From: Heptranchias perlo
Lineage: Eukaryota
DNA length: 64,000 nucleotides
Reading direction: 5' to 3'
NCBI RefSeq assembly: GCF_035084215.1
Contig: NC_090330.1
Coordinates: forward strand, 12,710,001-12,774,000
A model generated the notes under the pieces. It was not told the DNA's origin, made no database searches, and was given only the letters and a program-made list of their open reading frames with translations. The translations under genes and the position numbers were made by a program. The stretch's first letter is position 1, and the number at the start of each line of letters is the position of its first letter. Of the stretch, positions 1 to 64,000 are shown one piece after another.

Positions 1-1100
1 CTCTTATTCACTTTTTTAGATCTCCTCTGTACTTTCTGTATTCAGCTTGGTTCTCTACTGTATTATGAACCTTATATTCGCCATAAGCCTCCTTTTTTTA
101 GATCATTTTAATTTCTATATCTTTAGTCATCTAGAGAGCTCTAGCTTTGGATGCTCTTCATTTCGCCCACGTAGGAATGTGTCTACTCTGTACCCGAACC
201 AACTCCTCCTTGAAGGCCTCCCATTACTTAGTTATTGTTTTGCCTACCAATTTTTGATTCCAATCCATCTGGGCTAGATCCCTTTTTAACTCACTGAAAT
301 TAGCTCTCCTCCAGTTAAGTATTTTCACATTTGATTATTTTCCATAACTGTTCTAAACCCTAATGATATTATGATCACTGTTCCCCAAATGCCCACCCAC
401 TGAAACATGCTCCACCTGCCCCACTTCATTCCCCAGAACTAGATCCAGCACTATTTCCTTCCTCGTTGGGTTGGAAACACACTGTTCCAGAAAGTTCTCT
501 TGTATATATTTTAGGAATTCCTCCCCCTCTTTGCCCTTTACATTGTCACTGTCCCAGTCTATATTGGGAAAATTGAAGTCCCCCATTATCACCACTCTAT
601 AGTTCTTGATCTTTCTGTAATTTGCCTGCAAATTTGCTCCTCCCCACTCTTTGCTGGCCTATAGTACACACCCAGTAGCATAATAGCCACTCTATTGTTC
701 CTTAATTCTAACCAACTAATTTCTGCTTTTGATTCCTCAACTATTTCATTCTTTTCCAGTGCTATAATAGTTTCTTTGATCAATACTGCCACCTCCCCTT
801 TTTCCTTCCCTATCTTTCCTGAATACCTTTCGCTCGGAATATTATGTACCCAATCCTCCCCTTCTTTGAGCCCGGTCTCTGTGATATCATAGTCCCATTT
901 GGCAACTTGTGCCTGCAGCTCACCAAACTTATTTACGCACATGCATTCCAAACTCATCTTAGTCTGCTTCGCATTTGCCCCCTGTCTGATCCCTCCTATT
1001 TCTGAACTCTTCTTTAACCTAGTGTTATTTGTCTCTCCCAGTCCTCTGTGCACCTTGTTTCTCCTCTCTAATGTTTCATCCTGGTGCCCATCCTTTTGTC
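1..1100 (-). mobile_element. CR1-type LINE fragment (ORF2 AP-endonuclease region), degenerate
   Basis: Minus-strand ORFs 353-631 and 589-1053 contain LLGVYYRP, VVIMGDFNFPNIDW, LDLVLGNE and GNSDHNII, typical of the CR1 endonuclease; frameshifted. Confidence 0.85.
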
Positions 1101-1369
1101 AGTTCCATTCAACAGCTTGCGTGCAATCAACGGAGCGACATATTTCTGAGTATTTTAAAAAGTGTCGTTATTGGCAATGATCACATCAGTAGTTCAGGAA
1201 ACATGCTAAAGCAATTTGAACTGTGCTTGTTTTGCCTTTTTTTTTACCATTTATGGACAGAAGTCAGAACCCTGTGTCTTCAGGATGTGAGGGTAGTGTT
1301 TATTTCTGGTGCAATGAGGAAAAAGCAGGTTTTCGAACTCTGACTGCGATCCCACTCACAGCTGAAACA

Positions 1370-1415
1370 ATGCAATCCTGCAAAATCTGTCTGCACCTCC
1401 AACTCCTCAGCTTGG
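1370..1415 (+). CDS. IgSF receptor exon 1, signal peptide (MQSCKICLHLQLLSL)
   Basis: ATG at 1370 with A at -3. Strong phase-1 donor G|gtgagt at 1416 joins in frame to 9818, giving MQSCKICLHLQLLSLALFAFVELAVG-DEQEE. Confidence 0.75.
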
Positions 1416-1779
1416 GTGAGTATCACTGCTGGCAGCATCTCAGAACAGAATGATTGAGAGTGCAGTTTACTGCGGACAACTAGGAACTTCCCTTAGTAGA
1501 GTGGCATTGATTCTTTCAAGAGACTACACCATTGTGCTGCTGTGGTAGACCAGCATCATTATTCGTGTAGTTTTTCAATTCTCCCAAGCAGTCATCTGAA
1601 AAACAGCATCAGATATGATAGACTTCTTCGTCTCTGCAATGGAAACATTCTTAAACAGGAAGGAAAGCTAAAGTAACTAATTTACAATTACTTGACAAAG
1701 AGAACTTAACCAGTGAGCTTGGCAGAATTTTTAGCATCTTTCAGCAAAACCATCTTCAGAAAATTTCAGTTTTTTTAAT

Positions 1780-2140
1780 TGAAAATTATGAGGGGTTTTA
1801 ATAGGGTTGACAGGGAGAAACTGTTTCCACTGGGTTGGTAGGAGGGTTGGTAACCAGAGGACACAGATTTAAGATAAATGGCAAGAAAGCCAGGGGGAGA
1901 TGAGGAGAAATTTTTTTACTCAGCGAGTTGTTAAGATCTGGAATGCATTGCCTGAAAGGGTAGTGAAAGCAGATTCAATAGTAACTTTCAAAAGGGAATT
2001 GGATATATACTTAAAAAGGAAAAGTTTGCAGGCCTATGGGGGAAAAAGCAGGGGAGTGAGACTAATTGGTATCTCTTTCAGCGAGCCAGCACAGACACGA
2101 CGGGCCGATTGGCCTCCTTCTGTGCTGTATGATTCTATGA
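1780..2140 (+). mobile_element. CR1 LINE 3' end
   Basis: RRNFFTQRVVKIWNALPERVV C-terminal ORF2 motif, CR1 3' UTR and tatgattctatga tail. Confidence 0.85.
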
Positions 2141-3644
2141 AGACCCAAGTGAAAAGCCAAAGCAGGAGACAACAAAGGTTGAAAAGGAGAGGATAGAAGA
2201 TATGGTAAATCAAAAATTAATGTAGGTGACATCAAGACTTGGTTTTAAAAACTTGTAGGGAAAAGTATAAAGTGGAGGTACTGAGTAGTCACCTATTAAT
2301 ACTCTTACAATGCTGTTATATAGTACAGTAGAAAGTGCAGTATTGTATCAGCAAGATAATTAACATAATATAGCAAATGTGGGTTTTATTCTTTCCAGTT
2401 ATAGACACCTAATTTTTTGAGATCATGGGGCGATATGCATCGTATTTCAGCTTCCAATCTTAAATAATTTGTACAAGTTTTCATTTGAATATGGAAATGT
2501 ACATCATACATTAGTATTTATTTTTGAGAAAGCCAAGTTATTATTTGAAACAAGTTCATTCAATTTTATAGTTTTATCATTTGGCTATTTCATATAGAGA
2601 AAAGCTAAGTAAATCTACACTCAATATAATTAAAAGAAAAGTCAATAAATAATATCTTAATATTTTAGTCCTTGGATGTTCTTAAACATTTCTTACATAA
2701 GGTGTAGTTAGAATTTAGTTCTCTCTCTATATATATAAAAAAGCTAGACTTAGGCCTTTTAAATGAGAATTATATGAAGAATTCCTCTTTCTCATTGTGA
2801 GGAAATGCATTAGTGTTAGGCAAAATTAGATTGTATTGTACAAGGGATTAAGGCATTTGGCATGTTGCCTTTCCCTCAGGTGAGTTACTGTCATTGCTAT
2901 GTTTAGAACTTATCTTATATTTACCGTAAATTTATCACATCAAGTTGTCAGAATTAAGCTTTTGTTAAATCTTCTAGAGTGTTCTTTGGAGGGTGGGGCT
3001 GAGTACATTATTAGTGCAGATTAGAGGGAGCTTTACCTGACCTGGGAGTGCCTGACACTGGTTGCCTGAAATTGGAAGAGTTACGTGCCTCAGCACTCTA
3101 AAATTCTGCATTCTAAAACAATCATCCATCGAATATTTTAGGTCTTGAAATTACACTGTGCGAATATTAAACTCTTAATGTGTTTGTATGCAATTTTCCT
3201 TGTCCACTATTTTAAATAGGTTAATTTATCTGTTAGAATGGCAGACAAAGGAATTGGAAATGAACTTTGGAAACATAATCTTATTTTGTCTGATGGTGCA
3301 TTTCTTTACATTGAGGAAATAAAATATCTAAGACCTCTTTGTAAAGGGTTTTACATAACATTTATTTTCCAACTCACTCAATCCCTAATGGAGAATTTTA
3401 GTTTACAATCAACATCCAACAATTTAAATCTATCTTTGGTTGGGGAAGTTAAGCAGGGTCTCTTTGTAGTGAAACTGGCTTCTAGACGACATCACTAGCA
3501 ATGGACAGATTCGGTAATCAAATACCTGAACCAGACAGGTCTGCAGTACTCCAGGCGTGTTGATGATTGACTAACTAGTCTGGCTCGTTAATAGAGCATA
3601 AAAGACTTGGCCTGTCTCTGGGAGCTGGAAATGTTCTCACATTT

Positions 3645-3760
3645 CCAGATAATCCTTTAAGCGAATGCCTGAGAAGGGTGGGGTGACTCTGGCTGGACAA
3701 GCACGATTGTATTTACTTGTGGTCCATGCAGATAAGCTATGCAGTTTTAGCTGGATAAAT
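3645..3760 (+). promoter_or_regulatory. Candidate intronic haematopoietic enhancer (GATA/RUNX/CACCC cluster)
   Basis: AGATAA 3647-3652, GGGTGGGGTG 3676-3685, TGTGGT 3718-3723 and AGATAAG 3730-3736 in apparently non-repeat DNA; motif evidence only. Confidence 0.3.
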
Positions 3761-5238
3761 GCCAGCAGTAACTAATTCTTGGCTTTTGTCAACCTGTATC
3801 TAAACTCCGGATTTAGGTATGCGGGGTGTCTTGACGGGAAGAGAGTGTTTACTCTATATCAGTCAAACAGAAACTCTGTGTAGATTTCTCAGCAGTTTGT
3901 TTTGGAGATTCTTAATGATTAGTTTCTGCGTTTGTCAGACACCTGGTTGACCGAAAAAAAATCTAATTGAACTTGCATTTTTTAAGTTCTCTTTTTGTTT
4001 CCCTCCAATTTTCTTCCCTCCTCTCTTGAAGATATTGACTCATGCTAGGGTACAGTTTCATAGGTGCCCGTTATCCTCTGTTAAAACACCAATGTCATTC
4101 TTCATTCTTATGAATATAGATATTAGCCTAGCAATTCGGCCGCCCAGCACTCGTTTCTCGGGAGCTAAATGGCGGACTACGCTCACAATAAGGTGGGCAG
4201 GAAGCGGGTGCATATTGCTGGCTGGAAGCGCACCACCTCCCACATCGGTTGCGCTGGGGTCAGAAGCGCATATTGGCAACATTTAAAAGGGGAAGTCATT
4301 TGTTTCAATTAGGGTCCTGCGCTTCTTGCAGAATCCGTTCTCGATTTTCGAACGCCCCAGTGCCTTCACCCACCCATGTGCTGAACTCACTCAGCGCAAC
4401 GTAGCACTAACAGGCAGGCAGGCCCCCATACTTACCAGAGTGATCCTCCCGACCCCACGTTAAAAGAACACAGGTGGCTCCCCCACCCCGGCTACCAATC
4501 CCCCCAACCCCGCTACCAAAAATTGGGCATGTCCGACTTTCTAGGCCAGTGAGTGTCAATAGACTATTCACCATTTAGAGCATCAAAATTGGGCCCAATC
4601 CTGTCGTCACTTGACCACCACACTCATCTACTTTCCATGAGAGTCAATGGTACTGATCAAAAGCAGGAACACTGGCTGATATTTTCCCCACTCTAATTTA
4701 GGGTCTGCTGGGGCTAATTGTGAACACCCATACTGCTATTCCAGTTGAGGTCAGCACAAATTGGAGATAAAACTTGGGCCATTAGCTTTAGGATTTAAAA
4801 TTAATTGTTCTGTATGATAGTCCTGGACTTACTTGAACAACATATTTTTACAAGAAGTGTGAACTGCAAGTTGCTTGCTTAGCTGGCACATGATGACACA
4901 TATGTGGATATGGTAACATCATGCCATTCAGTGCTGCACAATCATTGCCACGGGAAAAAAAATTACCAATCAAACGCATTAGGTCAGCCACTACAGTCCA
5001 CTGCAAAATCTTATCTGCAATGGGTACATTACTAAATATTATGGGCTGCAGAAGTTATTAATGAATAGTCATTCATTGGCTGTGGGATCTTGCTGTGTGC
5101 AAATTGGCTGCTGCATTTGTCTATATAACAATAAGGGTAATCAAAAGTAATTCATCAGTTGTAAAGTACTTTGGGATGTCCTGAGAATGTGAAAGGTATT
5201 ATATAAATGCGAGTTATTTCTTTTTCATCGACACCATT

Positions 5239-5581
5239 ATGGATACTAAGGAGCTTTTTCCCTTCGTTGAGGGTACTATAACAAGGGGACATAGATTCAA
5301 GGTAAAAGGCGGGAGGTTTAGAGGGGATTTGAGAAAGAACTTTTTCACCCAGAGGGTGGTTGGAGTCTGGAACTCACTGCCTGAAAGGGTTGTGGAGGCA
5401 GGAACCCTCACAACATTCAAGAAGCATTTGGATGAGCACTTGAAATGCCATAGCATACAAGGCTACGGACCAAATGCTGGAATATGGGATTAGAGTAGAC
5501 AGGGCTGATGGCCGGCGCGGACACGATGGGCCGAAGGGCCTCTATCCGTGCTGTATAACTCTATGACTCTATGACTCTATG
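5239..5581 (+). mobile_element. Young 5'-truncated CR1 LINE with (ctctatga)n tail and ACCATT target-site duplication
   Basis: ORF 5239-5493 (RGHRFKVKGGRFRGDLRKNFFTQRVV); three tail repeats; ACCATT at 5233-5238 and 5582-5587. Confidence 0.9.
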
Positions 5582-5582
5582 A

Positions 5583-6017
5583 CCATTGGCTCAGTGGGAG
5601 CACTCTTGCCTCTGCGTCAGAAACTTGTGGACTTAAGCACATAATTGACACTTTTGTGGAGTACTGAGGGACTGCTGCACCATCGAAGGTGCTGTCTTTC
5701 GGATGGGACATTAAAACGAGGCTCTGTCTGCTGTCTCAGGTGGACGTTAAAGATCCCAAGGCACTATTCAAAGAAGAGCAGGGGAGTTCTCCTGGTATCC
5801 TGGTCAATATTTATCCTCAACCAACATCACCAAAAAAAATTATTATCTGATCATTATCTCATTGCTGTTTGTGGGAACTTGCTGTGTGCAAATTGGTTCC
5901 TGTGTTTTGCTACATTACAACAGTGACTACACTTAAAAAGTACTTAATTGGCTGTACAGTGCTTTGGGACGTGCTGAGGTCATGAAAGGTGCTTTATAAA
6001 TGCATGTTATTTCTTTC
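5583..6017 (+). mobile_element. tRNA-derived Deu-domain SINE (SacSINE1-like)
   Basis: tRNA-like head (tggctcagtgg), Deu-like core (ggtgctgtctttcggatgggacattaaaacgagg...aagatcccaaggcactattc) and a tail ending aaaggtgctttataaatgca resembling the L2 3' ends in this window. Confidence 0.7.
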
Positions 6018-6664
6018 TTACACACTGCAGTCTTTTATACTAATGTAGTAAAAGAAAAAGCCAATGGAATTGACAAACTCATTTATTCTTACAGACATCA
6101 AATTAATATTACTGAGTATAAGTGTGGAATGGTTGGAATTTCCTTTCTCAAAGCTTTGAAAAACAAAGTGTAATTTTTTTTTAATTGACTGAATTCCAGT
6201 AAATTTCCAGATGGTTGGCATCACTAGGCTGCACACAAATTCAAGCTGTGACAAGGAAACATTATTCTGTGTCTTAAATTGCTCATGGGTGGCCAAGAAA
6301 GAAGATTTTTTTTCTTAATGTGACCCTAGCAGTGCATTTACCCACTGGGCTATTAAGGGTGTCCATACTTCGGAATTTTGTAAACTTTTCAGGCAACAAT
6401 TTTACTGTATTCTCGTGTGCACTGGCGTTATTTATAAAATCATATTGTGACAATACACGTAAACAATTGATTAGAAACAAATTATTGATATTAATGAACG
6501 CTTTCATCATCTTAAATTGTTCTTTCTGTCAACTTGTTGCAAATACCAGGATCCCATTCTGTATACGAAGTAATGAATAACTTGTCATAAGACTGGAAAA
6601 CTTATGTTGTAACGCCCTGGATCCCAGTGCCTGCCATGTGATATTGTGTCATGATAATTTATTA

Positions 6665-6769
6665 AAATAAAAACAGCAAATACTGGAAACGCTCAGCAGG
6701 TCAGGAGAGAGAGATGTGTGGAGAGAGAAACAGAGTTAACGTTTCAGGTCCGTGACCTTTCATCAGAAC
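6665..6769 (-). mobile_element. Penelope-type terminal repeat fragment with minimal hammerhead motif
   Basis: Reverse complement reads gtt-CTGATGA-aaggtc-acg-gacct-GAAAC-GTT-aac; same family as 10774, 35700 and 36030. Confidence 0.65.
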
Positions 6770-6879
6770 ACATGATATTTTATTATGTTGCTTGTGCCAT
6801 GTTATTTGCTTACATGTGTCTCGTAGGCTAGCCAGTTCCTATTAATACTGTCAATATGATTACTAAAATAAAGACAGCT

Positions 6880-7030
6880 GGGGTGAAATTCTACTTTTGC
6901 AAACTGGGTGGTAGTGGATCGGCTGCCTGTTATACACCCAGCCTGATAAGAAAATTGGGCGTTGTGTATAACTGGCGGCCGATTTGCTACCGCCCATTTT
7001 GTGCCCCTGCTGAAGTTGAATTTTACCCCC
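6880..7030. mobile_element. Short palindromic MITE
   Basis: Ends ggggtgaaattc...gaattttacccc; related copies at 14845, 17690 and 29821. Confidence 0.65.
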
Positions 7031-7189
7031 AGCCAGTCAGACAGCATCCAAAAGAAAAAAGATAGTTTAACATTTGGGTGGGGCTTTTTTATCAGAAATA
7101 TTAAACTTATTGTGCCTCTTTGAGATGCTGACTGACTTGCTGTGCACTTTGATGTTATTTCAGAATTTTGACATTCGTTACTTTTCTAA

Positions 7190-7565
7190 TAGGTGACCTA
7201 ATAGAGATCTTTAAAATTATGAAAGGGTTTGATAGGGTTGACGTAGAGAAGATGTTTCCACTTGTGGGGGAGCCCAAAACTAGGGGCCATAAATATAAGA
7301 TAGTCATTAATAAATCCAACAAAGAATTCAGGAGAAACTTCTTTACCCAGAGAGTGGTTAGAAAGTGGAACTTGCTGCCATGTGGAAGTAGTTGAGGCGG
7401 ATAGCGTTTAAGGGGAAGCTAGATAAGTACATGATGGAGAAAGCAATAGAAGGATATGCAGATAAGGTTAGACGTAGTAGGGTGGGAGGAGGCTCGTTTG
7501 GAGCATAACTGGCATGGACCAGTTTGGCCAAATGACCAGTTTCTGTGCTGTAAATTCTTTGTAAT
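7190..7565 (+). mobile_element. CR1 LINE 3' end
   Basis: GDLIEIFKIMKGFDRVDVEKMFPLVGE...RRNFFTQRVV followed by the 3' UTR. Confidence 0.85.
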
Positions 7566-7899
7566 TCTGTTTTCTCTATTGTATTCTAGACTGTATTGTG
7601 GACCGTTATTTTTAAAGCCTGAATTTGTCCAAACCCTTTATCATATAATTGTGTTATATTACTTGAGATATTTCTAGGATCCTCTGACTTAAGAATGACA
7701 CAATACAAAAGAAACTTGGACAGAGCAAAATGATAGAGTTCTGAATCACTGAAAGACCACTCAGATAGTTTGGACCTGTAAGCAGAACGAGTGGTGATTG
7801 ATTTGCAAAGACTGTTTGCATTCTTATGTAAAAGGAACAAGCCTGAGAAGAAGACCTGGAAACCATTGGTTAGACCATAATGTTTGAGGCAAGTAATTC

Positions 7900-8130
7900 A
7901 ACAGCTTGCATTTAACGTAATAAAACATTCCAAGGCGCTTCACAGGAACATTATCAGACAAAATTTGACACCAAGCCACATAAGGAGATATTAAGGCAGG
8001 TGACTAAAAGCTTGGTCAAAGATGTAGGTTTTAAGGAATGTCTTAAAGGAGGAGAGAGAAGTAGAGAGGCTGTGAGGTTTAGGAAGGGAATTCCAAAGCT
8101 TAGCGGCAAGACAGCTGAAGGCATGGCCAC
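7900..8130 (-). mobile_element. L2-type LINE 3' end
   Basis: Reverse complement matches the + strand copy at 41440-42150 (ggaattccct...aaaacct.cctctttga.caagcttttg). Confidence 0.65.
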
Positions 8131-9817
8131 TAATTCAGTTTTACTGAAGCAATGCATCAGCATGTAGCTGAGACATAATGATTAGAAGGTCCCAAATTTC
8201 TTCTGTGTTGTGTAACAAAATTGTAAAGCTGTTTGGAAAGAAAGATTAGCACAGAAATTTCCCCCCAGTATTGGCATCATCATTATTATTCCAGGAAATG
8301 CCAAGACTTAGCAATACGGGGCAATAGTCAACAACTATAAATGGAACGAGCTGAATCTCAACTAGGAAACAGATCTCAGAAACATAGAGATAGGATCATT
8401 AAAATTTTATTAAGTTAATTATTTTCTTTTAAAACTGCTTTTTGTCGTAAAACCTTCAAAAACAGTCGGATCTATTTGTAGGTAAATGTTATGCAAGTGA
8501 ATTCCTAATAAACTAATATTCATCAAATAATTTTCTTCTAGTCTTACACACAGTTGTTGCTTTAGTCTCTCCTTTCCTGAAGGCGGAGGCTGATATTTTC
8601 TTTGCTACCTCTCCCAACATTCTTCATGAGTGAGTCTGAACAGTGAGCACCAGCAAGTTATTTGTTTGTGGGGGCCATCAAAGCCAATCCCAAAACTGTC
8701 TTCATCTGATGCCCCAGTATAAGTATATTCTAACAAAGGTCACTGGATAGCAAATGGAGTGGGAATGCTGGTCCATTTTCCCCATTCCTAGCTACAGACG
8801 CCAAAGCCAACTGTACTGCCCCCTGCTGCCTCAAGTCAACTAACTTAACAAACTATCTCTGTGGGACTGCCCTTGCATGGTTCTATTCTTACCTATCCGA
8901 ATGCAGCCAGTACATCTCCAGCAATGTCTTCTCTTCTCGCTCCTCCACTGAACTCTTTGGAACTCCCTTCCTAAACCTCTCTGCGTCCCTCTCCATCTTC
9001 AAAAACCTTTTCAAAACCCATCTCTTCAACCTAGCTTTCAGTCCCTCCTCCCAATCTCTCCCTTCTAGGGTTGGCGCCCATTTTCCTTATGCCTATGTGT
9101 GAAGTGCCTAGGAATGCTTTTTTCATGCTAAAGGTGTTATATAAATGCAAACTGTTGTTGTTAACACAGAACCTGGGATTCATCATTGTTTGTCTGCTCA
9201 CGACAAATCTCCTGTTTCCAAAATGAACAACTGGCTACCAATATTGCAAATGTTATAGTTCTGATTAGTTCCCCAATAGCACGGTGTAGAAACGAGCCAT
9301 AGAGACAAGGAAAGTCCCAGGTTTAATCCCTGATCAGTGCTGTGGTGACAGTACAGGTGTTACTATTATCCTCAGTACCCTTAGACTGCAGATACACACA
9401 GTCTAGTTTTTCTTATTCCTCATAAGCTCCACATATGCCATTGTACACACTGTTCCTTCTCCTTGAATCCTTGCTATGTTGAAACCAAGTCTCATTTCAC
9501 AGTCTCTTACACTAACTTGTTCTTTGCAGCACCTCAGAACTGCAGACTGTCTTACCTCCCTCAACTTCAGTCTTTTCTTCCTCCTACATTCTTCAGACTT
9601 TTCAAAAACAAGATTGATATCATCCAGTCACCACTTCTTGAATTACTTTATCTCCTCTTCTACTCTTTTCAAAGTTGATGGTGTCCTACACTGTGGACCG
9701 TAGCTATTCATGTAGGTTTCTCAATAAAAAAAATTCCTAAAGTTAATGGTAATTAATGAATTTTTAAGTAACATTGATACTGAAATTATGTTACATAATC
9801 TTGTGTTACTATTTTAG

Positions 9818-10192
9818 CTCTGTTTGCCTTCGTTGAACTGGCTGTTGGAGATGAACAGGAGGAGGTGTCACTGACCATTGGAAATGTTGCTCCACTTAGC
9901 TGCTTAATCCCAGGGCAACTTTCGTATGACCGTCCTGTGAGCTGGTACTGGACACCACTATATCCAGAATGCAGCGGTTCCAATGGTGGCAAGATTCTGG
10001 ACATTTATCCTGATGGGCGAACAATATTCGAAGAAGAGTTCACAGGGCGAGTGATTGTACACCGATCAAAAGTTAAAAAGGGTGACTATTCAATCACTCT
10101 AAGGGGAATAAAGATACCTGATTCAGGAGTGTTCATCTGCACCCATGAAGACCTTTCTGAAGAGAAGAAAGTGAGGCTAATAGTGAAACCAG
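9818..10192 (+). CDS. IgSF receptor exon 2: end of signal peptide plus V-set Ig domain with G6b (MPIG6B)-like signature
   Basis: Acceptor attttag|, phase-1 donor G|gtatgt. B-strand Cys (LSC), C-strand WYWTPLYPEC, FTGRV, GDYSITL and DSGVFIC. Confidence 0.9.
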
Positions 10193-10773
10193 GTATGTGA
10201 AAGTAAACTACAGGCTGAGCAGATTTTCACATATATGAATTAAATTGTTTTCCAATTTTCTCCGTTCCTTCCCTGTAACCAATAATTCTTGCTGGAGTAT
10301 ATTTCCATGAGTGCCAGCAGGCTGCAAAAATCTGGCCCAGGTAGGCCATTCTTCATGCATAAGCCAAGACAGTGAGTGTGAATTGGCAAATTTCCAGCAG
10401 AGGGCATTGTAGTTAATTCTTTCATTGTCAATGACCATAATCTGCATTTTCCAGCAGATGATCTGCCCCGTGGGTCAAGGACTTTCACTTAGCTTTCTCA
10501 ACTACTAAAAAAGTCAGGGAGGGAAATAAGTTCAGCTGCCAATTGACCCTAATTCTCTTCGAACGAATTGAAAAAGAGTAAACTGGGTGTCAGTTTAGTC
10601 CTCACTGCCTTCCCCAAGCCTCTTTAGCTATGACGATCAATACTTAAAACAAGAGGGAAATAGCAGAGCTGTTTTTTCAAAAGAAACCAAATTATTAAAG
10701 TGAATTTTGTGCTTTCAGAGTGAGGTCTATCAGTACCGGGAATGGAAATTTTCTAATTTTTGCAGTATGAAAT

Positions 10774-10876
10774 AGTTCTGACGAGGGGTCATCAACCTGA
10801 AACGTTAACTCTGTTCCTTTCTCCACAGATGCTGACTGTCTTGCTGAGTATTTCCAGCATTTTCTGTTTTTATTTG
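10774..10876 (+). mobile_element. Penelope-type terminal repeat fragment with minimal hammerhead motif
   Basis: agtt-CTGACGA-ggggtc-atc-aacct-GAAAC-GTT-aact followed by ...ccacagatgctg...ccagcattttctgtttttattt. Confidence 0.65.
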
Positions 10877-10995
10877 AAATAATTCCTGGTTAGGCATGTC
10901 ACAGATCATTTGCAAGGTAGAGTTTCCATTTATCCAATGGAACATAGGAACAGGAGTAAGCTATTCAGCACCTCGAGCCTATTCCACATTCAATT

Positions 10996-11122
10996 ATGAT
11001 GTGGAGATGCCGGTGATGGACTGGGGTTGACAATTGTAAACAATTTTACAACACCAAGTTATAGTCCAACAAATTTATTTTTAATTCCACAAGCTTTCGG
11101 AGGCTTCCTCCTTCGTCAGGTG
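10996..11122 (-). mobile_element. Second Penelope-type end with minimal hammerhead motif, inserted in a minus-strand CR1 3' end
   Basis: Reverse complement reads cac-CTGACGA-a-ggagg-aag-cctcc-GAAAG-CTT-gtg, followed by aataaa. Confidence 0.65.
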
Positions 11123-11441
11123 AAATCTATCTCAGTTTTGAATTTTTCAATTGACTTAGCCTCAACAGCTTTTTGAGGGAGCTTTCCAGATTTCCACTCC
11201 ACTTTGTGTGAAGAAGTGCTTTAACAACGTGGCTTAACTCCAGCAGTGGAAGAGCACCACTTTTATTTTGTAATAGATATGTAAATATTTAAGTGCATAC
11301 CCCAGTAAAGTACCGCATAGGAACTTACTTTACAAAGTAGAAAGGAATGGGTTGGAGGGAAGCTTTTGAAGTGGATATCTAACTGGTTGGGTCAGAAGGT
11401 GCATAGGGTAATTGTTAAGCTTGTATCTACATGGAAAGAGG

Positions 11442-11913
11442 TTTTTTTTTTATTCGTTCACGGGATGTGGGCGTCGCTGGCAAGGCCGGCATTTATTGCC
11501 CATCCCTAATTGCCCTTGAGAAGGTGGTGGTGAGCCGCCTTCTTGAACCGCTGCAGTCCGTGTGGTGACGGTTCTCCCACAGTGCTGTTAGGAAGGGAGT
11601 TCCAGGATTTTGACCCAGCGACAATGAAGGAACGGCGATATATTTCCAAGTCGGGATGGTGTGTGACTTGGAGGGGAACGTGCAGGTGGTGTTGTTCCCA
11701 TGTGCCTGCTGCTCTTGTCCTTCTAGGTGGTAGAGGTCGCGGGTTTGGGAGGTGCTGTCGAAGAAGCCTTGGTGAGTTGCTGCAGTGCATCCTGTGGATG
11801 GTACACACTGCAGCCACAGTGCGCCAGTGATGAAGGGAGTGAATGTTTAGGGTGGTGGATGGGGTGCCAATCAAGCGGGCTGCTTTATCTTGGATGGTGT
11901 CGAGCTTCTTGAG
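11442..11913 (-). mobile_element. 3' end of a second LINE lineage (CR1/Jockey group, possibly Zenon-like)
   Basis: ORF 11506-11874 (HSLHHWRTVAAVCTIHRMHC...WNSLPNSTV...FKKAAHHHLLKGN) with A-rich tail; same family as 19850-20956. Confidence 0.8.
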
Positions 11914-13689
11914 TGGTGACTAGCGAGGTACTGTAGGACTTGATTCTGGAGCCATTGTTTTTTTCAGTGTATGTTTATGATTTAGGGGAAGGGAAAGTAA
12001 CAAAGTTCTCTGTGTTTGCTGCTGATACCAAATTGGGAGGGGTCGTAAATAATAGGCAACAAGCGGATCAGTAGCAGATGGACCTGAGCAGGTCAGGGGA
12101 TTGGGCCAAAAATTGGAAGACCTCGTTTAATGTAGAAATGCGTAAAGTCATAAAGCTGAAAAAGGGGAAAAACAATGGGAAGTACAGAATAAATGGGGAT
12201 AATTTACAGGGAAAGATATAGGGGAAGGATCTGGAGGTTTTAAACAAGCTTAAACCATCAGCGCAGTGTGCATCTAGGTGAAAGAAACAGCTTGAAGGAT
12301 AGAACACATGCCCCATCAAGTGGTAGTCACCTTCTACAAAGCACTGATTGGTTCCACCTTGGGTATTATGTACAGGTCTTGGCACCATACCACAGAGGGG
12401 CCCTTGGAGAAAGTACTAAGTAGAGCAATTAAATTGATAAATAGGATGAGTACCTGAGCTAGGAAGAAAGCTTTACTCATAGAGGCATAGAGTACAAAAG
12501 CAAGGAAATTATGCTAAACCTTTATAAAACATTGGTTAGGCCTCAGCTGGAGTATTGTGTTCAATTCTGGGCACCACACTTTAGGAAGGATGTCAAGGCC
12601 TTACTGAGGGTGCGAAGAGATTTACTAGAATGGTACCAGGGATGAGTGGAAGAGTTGATTACTGATGGAAAGAGTTTGTCGGTATCTAGGTGATGGGGGG
12701 TGTAGTGCGTGGAGAAGTGGATGTGGCTAGTGGTGTAGTTGGTAGGAGACGCCACTTGACCTCACTCACCTTGACCTCACTCGCCTTGACCACTCATATC
12801 AAAGCACTGAACTTCTTCCTGCACTGCATGTTCATGAAGCTGTGCGCCTGGCATTGACTTCGTCCCCCGCTGTCTCCCACTGCCTTTTGGGCATATGTCT
12901 GGAGGGCTTCTTGCCCCCCCCCCCCACCCCCTACAGATATAGGATGTCCCTCCTTCTGTCCACATCTTGCACCAAGGTCTTTAGTGCATCAGCAAAGAAC
13001 CTTGGTGCATGCACTCTCGCAGGTCTGGTACAAACTCAGATCGGAAGATTGGTGAGGTCTGGTGTGCAGATTGGAGGATGTGGGATTTAGTAGTGCGCAA
13101 CCTTTATTCAATGTTTTAACATAGCTCATCAGTTTGTAAACATAGGGATGGGAGCTCCATCTGCGTTTTGCATGTGCGATGTCTGATCTCCGTTCAGACT
13201 CCGTGCAGACAGCAGACTGTTATTTTCAGCAAATAACAGGTACCAGCTACCTTTAAGAGATTTTTTTAAAGTCAGCCTGCCTTTAAGATTTTGGGGTTCC
13301 TCCTGCTAGTGGAAAGTGCGAATTGTATTGGATCCTTATGTCAATGCTGATTCAGAACGCTGCTTGAAGGTAAGTCCTCAGGCCTCACGAAAGTCTCGTC
13401 CTGCCTGCGCAGGGGCCATTGGGCACGGGGCAATAGCGGATCGCGCTACCTGTGCCCAATAATAGGCCCTATCCAATTTTTTTCCCCCCTGAGTGTTGAC
13501 AGGTGATTTGATTAAAATTGGCTGCTTTTTTCCCCCCTTTACCCTAATTCAGGGATGCTGGAGCCAATTGTAGGGCCCCAATATCAACCCAGTCATGATC
13601 AGCCAACTCAGCAGACAGTTGATTGAACCAAGGGATCATCCTGGTCTCTAAAGGTTCAGTACCATATCGTGAGGAATATTGAATTTACA

Positions 13690-13737
13690 TTTATATATAT
13701 GGATATATGTATATATATATATATATATATACACACA
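13690..13737. repeat. (TA)n microsatellite
   Basis: Directly visible TA run. Confidence 0.9.
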
Positions 13738-14092
13738 TGAAGTCTCCAGTAAGACATTTTAGAGCTTGGAATAGTTGAGGCAAATAGCATAGATGCATTA
13801 ACTACATTAGATATGCACATGAGGGAGAAAGAAAAGGAAGGATATGTCGATGGGTGAGGTGAAGTAAGGTAGGAGGAGGTGCTTGTGGAGCATAAACATC
13901 GGCATTGGCCAGTTGGGCCGAGTGGCCTGTTTCTGTGCTGTACGTTCCATATAATTTGTAACTGAACCCATGATATTTTACGAGAAGACCGCCTGTATAC
14001 AGATGCTATTTGAAGTCAAGCCAAACATATGTTATAGCTACTGTTATTATTTTATATATAATACAGAAAGATTTATATATTTTTTTTTCTAG

Positions 14093-14368
14093 GGTGCTGG
14101 TCTAACCTCCACCTCACATTGGACCCACCTGTTGTGTCAGTTGGAGATAAAGTCACATTAACCTGCACGTACTGTGGAGCGAAAGTGCTAACACCCCGAA
14201 TAAAATGGCAGTATGATGGATTATCGATATCAGATACTGGGGTTGTGAGCATTACCAACAATGGACAGTCTCTTGTTATTTCTCGTGTGGATCAGGAGCA
14301 CTCAAAGAAGTATGGATGTAGTATGGCCAAAAAAGAATCTGTTGTTACTGAAATATGCCTGGACATAG
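14093..14368 (+). CDS. IgSF receptor exon 3: second Ig domain (C2/I-set-like)
   Basis: Acceptor ttttttttctag|, donor G|gtaaaa, phase 1-1. GCWSNLHLTLDPPVVSVGDKVTLTCTYC...IKWQYDG...SLVISRVDQEHSKKYGC...EICLDI. Confidence 0.88.
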
Positions 14369-14844
14369 GTAAAAAAAACCCTTCCATTCAAGTAATGGTA
14401 TCTGAGAACTTACACAAATATTAGTGTGTTTTAGGTCTGGATCTATCAGAAAATGTGGTCACCCCTTCCTACTAGCATATTACACTCAAGCCCCGCCCCG
14501 TACCCCCATAACACAAGGGATGCTAGGGCTATCCAATGATAGGAAGGTTGTCAGCACCCTAATGCCTTTCTAAACTTCCACAGGGATCTTGAGTTATCTA
14601 AACCCAGCATCCAATGAGTTCTCTGCCCCAGCCTCCCCAATGTTAAACCTAAGCCCCATGCCAGGGTATAGCTTCAGCCCTGTCATCAGCTAAAATACTG
14701 AACCGTGTTGGTCCCTTGTTGTATGTATCTGCAAATATGATCTGTAACATAATGTACCCTGTATTATACCACTGAGTCAAAAAGGGTGCTTATTTTGTAC
14801 AACTCACTTAAAGATTATTTTACAAATAGGAAATTTAACATATT

Positions 14845-15015
14845 GGGGTAGTTCTTGACTTTGTGCGATATGTACAATGTTTGATAGCGAGTTAGCAGCC
14901 CATTTTACATCTCTCCTGATTTTACTTTCCGTTGACTTCAATTGGGAGATGTAAAACGGGCTGCCGATTCACTACCACCCGTTTTACACGATCGCACAAA
15001 GTCAAAATCTATCCC
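14845..15015. mobile_element. Short palindromic MITE
   Basis: Inverted arms ttgactttgtgcgat / atcgcacaaagtcaa; ends ggggtag / ctatccc. Confidence 0.7.
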
Positions 15016-15449
15016 GTTTTCTTTTCTTTCGCTCCAATTTTTCATAAATATTTCCCCACTCCTTTTATGTATTATAGTTGACAGCATGGCAGACAAATCG
15101 CTACCAGTGCTGTTCTTGACCCAAGTGTGAGGAGGAGTGTGAGAGCAGCCCTATGTAACTTTTACTTCAAATTTCCCTCCTTGTGGAGAATGTACTCACT
15201 TCTGCTCCACTTCACTTTCTTATACAGCAGCCAGGATTGGGAACTCTTCACATTGTTTCATCTTTCAAACATAAAGTTTTGGTATTCGGAGCCATGGTGT
15301 CCCCCAAGACTGCTGCTATTGATACTTTTCTGCTATTGACAGAGGATAAATCCATTTATCGTATGGCGGGGAGATGGTGGGGGGGAAGGGGGATTGATTC
15401 TCTGTTATTGTGCTCTATGTGGCTGCTGGTGAAACATTTAGAATAATTT

Positions 15450-15830
15450 TTTTTCCTGCCAAATCCTCATCTTCTGAGGTACAGTCCCATGGGCACTGAT
15501 TGCCTTCCAGTATCTAGTCAGTGTTGACATAGTAAATTTGGAATCGCTCCATTAAGTGCTGGCATGATGAACCTCCACAGGCTATTCCACCACATAGGAC
15601 ATTAGAGCTGAACCTGATCCTGCTCCCACCCTTTGTCCTTGTGTGCGCACACTTCCAGCAGGGGTCATTGAATGAGAACAATGGTTTATTATCCGCCTCC
15701 CTAACCCAGAGACACTGAGGCCTATTATAGCTCCCCTAATCTGCATTCTATCCAAGATCAGCTAATTCAGCAGACAGGAGATCAGACCTAGGACTTTCGT
15801 GGTTAGTGTGGTTCAGTTACTCACTAGCTT
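15450..15830 (-). mobile_element. Old SINE (tentatively AmnSINE2-like), diverged
   Basis: Reverse complement resembles the ctgtgctgagttagctgatctc...tgacccctgctgga family seen at 16925, 33130 and 45530. Confidence 0.45.
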
Positions 15831-16393
15831 AATGTATCAGATGATCACTCCTTGTTGAACTCAAATCAAAGTCACAGTACTCTAGGTTCAGTGCTCTGTC
15901 AGAGTTAGGAAATTGCATTTTTTTTCAACTTTTGCGATTACAGTTATTCCTTCAGCAGCATCTTGATCTGAAGTGTGTTATAGATTGTGGTGAAGCTATT
16001 GTCAGTGTTGTCACTAGGATTTCAGTAATGTGTAAAGGTGGGTGTGTGAAATTTTTGAATCATATCTACTCCAGCTGTGGAAAAAAATTCAGCAGCATAA
16101 TTATAGATTTTGTGCACCCAAATTTGGATTATGTCTAGCGAGAGCTGTATGACACCAGAGTGAAGTGCTGGTGGTTACAGCTGTGTCAGTGGTGGTGATA
16201 GTGACATGATGAATTAAAAGTATCACAAAACATTGGCACAACATTAAACTTTCCTGATTAATGCTTTGGCCAAAATGTGATATTTCCTGTAGTCAATTCA
16301 CACCAGTACATTCAGCAAGCCAAGTGACAACACAGTTTTTTTTACTCTAAATAACCTTGTTCAAAAAATCTAAAGTTTGCTTCATCATTGCAG

Positions 16394-16843
16394 AGCTTGA
16401 TTTTCTAGACTCCACTATGTTTGCTGGAGATTATGATTATCCAGTGAGTACACCAATTCCTATTATTACTTCTGAATCGACAACCACATCGGCTACCCAA
16501 GAAACCACCACACAAGTTCTACCAACACCTGAGTCCACAAATGCTTCACAGATCATGTGGAATGATTTAGAGTGGATGCAGGACACCTCTCCAGTTACTA
16601 GTCTGAGAACTGAAAGTTCCCCCACTGCAACGCGATCTACAGTAAAAATCGAGGAAACATCTGATCCATGGAATGAAGATGTAAATCATGGTCAGCAGGG
16701 ATCAACTGCAAGAGACAGTCCTGTTGTAGTAGCAAATGGTGGTATGGGTCAAATTCCCGTATACATCTGCATTATCCTGGGTGGAATTCTGCTACTTATA
16801 ATCATCACATTCCTTATCAAGCGACTCAACAGATCGTGTAAAT
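16394..16843 (+). CDS. IgSF receptor exon 4: DYDY motif, Ser/Thr/Pro mucin stalk, transmembrane helix and juxtamembrane KRLNRSCK
   Basis: Acceptor ttgcag|, phase 1; ORF 16357-16866; TM VYICIILGGILLLIIITFLI at about 16759-16818. Two phase-1 gtaaat donors at 16838 and 16844, so the end is uncertain by 6 nt. Confidence 0.85.
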
Positions 16844-16924
16844 GTAAATATTTTCTTCTTTTTTAAAACAGAAGATACAGGTTTCCCTACTGGTTGAGAG
16901 TAAATGTACCAGTTGAATGTTACT

Positions 16925-17270
16925 GAGACAAACAGACTACGAAATCCTGGTCCGTGCTGAGCAAATTGGTCTCAGCCAGGGCAGCAATGGAGTGCTGCAA
17001 TTGGCTTATGCCTTGGGAGTGTGGGAAGGGGTTGGTTAAATCAGCCGTGGCTCACACTCCTGATTGCTGTTTAGTGACTCCTGCTGGAATATGAATGTTT
17101 GGACCTTGTGTAAAGACAGAATCAGGCTTGACTGTGATTCTCCCAAAGTTGAACAGTCTGCCAACATTGACTGTCTAGGTGAATGGCCACTTGGGCAACC
17201 CACCTATGAAACCATGCCCTAGTGTGAGTCAGCATCTTCACAAGAAGCGGGGAGAGGAGGAGAAAAAAAT
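16925..17270 (+). mobile_element. Old SINE (tentatively AmnSINE2-like), diverged
   Basis: ggtccgtgctgagc...ctcagccagggcagc...gtgactcctgctgga...gaatggccacttggg; several diverged copies in the window. Confidence 0.5.
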
Positions 17271-17689
17271 ATAAAAATAGAGGATATACAACAGAGTTCT
17301 GGGGGCAGAATTTCCACAGAGTTCACCTGATGATCTGCCATAATTTAGGTGCAAGATTGGCGGAAACCCTAGCGAAACGACATGAACAACCATTTACGCT
17401 GTTTCTCCAGGGATTCTGCTGAAATTATGGCGGATGATCGTGAGAACCTGTACGGAAATTCCAGGGGCAGTTCTTTATGTAAAATAAATGACTACCATAT
17501 AACTGATAAGCGCTAGTTAGGACAACCATGACACGATTGGTTTATTTTGTGTCGCAATGGCTCTCAACAAATACACGATTGACTCACAATTTTTTCTCTC
17601 AACTGTTGATCAATTTTTACATAGCTTTTCATTGATATGACTTGAATTTTTCAAGAAAATAATAAATTAATTAAAACTCTTTAAATATT

Positions 17690-17847
17690 GGGGGTAACTT
17701 TCAACCTTGGTGGGGGTGTAAAACCGGTGGTATCTGATCGGCTGCCTGTTATACACATTGCCTGAATTTTCTTTCCATTGAATTCAGTAGTAGCGATTGT
17801 TCCGCTACTGCCTATTTTGCGCTTCTGCCGAAGCTGAATTTTACCCC
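17690..17847. mobile_element. Short palindromic MITE
   Basis: Ends gggggtaactttca...tgaattttacccc; internal gatcggctgcctgttatacac is shared with the 6880 copy. Confidence 0.65.
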
Positions 17848-18098
17848 ATTATAATGTACTTCAAAGTGAGTCATTTACACAAAAAATTAAGAACTACTGC
17901 CATTTTGACGCTTTGAAAAACCTCAGTTTTGACAGTGGCGATTTGGCGGTATAAAACACCAATTTTAAACCAGAGGCATATACTGTGTGATACACCAAAT
18001 GGGTTGTATATAAAAAAATACACTGAAGAGCACAAAATATAATCATGAAAAGAGAAGCACAACTGCATTTAAGATGTTCAATTTCTGTTATTCAACAG

Positions 18099-18129
18099 GT
18101 GGAACCCATGATGTGGAACGCAAAGCAAG
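18099..18129 (+). CDS. IgSF receptor exon 5 (31 nt, cytoplasmic: CGTHDVERKAS)
   Basis: Acceptor ttcaacag|, donor AG|gtacac; phase 1 to 2 keeps the frame open into 26002. Confidence 0.65.
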
Positions 18130-19849
18130 GTACACACTAATGTGGATTTTTCACACATACAGACTTTATTACAAGTCATTTTCAGTGTTTTCAGACATGC
18201 CAGGCAACAGGAGAAAATGGCAAGGTTCAGGGTCATGCAGACCAAATTTAGGAAAATATCAGGTAATATAGCTGATCAACAGCTGGAACAGGTTGTCAGG
18301 AAGGGTGGTGGAGGTCATTCATTCAAGGAACAGCTGGATGCTGTAATGGGAATCCAGTAGGCTTGGTATTCAGGAAAGATATCAAATGAGTCTTCTTCAT
18401 CTGAACCTACCTTGCGAAAATAATGTCTGCTTTAATAAATATTTTTCTTAATTGAACTTGCAGAAGTTTGAGCTGTATATACACTAAATGGGATAGAATT
18501 ATCAAACTCCTCAAATGGAATTTCCAATCCTGGCCATGTCAAGGATCCCCTGGGGAAGTGTGATCATAATGTGATAAATTTTATATTGAGTTTGAGAGTG
18601 ATGTAGTTAAGTCCGAAATTAGGATCTTAAATTTAAACAAAGCCAATTATGTAGGTATGAGGGGTGAACTGGCTAAGGTATATTGGGAAATTAGATTAAA
18701 AGATATGACAGTAGATAAGCATTGGTGAACATTTAAGGAAATAATTCATAATTCCCAATGAATATACATACTCTTGAGGAATAAAAAAAGCCACAGGAAA
18801 AGTGATCCAACTATGGCTAACTGGAGAAGTTAAGGATAGTATTAGATTAAAACAAGAGGCTTACAATGCTGCCAAAAAGAATAGTAAGCCTGAGGATTGG
18901 GAGGGTTTTAGAAATCAGCAAAGGATAACCAAGAAATTGATAAAGAGGGAGAAAATTGAATATGAGAGTAAATGAGCAAGAAAGATAAAAACAGATTGAA
19001 AAAGTTTCTATAAGTTTATAAAAAGGAAGAGATTAGTGAAAGTAAACGTGGGTCCCTTAGAGGCAGAGACAGGAGAAATTATAAAGGGGAATAAGGAAAT
19101 GGCAGAGGCATTAAGCAAATATGTTATATCTGTCTTCACAGTAGAAGACACAAAAAACACACTGGAAATAGTGGGGAACCAAGGGTCTAATGAGAGTGAG
19201 GAACTTAAAGTAATTAAGATTAGTAAAGAAAAAGTTTTAGAAAAATTAATGGGACTGAAAGCCGACAAATCCCCTGGAACTACATCCTAGGGTTTAAAAA
19301 GAGGTGGCTGCAGAGATAGTGGATGCATTGATTTTGATCTTCGAGAATTCCCTAGATTCTAAAACAGTCCCCGTGGATTGGAAGGTAGCAAATGTAACCC
19401 AACTATTCAAGAAAGGAGGGAGAGGGAACTACAAGCCAGTTAGCCTGACACCAATAGTAGGGAAAATGCTAGAATCTATTACTAAGGACGTAGTAACAGG
19501 GTACTTAGAAAATCATAACATGATTAGGCAGAGTCAACACGGTTTTATGAAAGGGCAATCGTGTTTGATAAATCTATTAGAGTTTTTTGAGGGTGTAACT
19601 AGCAGGGTAGGTAAGGGGGAACCATTGGATGTAGTATATTTGGATTTTCAAAAGACATTTGATAAGCTGCCAGTTAAGAGGTTGTTACATGAGATTAGGG
19701 CTCATGGGATTGGGGGTAATATATTAGCATGGATTGAGAATTGGTTAACAGACAGAAAACAGAGACTAGGAATAAACGGGTCATTTTCAGGTTGGCAGGT
19801 TGTGACTAGTGGGGTGCCGCAAGGATCAGTGCTTGGGCCTCAGCTATTT

Positions 19850-20956
19850 TGAGTCAATGGGAATCAGGTGGAAAACTCTCCAGTGGCTGGAGTCATACCT
19901 AGCACAAAGGAAGATGGTAGTGGTTGTTGGAGGCCAATCATCTCAGCCCCAGGACTTTGCTGCTGGAGTTCCTCAGGGCAGTGTCCTAGGCCCAACCATC
20001 TTCATCTGCTTCATCAATGACTTTCCCACCATCATAAGGTCAGAAATGAGGATGTTCGCTGATGATTGCACAGTGTTCAGTTCCATTCGCAACCCCTCAG
20101 ATAATGAAGCAGTCTGTGCCTGCAGGCAGCAGGATCTGGACAACACCCAGGCTTGGGCTGATAAGTGGCAAGTAACATTCCCACCAGACAAGTGCCAGGC
20201 AATGACCATCTCCAACAAGAGAGAGTCTAACCACCTCCCCTTGACATTCAATGGCATTACCATCACCGAATCCCCTACCATCAACATCCTGGGGGTCGCC
20301 ACTGACCAGAAACAACTGGACCAGCCACATAAATACTGTGGCTACAAGAGCAGGTCAGAGGCGGGGGATTCTACAGTGAATGACTGACCTCCTGACTCCT
20401 CAAAGCCTTTCTACCATCTACAAGGCACAAGTCAGGAGTGTAATGGAATACTCTCCACTTGCCTGGATGAGTGCAGCTCCAACAACATTCAAGAAGCTCG
20501 ACACCATCCATGACAAAGCAGCCCACTTGATTGGCACCCCAACCACCATCCCTTCACCACCGGCGCACCGTGGCTGCAATGTGTACCATCTACAGGATGC
20601 ACTGCAGCAACTCGCCAAGGCTTCATCGATAGCACCTCCCAAACCTGCGACCTCTACCACCTAGAAGGACAAGGGCAGCAGGCACATGGGAACAACACCA
20701 TCTGCACGTTTCCCTCCAAGTCACATACCATCCTGACTTGGAAATATATCACCATTCCTTCATCGTTGCTTGGTCAAAATCCTGGAACTCCCTACCTAAC
20801 AGCACTGTGGGAGAACCTTCACCACATGGAATGCAGCAGTTCAAAAAGGCAGCTCACCACCACCTTCTCAAGGGCAATTAGGGATGGGCAATTAGGGATG
20901 GGCAATAAATGCTGGACTTGCCAGCAACGCCCACTTCCCATGAATGAATAAAAAAC
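19850..20956 (+). mobile_element. Nested 5'-truncated LINE of the second lineage (RT MFADD to 3' end), ATTT duplication
   Basis: GVPQGSVLGPTIF...MFADDCT...MEYSPLAW; ends tgaatgaataaaaaa; ATTT at 19846-19849 and 20957-20960; the host CR1 resumes exactly. Confidence 0.85.
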
Positions 20957-21613
20957 ATTTGCAATCTATATTAATGACTTAGATGAAGGGACCGAATGTA
21001 ATGTATCCAAGTTTGCTGATGATATAAAGCTAGGAGGGAAAGTAAGCTGCGATGAGAATGCAAAGAGTCTGCAAGGGAATATTGACAGATTAAGTGAGTG
21101 GGCAAGATGGTGGCAGATGGAGTATAATGTGGAGAAATGTGAGATTATTCACTTTGGTAGGAAAAATAGAAAAACAGCATATTTTTTAAATGGTGAGAAA
21201 CTATTAAATGTTGGTGTTCAGAGAGATGTGGGTGTTCTTGCACACGAAACACAGGAAGTTAACATGCAGGTACAGCAAGCAATTAGGAAGGCAAATGGCA
21301 TATTGGCCTTTATTGCGAGGGAGTTGGAGTTCAAGAGTAAGGAAGTCTTGCTGCAATTGTACAGGGTTTTGGTGAGACCACACCTAGAGTACTGTGTGCA
21401 ATTTTGGTCTCCTTACTTAAGGAAGGATATACTTGCCTTAGAGGCAGCGCAACAAAGGCTCACTAGATTGATTCCTGGGATGAGAGGGTTGTCCTATAAG
21501 GAAAGATTGAGTAGAATGGGCCTATATTCTCTAGAGTTTAGAAGAATGAGAGGTGATCTCATTGAAACATTTAACATTTGAAGAGGGCTTGACAGGGTAG
21601 ATGCTGAGATGAT

Positions 21614-22466
21614 GGCCCCAATTTTCAAATGAAATTGCGGGTGCGTTGGGGGGCTGCGAAAATTGGGAAAATCCTGAGCAGGTGAGGAAGCCGGCCCCAA
21701 CCCGCCGACTTCTGGGTTTCCCACAGGCGTGCCTGTGTGTGCGCGCGCTTCCCGAATGCAGAAGTCCCGCCGGTAATTAAAGCCGGTAGGATGATAGTTA
21801 AAGAACCAAATGTACCTCATCGAGGTACTTAAGGTACTTTATTTCTGACATAGTAGATAGTTAAACCGATTTTAAACTTACCTAGGCGGCTTTCCCAAGG
21901 CTTCCAATTCATGCCTGGTTTTACCAGGCGTGAAGGGCCGGATCAGGCAAAAATACAGTAAATAAATTAAATAAAAAACCATTGCACAAAGTTAAAAAAC
22001 AAAATAAACCTACCTTTCCACCAATGTCACCTGCACCTCCCTGCTCCGATGTCCCCCTCTCTGATGTCCCTCTCAGCCCCCGATGTTTCCCTCTCCGATG
22101 TCCCTCTCAGCCCCCGATGTCTACCTCTCTGATGTCCCTCTCAGCACCCGGATGTCCCCCTCTCCAATCGCCCCCTCTCCCCCTCCACCCCCCCGATCTT
22201 CAGCGCACTCCAATCTCTTTTGAAGCACTGGATCACGTCTCTCTCTCTCTTTCTCTCTCCCCCACTTCGGCGTTGCAGCTCCTATCGGTAGCCAGCCTTT
22301 CAATCAGGCTGGCTGCTGGTTGCGAAACCCAGAAACAACTTTAATCACCATCAATTACATTGCGATCGTGTTGGAAAAGGTGTTTTTTTTAATTCGGGTT
22401 TGCCACGTGCACCTTCACCACCCCCCCCCCCCCACTGCCATCCCGCCACCATTTCAAAATTGAGCC
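21614..22466. mobile_element. Non-autonomous TIR element (MITE, possibly PIF/Harbinger-like) nested in CR1
   Basis: TIRs ggccccaattttcaaatg / catttcaaaattgagcc, flanked by (T)GAT on both sides; internal ccgatgtccc tandem repeats; non-coding. Confidence 0.75.
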
Positions 22467-23202
22467 TGATGTTCTCCCTGAGTGGAGAGTCTATAACTAG
22501 GGGTCATAGTCTCAGGATAAGGGATTGGATATTTAGGACTGAGATGAGGAATTTCTTCACTCAAAGGGTCGTGAATCTTTGGAATTCTCTACCCCAGAGG
22601 GTGGTGGATGCTCAGTCGTTGAGTATATTCAAGACTGAGATCGATAGATTTTTGGACCCTAAGGTAATCAAGGGATGTGGAGATTGGTTGGGAAAGTGGA
22701 GTTGAGGTAGAAGATCAGTCATGATCTTTTGAATAGCAGAGCAGGCTCGAGGGGCTGTATGGCCTACTGCTGCACCTATTTCTTATGTTTCTTATGTTTA
22801 ACTTTGTCCTAAACACTTAAATCAGTTCATTATGTCATTTGAGTACTACATGCAATGGAAGGGCTTCCTCTGGCCCATGTATGAGATCTTTGACCAAACT
22901 GCACGGTGGATTTGTGACAAAAAGGAGAAATGGTAGCAGGGTAGGGCTCTGTCCTGTTGCTTAGCACCTTGCAGTGAGAGATTGCCTCCTGGAATCCCTT
23001 ACATGAAGAAATGGATTGAACAATTGGTGACAGGTGCATCTGCTACACAGCATTGTACCTGGACATCTAGGACCTTAAGCTGGCTTGCACATCTCAAGCT
23101 TTCGTGCATAAGGCAGATAGCTACCATATAGCTTAAGAAACTCTGAGGCTTGGCATAACAGCTAATGGAAGGTAGTACCTGCAGGCTAGTTTACGAGACC
23201 AT

Positions 23203-24282
23203 GACCTAAATTTTAACCCCACGAACGGGTGGGTTGGGGGTGGGTGGGAAGATAAAAATTGTAAAAAACTAAAACCTGACCCCAACTTGTCTCCAACCCG
23301 CCTACTTTCTGTTTTAACGGAGGCGGGTTGAGGGGCCCGTGACCAATCCGCTCTGCGGAGGCGGGTCAGTCAGTGAAAGCTTTTAAGGAGGTTGCGGGCC
23401 ACCATTTTGGCAAGTTTTTATTTTTAACTCCTGGGGGCCGGGATTTCTGGGCCTTCTACTTCACGCCACGTAAGAGGTGAGAAGGCCCGGCTCAGCAGGT
23501 AAGTGCCTTTATTGCACAGCATGTGGGCCAGGAGGAGCAGGAGTGCTTCCCCCAGGCCCAACAAGCCTTTACTCCAGCGATCCCAAACACGCAATCGGCG
23601 GACCCCCCCCCATGATCTCCGACCCCCCCAACGATTTCTGACCACCCCACTTGATCCCCGACCCGATGACTGACCCACCCGATGACACCCCCCGATGACT
23701 CCCAACCCCCAGGATTACTCCCCCTACCCTCCCAATGACAATCCCCCTGATGACCCATGACCGACCCCCGATGACCCCCAACACCACCCTGATGACCAAC
23801 ACCCCTGATGACCCCCAATGACCAACTGCCCCGAGGACCCCTGACCCCACCCCAATGACCGACCCCCCCCCCGATGACTCCCCCTAATGGCCGACCCCCC
23901 GATGGACTCCCGACACCCCCCCCACGACTCCCCCCGATGACTCCTGACCCCCCCCAATGACCTCACCATGACTCCTTCGGATGACCGACCCCCCCCCCGA
24001 TGACCGCTACCTCAAACCCACTGCCCAATCGACCCTCCCCCACCCCCACCTTAGACTAACCTGCTGGCATCCACTTCCTGGCTCTTCTCCCGTCCGACTA
24101 ACGGCCAGCCTGTCAATCTGGCTGGTCTGTCAGGCGGGAAACCGAAAAGAATTAAAAGATGTCCTTACATCAAAATCATAAGGACGTCTGTGAAATCCAT
24201 ACTTTGGGGTTTCCCGTCTGGAAATCCCCCCCCCCCCCCCACTCGCCCTCTTCCCAGCTCCGGATTAAAATTTACCACCCCC
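23203..24282. mobile_element. Non-autonomous TIR-like element with C-rich (gatgacccc)n interior
   Basis: Imperfect inverted ends aaattttaacc / ggattaaaattt; internal motifs resemble 21614 and 31350; low-complexity tract at 23590-24050. Confidence 0.55.
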
Positions 24283-26001
24283 AGTCTTTATACATCCAGG
24301 GTTTAGTGCCTGTCAGGTTTGAAGAGGCAAGCAGTTGCTACCAAAGCTCCACACTTCTATTTGGGAAAGTGGAGTTTGGTATGTATCCACGCTCTGCTCA
24401 GGATGGTCATCATGCATTCACACAATTTATGGTGAATTGTGCTGTACTATGCCATTTTTGAGTTCTTGATATCTGCTTTGCCTTTTGAGGGCTCAAACCC
24501 GCACTTGTCAGTTGTCCAATGACCAGTAGGTGGATATATCCTTTTGGGACCAAGTTGCCTCCAAAATGACATTGCAGAAAATGGAATATTGGAACACAGG
24601 CAACCCCTTGTGGCAGACTTGATAATCCAAATCCTGGGTCAGGAAGTTCTGGAGCACTACTGATTATTGACCAGTGAACAGCGCAGTAATGGAACTGGAG
24701 TCGATGGGGGGGTGCGGTGGAGGGTCAACCTGTTATTGGGATTCCTCCCATTCAACTTCAGGTAACCCTGCAAGCCAATGTGCTAATGGGTAGAATTATC
24801 CTAGCTGCACATGCAGCATGAAGCTTACAAGTGCTCTGTGAAGTTTTAACTAGTTAAATTCCAGCAATACCTCTTCACACACTTGAGGGTCGCTAGAGTT
24901 TGACTCTTGCTAACCTTGCCTAAGCTCTATGGATTTAAGTGGGGTATGTCCTTATGGGGGACAGAATGCACCAAATATTGGACAAACAGAAACTCTACCT
25001 GTGTGGTCAATAGCAGTGAAAGGTTTCAGTGTGTGTTAAGCACTCAGCTGACTAAAATAGCACATGCAACTCATGTTGTCAATACTGAATGTGGAAACAC
25101 AGGAAACCGTTGCGGAAATGAACAGGAATTAATGGTGGAAGAAAATACTGTCCATTAGAATATTTGTCATTTTCTTTCCCATTTCCAACTGAATAGTTTT
25201 CCTGCAAAATACAGGAATTCTGGCAGTTACTGGAGTACTGTTTAAAATGGAGGCAAATGAAGTGGAAAGGGATGGGAGAAATAGGCAAAAAAAGGGGTTG
25301 AAGTTGCTCAGGTCAATATTCAGACCAGAGGGATGCAGAATGCCAAGGAGAAAGATGACTTTTGCATTGTGCTTGGTTGGAACATGTAGGGGGTCAAAAA
25401 TGGTTTGGTCAGTCAGAGGGGGAACTGAAATGGTGTGCTACAGAGTGGTCAGTAAGTGCTATTTATGGAAAGGTCCAAAATAATTGCAGTCATTTTCACT
25501 GAAACAGAGAAGGTTAAGGGAGAACTAATAGAGATTTTAAATATTATAAAAGGTATTGAAAGGGTAAATAGTGAAAGATTTTTCCATTGGTTAGAGAATC
25601 AGTAATATGGGGGCATAAATGCAGGATTATCATATTTCAAAGGGAATTAGGGGACCATGGTCAGGGGCCTGGGCAACCCCCACAGTGGGCAGTGGCTGAA
25701 GTTTCTGGGCACAAGGGGCAGGTAGGTGTCAGAAATGTGACTGAATTGCCCCTTGTGCCCATCTGCCCTATGCTAATTATGTGGCCTCTCACTGACTCCG
25801 CAAACTCTGGTGGGGTCAACGCTGGAGGGTACCGACAAGCACAATCCTTGTGTAATCGCCGGAATTGGATTCCAAGGAATTTCAGCTGGGATATCTATTA
25901 TTAGCTAAATGCTAATACATGAGTTTTCCCTTGAGATTTATTTTGTGATATTTACACTTCTTTAGTATTTAGTAAATTTCTCATTTTTTAAATTCTTGCA
26001 G

Positions 26002-26048
26002 TGATCCAATCAACCACGATTCCTCGGGATTAGAGGGAATTCCACTTG
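26002..26048 (+). CDS. IgSF receptor exon 6 (SDPINHDSSGLEGIPL)
   Basis: Acceptor ttcttgcag|, donor G|gtaagg; phase 2 to 1, open frame. Confidence 0.7.
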
Positions 26049-26529
26049 GTAAGGAAGGATGATGCATATCTCAATTTCTTTCCCTTCCCTTCTTGAGAGT
26101 GCCTTACATCTAAAAAAAATTTAAAAAAATGTTTTTCCTTCCTTGTGTCGCCTTGCATGCTGCCTAACATCTCTGGTCAACCAGGTAGACAAATGATCTA
26201 CTCGCAGGCCTGCACTAATGCTACTTTGAAATCAGATGCTCAGAGGCCTTGTGAGGGAAGTCTGACGTGACTCTGTCTACGATTTTATTTCTTTCTGTGT
26301 GGGGAAGCACTTGTCCTCCAATCCCCACAGTGGTTATGGATAAAGTTGAGTTTAGAGGATTGATGTGTAAACATACATTCTCCCACTCTATGATGCAGTG
26401 TATTTGGAATTTGCCGTTCTATACTACCATGCACATCTCAGCATCTGTACATTAAAATGTGCTGTAATTAATATATGCTGTGTTTTTAATAAGTTTCACC
26501 CCACTTTGTTATTTGTTGTTTTTTGAAAG

Positions 26530-26604
26530 AAACCCAAGATGAGTGCCTGGTGCAAACAGGGAATGAAGATGATGGCCCTGAGGGGACTGTAAATGACATT
26601 AATG
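26530..26604 (+). CDS. IgSF receptor exon 7 (ETQDECLVQTGNEDDGPEGTVNDIN)
   Basis: T-rich acceptor ending aag|, donor G|gtaagt; phase 1-1; acidic. Confidence 0.75.
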
Positions 26605-27809
26605 GTAAGTAGAATTACTCATAGTAAAATTAACACTGTGGCTTATTAATGACACCACTCCATTTGACCAAAAGCTTTTATGGTGGACTCCAATGTAATA
26701 TAATGCATTGCTTTTGTTTTTAAGTTCACATCTCACCTTCTATTTGGTCTCCCGACAACATCACTAGCTCTGAGGGTGGGAAAACAACTTACTGTTCTAT
26801 AATAATGTTTTCCCGTTATTTATCTGCCAGGAAGTGCACGAGAGCAGGCCAGGTGACTATCTCTTTCTGAATATTTCTCTGGGCAAAGTCTCCAAGTGAT
26901 GCAAAACAGATCGATTCCCCAACTGTGCTGAGTTAGTTGATCTTATCTGAGATGGTGGACAGGTGCTAAAATTGGCTTTAGTTCCAGAACTAGGGAGTGG
27001 GGAAATCTACTTTAATTGGCTTACCAGTTCACTATACACTGATCCTTGCTTAAGATGTTGGGTGAGGATCAGAAATGCTGTGATATCCCCTATACTCAAA
27101 TAGATTACTGCGTTCATGGTCTAGGCTCATACATGAAGAATGGCCACTTGAGTAAAGTACTGGAGGGCAACTTGTGCCTATAGTACCATACCCTAATGTG
27201 CCTTTGAGAGAGAAAGAAATGAAAGCAGAGGTGCATCTGGTATTGGTCTGCCATGGTATCAAAAATTGTTTTGTTGCTGTACTGATAACACAAGAGTGAG
27301 CACTTGACATCACACCCCTTCAGTGTTTACCATTTCTAATCATCACGTAGTGCAGTTACTGAATTACTATATCTAGGACTTCATCAATGGGGAAAAAATG
27401 TTTTTCAATTCTTCAAAGACATTTTCTTCATGTCTTGAGCAAGTCTAACCAACAGTAAGACACCTCTTAACTTTGATGACTCCACTCTTAGTCACCATAC
27501 CACAATTTCCAGATTACCTCATCATCTCTTTAATTCTTGTCAACCACGATGGTATCCTGCACAAAGGGTCCTGACCCTTCACCATGGCTTTTCAATAAAT
27601 AAAAATCTTTACCTCAGAGGACAGTCTGTTTTGCGATCTTTGCAAAAAAACTTAGGATCGTTTAAATTAAATATGAGCTTGTTTCATAAGAGCCCACAAA
27701 GTTGCCACGAGATTTATCATTTATCATTATGCTTTTAAGTGTTACTGTGAAAACACAAACAATTATATACTGGTTGTGGATTGCTGCATGTTGCTTATTG
27801 TCTCTCTAG

Positions 27810-27862
27810 GAGAAGTACAGGAACCCAACAAGGATGAAGATGAGGATACAACAGAATCAGAG
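27810..27862 (+). CDS. IgSF receptor exon 8 (GEVQEPNKDEDEDTTESE); alternative end at 27867
   Basis: Acceptor tctctctag|; donors GAG|gtcagg (phase 0, 27863) and CAG|gtactt (phase 2, 27868). Confidence 0.72.
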
Positions 27863-28189
27863 GTCAGGTACTTTTGACAAAAGTATTCACTTTATGGTGA
27901 ATTAGAAGTTGACTAAAAATCACCAGATAAACCTGAGGGCCTTTACAATTTATAAGTTTCTCATCACGGACTGATTTAGGTTGTCGGCCCCAAGGCAGGC
28001 TAATTTAGCTTAAAACACAATGCACAAGTCTGTAGGATTACTCATGTGGCTGTCCTACCAGTAATTTCATTCACCATGAATGTAATTAAATCTCTTTGTA
28101 TGGAGTATTGCAGTAGCTGCAGCAGTTCTAAATTACTCACTTAGAAATGTGTCAAATATAAGGTAAAAAATTGCAAATGTCATACCATT

Positions 28190-29540
28190 ATTTAAGACAG
28201 GAAGGCAAAACCATGAAACAACAGACCGATCAGTTTAATGTCAGTTGTGGGGATATTACTGGACTCTATCATCAGGAACAGAATGACTGAGCATTTGAAC
28301 AAGTATGAGCTGATCAGAGTCAGGATTTGTGAAGGGTTGGTCATGTCAGACTAACATAGTTGAACTTTTGAGGAGGTTACTAATATGGTTTGACAGGACT
28401 GTCTATGGATGTTGTCCATTTGGACTTCCAGAAGGCATTTGATAAGGTTCCACACAAGAGATTATCAACAAAAATGAGAGCGCATAGAATTGGAGGTAAC
28501 CTTGTGACATGGGTTAGTAATTGGTTGGGATGTAGGAGACAGGGATAAAAGGAATGTACACTGATTGGCAGGATGTTACAAGTGGTTTTTCCCAGGAATC
28601 TGTACTCGGGCCTCAGTTTTTCACCATATATATCAATGACTTGGATGAACGATTAGAGAGTTGTATATCAAAGTTTGCAGATGGCACTGTTATGTGGTAC
28701 AGTAAGGGAGCAGGAAGTTAGAAAATGACAGACAGATTAAGTGAGTGGGCAAAACTGTGGCAGATGATGTTCAACATGGGGAAGTGTGAGGTCATCCACT
28801 TTGGATCCAAAAATAAACTATTTCCTAATGGCGAAAGACTAGGGGCTGTGAAGGAGCAAAGGGATTTGGGTATCCAGGTACAAAAATCACTAAAAGCTAG
28901 TTCACAGGTACAAAAGTAATCGAAAAGTCTAATGGAATGTTGGCCTTTATCTCAAGGGGGTTGGAATACAAAAAGGAAGTTATGCTTCAGTTGCACAAAG
29001 CCTTGGTCAGACCTCATCTGGAATACTGTTCAATTTTGGGCATCGCACCTCAAGAAGAATATATTGGCCTTGGAGGGGCAGGTTCACCAGATTGATACCA
29101 GGGCTTAAAGAGTTAAATTATGAGGCCTGGTTGCATAAACTTGGCTTGTATTCTCAAGTTTAGAAAGTTGAGGGGTGATTTAATAGAGGTGTTTAAAATG
29201 ATAAAGGGATTTGATTGGGTGGATTGCTCTGGTGGGGAATCCAAAATAAGGAGGAACAATCTTAAAATTAGAGCTAGGCCATTTAGGTGTAAAATCAGGA
29301 AGCACTTTTTCACACAAGGGGTAGGCAGTGGAAATCTGAAATTTGTCCCTCATCCCGAAGACTGTGGATACTGAATCAATTCAAACTTTCAAGACTGGGA
29401 TGGACAATATATTTGTTAGGTTAGGGTATCAAGGGAAATGATCAAAGGCGGGTAAGTGGAATTGAGGTGCAGATCATCCACGATCTAATTAAATGGTGGA
29501 ACCAGTTCGGGAAGGCTAAATGGCCTACTCCTGTTTCTGT
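28190..29540 (+). mobile_element. Degenerate CR1 LINE (RT to 3' UTR)
   Basis: DRLSEWAKLWQM...KCEVIHFG and LRGDLIEVFKM fragments; many frameshifts. Confidence 0.85.
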
Positions 29541-29820
29541 GTGGTGTGCTATCCACGTAGATCTGGTGATGCCATCTTTCCTTTGTTAGTTTCTACATTT
29601 GAGCTGGAAAGTTCTGCTTTTTGTGAATGTTATGTTTTGTGGCAGTCATCAACAGATTATTAAGCATGTTCTAGCTAAAAAAATTGTTAACAACAATAAT
29701 TTTCACAAGAACATAAAAGAATATTCTCTCAGGGTAACTACTCCATATATACTTTATTAAGTTTTTTTTCTCAGTTTTCGCATTATGTTTTGTAGGGGAG
29801 ATTGGGGGATAAGTGAAAGT

Positions 29821-29993
29821 GGGGGTAATTTTGACTTTGGGCGATAGTGTAAAATAGTGATATTGGATCAGCTGCCCGGTGCACATCCCTCCCAATTTTC
29901 ATTTCCATTGCCGTCAATCGGGAGAGGTGTATAACGGGCAGCTAATCCCTTGTCGCCCGTTTCACACTTTAATCCTAAGTCAAAATTACCCCC
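29821..29993. mobile_element. Short palindromic MITE
   Basis: Perfect terminal inverted repeat gggggtaattttgactt / aagtcaaaattaccccc. Confidence 0.75.
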
Positions 29994-30225
29994 ACTGTAT
30001 TCTTTGTATCCCTGTGAAAAAGATGAAAATCATGGATGGATATTAACATACCAGCCAACTATTTAAAGGGAATGTTAACTGTGTGACCAAACATGATCAG
30101 ATAGTGACATAAAGGAGAAAGCAATTCTGCAGATAATTGCTATCACTTACAGATATTTATCTGGAGAGATTCTGGAAGCGTAAAATGTTTTTCATTTTTA
30201 GTTTTTAAATAACCTTCAATTACAG

Positions 30226-30363
30226 GGCTCCTCTGTGGTGTACAGTAAGCTTTCATTTCAAGCATCCGTGCAGAATAGGCACACTGGGATTTGGGCAAGG
30301 ATTGCTCCTTTAACACATCTTCGTCACAGAACAGGATCTTCTATTGCCAATCACAGAGAATAA
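30226..30363 (+). CDS. IgSF receptor exon 9: ITIM-bearing (GSSVVYSKLSF...; stop 30361-30363 if read through) or a 19-nt microexon ending at 30244
   Basis: Acceptor ccttcaattacag|; phase-0 reading gives VVYSKL; the strong internal donor ACA|gtaagc at 30245 makes the 3' end ambiguous. Confidence 0.55.
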   Translation, partial: GSSVVYSKLSFQASVQNRHTGIWARIAPLTHLRHRTGSSIANHRE

Positions 30364-30701
30364 TCGTATGGCGGTTATTTTATTGTTCATTCAAATATCG
30401 GCAATCAGTTGACACACATCAACTAGCTTCATACTCTTTCTGACTGGGCAAAAGTCCCAGGAAAATATGGAGTGGCATAATTAACGGCGTAAATCACTTA
30501 TTCCATAATTTCCTTTCTCCTGTACCGTTCAATGGTCCCTATGCCATAGATGCGCCACTACAAATTGTGCATGGAGACAGTTTTAAATGCTGATGTTTAA
30601 ACATTGGTTAATATTAAATTCCAAGGTAGTTTAATTAACTGACAAATTCAGAGATGAAGACATGCATTCATATTTAAATTTCCAGATGTGTTAGTTTTTA
30701 G

Positions 30702-30722
30702 AAATCCTTTGCAAACCTACCT
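30702..30722 (+). CDS. Possible 21-nt microexon of the IgSF receptor (alternative acceptor at 30686)
   Basis: tttttag| acceptor and CCT|gtgagt donor; frame-preserving. Confidence 0.35.
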
Positions 30723-30947
30723 GTGAGTATGTGACCATTGAAAAAAAGTGATGCAGTGTGTGTTGGTGCACTGTGGTTTTGTTTGTGGGAGCAGGCCTTG
30801 CTTGCTGTGTAGCTTGATATAAGGTATGATGCAGGGAGGAGGCAAACAAAAGAGAGAAAATACATTTAAACGGTTGGTGGATGTAAACACATTTTCTTTG
30901 CATTGAATATAAAGTATATTAAAATACAAATACTACTTTTTCTTTAG

Positions 30948-31028
30948 GTGAAAGAAGTTGATGTAGGAGGCTCCAATCATGCAAAGGAATCAGAAGATGT
31001 TAAGCCACAAGATGAAGACCAGCAATGA
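30948..31028 (+). CDS. IgSF receptor terminal exon (VKEVDVGGSNHAKESEDVKPQDEDQQ*)
   Basis: Strong acceptor tactttttctttag|; the phase-0 reading is acidic like the upstream tail exons; TGA at 31026-31028. Confidence 0.65.
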   Translation: MKEVDVGGSNHAKESEDVKPQDEDQQ

Positions 31029-31301
31029 ATGAATTCTTCATCTATGGCTCAAATTTAATACACTGTGTTCCCTAGGATACATAACAGCGGTTTGTGTTAA
31101 TGTAGTGCCAGTGCTGCGTTTGCTGACAAACAGCCAATTAAGATCATGTTAAGTCAACTAAATGTGCCCTATACCCTTTCTGTAATGGCAATTTCTGCTT
31201 TCTTGTTAACCATTCTTACTTTTAATGAAATAATGATCTATATTCTATAATACTATAGAAAGAAGTTTGACATGACTGTTTATTTGTTCCTTGCTTGGTT
31301 G

Positions 31302-31307
31302 AATAAA
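31302..31307 (+). terminator. Polyadenylation signal AATAAA of the IgSF gene
   Basis: First AATAAA after the terminal stop, about 270 nt downstream. Confidence 0.6.
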
Positions 31308-31349
31308 GTGCGCTGTTAGAATTACTTTATTCATGCTTTCAATTAAGAA

Positions 31350-31982
31350 ATTACATATATTTCAGATCACGCAGGGATGGGGGAGGAGATCGGATTGTGG
31401 GGTTGGTGTTGGGGGGAGGGAGACCAGAGGAAGGGAGTTTGGAGATTGGATCGCGGGGGTCTGGAGACTGGGAGGAGGGGGGGGAAGGGGGTGGGCCATT
31501 CGGGGGCTGGGGCTCTGGGCGGGGGGCAGGGCGTGCACACAGCAGGGGGTGTGCTCGTGGGCAGGGCGGACGATCATGAAGAGGGGTTGGGCCACTTGCG
31601 GATTGTGGCAAGTTAGCTTGGGGGAGCCAGGGCAAGCACTCCTGCTCCGCCTGGCTCTCAAACAGTGCTGGAAAAACCCTTACCCGCTGGATCAGCCAGT
31701 TCTCATCTCCCTTTAGCTGCCGGTTTTCCAGAGTCCTAGGAAACCTGGCGCCCAGCTGGAAATCTATATGGCTGACAAAATCCGAGGCATGCAACCTCAT
31801 TAACATATTATAATTACTGACCCGCCTCTTGATAGCGGGTTACTCACCTGACACCCCCCAACCCATCCCGGTAAAACTGGAAGTAGGTGCATTTGCAGTG
31901 GGTTGGGGTCGGGTTTCCCATTTTCCACAATTTAACCCGCCACTGTCCCACCTGTTGTGGGCGGGAGCTAAAACTTCTCCCA
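31350..31982. mobile_element. Partial non-autonomous element with G-rich interior, related to 23203-24282 in opposite orientation
   Basis: aagcactcctgctcc is the reverse complement of ggagcaggagtgctt at about 23533; G-rich tract 31370-31570. Confidence 0.5.
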
Positions 31983-33213
31983 ATATTTTCCATTAGTCTC
32001 ACCCAACCAGTCTCTTCCTTAAAGGCCATTCTCAGGAACAGTCCAATATACTGTACCACAAAGTGATGGGATGTGGGATTGGACCTCCAGTTACCCACAG
32101 GGTGAGTTGCTGTTTTAAATGCCATTCTGAGCTCAGTGGAGGCCAAGCACTTCTCCACAGAAAGGGTGGGTGGTGAAACTACATAATGGTACCAGTAAAA
32201 CTATTGCACCTACTGTTTTAGTGGTGTCCTTTCACTTGTTTTGTAGTCCCATTAATATCATTGCTTGTTTTTGTTCATTTGACAATAAAACACGTCATCT
32301 CAGTGTTCAATCTGCCTTTGGAAAGATTGAAGAGCATGTGAGGACACTTGCAAAAGACACAATATCTGGTTCCGATCACAAGGGGGTCCTTTACATCCTT
32401 GCATTACACTATCATAAAATTTAGATACATAGGAACACAATGATGGACAGGAAAAGCCCCTCTTGTCCCTCCAACCTGTCCCACACAATTGTGATACCTT
32501 GTGAATCACAATATATAGTCTCCACCCCACCCAGTATGGGCACACTCCTGAATGTAAAACACTCAGATCACACGGGAGTGACCATTAGTATACCCCTGAG
32601 AATATCTAAAAGTGGCCCGAAATTTGTAACAGGCATTAACCCATTTAGAACAGCAGACTAAAGAATGCTATAGGACTGCATCGTTAGTATCCCCTTCCCT
32701 TTGCCATTGCCGGCCGTGCCTTCAGCGACCCTTTCTAAACCCAACTGTCTTTCCACCTCCCTCGCCTCCTTTTAGTTTCTGCTTAAAACCCACTTCTTTG
32801 ACCAAGCTTTTAGTCACTCCCACCTAATGCCTTTAACTTTGGCTCGGCCTTATGTCTCTGTGAAGTGACTCAGCATTAAAGGTGCTATATAAATGCAAGC
32901 TGTTGTTGTAGCCTGCTAACATCACCAAAATAATTTCAACACTGTAGTATTTCCCTTAAAGTAGGGGAAAAAGGAAAATATCCCTGCAGAAGCTGAATGA
33001 TACCTATACGACAGGGTGAGCTGGATCGTTCAAAATGCCTTTTATTTGTTTTTAACTTCTTACTTTCTTAATAGGTTTGCCAGCTGGCTGTTTTTCCACC
33101 AGCCCTGCAGAGTTTTTGAATTTTCACCGGCTACCAGTTTTCTGTGTTGAGTTGGCTGATCTCAGTAGGGGCAGCAGCTGGAATACAACAATGGGTTTCA
33201 CTATCTCGGTTGG

Positions 33214-33567
33214 GGGGGAATTGGTGTAGTTCTTTTTCGTGATGACCGTCAGTGATCATTGCTGGAAGTGCGTATTTGTGAGTTTGGACAATGAATATCA
33301 GCAAGCTTTTCAATCACAGAGCCATCACAGTGGGGGAATTGGTGTAGTTCTTTTTCGTGATGACCGTCAGTGATCATTGCTGGAAGTGCGTATTTGTGAG
33401 TTTGGACAATGAATATCAGTAAGCTTTTCAATCACAGAGCCATCACAGTGGGGGAATTGGTGTAGTTCTTTTTCGTGATGACCGTCAGTGATCATTGCTG
33501 GAAGTGCGTATTTGTGAGTTTGGACAATGAATATCAGCAAGCTTTTCAATCACAGAGCCATCACAGT
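33214..33567. repeat. Tandem repeat, 3 x 118 bp, nearly identical, inside an old SINE
   Basis: Units start at 33214, 33332 and 33450; one C/T difference seen in unit 2. Confidence 0.95.
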
Positions 33568-35699
33568 TGAGCGGGAGGACAGGTTCACGCTCAGCTGTGA
33601 TCCAAAAGCTTGCTGACAGTCATTAGCAAGGATCACACACGAATAGTGGCCACTTGGATTAGGCATTGGAGGATGTTTTGGTACCTGTGGAAACAAATGC
33701 CAGCAAGGAGTCAATGCCTTCAGTAGAGGAGCATGTGAGGGCACTTCAGTAGAGGAGTTGAGAATTTTTTTTCTACACAGTTTACTCATATTTCCCCCTC
33801 ATTCATTCCTCATTGATGTTTGGCAGAAGGTGACTTGTTCCCAAGATTTTATAATTTGATGATGATATTTACTGAACATAAAGTCGACTACAAGGAGCTA
33901 CATGAGAGCAGCAAAACTGACTTAAATACTGATTTTCCTTCCCTGGGCGAGGAAGAGAAAAGTTAGCTGGAGGAAACGATTTCAATATTGCAGAAAGGGA
34001 ACATTTAGCTCGTATACTCTCCCTGTTCCAGACAACCAGTTAGAGACTGTAAAAAATTGCTGAGAAAGTCAGAGCATGCATATCAGCTGAGACTGGAATT
34101 TGAAGTCAAGTCCTCCAGCACTAAACTACTTGACTTATTTATATTTACACATTCACATTTACTGTATTGTGTTAGCAGCTTCCCTCAATACAGTGAAAAA
34201 GAATAGTTTATCAACTTAATCTTCTAATCCACATTCTTTAGTCATCCCAATTTATTACATAAGTACTCTATGCAAAGAATATATAATTGCAATTTTTAAA
34301 TGTTAACTTGTCCATATCTCATTAGTGGTCAACAACCTTTAAGAGAGTATCCCACTCTCAAGATACTTCAATGAGGTCATTATATTTAACTACTTTGATT
34401 AATTTAGTTCTTATACTATGAGCCTCAGTAATTCCTCCAAGCCAGCTCCCTGATGATACCATCGGCATCTGGCATTCAAACTAAAACACTTACCATATCC
34501 AACAAAAATAAACAAGAAAATCCCCAAAAAAGAATTATGAAGATAATCATGATTCTTATAACAGGTTTGATGGTGAAACTCACAAGGTGCACATTGGACT
34601 AAATTAACAAGGTGATGTCATGTGTTTACCATGTTGCAGTTTCCAGAGATTAATGTCAGAGAATTTTTAGTTTGCTTGCTACAAAGCCAACTGGGAACTG
34701 AAAAACTGATCTCATTTTTCCTGTTAAATTTTGTATTATTTTCCTAAGCTTTAGTGTTATTTAACACTCAATAAATCTCATCAACATATGCTGTGAAGGA
34801 TGAAAGCACTACTATAATTTTCAGAAAGATCTTCTTTGCAATACTGCAAGCACTCACAGAAACTACTGCTGTGGGTAATGTTCTGACAGGGGCAGAGACT
34901 CACCAGCTATAATTCCAATTTACTAAATGTATGTGTGTGGAGTTTAATCAGTTAGCAGTTATTTTGCTATATTCTACATTTTACCACAGGGAATACAGAC
35001 ATTGTCTGTCTCACCCTACAATAAGTGAATGTTCATGATGGTGAACAACGAGCAACACTGAAAACTGAAAGCACAAAGGAGTGTGCAAACCCTTTCTTTC
35101 GTGACTGAAGCAACATTAGGTGGAAGCACTTTTAAAATATACGTATATCTAGTGCCATCCTTAGGATTTCAGTAAAGCGTAATGGTAGACATTTTTTGTA
35201 CTATGCCCACTTGAACTATGAAAAACACCCAGCAGCGCAATTATAGATTTTGTCCTTCCAAATCTGGATTATGTCTGGATAAAGTATTTTGTACTATACA
35301 ATACCAGGGTGGAGGTACTGATAGTTAAAGGTCCATACAGGTGATAATAGTGGAAGCAACCAAAAGTGAATTCAGACATTTTTCCTACAGAGTAATCTGC
35401 ATGATAAAAGTCACACAGTTATGAAGAAAGAGTGGAAAAACTTAGGCTCTTTCACTTTGTAAGCAAATGGCTAATAGGGTGCTTCATAGAGGCATGCAAG
35501 ATAGTAAATGGCACAGAAAAGGAAAATTGGTACACCATGTCATTAAAGCATGTTTGAGGCAATCCACAGTATCAAATGGAGAAGTTGGACGAAATGGTGC
35601 TAAAAATATGCAGACTTTGGAGAGGAAAGTTTGCCTTGTTCAGGGCAAGGTCAAGAGGACAAGAAAGAGAAGTGAAAATATTCAGCCTGAAAATATTAT

Positions 35700-35803
35700 G
35701 AATAAAAACAGAACATGCTGGAAACACTCAGCAGGTCAAGCAGCATCTGTGGAGAGAGAAACAGAGTTAATGTTTCAGGTCGATAACCTTTCATCAGGAC
35801 TGG
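35700..35803 (-). mobile_element. Penelope-type terminal repeat fragment (hammerhead core degenerate)
   Basis: aataaaaacagaacatgctggaaacactcagcagg...gtttcaggtcgataacctttcatcagga; same family as 6665. Confidence 0.6.
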
Positions 35804-36029
35804 GAATATAATATTTACTGACCCCGCTGCTCATTATAAAACTCTTTTCTTCTACAACAGAGGGAAAAAAACAAACCCTGGTGATTAAAAAGCATTTCCC
35901 TTCACATCTAATGACTGCACAGGTCGCCCTGAGTCTCAGGCAGTCTCTCTCTCTCCCCCTTGGTCAGTCCCACTCCCACAACACTCAACAACCTTCTCCT
36001 CTCACATCAACTGCGGATGCTGGAAATCT

Positions 36030-36293
36030 GAAATAAAAACAGAAAATGCTGGGAATACTCAGCAAATCAGTAGAGAAAGAAACAAGAGTTCACGTTTCAG
36101 GTCGATGACCCTTCGTCAGAACTGGAAGACGTTAAAGAGTTAACAGTTTTTTTAAGCAAGTACAACTCTTTAACACCTTCCAGTTCTGACGAAGGGTCAT
36201 CGACCTGAAACGTGAACTCTTGTTTCTTTCTCCACAGATGCTGCCTCACTTGCTGAGCTTCTCCAGCACTTTCTGTTGTTTTTTTTTTATTTC
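36030..36293. repeat. Long inverted repeat (fold-back) of two Penelope-type ends
   Basis: 36073-36128 is the exact reverse complement of 36177-36232 (56 bp); further pairing 36131-36141 with 36164-36174 and imperfect outer arms. Confidence 0.9.
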
Positions 36294-36409
36294 TCTCCTC
36301 ACATAGCGGTTAGTCACCTCGGTGAATTTTTGTTTTAAACTTGGTGGGGGGAACGAAACCACGAATCCCGATCCTCTACTTCAACTGTTTTAAAGAGAAA
36401 CTAAAAGAG

Positions 36410-36720
36410 AATGAAACGCCGCCTATTCCATGACAGGCGACCGCCGTCTAAGGCGCACTCACCTCCCGCACGGCTAACGGCTCACTCCTCACGAGCGCCA
36501 CCCCCTGACCGCTCAATCTAACTTGCACGCGCACAGGAAGTCCCGCCTCTAGCACGCCAAAGGCGACCCGTCCTCCCGATTGGTTCAAAGGGTGACAGTG
36601 GACGGTCAGCGGGCTCGACCGTGATTGGTCGGACCGGGCTGTCATTCTTCCTGACGTCGCCGCGCCGTTGCTAATGGCCGCTGCCATCACGTTTGGTTGA
36701 TCTCCACTTCCTGGACTGAG
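36410..36720. promoter_or_regulatory. CpG-rich, probably bidirectional promoter of HERC2
   Basis: High CpG density; CAGGAAGT 36534-36541 and CACTTCCTGG 36705-36714 (ETS-like), ATTGG at 36579 and 36624 (CCAAT), TGACGTCG 36652 (CRE-like), ATGGCCGC 36674 (YY1-like); 300-500 nt upstream of the HERC2 ATG. Confidence 0.75.
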
Positions 36721-37010
36721 GCTGATGAGAGGAGAGGGAAGAGAGGAAAAAAATATATATATAGCAGCTGACTGTCCTGAGCGAGGGAGAAACAGGTTTT
36801 AACGGTATGGGGGAGGAGATGGCCCGCTGTTGAATTACCACAGGGTGAGGCCCGAGCCTGTACACATAATGATGGGATGAACTTGAAGTGATTTGTGTAT
36901 TGGATCTCCATTTATAATAATGCGCGTGTTTTTTTTTCCCTGCTCTCTCCCCCCCCCCCCCAACCCCCTCCTCTTGGCATTGAATCTACTTGAAGACCTG
37001 AGGTAGGAAG

Positions 37011-37082
37011 ATGCCTTTCGAGTGTTTCTACTTGGCAGCACAGGCTCGTTTCGACTCAAAGTGGCTGAAGACGGATTTGCAG
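37011..37082 (+). CDS. HERC2: E3 ubiquitin ligase HERC2, first coding exon
   Basis: MPFECFYLAAQARFDSKWLKTDLQ matches the recalled human N-terminus MPSESFCLAAQARLDSKWLKTDIQ; donor CAG|gtatta, phase 0. Confidence 0.95.
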
Positions 37083-37222
37083 GTATTAAAAATTAAATAG
37101 GTAATTATTTTCAGGGTATGGGGGCGGACGATAATCTGTCTATAATCTAGGTTAATATAACTGTGATGATATCTTCCCTCGAGAACTAGATGTAAAATAA
37201 GGATAGGAGCGCTAATCGGATG

Positions 37223-37246
37223 GTGTGTGTGTGTGTGTGTGTGTAT
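37223..37246. repeat. (GT)n microsatellite
   Basis: Directly visible GT run. Confidence 0.9.
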
Positions 37247-38294
37247 ATGGTTGGGTGGGTGAGGGATGCAGATTAATGCAGTGTGATCATATTTTTAGTC
37301 TCTTCTGCAGACAAGCAGTCATGGCTCTGGATGGCTCTTTTTCTCTTCCCTCCTTTCCTCCACCTTTCCCCTGTCAGCTTCAAGGATGAAAATATGAAAT
37401 AGGAAGTGTGATTAAGAGGGCATAAACAGGAACGTGTTTTAAAAATATGTATAAATTTATATCTAGAGAAGGCCCTTGTATTGTCTTGAGTTCAGTTTGC
37501 TCCTTTGGGTGTGTATCAGCATACACTGCAGGCAGTTACCAGTACTGAAACATTATACTGTATTTCAAAGATCAGTATGTACTTTCACTTCAGCATAGGA
37601 TATTTAAAGAATTGCATCAATATCAACAAAATACTAGTTGCTATACATTATCCTTATCTCCTTTGGCCTTTAAGCAGGCCTGCATTAAATGGAGATGCAG
37701 TAAGGTGAAGGTTTTTAAAAATAATGCATCTTTTGTAGAAGTATAATTAACTTCTTTAAGCCTCTCTTTCTGAAAGATGTATGTATTGTGCTGAATTATT
37801 TGCATGTATTGAGTGGCATCCAGAATGTATAACTTTGGTAGGCTACTTGTTTTGTGAAGATGCATTGTGTGGGGAGAGGGGGAGACTTGATAGTCAATAT
37901 GACTGAAGTAAACCCCTGAAGGAGTGAATATTTGTGATGTAACTAAAAATTGGAAATTCATAGTAGTGATGCAGTATTTGCTGCAAATTATATTGCTATG
38001 GAATATTGGGGCATAGATTTGTACCCACTGTTTCCCACATATTGAATTTCAAACACAATTGTACAAATAGAGGAGAAGCCAGCAGAGGACATGTATATTT
38101 CCATGTAGTGTAGGGAGGAGAGTTGTAATTGGAATGTGAGCTTATTTTCTCTTCTCTGTTTTGCCCCCCCCCCCCCCCCCAAAAAAAAATTCTGCTGCTT
38201 TAGTTTATCTTCTGGCATTTAGATACAGAGTAGGGGGAGGAGTGATAGCAGATCAGCTCTCTATCCTGTATGCAAGACAGAATGATTCGTTTAG

Positions 38295-38610
38295 AATTAT
38301 ATAGGAATCACAACACACAAACTAGCTGTTTGCCCTAACAAGTCCATGTTGTTGTTTATCTTAATTCCATGTGCCTGCCCTGTTCCCATATCCCTTTATT
38401 CCCCTTTCCTTCAACCACCTATCTAATCTATTCTTAAATGTTGACAGGGGCTCTGCTTCAATTACTAACTCTGGTAATGCATTCCACAGTCTCACAACCC
38501 TCTGTGTATAAAAAAAAATGTTTCTGGTCTATGTCCTAAATCTCTTGCATTTCATTTTATATCTGTGTCCCCTTGTTCTAGACCCTGCAAGCTCTGAAAA
38601 TGGTCTTGTG
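38295..38610 (-). mobile_element. CR1 3' end
   Basis: Reverse complement of the CR1 ORF2 C-terminus and 3' UTR (cattccacagtctcacaaccctctgtgt). Confidence 0.7.
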
Positions 38611-39454
38611 ATGTAGGAAGAACTGAAAATCCAGAACCATTGTGTTTGCTTGGGATTTCCTGCATGATTTTTATTCTAAGACAAAACTGAATTTATAGGG
38701 TCTTTAATGCAGCAAAATGTCCCAAGGAGGAGGGGGATTGAATGCTGAACAGGAATTGGGAGAAGAGTTAGGAGAGGTGACTGAAAGCTAAGTCAAAGAG
38801 GTAGGTTTTGAAAAAGCTTTTGAAGATGGAGAGAGTTGTGGCAAGTTGGGGGGTTTAGGAAGAGAACTTGAGTGCAGAGCCGTGATGGCTGAAGAGGATG
38901 GGGGGAGGTGGTGCACATTAGTGAAGACTCAGAATAATGGAGGATGTAAGCTTAGAGGTAGGATTGAAGGAGGTTGCATAAGTAGGGTGGAATGGGGTTA
39001 TTGAATAATTTGCAGATCGGGGAAAGGGTTTTGAAATCTATATGCTGGATTTTGTGTAGCTAATGGAAGTTGGTGGAATAACAGTGATAGTTAGTGGGAC
39101 TTAGTTAGGGATAAGAATGGAAGTGGAGTTCTGGATGAGTTGAAGTAGGGTGGAGCATTGGAGGTGAACAAGAAGATCGTTGGAGGAAATGAGCCTGGAG
39201 ATGAGTAAGATATGGATGAGGATTTTAGTGGTGAGATTCTGAGACCGAGGTGGAAATACATAGTGTTGGTGATGGACTGGATGTAGGATTTGAAGCTCCA
39301 CATAGGGTTAAGCCAAGGGTGTACAATGTTGGGTTCAGTCTAAATGAGCAGTTGGGGCAGGGATGGAATCTGGGCTAAGATGCGGGTCTATCAGCTTATG
39401 CATTACAGGGTTTCAGAAAGATTCTAGTGAATTAGTTTCTACTAACTTCCGTTA

Positions 39455-39870
39455 TGTGGATAAGCTGGGATTGTTCTCCTTCGAGCAGAGAAGGTCAAGG
39501 AAGACCTAATAGAATATTCAAAATTATGAGGGGTTTTGATAGAGCAAGTAGGGAGAAACTGTTTCCTCTGATAAGTGGGTCGGTATCCAGAGGTCATAGA
39601 TTTAAAATAATTGGCAAAAGAACTAGACGGGGAATCAGGAGAAATTTTTCACACATCTGGAATGCACTACCTGAAAGGGTGGTGGAATCACTTCCATAGG
39701 AACTTTCAAAAGGCAATTGGACATGTACTTGAAGAGGGCTAATTTGCAGGGTTATGGGGCGGGGGGGGGGGAAGTTGGGGTGTGGGACTAAATTGGATAA
39801 CTTTCAAGAGCCAGCACAGGCATGATGGGCCAAATGGCCACCTTCTGTGCTATAAAATTCTATGATTCTA
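39455..39870 (+). mobile_element. CR1 3' end
   Basis: FKIMRGFDR...RGHRFKIIGKR...WNALPERVV; attctatgattcta tail. Confidence 0.8.
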
Positions 39871-41439
39871 CTGACCATCATTTGTAGATGATCTGGCATC
39901 GTGATGAAGGTATTGAGCAATGATATTGTCATGCTGTGTTGATGAGGCTTTACAAACCTGGTGTAAACAAATAGATTTAATGTTCTAAATGGATACTGAT
40001 TAATTTTAAAACAGTGAGTTTGATTTTTGCTTTGTTAATGTACAGCTTTGGAATTATTTTTGTTGAAAGAAACAAAAATTTACAGAAGGGTATTTTAAGC
40101 AAATGCTTTTTGCTCCAAATTATCTTGTTCTGTTTACAGTCTAGCTGTAGCAAACTGAGTTTCATCAGAATCCATTAATAGGCCTTCACTTGGGGCTGCT
40201 GTTGATGTCAGGATTTTCAGAACCTGTGCATGTTCCCTGTAGAATTTCAACATAATTTCCCTATCACAAAGTAATGCTTTCTTTGTTCCACTCTAGTGCA
40301 AAACAAAATAAATGGGCTTGAAAAGTGGAGCTCACTGATCCTTCGTAAGAGATACAAAAGGATGTTGATGATTATATATTGACCTGATTGTAATGAGATG
40401 GAACAGATTACACTGTAGTGATGTGATTTTGTTTTAGTCTGATTGCAAAGCAAGAAAGACTGACAACATAGATTTTGTCATCACCCATAGGTAGGATATT
40501 TTTAGAAAAAGGATATCTCTTCCAAACTTCTCACTTGCTGTAGAAAGTAAAAGTAATGGTTTATTTAAAATTTGATGGTATTCAATCTAAAATGAAAGAT
40601 AAGTTATCTGGACAGTGATCACATTTTAGTGAAAACTGAAGTGCCCTATTTGTTTACTGTGTTGTGGTAGTACTATACATTATAAGCAAGAGAGTGTAGT
40701 CATCTGAAACTCAGTCCATTGTATGAAGAAGCTTAAATATAGTTAACAATCACTTGGCTGTGGGAAGTCTCTGACTTGCTCAGTTGCATCCCACTACAAT
40801 TTCCTCGGCTTTTTATGCTCCCAACAACATGTGTCAAATTTGTGAGATCTGCTCTTGTTATCGCATCTGATATGTCAAAAATTGCAGATCAAAATCTTTA
40901 AGGCAAATTAATGGTGCCTAGGAGTGCAGTAATACATTTAAAAAAATGCATAATATACTGAACTGAGATATATTCTAATCCCTGTTGATGTTAGATTCTT
41001 GAACACATCTTTTTATTTTGTTTAATCTATACAGTTTCTCCTGCTGGTCACCTTTCTCTGCATCTTTGTCTTGTGAAGGGGAGAGTTAGTTTTTTTTAAA
41101 GCACTAGGTGATGATCTTTCAACTGGAAAGTACAGTATGTCTTTCCCCCTTTAATCGAGGCATCTTAGTGAAAAATGTTTAGGTATATATTATACGTTGC
41201 AGCTTAAAATTATGGACGATATTGCTGTGAATTCTGGATTGGCTATTTACTAATGAGGAATTGCCTTTATTGTATCTTAGGTATTTTCTCTCAGGCAGGC
41301 TTCCGCAATAGGCTATAAATTCTAACTAAAATGTGTACATGGTTCCGGATTAACAGGATGTATTTGTGCAAGTGAATGTTACTGATGCAAATACAGGAGC
41401 TATCTGCAGGATTTCTCAAGTCTTATTGTGATTTTTTTT

Positions 41440-42152
41440 TTACTTCCAATGCTTTCCTGGCCGGCCTTCCACCTTGTACCCTCCGTAAACTTGAGCTAAT
41501 TCAAAACTCTGCTGCCTGTGTCCTAACTCTCGCCACATCTCTTCAGCTGCCTAGGCCCTATGCTCTGGAATTCCCTCTGTAAACCTCTCTGCCTCTCTAC
41601 CTCTCTCTCACCTCCTTTTAAGACGTTCTTTAAAACCTCCCTCTTTGATCAAGCTTTTTGGCCACCTGTTCTAATATCTCCTTGTGTGGTTCGGTGTCAG
41701 ATTTTGTTTGATAACGCTTTTGACCTACATTGGCTCCTGGTCCAGCAATGCCTCGATTTTAAAATTCTTATCTTTGTTTTCAAATCCATCTACGGCCTCG
41801 CCCCATCCTATCTCTGTAACCTCCTCCAGCCCTACAACCCTCCGAGAACTCCGTGCTCCTCTAATTCTGGCCTCTTGCACATCCTTGATTTTCATCGCTC
41901 CATTGTTGGCAGCCATGTCTTCAGCTGCCTAGGCCCTATGCTCTGGAATTCCCTCTCTAAACCTCTCCGCCTCTCTACCTCTCCTCCTTTTAAGATGTTC
42001 TTTAAAACCTCCCTCTTTGATCAAGCTTTGGCCACCTGTTCTAATATCTCCTTGTGTGGTTTGGTGTCAGATTTTGTTTGATAACGCTTTTGTGAAGTGC
42101 CGTGGGACATTTTACCACATTAAAGATGCTATATAAATGCAAGTTGTTGTTG
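41440..42152 (+). mobile_element. L2-type LINE 3' fragment with an internal duplication of about 180 bp
   Basis: SNAFLAGLP...KLELIQNSAA, LHWL...FKILIFVFKS...LAPSYL...LWNSL; tail ataaatgcaagttgttgttg. Confidence 0.8.
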
Positions 42153-43599
42153 TAAGTTTCCCAATCTATTCTGTAGGATTGCTCATCACCTGTGCTGGCC
42201 TGCATAAATTCTGATGTTGTAGACTTCTTGACTGCACTAGCCCACACAGATGAATGCAGTTGGGAGGTTGGCCTGCAACATCTAGGTTCGGAGCTGCACA
42301 GGTGATTCACAGTCCTCTTAGATGGCTTGTCAGGGCACATTTGCCAAAGTTGGGCAATGCTATTGAGTTACCCTTTGTGTATGTGGGTTGGGGGGGGGGG
42401 CAGGAGAATGGAGGAGGAAAGCACCTCCAATGTGATGTGACCTTTTCCATGTTGTCTGTTGTGATTCATGGTCAAAGTTCCTGGTGAGGATTGAAATACT
42501 TTTAGATGGATAATATGAAGTGACGAGGAAATCCTGAAGGGCTTACAAGTGCTTGGTAGATAAATCTTTATTTGTACATTATGTCACATTAGCCCGGCTG
42601 TGCTTAGTTTTACAGGTGGGGCTGTTTAAGTTTTAAGCAAATCAAAAATATTTAAGGTGGTAAAGGAAGCACCATGGGAATCACCTGGAACTTCAATCTC
42701 CAATATGTGTACTAACTATTCTGAACTTTGCAATATTGTGAACGAGCACCCCTCTTAAAAAAAAAAATTGAGCTATTTAAGTGTTTTTCGTAACTGCAGA
42801 TTAAACATGCTTTGTATGTTTTTATCCCAGTAGAATTTCTGATGAACCACTGAGATTGTATAAGGCCTACAGTTTAACTAGTCCAGTTCAATCATTTCCT
42901 GTATGCCTGCCCTTCCCGTTTTACATTGCCAAGCACTTAAATTGTCAACTTGTGTGTTGTGAAGGGAAGCTAAACTGAAGAGAGAGGGGGACAAATATTT
43001 AACTTTGGCCATTGCCCAATTTCTGTTCATATCTGTGAAAAAAGACAACTGAGGATATGTGAGAGAATGGTGAAATTAGATCTAACTGCTCCCCAGTCCC
43101 TGCCAAAGATCTTTGTGACAGTTAATGTGAGTCTGGCCCATTGTCCTACCTGTAAACTGCTTTTTATCAGAGCTGGAGTTCTGGCACCATTCCAGAGCAG
43201 TTGTAAAAGGATACCAAATTTTATATTATTGTGCAAGTGTAGCATAAAGCTTGTAGGTTTGTTTCAATCTAGTTGAAAGTTAGCCCCTTAGATAACTATC
43301 CAGCTTTTTGGAAAATAGTTCTCGAGACTAGAATACCTGCAGATATAACATCAACAGCTTACATTTATATAGTGCCATTAACATACTGAAACACCCCAAA
43401 TCCTTGTTTTGTGGCCCTGTCTGAAGAGATAAGCCTAGCATCATATATTACTGATTCTCCAGAATGCTTTCCAAAAGCCTACTGGAATCCTCAGAATAGT
43501 GAGCATAGTATATGAATCATGGTTTCTTTACTCAGAGTACAGTCAGCAAAGGTACCGAAACCGATGTCCTATGCGTTGTAAACAAACCCATGAAAAGCA

Positions 43600-44045
43600 C
43601 TATTCAGTCTCGGATCACTATTTATTGCCTCTGAATCTGAAGGTCATGAATTCAAGCCTTACTCTAGGAATTAAGTATGTAATCTAGGCTGATAGTTCAA
43701 TGCAGTACTGAGAGAGCACTGCATTGTTGGAGATATCATTTTTCAGATGAGGTGTTAAACCAAGGCCCGATCTGACAGTTCAGTTGGATATACAAGATCC
43801 CACAAAACTATTTGGAGAGGAGTAGACGAGTTCTTCCTGTGCCCTGGCCAACTTTTATTCTTCAACCAACACCACAAGAAAAACAGATTAGTCATTCACC
43901 TGATTGTCTGTGGAAATTTGCTGTGTGCAAATTGGTTGACATGTTTGCCTACAAAATAACAATGCCCACATTTCAAAAGTAATTCATTAGCTGTATAGTG
44001 CCTGGGGATGTCTTGAGGATATGAGAGATGCTATATAAATGCATT
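43600..44045 (+). mobile_element. Deu-domain SINE, diverged copy
   Basis: Colinear with 5583-6017 (gcagtactgag...cagatgaggtgttaaaccaagg...aagatcccac...gctatataaatgc). Confidence 0.65.
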
Positions 44046-46311
44046 ATTTGGAAACTTATTCTAGATCAGTTGGAGCCTGGTTCTCACTGTTGTCCTATAT
44101 ATCACAATACAACACATTATAGCATTTGTTACTTTTGATGTATAGTTGTTGGCGGGGGGGGGGGGGGCGGTGGTTGCGAGAGGTAGGAACAGAGTGGGGC
44201 TTTGCCTTTAACATAAGAACTTAACCTGGGGCATGATCCTGACAGAATTAACAGTGAATAACTCAATCATCACTTGAAGAGGAAACTTCAGTCATTTCTG
44301 TTGCTCCTGCTCCATACCCAGTCCCAAAACAGAGTATCCTAATGATCTGGAGTAATCTGACTGAAGATACTCCCCTTATGGCATGAGTATTCAAACCTCG
44401 CAGGTCACATCAATGTACCCATTCATTTTTAAGTATCTCAAGATGCCGATGCTACCAGATTCTGATTTAGGATTTATCCATTAATGAGGCTATAGCGCTA
44501 AGAACACCTCCTTCCAAGCCTCTAGGTCCGTGAAATTCAAAAGGAGTACCAGGGACTAAGAAACATAAACACAAATAGAATTAAATTGCCTAAGCTTTAT
44601 TGGCTGGATTGACAGGGCTTGTGGTTTGGATGTGGCTCACATGCCGTACTTTGGGAAGTCTTGCCTAATGGCTTTCTGCATTTTATTGAGGTGCATCTGG
44701 TTTTTAAAAGTTACTTAAAACAGATTGTAGTATACAATCATTACCTTTTTAAACTTTTTAAAGAAGCTATTCCATGTAGAAATAGTTTGAATAATGAATA
44801 AATGAGAATATAGTCCCCACCACTTTTTACCATCCACGCTTATCAAGGACAGCCACTATGGCGCTAACCATTTGCCATTACCATTGAAGCCAATTACAGA
44901 AGCGTCGCTTATAATACATTAAGCATGCCTGCTATTTTAGGCTATATGGGAGGTGGAAGCTATGTCATCTTAATGTGCACAAGTTGCCACCAGCCCATTT
45001 TAGTGCTTCTGAATTGATTAACTGTATAACAAAGGCACAAAACACTTATTGAATTACTCTGATGTGCTGTAGTGGCAAATCAAGTTCGTAGGTGTCTCTG
45101 GAGCAATGAGAATTGCAATGATCCACAGATGGAGACCCAGAAAAAATCCACAATTTTGTTTTTTGTATACATCGTGCAGCAGTTTTACCGTTCACTCCTG
45201 GGGTGATAGTGGGCAAATCACGTTAACACCAACGTACCCACTATAAGTGGTGGGGACTGTATTTAGGTGTAGATTGCTGCTTAAATTAGAGATATTTTCA
45301 ATATTTTTACTTTTTTGTTGTGACATGAATTTGAAATTATGTGATTAAAATAATACTTCTGAGATAACCATGTAGTACCTTCACTCTAATTCCATAATGT
45401 TTAGTTCAAATCAATATGCAATTAATCTTTATTTTTAAGTGGAGAGGAAGGGAACTCTAGTATCAGTCTTCAAGTATAAATATACAAAATGCTCTCCTGG
45501 AAGGTCAGTGATTTTATTCAGCAAGCAGCTAAGTCTTGCAGACTGGAAAAGGCCCAGGTTGGATCCTGGGGCTCTGCTGAGTTAGCTGATCTCGGCTGGG
45601 CTGGCAGTAGGGTGCAACAATTGGTGTCTGTGCCTCTGGCTTGGTGGGGAAAATTGGCCTGGGTTCCTGCTGCTGATTTCTCACGACTGATCGGTATTGT
45701 GTGCTGGAAGTGATGATGTTGGTGAAGATAACATTCAGCTTGTAGATGATGGTAAAATAAAATGAGTACTCATTGTTTCCTTCTTATCCACTCTCAGGGT
45801 TTACTCAGATTCCCCATAGCTTTGAATTTAATTAATAGCCTTTTGTGTGGAATTTTATCAAAAGCATTTGGGAATTGAGGTTCACTATGTTGTAATGCTT
45901 CCCTCAGTCCACTTGGTTTGTCACTTACTCAAAATAAAGTTGAGATTGGTCAGGCAGGATCTTCCCCTTTTGAATCCACGTTGACTGCTGTTAACTGGGT
46001 TATTGTACAGATGATCCTCAAGCTTACTCTTCCTAATCAATTCTATTATTTTACATGGAATTCAAGGGTCATTGGTCTGTAGTTGCCTGTGTCTGCTTGG
46101 TCACCTTCTTTGTCACCACATCTGTTTCCAATTCAGAGATAACTTCCCAGTGCCCATTAACTCCTTCACAATGATTCTCAATGCCTTGCAAATCTCTTCC
46201 TTAGTCTCTCTCAGCACTCTGGGATAAATGCTATCTATCCCTGAAGATTTATTTGTTTTGACCCCATTTTAGCCTACCTTGAACTTCTATCTCATATGGT
46301 GACGTAAAGGA

Positions 46312-47032
46312 AGTGAGTGACCTTGGAGAGTATGTCCACAGATCCCTGAAGGTAGCAGGACAGGTAGATAAGGTGATTAAGAAGGCATATGGAATGCTTT
46401 CCTTTATTAGCTGAGGCATAGAATATAAGAGCAGGGAGGTTATGCTGGAACTGTATAAAACACTGGTTAGGCCACAGCTTGAGTACTGTGTACAGTTCTG
46501 GTCACCACATTTCAGGAAGGATGTAATTGCACTAGAGTGGGTACAGAGGAGATTTACAGGGATGTTGCCAGAACTGGAGAATTTTAGCTAAGAGGAAAGA
46601 TTGGATAGGCTGGGGTTGTTCTCTTTGGAACAGAGGAGACTAAGGGGTGATTTAATTGAGGTGTACAAAATTATGAGGGGCCTAGATAGAATGGATAGGA
46701 AGGACCTATTTCCCTTAGCAGAGAGGTCAATAACCAGGGGGATAGATTCAAAGTGATTGGTAGAAGGACTCGAGGGGAGCTGAGGAAAAACTTTTTCACC
46801 CAGAGGATGGTGGGGGTTTGGAACTCACCGCCTGAAAGGGTGGTAGAGGCAGAAACCCTCAACTCAATTTAAAAAAAAAAGTACCTGGATGTGCACCTGA
46901 AGTGCCATGCCCTACAAGGCTACGGAGCAAGTGCTGGAAAGTGGGATTAGGCTGGGTGGCTCGTTTTCGGCCGGCGTGGACATGAAGGGCCGAATGGCCT
47001 CCTTCTGTGCCGTAAATTTTCTGTGATTCTAC
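46312..47032 (+). mobile_element. CR1 3' fragment inserted in an older minus-strand CR1 (about 45780-47700)
   Basis: Encodes LYKTLVRPQLEYCVQFWSP and RGDLIEVYKIMRG; 3' UTR present; both flanks are degenerate antisense CR1. Confidence 0.8.
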
Positions 47033-48154
47033 AATTAATTGTACTTAGGGTAGCTTTAGGAATGGGCATGTTGCTCATATCTCCCTTTGTGAATATGCAT
47101 CTTTTTGGTTTTCTCTAACTGCCTTCTTACTCTGGTATTATAATTTTATTTTTACTGTTATGCTTAGCCCTAGCTGCTATTGCCATTTTCCAGGTCTCTC
47201 TTTGCCCCTATGATCACCCTTTTAACATAGTACTGCACCTTCTTCGATTATATTCATCCCAATGAGCCCCTTCCCCTTTCTCCAAACAGGATTTGTCCAG
47301 TCCATTTTCCTCTTTATTTCACTTTGATTTACTTGTTAATCCATTTAGGGTCACGTTTGCCTAGTCAGAGCTTGTAGGTTTTGGGAATATTTATATTTTG
47401 CATGCTCAGTGTTGTTCATTTCAAGGTGCTCCACTTATCTTCTATTAAAGCGTTGCTGAACAGTATTCTCTAATTTATTTGTTTTAGTTGTTCCCACATT
47501 TCATTGCACTTTTTAAGTTGTATACCTGGCTCCTGGACTTGGGTATTTCTGACTCCCAGGACATGTTAAACATTACCATTCTATGGTTGCTGTCCCTCAC
47601 GGGTGCTACAACATCCATTTCTTGTACATTTCTCATCATTAACTTATACCAGGTCAAGAGGAGCATTTCCGCCTGTGGCTTCCTTGATACAGTAACTGTA
47701 CATAATATTGACGAACAATGTCTGGTAGTGCAAATGTGTGGGCAAGCTTGATTTATGTAAACACATTTGGGAAGGATTCAAAGAGGAGTAAGAATTCCAT
47801 TGTTGTAGTCATTTTCCAGTTAAATGGTTTTGAGAGTTTGCCATGTTTGTACTTAATTGAATTTCTTACAAAGTAGTTACTGTTGTTCCTTTGCATTCCA
47901 GAATTGTTTTAAAAAGATTCAGCTCTTTTTGTACTTATCGGCAACATTTCTTAAAGCCAGATTTTAGTACTGATGAGGATGTTTCACAAACCATATCAGA
48001 TGTGCCATTTCATTTCAATTTTTGTTGAGATTATAGCCACCATACAACCTCTTATGGAGTTGAGATTGTATTTCCATAGTCCGGTTGTGAATTTTAGCAG
48101 CTTGCTAAATGCCTTATTTTTCTAATAATGCAGAAATACCTATCAGGAAAGATT

Positions 48155-48548
48155 CTCCAGAAAAGAGAAGACTGAGAGGTGTCCTGATAGAGGTCTTTAA
48201 GATTATGAAGGGGTTTGATAAGATAGACGTAGAGAAGATGTTTCCACTTGTGGGGGAGATCAGAACTAGGGGCCATAAATATACGATAGTCCAATAAATA
48301 AATCCAATAAGGAATTCAGGAGTATCTTCTCTACTCAGGGAGTGGCTAGAATGTGGAACTCACTTCCACAAGGAGTAGTTGAGGCGATCAGCATAGATGC
48401 ATTTACGGGGAAGCTAGATAAACACGAGGGAGAAAGGAGTAGAAAGATATGTTGATGGGGTTAGATGAAAAAGGGTGGGAGGAGGCTCGTGGAGCATGGA
48501 CTTGTTGGGCCGAATGGCCTGTTTCTGTGCTGTACATTCTATGTAAAT
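48155..48548 (+). mobile_element. CR1 3' end
   Basis: EKRRLRGVLIEVFKIMKGFDKIDVEKMFPLVGEIRTRGHKY. Confidence 0.85.
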
Positions 48549-48629
48549 AATAGAAGCTGTGTACCGACCAAAAAAGCACTCAATTTACAAAGTTTAGGCT
48601 GTGATTTTGGATACGTTCAGTCAGATTAT

Positions 48630-50586
48630 ACAAATGAAAAAGCATACAATTCCGCGAAGATTAGTGGCAGGTCAGAAGATTGGACAGGATATAAAAAAAC
48701 AGCAACGAATGACTAAAAGAATAATGAGGGAGAAATTAGAGTATGAGAGAAAGCTAGCTAGAAATATAAAAACAGATAGTAAGAGTTTCTACAGGTATTT
48801 AAAAAGGAAAAGAGTTAGTAAAGTGAGCGTTGGTCCTCTAGAGAGTGAGTCTGGGGAATAGAATAAGGAAATGGTGGATGAATTGAACAGATATTTTGTG
48901 TCCGTCTTCATTGTAGAGGATACAAATAACATACCAGAAATAATTTGTGAATCAAGAGATGGAAGGGAGGAACTTAACATTTATAATCACCAGGGAAAGG
49001 GTTCTGAAAAAATTATTAGAACTAAAAGCTGACAAGCCCCAGGTCCTGACGGACTTCACCCGAGGCTCTTAAAAGAAGTGGCTGCAGAGATAGTAGATGC
49101 ATTGGTAGTAATTTTTCAAAATTCCGTAGATTCTGGTAGGGTCCCATCAGATTGGAAATTAGCAAATGTAACCCCTCTATTCAAGAAAGGAGGAAACTAC
49201 AGGCTAGTTAGCTTAACATCTGTCATAGGGAAAATGCTAAAATCTGTTATTAAGGAGGTTATAGCAGGGCACTTAAAAAATCTCGATACAATCGGGCAGA
49301 GTCAACACGGCTTTGAGAAAAGGAAATTGCGTTTGACTAATTTATTGGAGTTCTTTTGAGGAAGTAACAAGCAACGTGGATAAAGGGGATCCTGTGGATG
49401 TGGTGTACTTGGATTTCCAGAAGGCATGTGACGAGGTGCCACATCAAAGGCTACTACACAAAATAAGAGCTCATGGTGTAGGGGGTAACATATTAGCATG
49501 GATAAAGGATTGGTTAGCTAACAGGAAACAGAGTAGGCATAAATGGGTCATTTTCAGGTTGGCAAGATGTAACGAGTGGAGTGCCACAGGGATCAGTGCT
49601 GGGGCCTCAACTATTTACAATCTATGTCAATGACTTGGATGAAGGGACCAAATGTATGGTTGCTAAATTTGTTGATGACACAAAGGTAGGTTGGAAAGTA
49701 AGTTGTGAAGAGGACATAAGGAGTCTGCAAAGGGATATGGATAGGTTAAGTGAGTGGGCAAAAATTTGGCAGATGGAGTATAATGTGGGAAAATGTGAAC
49801 TTGTCCACTTTGGCAGGAGGAATAGAAAAGCAGTATATTTAAATAGGGAGAGATTGCAGAACTCTGAGGTACAGAAGGATCTGGGTGTCCTAGTACACGA
49901 ATCACAAAAAGTTAGTATGCAGGTACAGCAAGCGATTAGGAAGGCAAATGGAATGTTGTCATTTATTGCAAGGGGAATGGAATATAAAAGTAGAGATGTT
50001 TTGCTACAGTTGTACAGGGCATTGGTGAGACCACATCTAGAATACTGTGTGCAGTTTTGGTCTCCTTATTTAAGAAAGGACATAATTGCTTTAGAGGCGG
50101 TTCAGAGAAGGTTCACTCAACTGATTCCTGGGATGAGAGGGTTATCTTATGAGGAAAGTTTGGACAAGTTGGACCTGTATACATTGGAGTTTAGAAGAAT
50201 GAGAGGTGATCTTATTGAAACATACAAGATCCTGAGGGACTTGAAGGGTAGATGCTGAGAGGATGTCCCCCTTGTGGGAGAGACTAGAACTAGGGGCCAC
50301 AGTTTATAAATAAGGGGTCTCCCATTTAAGACTGAGATGAGGAGAAAATTTTTTTCTGAGGGTCTGTGGAACTCCCTTCCCCAGAGAGCAGTGGAGGCAG
50401 GGTCATGGAATATTTTTAAGGCTGAGTTAGATAGATTCCTGATTAACAAGGGAGTCAAAGGTTATCGTAGGTAGACGAGAAAGTAGGGTTGAGGTCACAA
50501 TCAGATCAGCCATGATCTTATCAAATGGCAGAGCAGGCTTGAGGGGACGAATGGCCTACTCCTGCTCTTAATTCGTATGTTTGTAT
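48630..50586 (+). mobile_element. CR1 LINE of about 2 kb, 5'-truncated, RT domain with frameshifts and stops
   Basis: ORFs 48601, 49078, 49376 and 49581 (PQGSVLGPQLFTIYVNDLD...KFVDDTK...LVRPHLEYCVQFWSP); 3' UTR. Confidence 0.92.
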
Positions 50587-53500
50587 GAACTAAATTAATG
50601 TGAGACTCACTTTAAAAAAAAAATTGTTTAAAGTTGGGATATTCAACTGTGGTCTTCTTTGGAGCTGTTCGCTTCAGTATTGGAGAGCTGCTTATGAAAT
50701 TGGGCCTATAGTAAGTAACGGAATCTCTATGGGTATAGGTTCTGTAAATGCTCTCCAGGAAACCAGGCATTGTGCCTCCCAGCGGATGTAATACTAAGGC
50801 ACTCTCAAAAGAAACATACAAAAGTATTGTTCGTTACAAACAATGCCAGTATCTTAGTGAGTTCTGCTAGGTTGTTATAGTTTAGAGTCTTTTTTAAAAC
50901 TACTATTGTCTTATTTCAATCTCAATTGTGCGGGCAAAATGGCTGCCATCTTGAACCTGAACTCGTCTACCTCTTCATCCTTTCTTTTTTGCCCTGCCTC
51001 CTACATTTCTCCCAGCCAATCTTTTCTTGCATGTTGCTTGTCCTCTTGCTGAACTTGTCTCCCTCCACTGTGATGTATGCTCTGGATAAGATTTAAGCCT
51101 TCTCCCTATCTTCTGGCATGGCCCTAAGTCCTTCAGAACTGCTGATGACAACCTTTATCTGCCCCCTTATTTAAAAGAAACCTGCTCTCAACCCCTCCAT
51201 TCTTTCCAACTATAATCCAATCTCCAACTTTCCTTCTTTCCAAAGCCCTAGGATGTGTATTGCATTTATGTTCCCAACTCTCCTCTCATTTCCTCATCAG
51301 AACCCTCTAATTAGGCTTTTGCACACCCATAGACAATTTGATTATGGAGTCAGTACAGCTGAAATTGAACCTACCTTCACCTGATCTCGTGTGTCTACAT
51401 TATAGCAGGGGTCACTGGATAGTAATCAAGAGCAGGAACCCCCTCCCTAGGTTAATTGTGGTGCTCCACCCCATAGGAGGGCACTTAACTCATTTGAACC
51501 CGGGACCTTTGGTCTGCGTGACTCAGTAGCGCATCATGAGGTGTATTTACTTTTCAGAGCAGTAGTATATATTTTTAGGGTTTGTTTTTAATGTCTGTAG
51601 CTTAGATATCCTTCATGCTGTTTGAATTCAGGCACATGGTTGGGTTTTACTTCCAACTGATATAGGTAATATGAGGCCTGTGGCTATGAATATTTTTTGT
51701 TGGGTATTTGCTGCAGGATTATGGTGCTAGTTTCTTAGCTGTAGCAGATGATATCTGTTTTGCAACATAATAACTTGTTGCCAGCCAACAAACTGATGAG
51801 CGGGAAGTGGCATAGACTGAGTTCAGTCCAGTAATGTGTACAGGATTTGGATTGAACATTTGGCTATTTCATCATTAGAGTTTTGAAGGCAGCATTATTG
51901 AATGCTTGAGTTTTTTTTTAAAACTTGGATGTCCAGCGCTGAGCTGAGGTGGTTTCACTAGTAAGACTAAACTGTAAAATCGGCATTGTTATTATGTGTT
52001 TTGATAAAGCAGTGGCACAATTGATATACACCAATGTCAAAAGTACAATATAACTGAGATGTTAGGATGACTAGAGTGAAAAATGGAATAAAATGATTTT
52101 GCCTATCTAGTAGGGGTGGTTTTTGAAAATTGAGTTGATCCCAACGGGTAGATGATTAGAGGAACCATTGCTGTATATATGTAACTTGCTTTTTTATGGA
52201 CGATGACTCTCACTGCCCTATAACTGCTAGTGGGAACTGGGAATGTCATAGTGAAACTCCCTTGTGATCTGGACGGGACTTTCCATGTCTTAAGCACATG
52301 TATTAGGGCCTCACCTTTTCAACATATTAATGACATGGATGAAGGAAAGTTGTATATCCAAGTTTGCAGGAGGCACAGTAAGTTGTGTGGATGGGAGCAG
52401 GAAGTTACAAAGGGACATTTACAGACTAAGTGGGCAAAAATATGGCAGATAGAGTTCAATGTGGAGAAGTGTGAGGTCATCCACTTTGGATCTGAGACAC
52501 AAATTGGACAATTCTTTTAATAGTGAGATACAAGGAGCTGTGGCACAGCAAAGGGATTTAGGTGTCCATGTACATTACTTAAGGTGGAACGATGAAGTTA
52601 TGACTTGCAAATATATTGAAGAGGAAACTAAGTTAGCAGTGGAGTGCAATCAGAACATAAGAGATAGGAACAGGAGTAGGCCACATACGGCCCCTCGAGC
52701 CTGCTTCGATATTCAATAAGATCATGGCAAATCGTCTACCTCAACTCCATTTTCCCGCCCTATCCCCATATCCCTTGATACCCTTAGTAGACATAGTTTA
52801 TCTGGATTTTCAGAAAGTGATCTTGAAAATCCACATCTGAGTTTCTAATGACGGTGGATAGAATAAATAGCAAATTGGCGAGCTGTATTATGAATCTTGG
52901 CAGTAGGTAAGAGATGACGATCAATGAAAAAGGATTGTCCAATGGAGTTCTTCAGAAGACCATTGTGACAGAGGTCTGCCTGTTTGTTGCTTCTAGTGTG
53001 CATCTCTGTCCATTGCATGTAACGTATGTATGTGTTCTCGCGTGCTCCTGATTAGCTCAAATGCCATGTTTACGAAACAGCAACAAATTACAACTGAGGA
53101 CGTAGGTACCAATGACCAAGTCGCAAATGGGAGTGAAAACTACCAATCAAGCATTTCAAACACTACTAGTCGAAGATTGGCAGTCAGCAAACAGCTACCA
53201 ATTGCAAGGAGCAGAAGGGTAACTGATGAAAATACTTCAAACACTTTTTCAAAACCTTTCCAGCCACCAACTTGCTTTCTCACTAAGTTGAGAAACATAG
53301 GATTGAAAGTAAGGTTTTTAGAATCATAGAATGGTTACAGCATGGAAGGAGGCCATTCGGCCTGTCGAGTCCGTGCTGGCTGTCTGCAGGACCAATCCAG
53401 TTAGTCCCACTCCCCCGCCCTTTCCCCACAGCCCTGAAAATTTTTTCCCTTCAAGTACTTATCCAATTCCCTTTTGAAAGCCACGACTGAATCTGCCTCC

Positions 53501-53707
53501 ACCAACCCCTCAGGCAGTGCACTTTTGGACTATAAAGACATATAAAATTCATATTTCATAAGAAAATGATTAAGCTTAACTATATAGTTATCCTTTCTGT
53601 GTTTAAAATGCATAAAACATTTTCTGTCAGAGGTCACTTCTTCTTTGAGAAGCCGGGGGCTTCAATTCATGGTGTTTCCCAGAGCTGCCATTAACTTAGT
53701 TGAATGT

Positions 53708-54470
53708 AAACAACAACAACTTGAATTTATATAGCACTAAATAAATTTAAAACAGAAATAGACAGTTTCCTAGAAGTAAAGGGAATTAGGGGTTACGGGG
53801 AGCGGGCAGGAAATTGGACATGAATTTAGATTTGAGGTTAGGATCAGATCAGCCATGATCTTATTGAATGGCGGAGCAGGCTCGAAGGGCCGATTGGCCT
53901 ACTCCTGCGCCTATTTCTTATGTTCTTATGTTCTTTTGACATAGTAAAACGTCCCAAGGCCCTTCACAGGAAAGTCATCAAACAAAATTTGATACTGTGC
54001 CACATAAGGAGATATTAGGACAGGTGACTAAAAGCTTGGTCAAAGTGGTAGGTTATAAGGAGTGTCTTAAAGGAAGAGAGAGGTAGAGAGGCTGCGAGGT
54101 ATAGGGAGGGAATTCCAGAGCTTAGGGCCTAGGCAGCTGAAGGCATGGCCGCCAATGTTGGAGCGATGAAAATTGGGGATGCGCAAGAGGCCAGAATTGG
54201 AGGAATGCAGAGGTCTCAGAGCTGTAAGGCTGCAGGAGGTTACAGAGATAGGGAGGGGATGAGACCATGGAGGGATTTGAAAACTAGGATGAGAATTTTA
54301 AAATCGAGGTATTGCCGGGCCGGGAGCCAGTGTAGGTCAGCGAACGCTGGGGTGATGGGTGAACGGCACTTGGTGTGAGTTAGAATACAGGCAGCAGAGT
54401 TTTGGATGAGCTCAAGTTTACAGGGGGGAGAGGGGTGCAAGGTGTGAGGCCGGCCAGGAGAGCATTGGAG
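53708..54470 (-). mobile_element. L2-type 3' fragment, interrupted near its tail by a + strand CR1 3' end (about 53739-53934)
   Basis: ORF 54240-54500 KLELIQNSAACILT...DLHWLP...FKILILVFKSLHG; the inserted CR1 ends in (ttcttatg)n. Confidence 0.8.
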
Positions 54471-56620
54471 TAAAGGCTCAAAGAAGAAGACGGCCAACAC
54501 CTAGAATACACCAGCATCGTTACATGGAAGTGGTCAATGCCATTCCACACCTAGAATGTAGATAAAGAAAACAACATTCAGAATCTGTTGAACACCACCA
54601 TATTTTGGGGTTTGGGGCACAAAATACACCTGTCCATTCACAAAGCATCACTGTGACTGGCTGACAGTGGTGTTAATAATGAGTTGGAGGCGGAGCGAGA
54701 CTTGCGGCCAGCAGGACTTATAGCCAAACAGTGAATTTTACGGCTGCATATAGTGACACCACTATTTCCGTCCAGAATGGAGATGATTGGGTAATTGCGC
54801 CGTCAATCACGCCGAGAGACTGCACTGTTGTAAGTGACTGGGATTGATTTTACGGACGATTTCTGTTTGCTGCGGTTGGTAGAGACTCTTGGTAAATAGT
54901 CAGTGTAAATAGACTTTTGTTTACTTTGTTGTTTGCTGATCCAACTTATTGGCTGACACAGTGGTGTCAGTAGTCACAGTGAACTTTTTAGCAGGAGAAA
55001 CAATGTAAATAACTATAAAAAGACAGAAATGCCTTGGTGAATGGGGATAGATCTCTATACTGAGTCCCAGCACAAAAAGCTCCTATCATCAGCTCACCAG
55101 AGTTGCAGTACAAGATCAATTCAAACTGTGTATTTTGTATTTTGAAAGTGGGGTGCCTAAAACTGTAGGCAATATTCCAAAGCAGAGATACATTGGACAT
55201 GGTTCAGGAAAGAGCAACAATGATTATGCTGTTTTTTTCCAATTATGAGGAAAATGTAGCAGAAACAAATGAATGGAAGAGAACATAACAAAAATATATA
55301 AAAAGCTGGAAGAACTGGATAATGTTGATGGAAGTGGATTATGTAACTTAAAGTGCAATTCCATAATTACAGGACTGTTGAGCCTCAAATAAAGATAGAG
55401 ATTAGGAAGAATTTTGTTTCTTACCACCACTAAGTATATATCTGGAATTGGCTCTCAAGAATAGATCATGCCCTTTCAAAGATCCTTTTTTTTAAGAAAA
55501 AAAGACCCTTATACATTGAAGAATGAGACTGAAAGTTATAAATGATGGGATAAATTGAACAAAGCAGTACAGGTGGTGAATTGTCTATTAGAAGGAGCGG
55601 GATAGATGGCTTTTTTTTGTGCCATACTTATGTTCTTATGTGCTCAACATAAAAAGGTGCTCAATCTTTGTTGTTTCTACCTTCTATCGTATCCTGTTCC
55701 ATTAAGGTTTTTTTTGCGTTTGGCAGATGATCATTGTATTCATATTGGTTTAAATAGAAGTTCATTCAACTTACCTAAACACCGTTTTGGTACATTGGGG
55801 CTAATTTGCATGTGATCACTTTCATCGGGTGGGCGGAGCGAGCTCATCACCCACTTGATGAAGTTCCCCGTTGGCCTGAGATTCCTGATCTGTGCTGAAT
55901 TGAACTGATATCAGTTGTGGCAACAAAATAAAATGCCTATAACGGAGCTATGTTTAGATTTAACAAAACAAAAAGCTGCCGCTCTATAGGTCTCTGCAAA
56001 CCAGACATTTTTTTGGGCAAGTTGTCTGCCGGTGGTATGGCTGTCAAGCTGGCCACTCGATGTTGCTTAAGCAGTCCTCCAAATATCTGTGGTGGTACAG
56101 CTGAGCAGAGGTATTTACTGTGTGCAAAATGGTTGTAACATCAACACGATGCATTGCTTGCATTCCCAGATATTTCATAGTTTCTGACCAAATCATGTGA
56201 ACAGTAATTCTGTCAGTAAAAATTTATTCAACTGTCTGGGTTTGAGTGAGTTTCAGTTCATATGGGGTAATAGTTTTTATAGTTTAGGGGAGGGGGAAGG
56301 ACCTAATTATTATAGCAAGATTCCATTGATGTAGAGGCAGATGCAGCACATTGTTTGGCATTTTCCTCCCTGTTCCCTACAAACCTGACACTTTACATAT
56401 AGATCCTTTTTAAGAAAAAAAACCCATATCACTAATACTAAGGGTACTGGAGATTAGTTTAGTTTGGGGAGGAAAGGGATGAAGTAGAAGAATCTACCTA
56501 TAAATAACTTTTGGTCATTTCTAACTTACTCCAATGCTGTAGACTCTTACTTCTAAAGTTGAGGGGTTTTAAACTGTAAAGTTATTATTTAGTCATTTTT
56601 CTATTTTGCTTTCATCTTAG

Positions 56621-56738
56621 CTTGCCTTCACTCGAGATGGACTCTGTGGACTTTGGAATGAAATGGTCAAAGATGGCGAAATTGTTTATACTGGTCCTGA
56701 AGCAATGCAAAATCTCAATGACTCACTAACATCGAAAG
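56621..56738 (+). CDS. HERC2: HERC2 second coding exon
   Basis: LAFTRDGLCGLWNEMVKDGEIVYTG matches recalled human HERC2; acceptor catcttag|, donor G|gtaaga; phase 0 to 1. Confidence 0.96.
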
Positions 56739-59084
56739 GTAAGAATTTAAGTACTGTGTAAAATGAATATTCTTCACATGACTGTTGGTAGGTGTCATGT
56801 TTCAGGAACTTTGAATTTTTTTCTTTACGGAAAGGATTTTGGGATTCACATATGTTTAAGGGATATGTTTTAAAACTAAGTGAATTTGCAGAAGTTTAAA
56901 AAGAACGCCTACAGGCATTGGAGAACACATTGAAGCCCGATGAGCCAGGTTGGGGAAATGCCAGAACTCAGTATTTCAAAGGCCATATAAAAGCAGTTTC
57001 GTTATTGGGTACGACAAAAGGTATCTGCAAAGAATATGTGCCTGAGAGAGCAGGTAGTTGATTTGGTTGTCAAGTCTACTGCTAAATCCCTGCCCAGGAA
57101 GATCAGCCATGATCTCATTGAATGACTGGACAGGCTCGAGGGGCTGAATGGCCTACTCCTGTTCCTATGTTAGAGATACCGTTCCTCTGTTTTCTGGGGT
57201 CAGAAAGGACTGTGACACACGTTTCTTCGTTGGAGCTGGAAGCTAAAAACACAGGTCAGGTTTTGTAATTAGAAGTTGTCTAGAGAGACAGGAATGTCAA
57301 AAAATAAGTCAGCCCAAGAAAAGGGACGGGGAGTGTCATTTATTATTTCTTATTTTTTGAGACATGAAATTGAGTTAAGAGAAATTTGTTTTGATTGTTA
57401 CGCTTTATGTTCACTTGCTGTTGGTGGAATAAATCAACTTAATAATTGTCTTTATCCTCATTCTCACCAAGTGTTTCTTGGTCCGCCTTTGGAAAGATTG
57501 GAGAAGCGCGTGTAAGAGCAAGTGCGAAAGACACACTACCTAGTAATAACCACCCTATCGTATAGTTAGATACTGGGCAGTACTGGCACACTTCAGATGC
57601 TCAGACTATTTACGATAGTGACCAGCACTACTGTACCTGAGAGACCTGGCAAACTCTAAACTTGTAACAGTAGGCCATTTAACTGTGGGGCCATAATGCC
57701 CAAGCCCAGTCCAATCCAATGCTTTTCCATGTCATGCATCTTTTTTGGGCTGGTGGAGCAGGCTGGTGATCTGTTAATAATGAAGCTGCTTTTATATTAG
57801 TCAAATGACACTGCTCCTGGTGTGCGAGTCTCACGCAGCCAGTGGTAACATCAATCTGAACCTACCTGCTTTGCTGAGACCAGGGTCTGGGAAGATCTGT
57901 TTCTCTTATTTTTTAATACTTGGTCTTCCTGACTACTGCTGGTCTTTGGGGCTCCTTTAAAAGCTCTGATTCAATGTGTACAGTTCCTTGTTGTGACATC
58001 GTGACACCCCATAGTGGAATGATGCTAGCATGAAGAGGCTCTTGTGTGCTTAAAAGCCTGTTTGTGGCAAATGCACATGCATGGAAATCTGGTGCCATGT
58101 TTTTACTTTGCACATCTGCACAAATACTGAAGATTAAGTTCCACAATAAGACCGGCTGCACTTTGTGGATGTAAATGCAGGAGAGCAGCATACTTGGACT
58201 ATTCCATTGTGACCTAGTTTTAGACTATGATATTGGGAGTTGTCAGGGTGGCCTGAAGTGATTGGTCCTGAGGCTTCTGCTTTTATCCCTGTGGAAAAAC
58301 ATCTGACAGCCACTTGTGGCCTCCCACGATGGCATTGCTTAACGCTGCTGGTCTTAAATAGGATGCATTTCACCTTCATTATAATTGTTAGTGTGTGATA
58401 TTAGATACTAAGCTGCTGTGATTTCTGACAGATACTGTAGCTCATAATGTGTGTCGTTCCACTCGGACTGGGGTAGGCAGGGCAGCTGGTAGCGGTAGCG
58501 TTAGCAATTTCATGAATTTCATTTGCAGGGATCAAGGTAGTTTATATGAAATGAGCTATGTAAAGTAGTCACGGAATTCCGTGAATTTTTTTACCCAAAT
58601 GATGGAAGGATTAGAAATAAAATGCTGGAATTTCAGGCATGTGCTTCCATATAGAAGTTAAATGTAATTGGAATCTCTGAAACCTGGTTGGCTAATAGTG
58701 ACCGATTGAAGTTCAGTTGAAAGGTTACACTGAATTTCATAAATGGAGGTTGGGTCACAAAAAAAGGACGTAGCTTTATTTGTAAAGCAGGATATAACTG
58801 AATTTGAACAGGAGGATACTGGTCAGCATAGTAATTGGATGGCAATAACTGAACAGGAAAAAAATTATTGTTTAAAATCAATGCTGAAGTACAATTAAAT
58901 CTTGTACACCCATTGGGGAAAAAGGAGGGGAGGGGTGGTCATGGTAAAGGGAAGCCTTCACAGTTAAATAGGGATATGAAAATCAAAATTTTGCTTTTAA
59001 GAGAAAAGCATTTTGCATTGTATAAAAAATTCAACTGTTAAGAAAATAAGGACAAGTATGAAAAGCAACTGAGGTTAACTAAAG

Positions 59085-59660
59085 GCAGGGCTTTAGTGAG
59101 ACCTCACCTGGAATACTGCGTACAGTTTTGGTCTCCTTATCTAAGGAAGGATATACTTGCCTTGGAGGAGGTACAACGGAGGTTCACTAGATTAATTCCT
59201 GGGATGAGAGGGTTGTCCTATCAGGAGAGTTTGAGTAGAATGGGCCTATACTGTCTCGAGTTTAGAAGAATGTGAGGTGATCTCATTGAAACATATAAGA
59301 TTCTGAGGGGGCTTGACAGGATAGATGCTGAGAGATTGTTTCCCCTGGCTGGAGAGCCTAGAACTAGGAGGCATAGTTGCAGGATAAGGGGTTGATATTC
59401 AAGACTGAGATGAGGAGGAATTACTTCATGCAGAGGGTTGTGAATCTTTGGAATTCTCTACCCCATAGGGCTGTGAATGCTGAGTCATTGAATATATTCA
59501 AGGCTGAGATGGATAGACTTTTGCACTCCAGGGGAATCAAGGGATTATGGGATTGGGTGGGAAAGTGGAGTTCAGGTTGAAGATCACCCATGATCTGATT
59601 GAATGGCGGAGCAGGCTCAAGGGGCCGTATGGCCTACTTCTCCTATTTCTCATGTCCTAA
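59085..59660 (+). mobile_element. CR1 3' fragment inside an older degenerate CR1 (about 58650-60530)
   Basis: Encodes LVRPHLEYCVQFWSPYLRKD and RRNYFMQRVVNLWNSLP; 3' UTR present. Confidence 0.8.
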
Positions 59661-60832
59661 TTAGAAATGTGAATATGGCAATAGAAAAAAAATATATAAT
59701 GGGCAATTGCACTAATGATGGCTAGGCTTTTTCCCCAGTTATGTTAGAAGTTGCAGAATAATCAAGGGCTGCACTGTTCCTTTTGAGGGATTTGTCAGGG
59801 CAGGTTATTTAGGAAGATAAAGATGCAGCATATGAGCTAAATAACTACAAAAATGGTTTTAGCTAATGTTAGTGTGCTTAAAATTGATAATGCTGCAGGA
59901 CTTGATGGCATTTATCCTAGAGTCCAGAAGTGCATAATCTGAGCCAATGGCTCAAGTATTCAATAGCTAATTGAAGTCCAGGTTGGTTGTTACCATGGTT
60001 AAAGGGTGAGTCACTGGTCCCAATATTGGACCCTGGAACTGACAGGTTTGTGAATTTGACTTTGGAAGTAGGGAAGCAGCTGGAAAGCATTATATGGGAT
60101 GTGATAAATCATGATCTAATGAGATTTGGTGGTTATTTCAGATACCCAACATGACTTTAAGAAACATGGGTCCTGGTTCGCTAAATTGAGTTTTTTGAGA
60201 AAGTGACTAGAATAGTGGATGAAGATGGTTTGGTTGGTGTTGTATATCTCAACTTCCAAAAAACATTTGACAATGTAACATAGATAGCTATTAAAGAAAA
60301 TTAGATCTCATGAGATTATAGTACACTTATTATGTTTGATAGGTAGCTGGCTAAAATCATGGAAGGGCAGTGTTGTTATTAATGGGAGTGGTTCTGATAG
60401 AACCCAAAATACAAGTGGAGCTCCACAGGGCTCTGTATTGGGTCACTGCTGATTTTCACTAATGATTTAGAGGAGGACTTAAATGGAATGAATCATAAAT
60501 TCACCATGGATGATACAAAAATGTGCATGGGGATTAATCATCTCTTTTCCCCCCCACCCCCCACCCCAGCTACATATCTCCTCTTGTGCCTCGCCGTTGA
60601 TTTTAGTCTGATTATGCTTCTGTGAAGTGCGTTGGGATGTTTTTCTGTGTTAAAGGTGCTATATAAATGCAAGTTGTTGAATAAATTACCTGCACAATCC
60701 CTTTACGTTTTGTGTTTTAAGATTACGTTTTTGAAGAATGGAGAAAGTAAGCCACATTTCTGATTAAATAGTTAACCGTAGAGGCTCCTCCTCCTGTTCC
60801 AGCTAGTGTGTTTCATTATAATCAAAGTGAAT

Positions 60833-61550
60833 GGGCTGGATCTTGCTGTGAGCGGTGAACGAACGGCGCCCGCCGTCTGTTAGACGACCCATACCCATAG
60901 ACTTTCCACGAGTTTTTGCACAGCAAGTTCCTCTAAATTAGAAATCCAAAAAGCACGGTGCCCTCCACAGGGCATCTGAGACCTGTGTGAACAGAGCAAG
61001 CAACTGTGTATCTCATTAATCAATCAGATTGAACCAGGAAGTGTAAGTTAGAATAGTGAATTCAGTGTCAAATCAGGTATAGTAAGCAAAATAAAGGGAG
61101 GGAAAGAAATGTTGGATTAAGAGACAGATAAAAGAGACAAAGAAAAAGTAAGAATTCTTTTTATTTCAATTTAAAAAAAAATGTCCAACAATAATTAAAA
61201 GCTGAAGGAATGAGACTCCACACTTGTAAAAGTTAATTTTCAGGGCCAGACAGGTTGTTTGCAGTAATTAAGACTTACCACATTGTTAAAATGGTACTTA
61301 GACTTAACTTTTATTGGCGAGTTTAGTCCATTTCTGCGATGTCAGTACAGGAACTTCATGCCGTGGGAGCCAGCTATGAGATGGCGTTTTTGCGCAGCTT
61401 TTGGAGGTGCAGGGCACGTGGTACAGCAACTTCCGGATTTCCATGTTTAACTGCGCATGTGCGGTTGCCGGAAGTTACTGTCCAATTTGCACATGAATAA
61501 TGGTGAGTGCTGTTAATCTCACCATTACTTTTTACAGCAAAATCCAGCCC
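60833..61550. mobile_element. MITE with 17-bp terminal inverted repeats
   Basis: gggctggatcttgctgt / acagcaaaatccagccc (1 mismatch); non-coding; ends 80 nt before the next HERC2 exon. Confidence 0.75.
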
Positions 61551-61630
61551 ATTGTGTCTATTTCACCATTGTATTTGGTGCAACTAGTTATATTCTGAGC
61601 CTTAAAATGTGACTGATTTTTTTCTCCTAG

Positions 61631-61768
61631 AGGATAATAATGAATGTCAGGCTGGCTCAAAGAAGGAGGAACAGAATGATAAAGAGAAAAAGGATGAAGA
61701 AGAGACCCCAACGTCCATCCATCGAGCCAAATCAATCATTGAGTCATGGGTTTGGGGCAGACAGCCAG
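61631..61768 (+). CDS. HERC2: HERC2 third coding exon; the gene continues beyond the window
   Basis: KKEEQNDKEKKDEEETPTSIHRAKSIIESWVWGRQP versus recalled human KKEDLNDKEKKDEEETPAPIYRAKSILDSWVWGKQP; acceptor ctcctag|, donor G|gtaatg. Confidence 0.96.
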
Positions 61769-63069
61769 GTAATGTATATGCACAAGTCTGATGGCTCCAC
61801 CTGAGTTGTAATACATTCTTAATGGTACTAGCAGTACTTGCATGTTTAAGTTTTAATGCTATTGGTGTATGGCATTGCTGTATGTTTGGCATGTGTCTTT
61901 GTGGCAAATTTACTGCAATTGGGGAATCCATTGCTACAGAATTGTAGGTCACACAGCGTAGTTATTTGGTATTATTGTGCAGTGTTAATTTTGTCAGAAT
62001 TCATTTAGAATTTCTTTATCTGTTAGAAAAGATTGTCATTGAGGTTACTTCAATATTTGCAGATCATTACTATGCTTGACCCCTTTTCATTACTGAAAGA
62101 CCAACGTTTTTCAAAATGTTCACCACCTTTCCTTGACTGCAGAAATGGTTCTACACACTCATGAATTGTTCTAGAATTGGCATACAAGCCAAGAATATTG
62201 CTTAAAGTTGAAACCTATCCTACTAGATCCTGCAAGACATTATACAAGATATCTGCACACTAATTTAGTGCCTATTGTTGTTTTATGTTGGGGAACTGTT
62301 GGTTAGAGGCAGCTTTGGGATGCATAACTCACCTGACATGTGACTTGTGAGCTTCTAATCCAGAGACGTCCAGAACGGGGAGCGTTATCCATGACTTATC
62401 TGCACAGGAGCTTTGTGATGTGACTAGGGAGGAATGTGCTGTTGGGAGTGTAAACATCTCTATAGCAATCCATAACTTGATTATAATCCTCTCTTCTTCA
62501 GTCTAGCACTACTAAAGAACATGTCCAAATTTGCCAACGTCTCCACAATTTAAGAATTCTGATTCAGGGAACTGTCATTTCTATGATGGGCCCATTGAAG
62601 TCTAGCTATCTGGTGCATAAGCAATCCCTGAGCCACCTCAATCTTTGGTTGATTAATTTCATTGCCATTGAGTCATGGATGATATAAAGACTATCATCAG
62701 TTTGTTGGTCATTCATCTTTTGATATGCCTACAAACCTAATTTGACTTTGTATGATCTTTATTCAAGATCATCTATTTCTGAAGTCTATCCCTAAGCTGA
62801 CCTCTTAGCCTCCACTTGTGCTTTCACTTTCTCCAGTCTCCACTCCATCTGCTTTTCTCATGATTTCAGTTGGCTGCCATTTAATTTCACTTCCTCCACT
62901 CTACACCTCTTGCTTCTGTTTTATCTTTGTACCAGTCTTACATTTGCCACCCTGAGAGTTTGCAGCAATTTGAGCGGATATTTGAGGATTTGGACTGTCC
63001 TCGGTTTGTTTCCCCCCCCCCCCCCCCCCCCCCCCATCTTTGTTCTTTTTGTGTTAGTCTCAGAGAGTT

Positions 63070-63760
63070 TACAGTATAGTAGATGGCTATTCGCCTATTG
63101 TGGGAAGTACCTATTTAGTGCCATTCTCTTTCCCTATCCACATACCTTTTCAAATTTTTCTTCAAACATTTAACCACTTTCCTCTTTCCATTATTATTCT
63201 TGTAGGGCATTTCATATCCAAACAACCCTTTTTTAAAAAAAAAATTCTCCTAACCACCCCCCCCCCCCCCATCTTTTTAGCATTGATCTTAAATTTATGC
63301 CTTCTATATCAACTCATGGACTAGTAGAAATTGTTTTTCTGGATTTGCTTCATCAAAACCTCTCGTAATTTTAAGAACCTCTATTAGATCTCCTCTTAGC
63401 CACCTTTACGCCAATGAAAAGAGCCCCAATTTCTCTAATCTCTCCTCGTGACTAAAGCCGTATCATTTTGGTTAATATCTTCTGTACCCTCTCCGTGGTC
63501 TTGCGACCCTTCTTAAAATAAGATACCTGGAACTGTACATAGTATCCTAACTGCCACCTAACCAGTGATATGCGTAGGCTTAGCATTACCTCTTCCATTT
63601 TTACTCTGTAGCTTTAGTTATAAAACTTAGCATCCCCTATGCATTTTTAACAGCTTTAACAACGTGTCCTCCTACTGCATTTTATTGCATTTATTCATTA
63701 TTTACTGTTCTTGGCTTGTTTGGTACTTCTAAAACTCAACCATTAAAGATGCTCACGAGG
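63070..63760 (-). mobile_element. Degenerate CR1 3' region
   Basis: Reverse complement of CR1 RT C-terminal sequence (acctctattagatctcctcttagcc; cctggaactgtacatagtatcc). Confidence 0.6.
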
Positions 63761-64000
63761 GAAAAACAGCTTTAAAAGGGGCAAGATCTGCAATGTTGGT
63801 CTTTTCATCTCCAGATTTTGTACCTCAGCTAAGAATTCTCAAAACTAACCAAGCAGTGCGAAATCAACTCACATGAGTCACATGGATGTGACATTTCTTA
63901 TTTTGGTCAGATGCCACCTTCTCCACTGATTCTGCTACAGGATTGCCCTGGATTACAGTATGTTTAGAAAGGTCACTGCTTAGTCCATGAAAACATGGAG

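Follow-up and report, generated by a model that had tools for sequence, protein, structure and literature searches.

An unnamed membrane protein gene with two immunoglobulin domains, common to sharks, rays and lampreys

The window, that is, the whole 64-kb stretch of Heptranchias perlo DNA analysed here, carries a real gene for an unnamed cell-surface protein that is common to sharks, rays and lampreys. Nine exons on the forward strand, joined in silico from 1370 to 31028 (the last one being 30948-31028), encode a product of 477 aa identical to residues 40-516 of P0001, a RefSeq 'uncharacterized protein' from the same species. P0001 is a gene model, as are all the database proteins compared in this work. 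It begins further upstream, with the in-frame ATG at 1253, and nine other records start at or just past the position of 1370. The downstream neighbour, presumably HERC2, gave no PDB match and no usable Atlas match, and nothing in the 64-kb window matched Rfam.

Table 1. Features of the gene in the window.
Feature	Coordinates	Strand	Evidence
Exon 1, signal peptide	1370..1415	+	ATG start
Exon 2, end of signal peptide and V-set Ig domain	9818..10192	+	Pfam V-set E 3e-5, G6B E 1e-4; AlphaFold2 pLDDT 92
C strand and CC' loop motif W-x-W-x-P-x-x-P-x-C-x5-G-K	9943..9993	+	Match to human G6b
Exon 3, second Ig domain, I/C2 type	14093..14368	+	Pfam I-set E 7e-10; cysteines invariant to lamprey
Acidic segment ending G-D-Y-D-Y, directly after the Ig head; candidate tyrosine-sulfation site	16394..16440	+	Sequence; sulfation inferred
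Mucin-like stalk	16441..16761	+	Whole stalk ~123 aa, 37% Ser/Thr/Pro
Transmembrane helix (P0001 395-413), no charged residue	16762..16818	+	Hydropathy scan, sequence
Tail exon with conserved GTHDVE motif	18099..18129	+	Sequence and orthologues
Tail exon	26002..26048	+	Sequence, splice join
Tail exon, acidic	26530..26604	+	Sequence, splice join
Tail exon, acidic; donor at 27862 is that of the database model	27810..27862	+	Splice join
Last exon: coding, stop 31026-31028, 3' UTR, AATAAA 31302-31307	30948..31307	+	Sequence

The first eight exons had already been proposed in the first-pass annotation (the fourth, 16394-16843, is divided by feature in Table 1); they have GT donors, AG acceptors and agreeing phases, and exon 1 opens with ATG. 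Regarding the 3' end, a protein of about 490 aa using exons at 30226, 30702 and 30948 had been suggested, from which only 30948 is retained (477 aa versus 492 aa in the model with all three). Exons 30226 and 30702 occur neither in P0001 nor in any orthologue with a tail extending that far, and by a rough consensus score their acceptors rank under all ten supported acceptors; among the 209 AG sites of the same intron, 31 score at least as high as the acceptor of one of the pair and 65 at least as high as that of the other. Both were rejected as exons of the main product because of this absence in orthologues and these poor scores. Such putative downstream exons could supply a tyrosine-bearing tail. 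Related to this, the ITIM-like hexamer found in the read-through of 30226 is compatible with chance: 726 pseudo-acceptors of the window score equally well and 12 of them yield such a hexamer, and the intron holds 31 such sites.

The predicted order of signal peptide, V-set domain, I/C2 Ig domain, Ser/Thr/Pro-rich stalk, transmembrane helix and acidic tail is borne out by Pfam, composition and hydropathy. The V-set domain contains the canonical Cys83, Trp97 and Cys162 (P0001 numbering) plus an extra Cys106, and the second Ig domain contains the canonical Cys204 and Cys255 together with Cys181, Cys207 (in a CxYC motif) and Cys268. The tail has no ITIM or ITSM, and no tyrosine follows the GTHD motif in nine of nine elasmobranch tails or in the two lamprey tails. 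A full-length AlphaFold2 model was set aside (pLDDT 32), and a homodimer prediction of residues 66-272, run without alignment, scored 0.00, which speaks neither for nor against a dimer.

Eight other elasmobranch records are 75-84% identical to the window protein in the V domain and 83-92% in the second Ig domain; in the seven elasmobranch records with a membrane helix, the corresponding values are 57-73% for the stalk and 48-71% for the tail. Orthologues were also found in two lampreys, which is a new finding of this analysis: 38% identity over 203 aa covering both Ig domains, with E 7e-48 for the pair. When a profile built only from elasmobranch proteins was used, the lamprey V domain scored 76 bits versus 36 for the next protein, and the lamprey second domain 66 versus 17. 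All eight ectodomain cysteines and the layout of head, stalk, membrane helix and acidic tail are kept in the lamprey proteins (cysteine gaps 23-56-19-23-3-48-13 in shark and 23-57-19-24-3-48-13 in lamprey), which argues that the family predates jawed vertebrates. The lamprey stalk is poorer in Ser/Thr (12-16%) and without D-Y-D-Y, and a poly-Asp/Glu stretch is the counterpart of the acidic G-D-Y-D-Y segment. The database searches gave no bony-vertebrate match comparable to those between lampreys and elasmobranchs.

The protein had been described beforehand as ancient and as matching no named gene; the lamprey orthologues sustain both statements and extend the unnamed family. Neither the gene nor five orthologue LOC numbers are described in the literature searched (a scope with subscription papers and bioRxiv supplements outside it), and PMC12227049 and PMC12999481 contain nothing relevant to it. 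One Lampetra record bears the automatic name 'myelin-oligodendrocyte glycoprotein'. This name was not accepted, since no other lamprey record has a name and since MOG reaches only 27 bits with the family profile, far under the lamprey domains. Lamprey NICIP is a type I membrane protein of 324 aa with V and C2 domains and two ITIMs (PMC5071834); identity with it was discarded, as the lamprey orthologue has 447-523 aa, a long stalk and a tyrosine-free tail.

An uncommon C-strand motif common to this protein and G6b had been pointed out, and the resemblance is real and specific according to loop search, Pfam and motif count. The pattern WxWxxxxPxC is present in 13 of 13 family proteins and in none of 148 other Ig proteins. 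With a 27-residue loop query, human G6b was the sole PDB match at E<=10 (E 0.022; 177,635 sequences; 8 of 21 residues identical to 6r0x_E), and it ranked first of 6 PDB matches with a 45-residue query; the query window was picked after the motif had been flagged, and an E of 0.02 is weak. Two Trp, Pro, Cys and Gly make up most of the loop residues shared with G6b, and they are invariant from lamprey to shark; the lamprey loop itself, used as query, retrieved G6b in none of its 8 matches. The Pfam G6B family (PF15096) gave 22.7 bits for the V exon and 19.2 for P0001, both under the curated cut-off of 24.3. All 10 elasmobranch proteins matched it at E<=0.1 (best 7.8e-4), none of 37 control V-domain proteins did (0/29 at E<=0.01, 0/8 at E<=0.1), and neither lamprey protein scanned matched it. 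Narrow Pfam Ig families (Izumo-Ig, 2B4, CD47) often score non-members at 20-40 bits.

In G6b, a single IgV ectodomain is present, the G6b-B tail carries ITIM and ITSM, and the heparin residues K54, K58, R60 and R61, with Arg60 as key contact, lie in an Arg-rich V domain (PMC6742478). Lys113 aligns with Arg60 and is Arg in lamprey; the positions of Lys54 and Lys58 are Ser and Gly in shark, and R61 falls beyond the aligned stretch. The shark V domain has 14 K/R versus 16 D/E, and the lamprey one 16-18 K/R versus 10 D/E. Two cysteines of G6b are spare as well: Cys53, located in the loop, and Cys129, which directly follows strand G and lies 21 residues beyond the F-strand cysteine; in shark the equivalent gap is 19.

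These likenesses in the loop, in Pfam, at the Arg60 position and in the spare-cysteine gap would fit a two-domain ancestral state of the G6b (MPIG6B) lineage that has survived here, on thrombocytes, as a receptor for a glycan such as heparan sulfate; mammalian G6b would then have lost the second Ig domain and the stalk, acquired ITIM/ITSM and relocated to the MHC. That proposal, like descent shared specifically with G6b, is considered less likely than not. The post hoc choice of the query, the lamprey results, the missing lysines, the shark V domain that is not basic and the habit of narrow Pfam Ig families count against it. Besides, whole V-domain sequence matches favour MXRA8, CD276 and CD4, and G6b is neither in the best 60 of 1021 whole-domain PDB matches nor in the best 60 of 99 profile matches. 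G6b (MPIG6B) is located in MHC class III. Three MHC-chromosome gene lists (PMC10751288 supplement), with 1,022 rows for white shark, 1,515 for catshark and 417 for sawfish, do not contain the gene IDs 121284344, 119977746 and 127576127, which places the gene off the MHC chromosome in three elasmobranchs. The earlier assignment to the G6b family is therefore not established, given the sub-cut-off Pfam scores, the lampreys without a G6B match, the closer V-sets, two Ig domains with a stalk, the lack of ITIM/ITSM and the chromosomal position; the accompanying remark that the architecture is unlike that of mammalian G6b was right. A pre-gnathostome two-domain G6b ancestor, near-unchanged on shark and lamprey thrombocytes with a GPIb-alpha-like stalk and sulfotyrosine, whose bony-vertebrate form was cut to one domain, gained ITIM/ITSM and moved to the MHC, is improbable; if true, the G6b lineage would be more than 500 million years old and this protein an ancestral thrombocyte marker.

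The AlphaFold2 model of the V domain rests on an alignment of 60 rows, 50 of them unrelated V-set proteins. It falls among V-sets that include the adhesion receptors P0, CAR, nectin, JAML and MXRA8 (101-111 aligned residues, Z 14-15, rmsd 2.3-2.9 A). The G6b-like fold variant is without strand C''; the model has a short strand at residues 58-60, its alignment being mostly generic V domains. Since the structural scores are tied with those of antibody V domains, the fold gives no specific function. From the suggested AlphaFold and Foldseek comparison with G6b-B, the V fold was obtained and no G6b chain appeared among the best matches, up to 50 per search (Foldseek PDB, VIA wide, VIA second look); the Atlas structure matches listed contained no G6B cluster. 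This excludes nothing, because the top rows are ties of generic V domains.

The protein could also be sister to MXRA8, or to the broader V-set adhesion group of CAR, JAML, P0 and B7, its G6b-like loop having arisen by convergence; this reading is considered unlikely. MXRA8 is the top whole-domain PDB sequence match, with E-values that sum two V domains of only ~20 bits each, and the top Atlas structure match (TM 0.81); it nominally heads a group of tied matches in the VIA second look (Z 15.2) and is second to CD276 with the family profile. The phylogeny that had been recommended was realised as a 30-row V-domain tree without G6b and CD4, in which the MXRA8-like control P0142 neighbours the family (93/83) on a very long branch (3.97), with a bootstrap that had not yet stabilised. 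MXRA8 is V-V rather than V-I/C2 with a stalk, and its aligned stretches lack the loop cysteine.

The D-G strands of the V domain are closest to human CD4 D1 (E 3e-5), and this leads to another reading, in which the protein is a relic of the V-C2 precursor type within the CD4/LAG-3/G6f group, acts on lymphocytes and may be the lamprey 'CD4-like' gene. According to PMC10768021, CD4 and LAG-3 show WxC in strand F of the C2 domain and a conserved Cx(C/H) or (F/Y)xxL tail motif, and shark CD4 and LAG-3 are already assigned to other genes. The lamprey second domain has this WxC, whereas all elasmobranch records have YxC; Cx(C/H) follows the membrane helix in three of eight full-length elasmobranch proteins and is missing in the other five and in both lamprey tails, (F/Y)xxL is absent, and the V domain is a single exon without the intron typical of CD4. 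This reading is very improbable.

The interpretation that we prefer, with a probability of roughly one half, is an ancient type I membrane protein, retained in lampreys and elasmobranchs, that serves as a receptor for adhesion or ligand capture without tyrosine signalling. The V and I/C2 domains would form a rigid head, in which Cys106, Cys181, Cys207 and Cys268, all extra and invariant, probably pair into two additional disulfides, one of them plausibly linking the CC' loop to the linker between V and second Ig domain. The stalk of about 120 residues, putatively O-glycosylated, would raise this head over the glycocalyx. GPIb-alpha and PSGL-1 have an acidic tyrosine-rich segment beside the ligand-binding head; by analogy, the D-Y-D-Y segment, acidic and possibly sulfated, may offer an anionic docking site where head and stalk meet. 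As the head evolves more slowly than the stalk and tail, it presumably recognises a self ligand that is conserved and located on another cell or in the matrix. The acidic tail without ITIM/ITAM would not recruit SHP or Syk directly; if there is an output, it might run via a partner chain or via anchoring at the basic/GTHD segment next to the membrane. That the protein sits on blood or vessel-wall cells is a guess by analogy only.

Few IgSF receptors can be traced one-to-one from lamprey to shark, and in this one the two-domain head, the eight cysteines and the layout persist across that split. Because of the conserved layout, the slow change and the lack of a detected bony-vertebrate counterpart, it is a candidate ancestral vertebrate adhesion or blood-cell receptor that was lost or remodelled in our lineage. 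If the link with G6b is true, a human platelet regulator gains a testable origin; when that regulator is lost, macrothrombocytopenia and myelofibrosis result (PMC6742478). If the link is false, the family is still an undescribed ancient IgSF family, relevant to comparative immunologists.

Compared with known systems, the protein resembles G6b-B/MPIG6B (PDB 6R0X, PF15096) in its V-set with the W-x-W-x-P-x-x-P-x-C loop, the basic residue at the Arg60 position and the spare cysteine after strand G, and differs in the second Ig domain, the 120-residue stalk, the absence of ITIM/ITSM and, in shark, a V domain that is not basic. MXRA8 is its best match in whole-V sequence and in Atlas structure and has a similar C' segment; MXRA8 has two V domains, whereas the shark protein combines V and I/C2 domains with a mucin stalk and carries four extra cysteines. 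CD4, LAG-3, the lamprey CD4-like protein and fish G6f-like proteins have in common with it the V-C2 unit, the CD4 D1-like D-G strands and, in the lamprey second domain, WxC; in contrast, the shark protein lacks a conserved Cx(C/H), FxxL, ITAM and YxN, and has two rather than four Ig domains, a V domain in one exon and a long stalk. Finally, without sequence signs of membership (TIM-3 is a weak partial match, E 0.01), MAdCAM-1, the TIM family, GPIb-alpha and PSGL-1 are its architectural analogues, in which a ligand-binding head is carried on a mucin stalk.

The receptor gene is real and represents an uncharacterised, ancient IgSF family of lampreys and elasmobranchs. It is present in one copy in the window, and every exon proposed by the first-pass annotation from 1370 to 27862 has the splice sites expected, with consistent phases (1,1,1,1,2,1,1,0). 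Seven alternative gene endings were translated and each compared with database proteins; only the junction from 27862 to 30948 yielded a database protein, and its 477-aa product matches, without a single difference, residues 40-516 of the uncharacterised Heptranchias perlo RefSeq protein P0001, in agreement with that exon chain. P0001 carries 39 extra N-terminal residues from an upstream ATG at 1253, absent from the nine other records. The length of about 490 aa originally claimed could not be kept, since it depends on small exons at 30226 and 30702 that none of the orthologues has. Together with tandem donors at 27862 and 27867, these exons could provide an alternative tail bearing tyrosine, but their acceptors (weak by a rough consensus score) and the chance estimate for the motif speak against it.

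Features of the receptor and of the rest of the window
Feature	Position	Strand	Remarks
Signal peptide, V-set domain, I/C2-type domain		+	in this order
C strand/CC' loop motif W-x-W-x-P-x-x-P-x-C	9943-9993	+	
Stalk and membrane exon	16394-16843	+	symmetric, phase 1/1
Acidic segment ending G-D-Y-D-Y	16426-16440 (G-D-Y-D-Y)	+	after second Ig domain
Stalk		+	about 123 residues, 37% Ser/Thr/Pro
Membrane helix		+	uncharged
Tail		+	103 residues, 30 acidic, no tyrosine
ITIM-consensus hexamer	30235-30252	+	inside unsupported small exon
Second Tyr-x-x-Ile motif	30722-30739	+	inside other unsupported small exon
Tandem repeat	33214-33567		118-bp unit in three near-identical copies (99% match), lying between receptor and downstream gene
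CpG-rich start of downstream gene	~36400-36900		
Downstream gene	37011-37082, 56621-56738, 61631-61768	+	three phase-consistent exons
Self-similar repeats	18940-21619, 28601-29039, 48721-50582, 59086-59662, others		about 19% of window

The head contains eight cysteines, twice the number that two Ig domains require. G-D-Y-D-Y is present in all nine stalk-bearing elasmobranch records, with drifting flanks, and the lamprey proteins P0159 and P0160 have 17 acidic residues among the first 30 stalk positions, right after the second Ig domain. The stalk-membrane exon is left out of the Hemitrygon model P0007, and the Pristis model P0003 stops within the stalk, which suggests that soluble isoforms may exist. 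As for the rest of the window, the downstream gene may be HERC2, whose N-terminus it resembles, though searches of the PDB and the Atlas yielded no usable match for it, and the repeats include reverse-transcriptase-like ORF fragments that resemble CR1/L2-type LINEs.

The two word-indexed searches agreed on 10 proteins, of which nine bear shark or ray names and the tenth is an unnamed ray-like record. When 1.84 billion representatives were searched exhaustively with the V exon, 214 matched at E<=0.001; among the best 150, apart from two elasmobranch representatives, P0024, from the lamprey Lampetra planeri, is the only single-stretch whole-domain match (73.7 bits), the remaining 147 being multi-V proteins whose scores are sums. 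P0024, which has a 99% relative in Lethenteron reissneri, is 38% identical to the shark protein across both Ig domains, and all eight head cysteines are kept with near-identical spacing. This record was labelled 'myelin-oligodendrocyte glycoprotein' automatically and, set against P0159 and P0160, seems frame-shifted ahead of the membrane helix; in the better lamprey models a long stalk is followed by a membrane helix and a tyrosine-free, acidic tail. Elasmobranch-only profiles score the lamprey V domain at 76 bits and the second Ig domain at 66, whereas the runner-up among the proteins compared reaches 36 and 17. In a V tree of 30 rows, which took 23 of the 138 available controls and whose bootstrap had not settled, shark and lamprey form one side of a branch (81/81). 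Because of these limits, the main grounds for their orthology are the match across two domains and the cysteine pattern. Among the 150 listed of 214 matches, none was a bony-vertebrate protein with the two-domain, eight-cysteine pattern; the list would miss divergence of the G6b level (~20 bits).

No description of the gene was found in the literature searched, subscription papers and bioRxiv supplements lying outside it, including the accessible parts of PMC10751288, PMC1322230, PMC12999481, PMC8455134 and PMC12227049, and five orthologue LOC numbers appear in no paper of that same literature. The portions consulted of other papers describe G6f-like with four Ig domains and an ITAM (PMC3528668), CD4/LAG-3 motifs and a lamprey CD4-like V-C2 protein with WxC (PMC10768021), NICIP, a lamprey protein of 324 aa with two ITIMs (PMC5071834), and marker tables from bamboo shark and lamprey blood single cells (PMC13186322). 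The lamprey orthologue is possibly the lamprey CD4-like gene.

The likeness to G6b (MPIG6B) lies in the C strand and CC' loop. A 27-residue query, its window chosen after the motif had been pointed out, had human G6b (6r0x_E) as sole match at E<=10 among 177,635 PDB sequences (E 0.022; 8/21 residues identical), and with a wider query G6b ranks first of six PDB matches; the lamprey loop query did not recover it. The motif occurs in 13/13 family members and 0/148 controls, so that the G6b-type C strand noticed earlier is borne out. In the part of PMC6742478 available, whose construct numbering is used, Arg60 is the main heparin contact of G6b and Cys35-Cys108 the only disulfide named; shark Cys106 and Lys113 align with Cys53 and Arg60, and Cys129, just past strand G, has its counterpart in shark Cys181, so an extra disulfide may be common to both. 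Of the three basic G6b loop residues that fall within the alignment, the shark retains one, and its V domain is neutral. Pfam G6B matches the V exon (E 1e-4) and 10/10 elasmobranch proteins at E<=0.1, against 0/37 controls (29 scanned at E<=0.01 and 8 at E<=0.1), these being short, high-scoring V-set proteins drawn from 148; the lamprey proteins scanned gave no match. At 22.7 bits even the highest score falls short of the cut-off, and non-members of narrow Ig families commonly reach such levels.

The G6b gene is located in MHC class III. The genes listed for the MHC chromosomes of white shark, catshark and sawfish in the part consulted of the PMC10751288 supplement include neither the orthologues of this receptor nor any herc2, mpig6b or ly6g6 entry. 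Besides, G6b has one IgV domain, one ITIM and one ITSM (PMC6742478, same part), whereas the shark receptor has two Ig domains, a stalk and neither motif. Score, layout, tail and location therefore keep it from being filed as a G6b member: of the family assignment first proposed, the loop likeness stands but the membership does not. A deep origin common to both would be a tentative possibility. Whole-domain searches placed MXRA8 first in one case and behind CD276 in the other, and an origin on the MXRA8 side is slightly less likely still; the D-G strands matched CD4 best, and an origin on the CD4/LAG-3 side seems improbable. G6b is absent from the best 60 rows of each of these searches, to which the rankings refer. 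As modelled (pLDDT 92; alignment of 60 rows, 50 of them unrelated V-set proteins), the V domain has the usual V-set fold, its CC' loop bearing a short helix, and gives tied scores (Z 13-15) against P0, CAR, nectin, JAML, MXRA8, CD4 and antibody V domains.

Across elasmobranchs, identity is 75-92% in the Ig head, 57-73% in the stalk and 48-71% in the tail, which lacks tyrosine motifs. A head, probably disulfide-braced, atop a presumably O-glycosylated stalk would bind a conserved self ligand, the anionic, possibly sulfated segment would assist docking, and the tail would anchor the protein and not recruit SH2 enzymes. An adhesion or ligand-capture receptor is given a probability of about 0.5, with which the three ancestry estimates may overlap. 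The G6b echo in one loop is real, whether or not it reflects shared descent. The kind of receptor, an Ig head on a mucin stalk, is already known, and analogues of this arrangement or of its acidic segment are MAdCAM-1, GPIb-alpha and PSGL-1.
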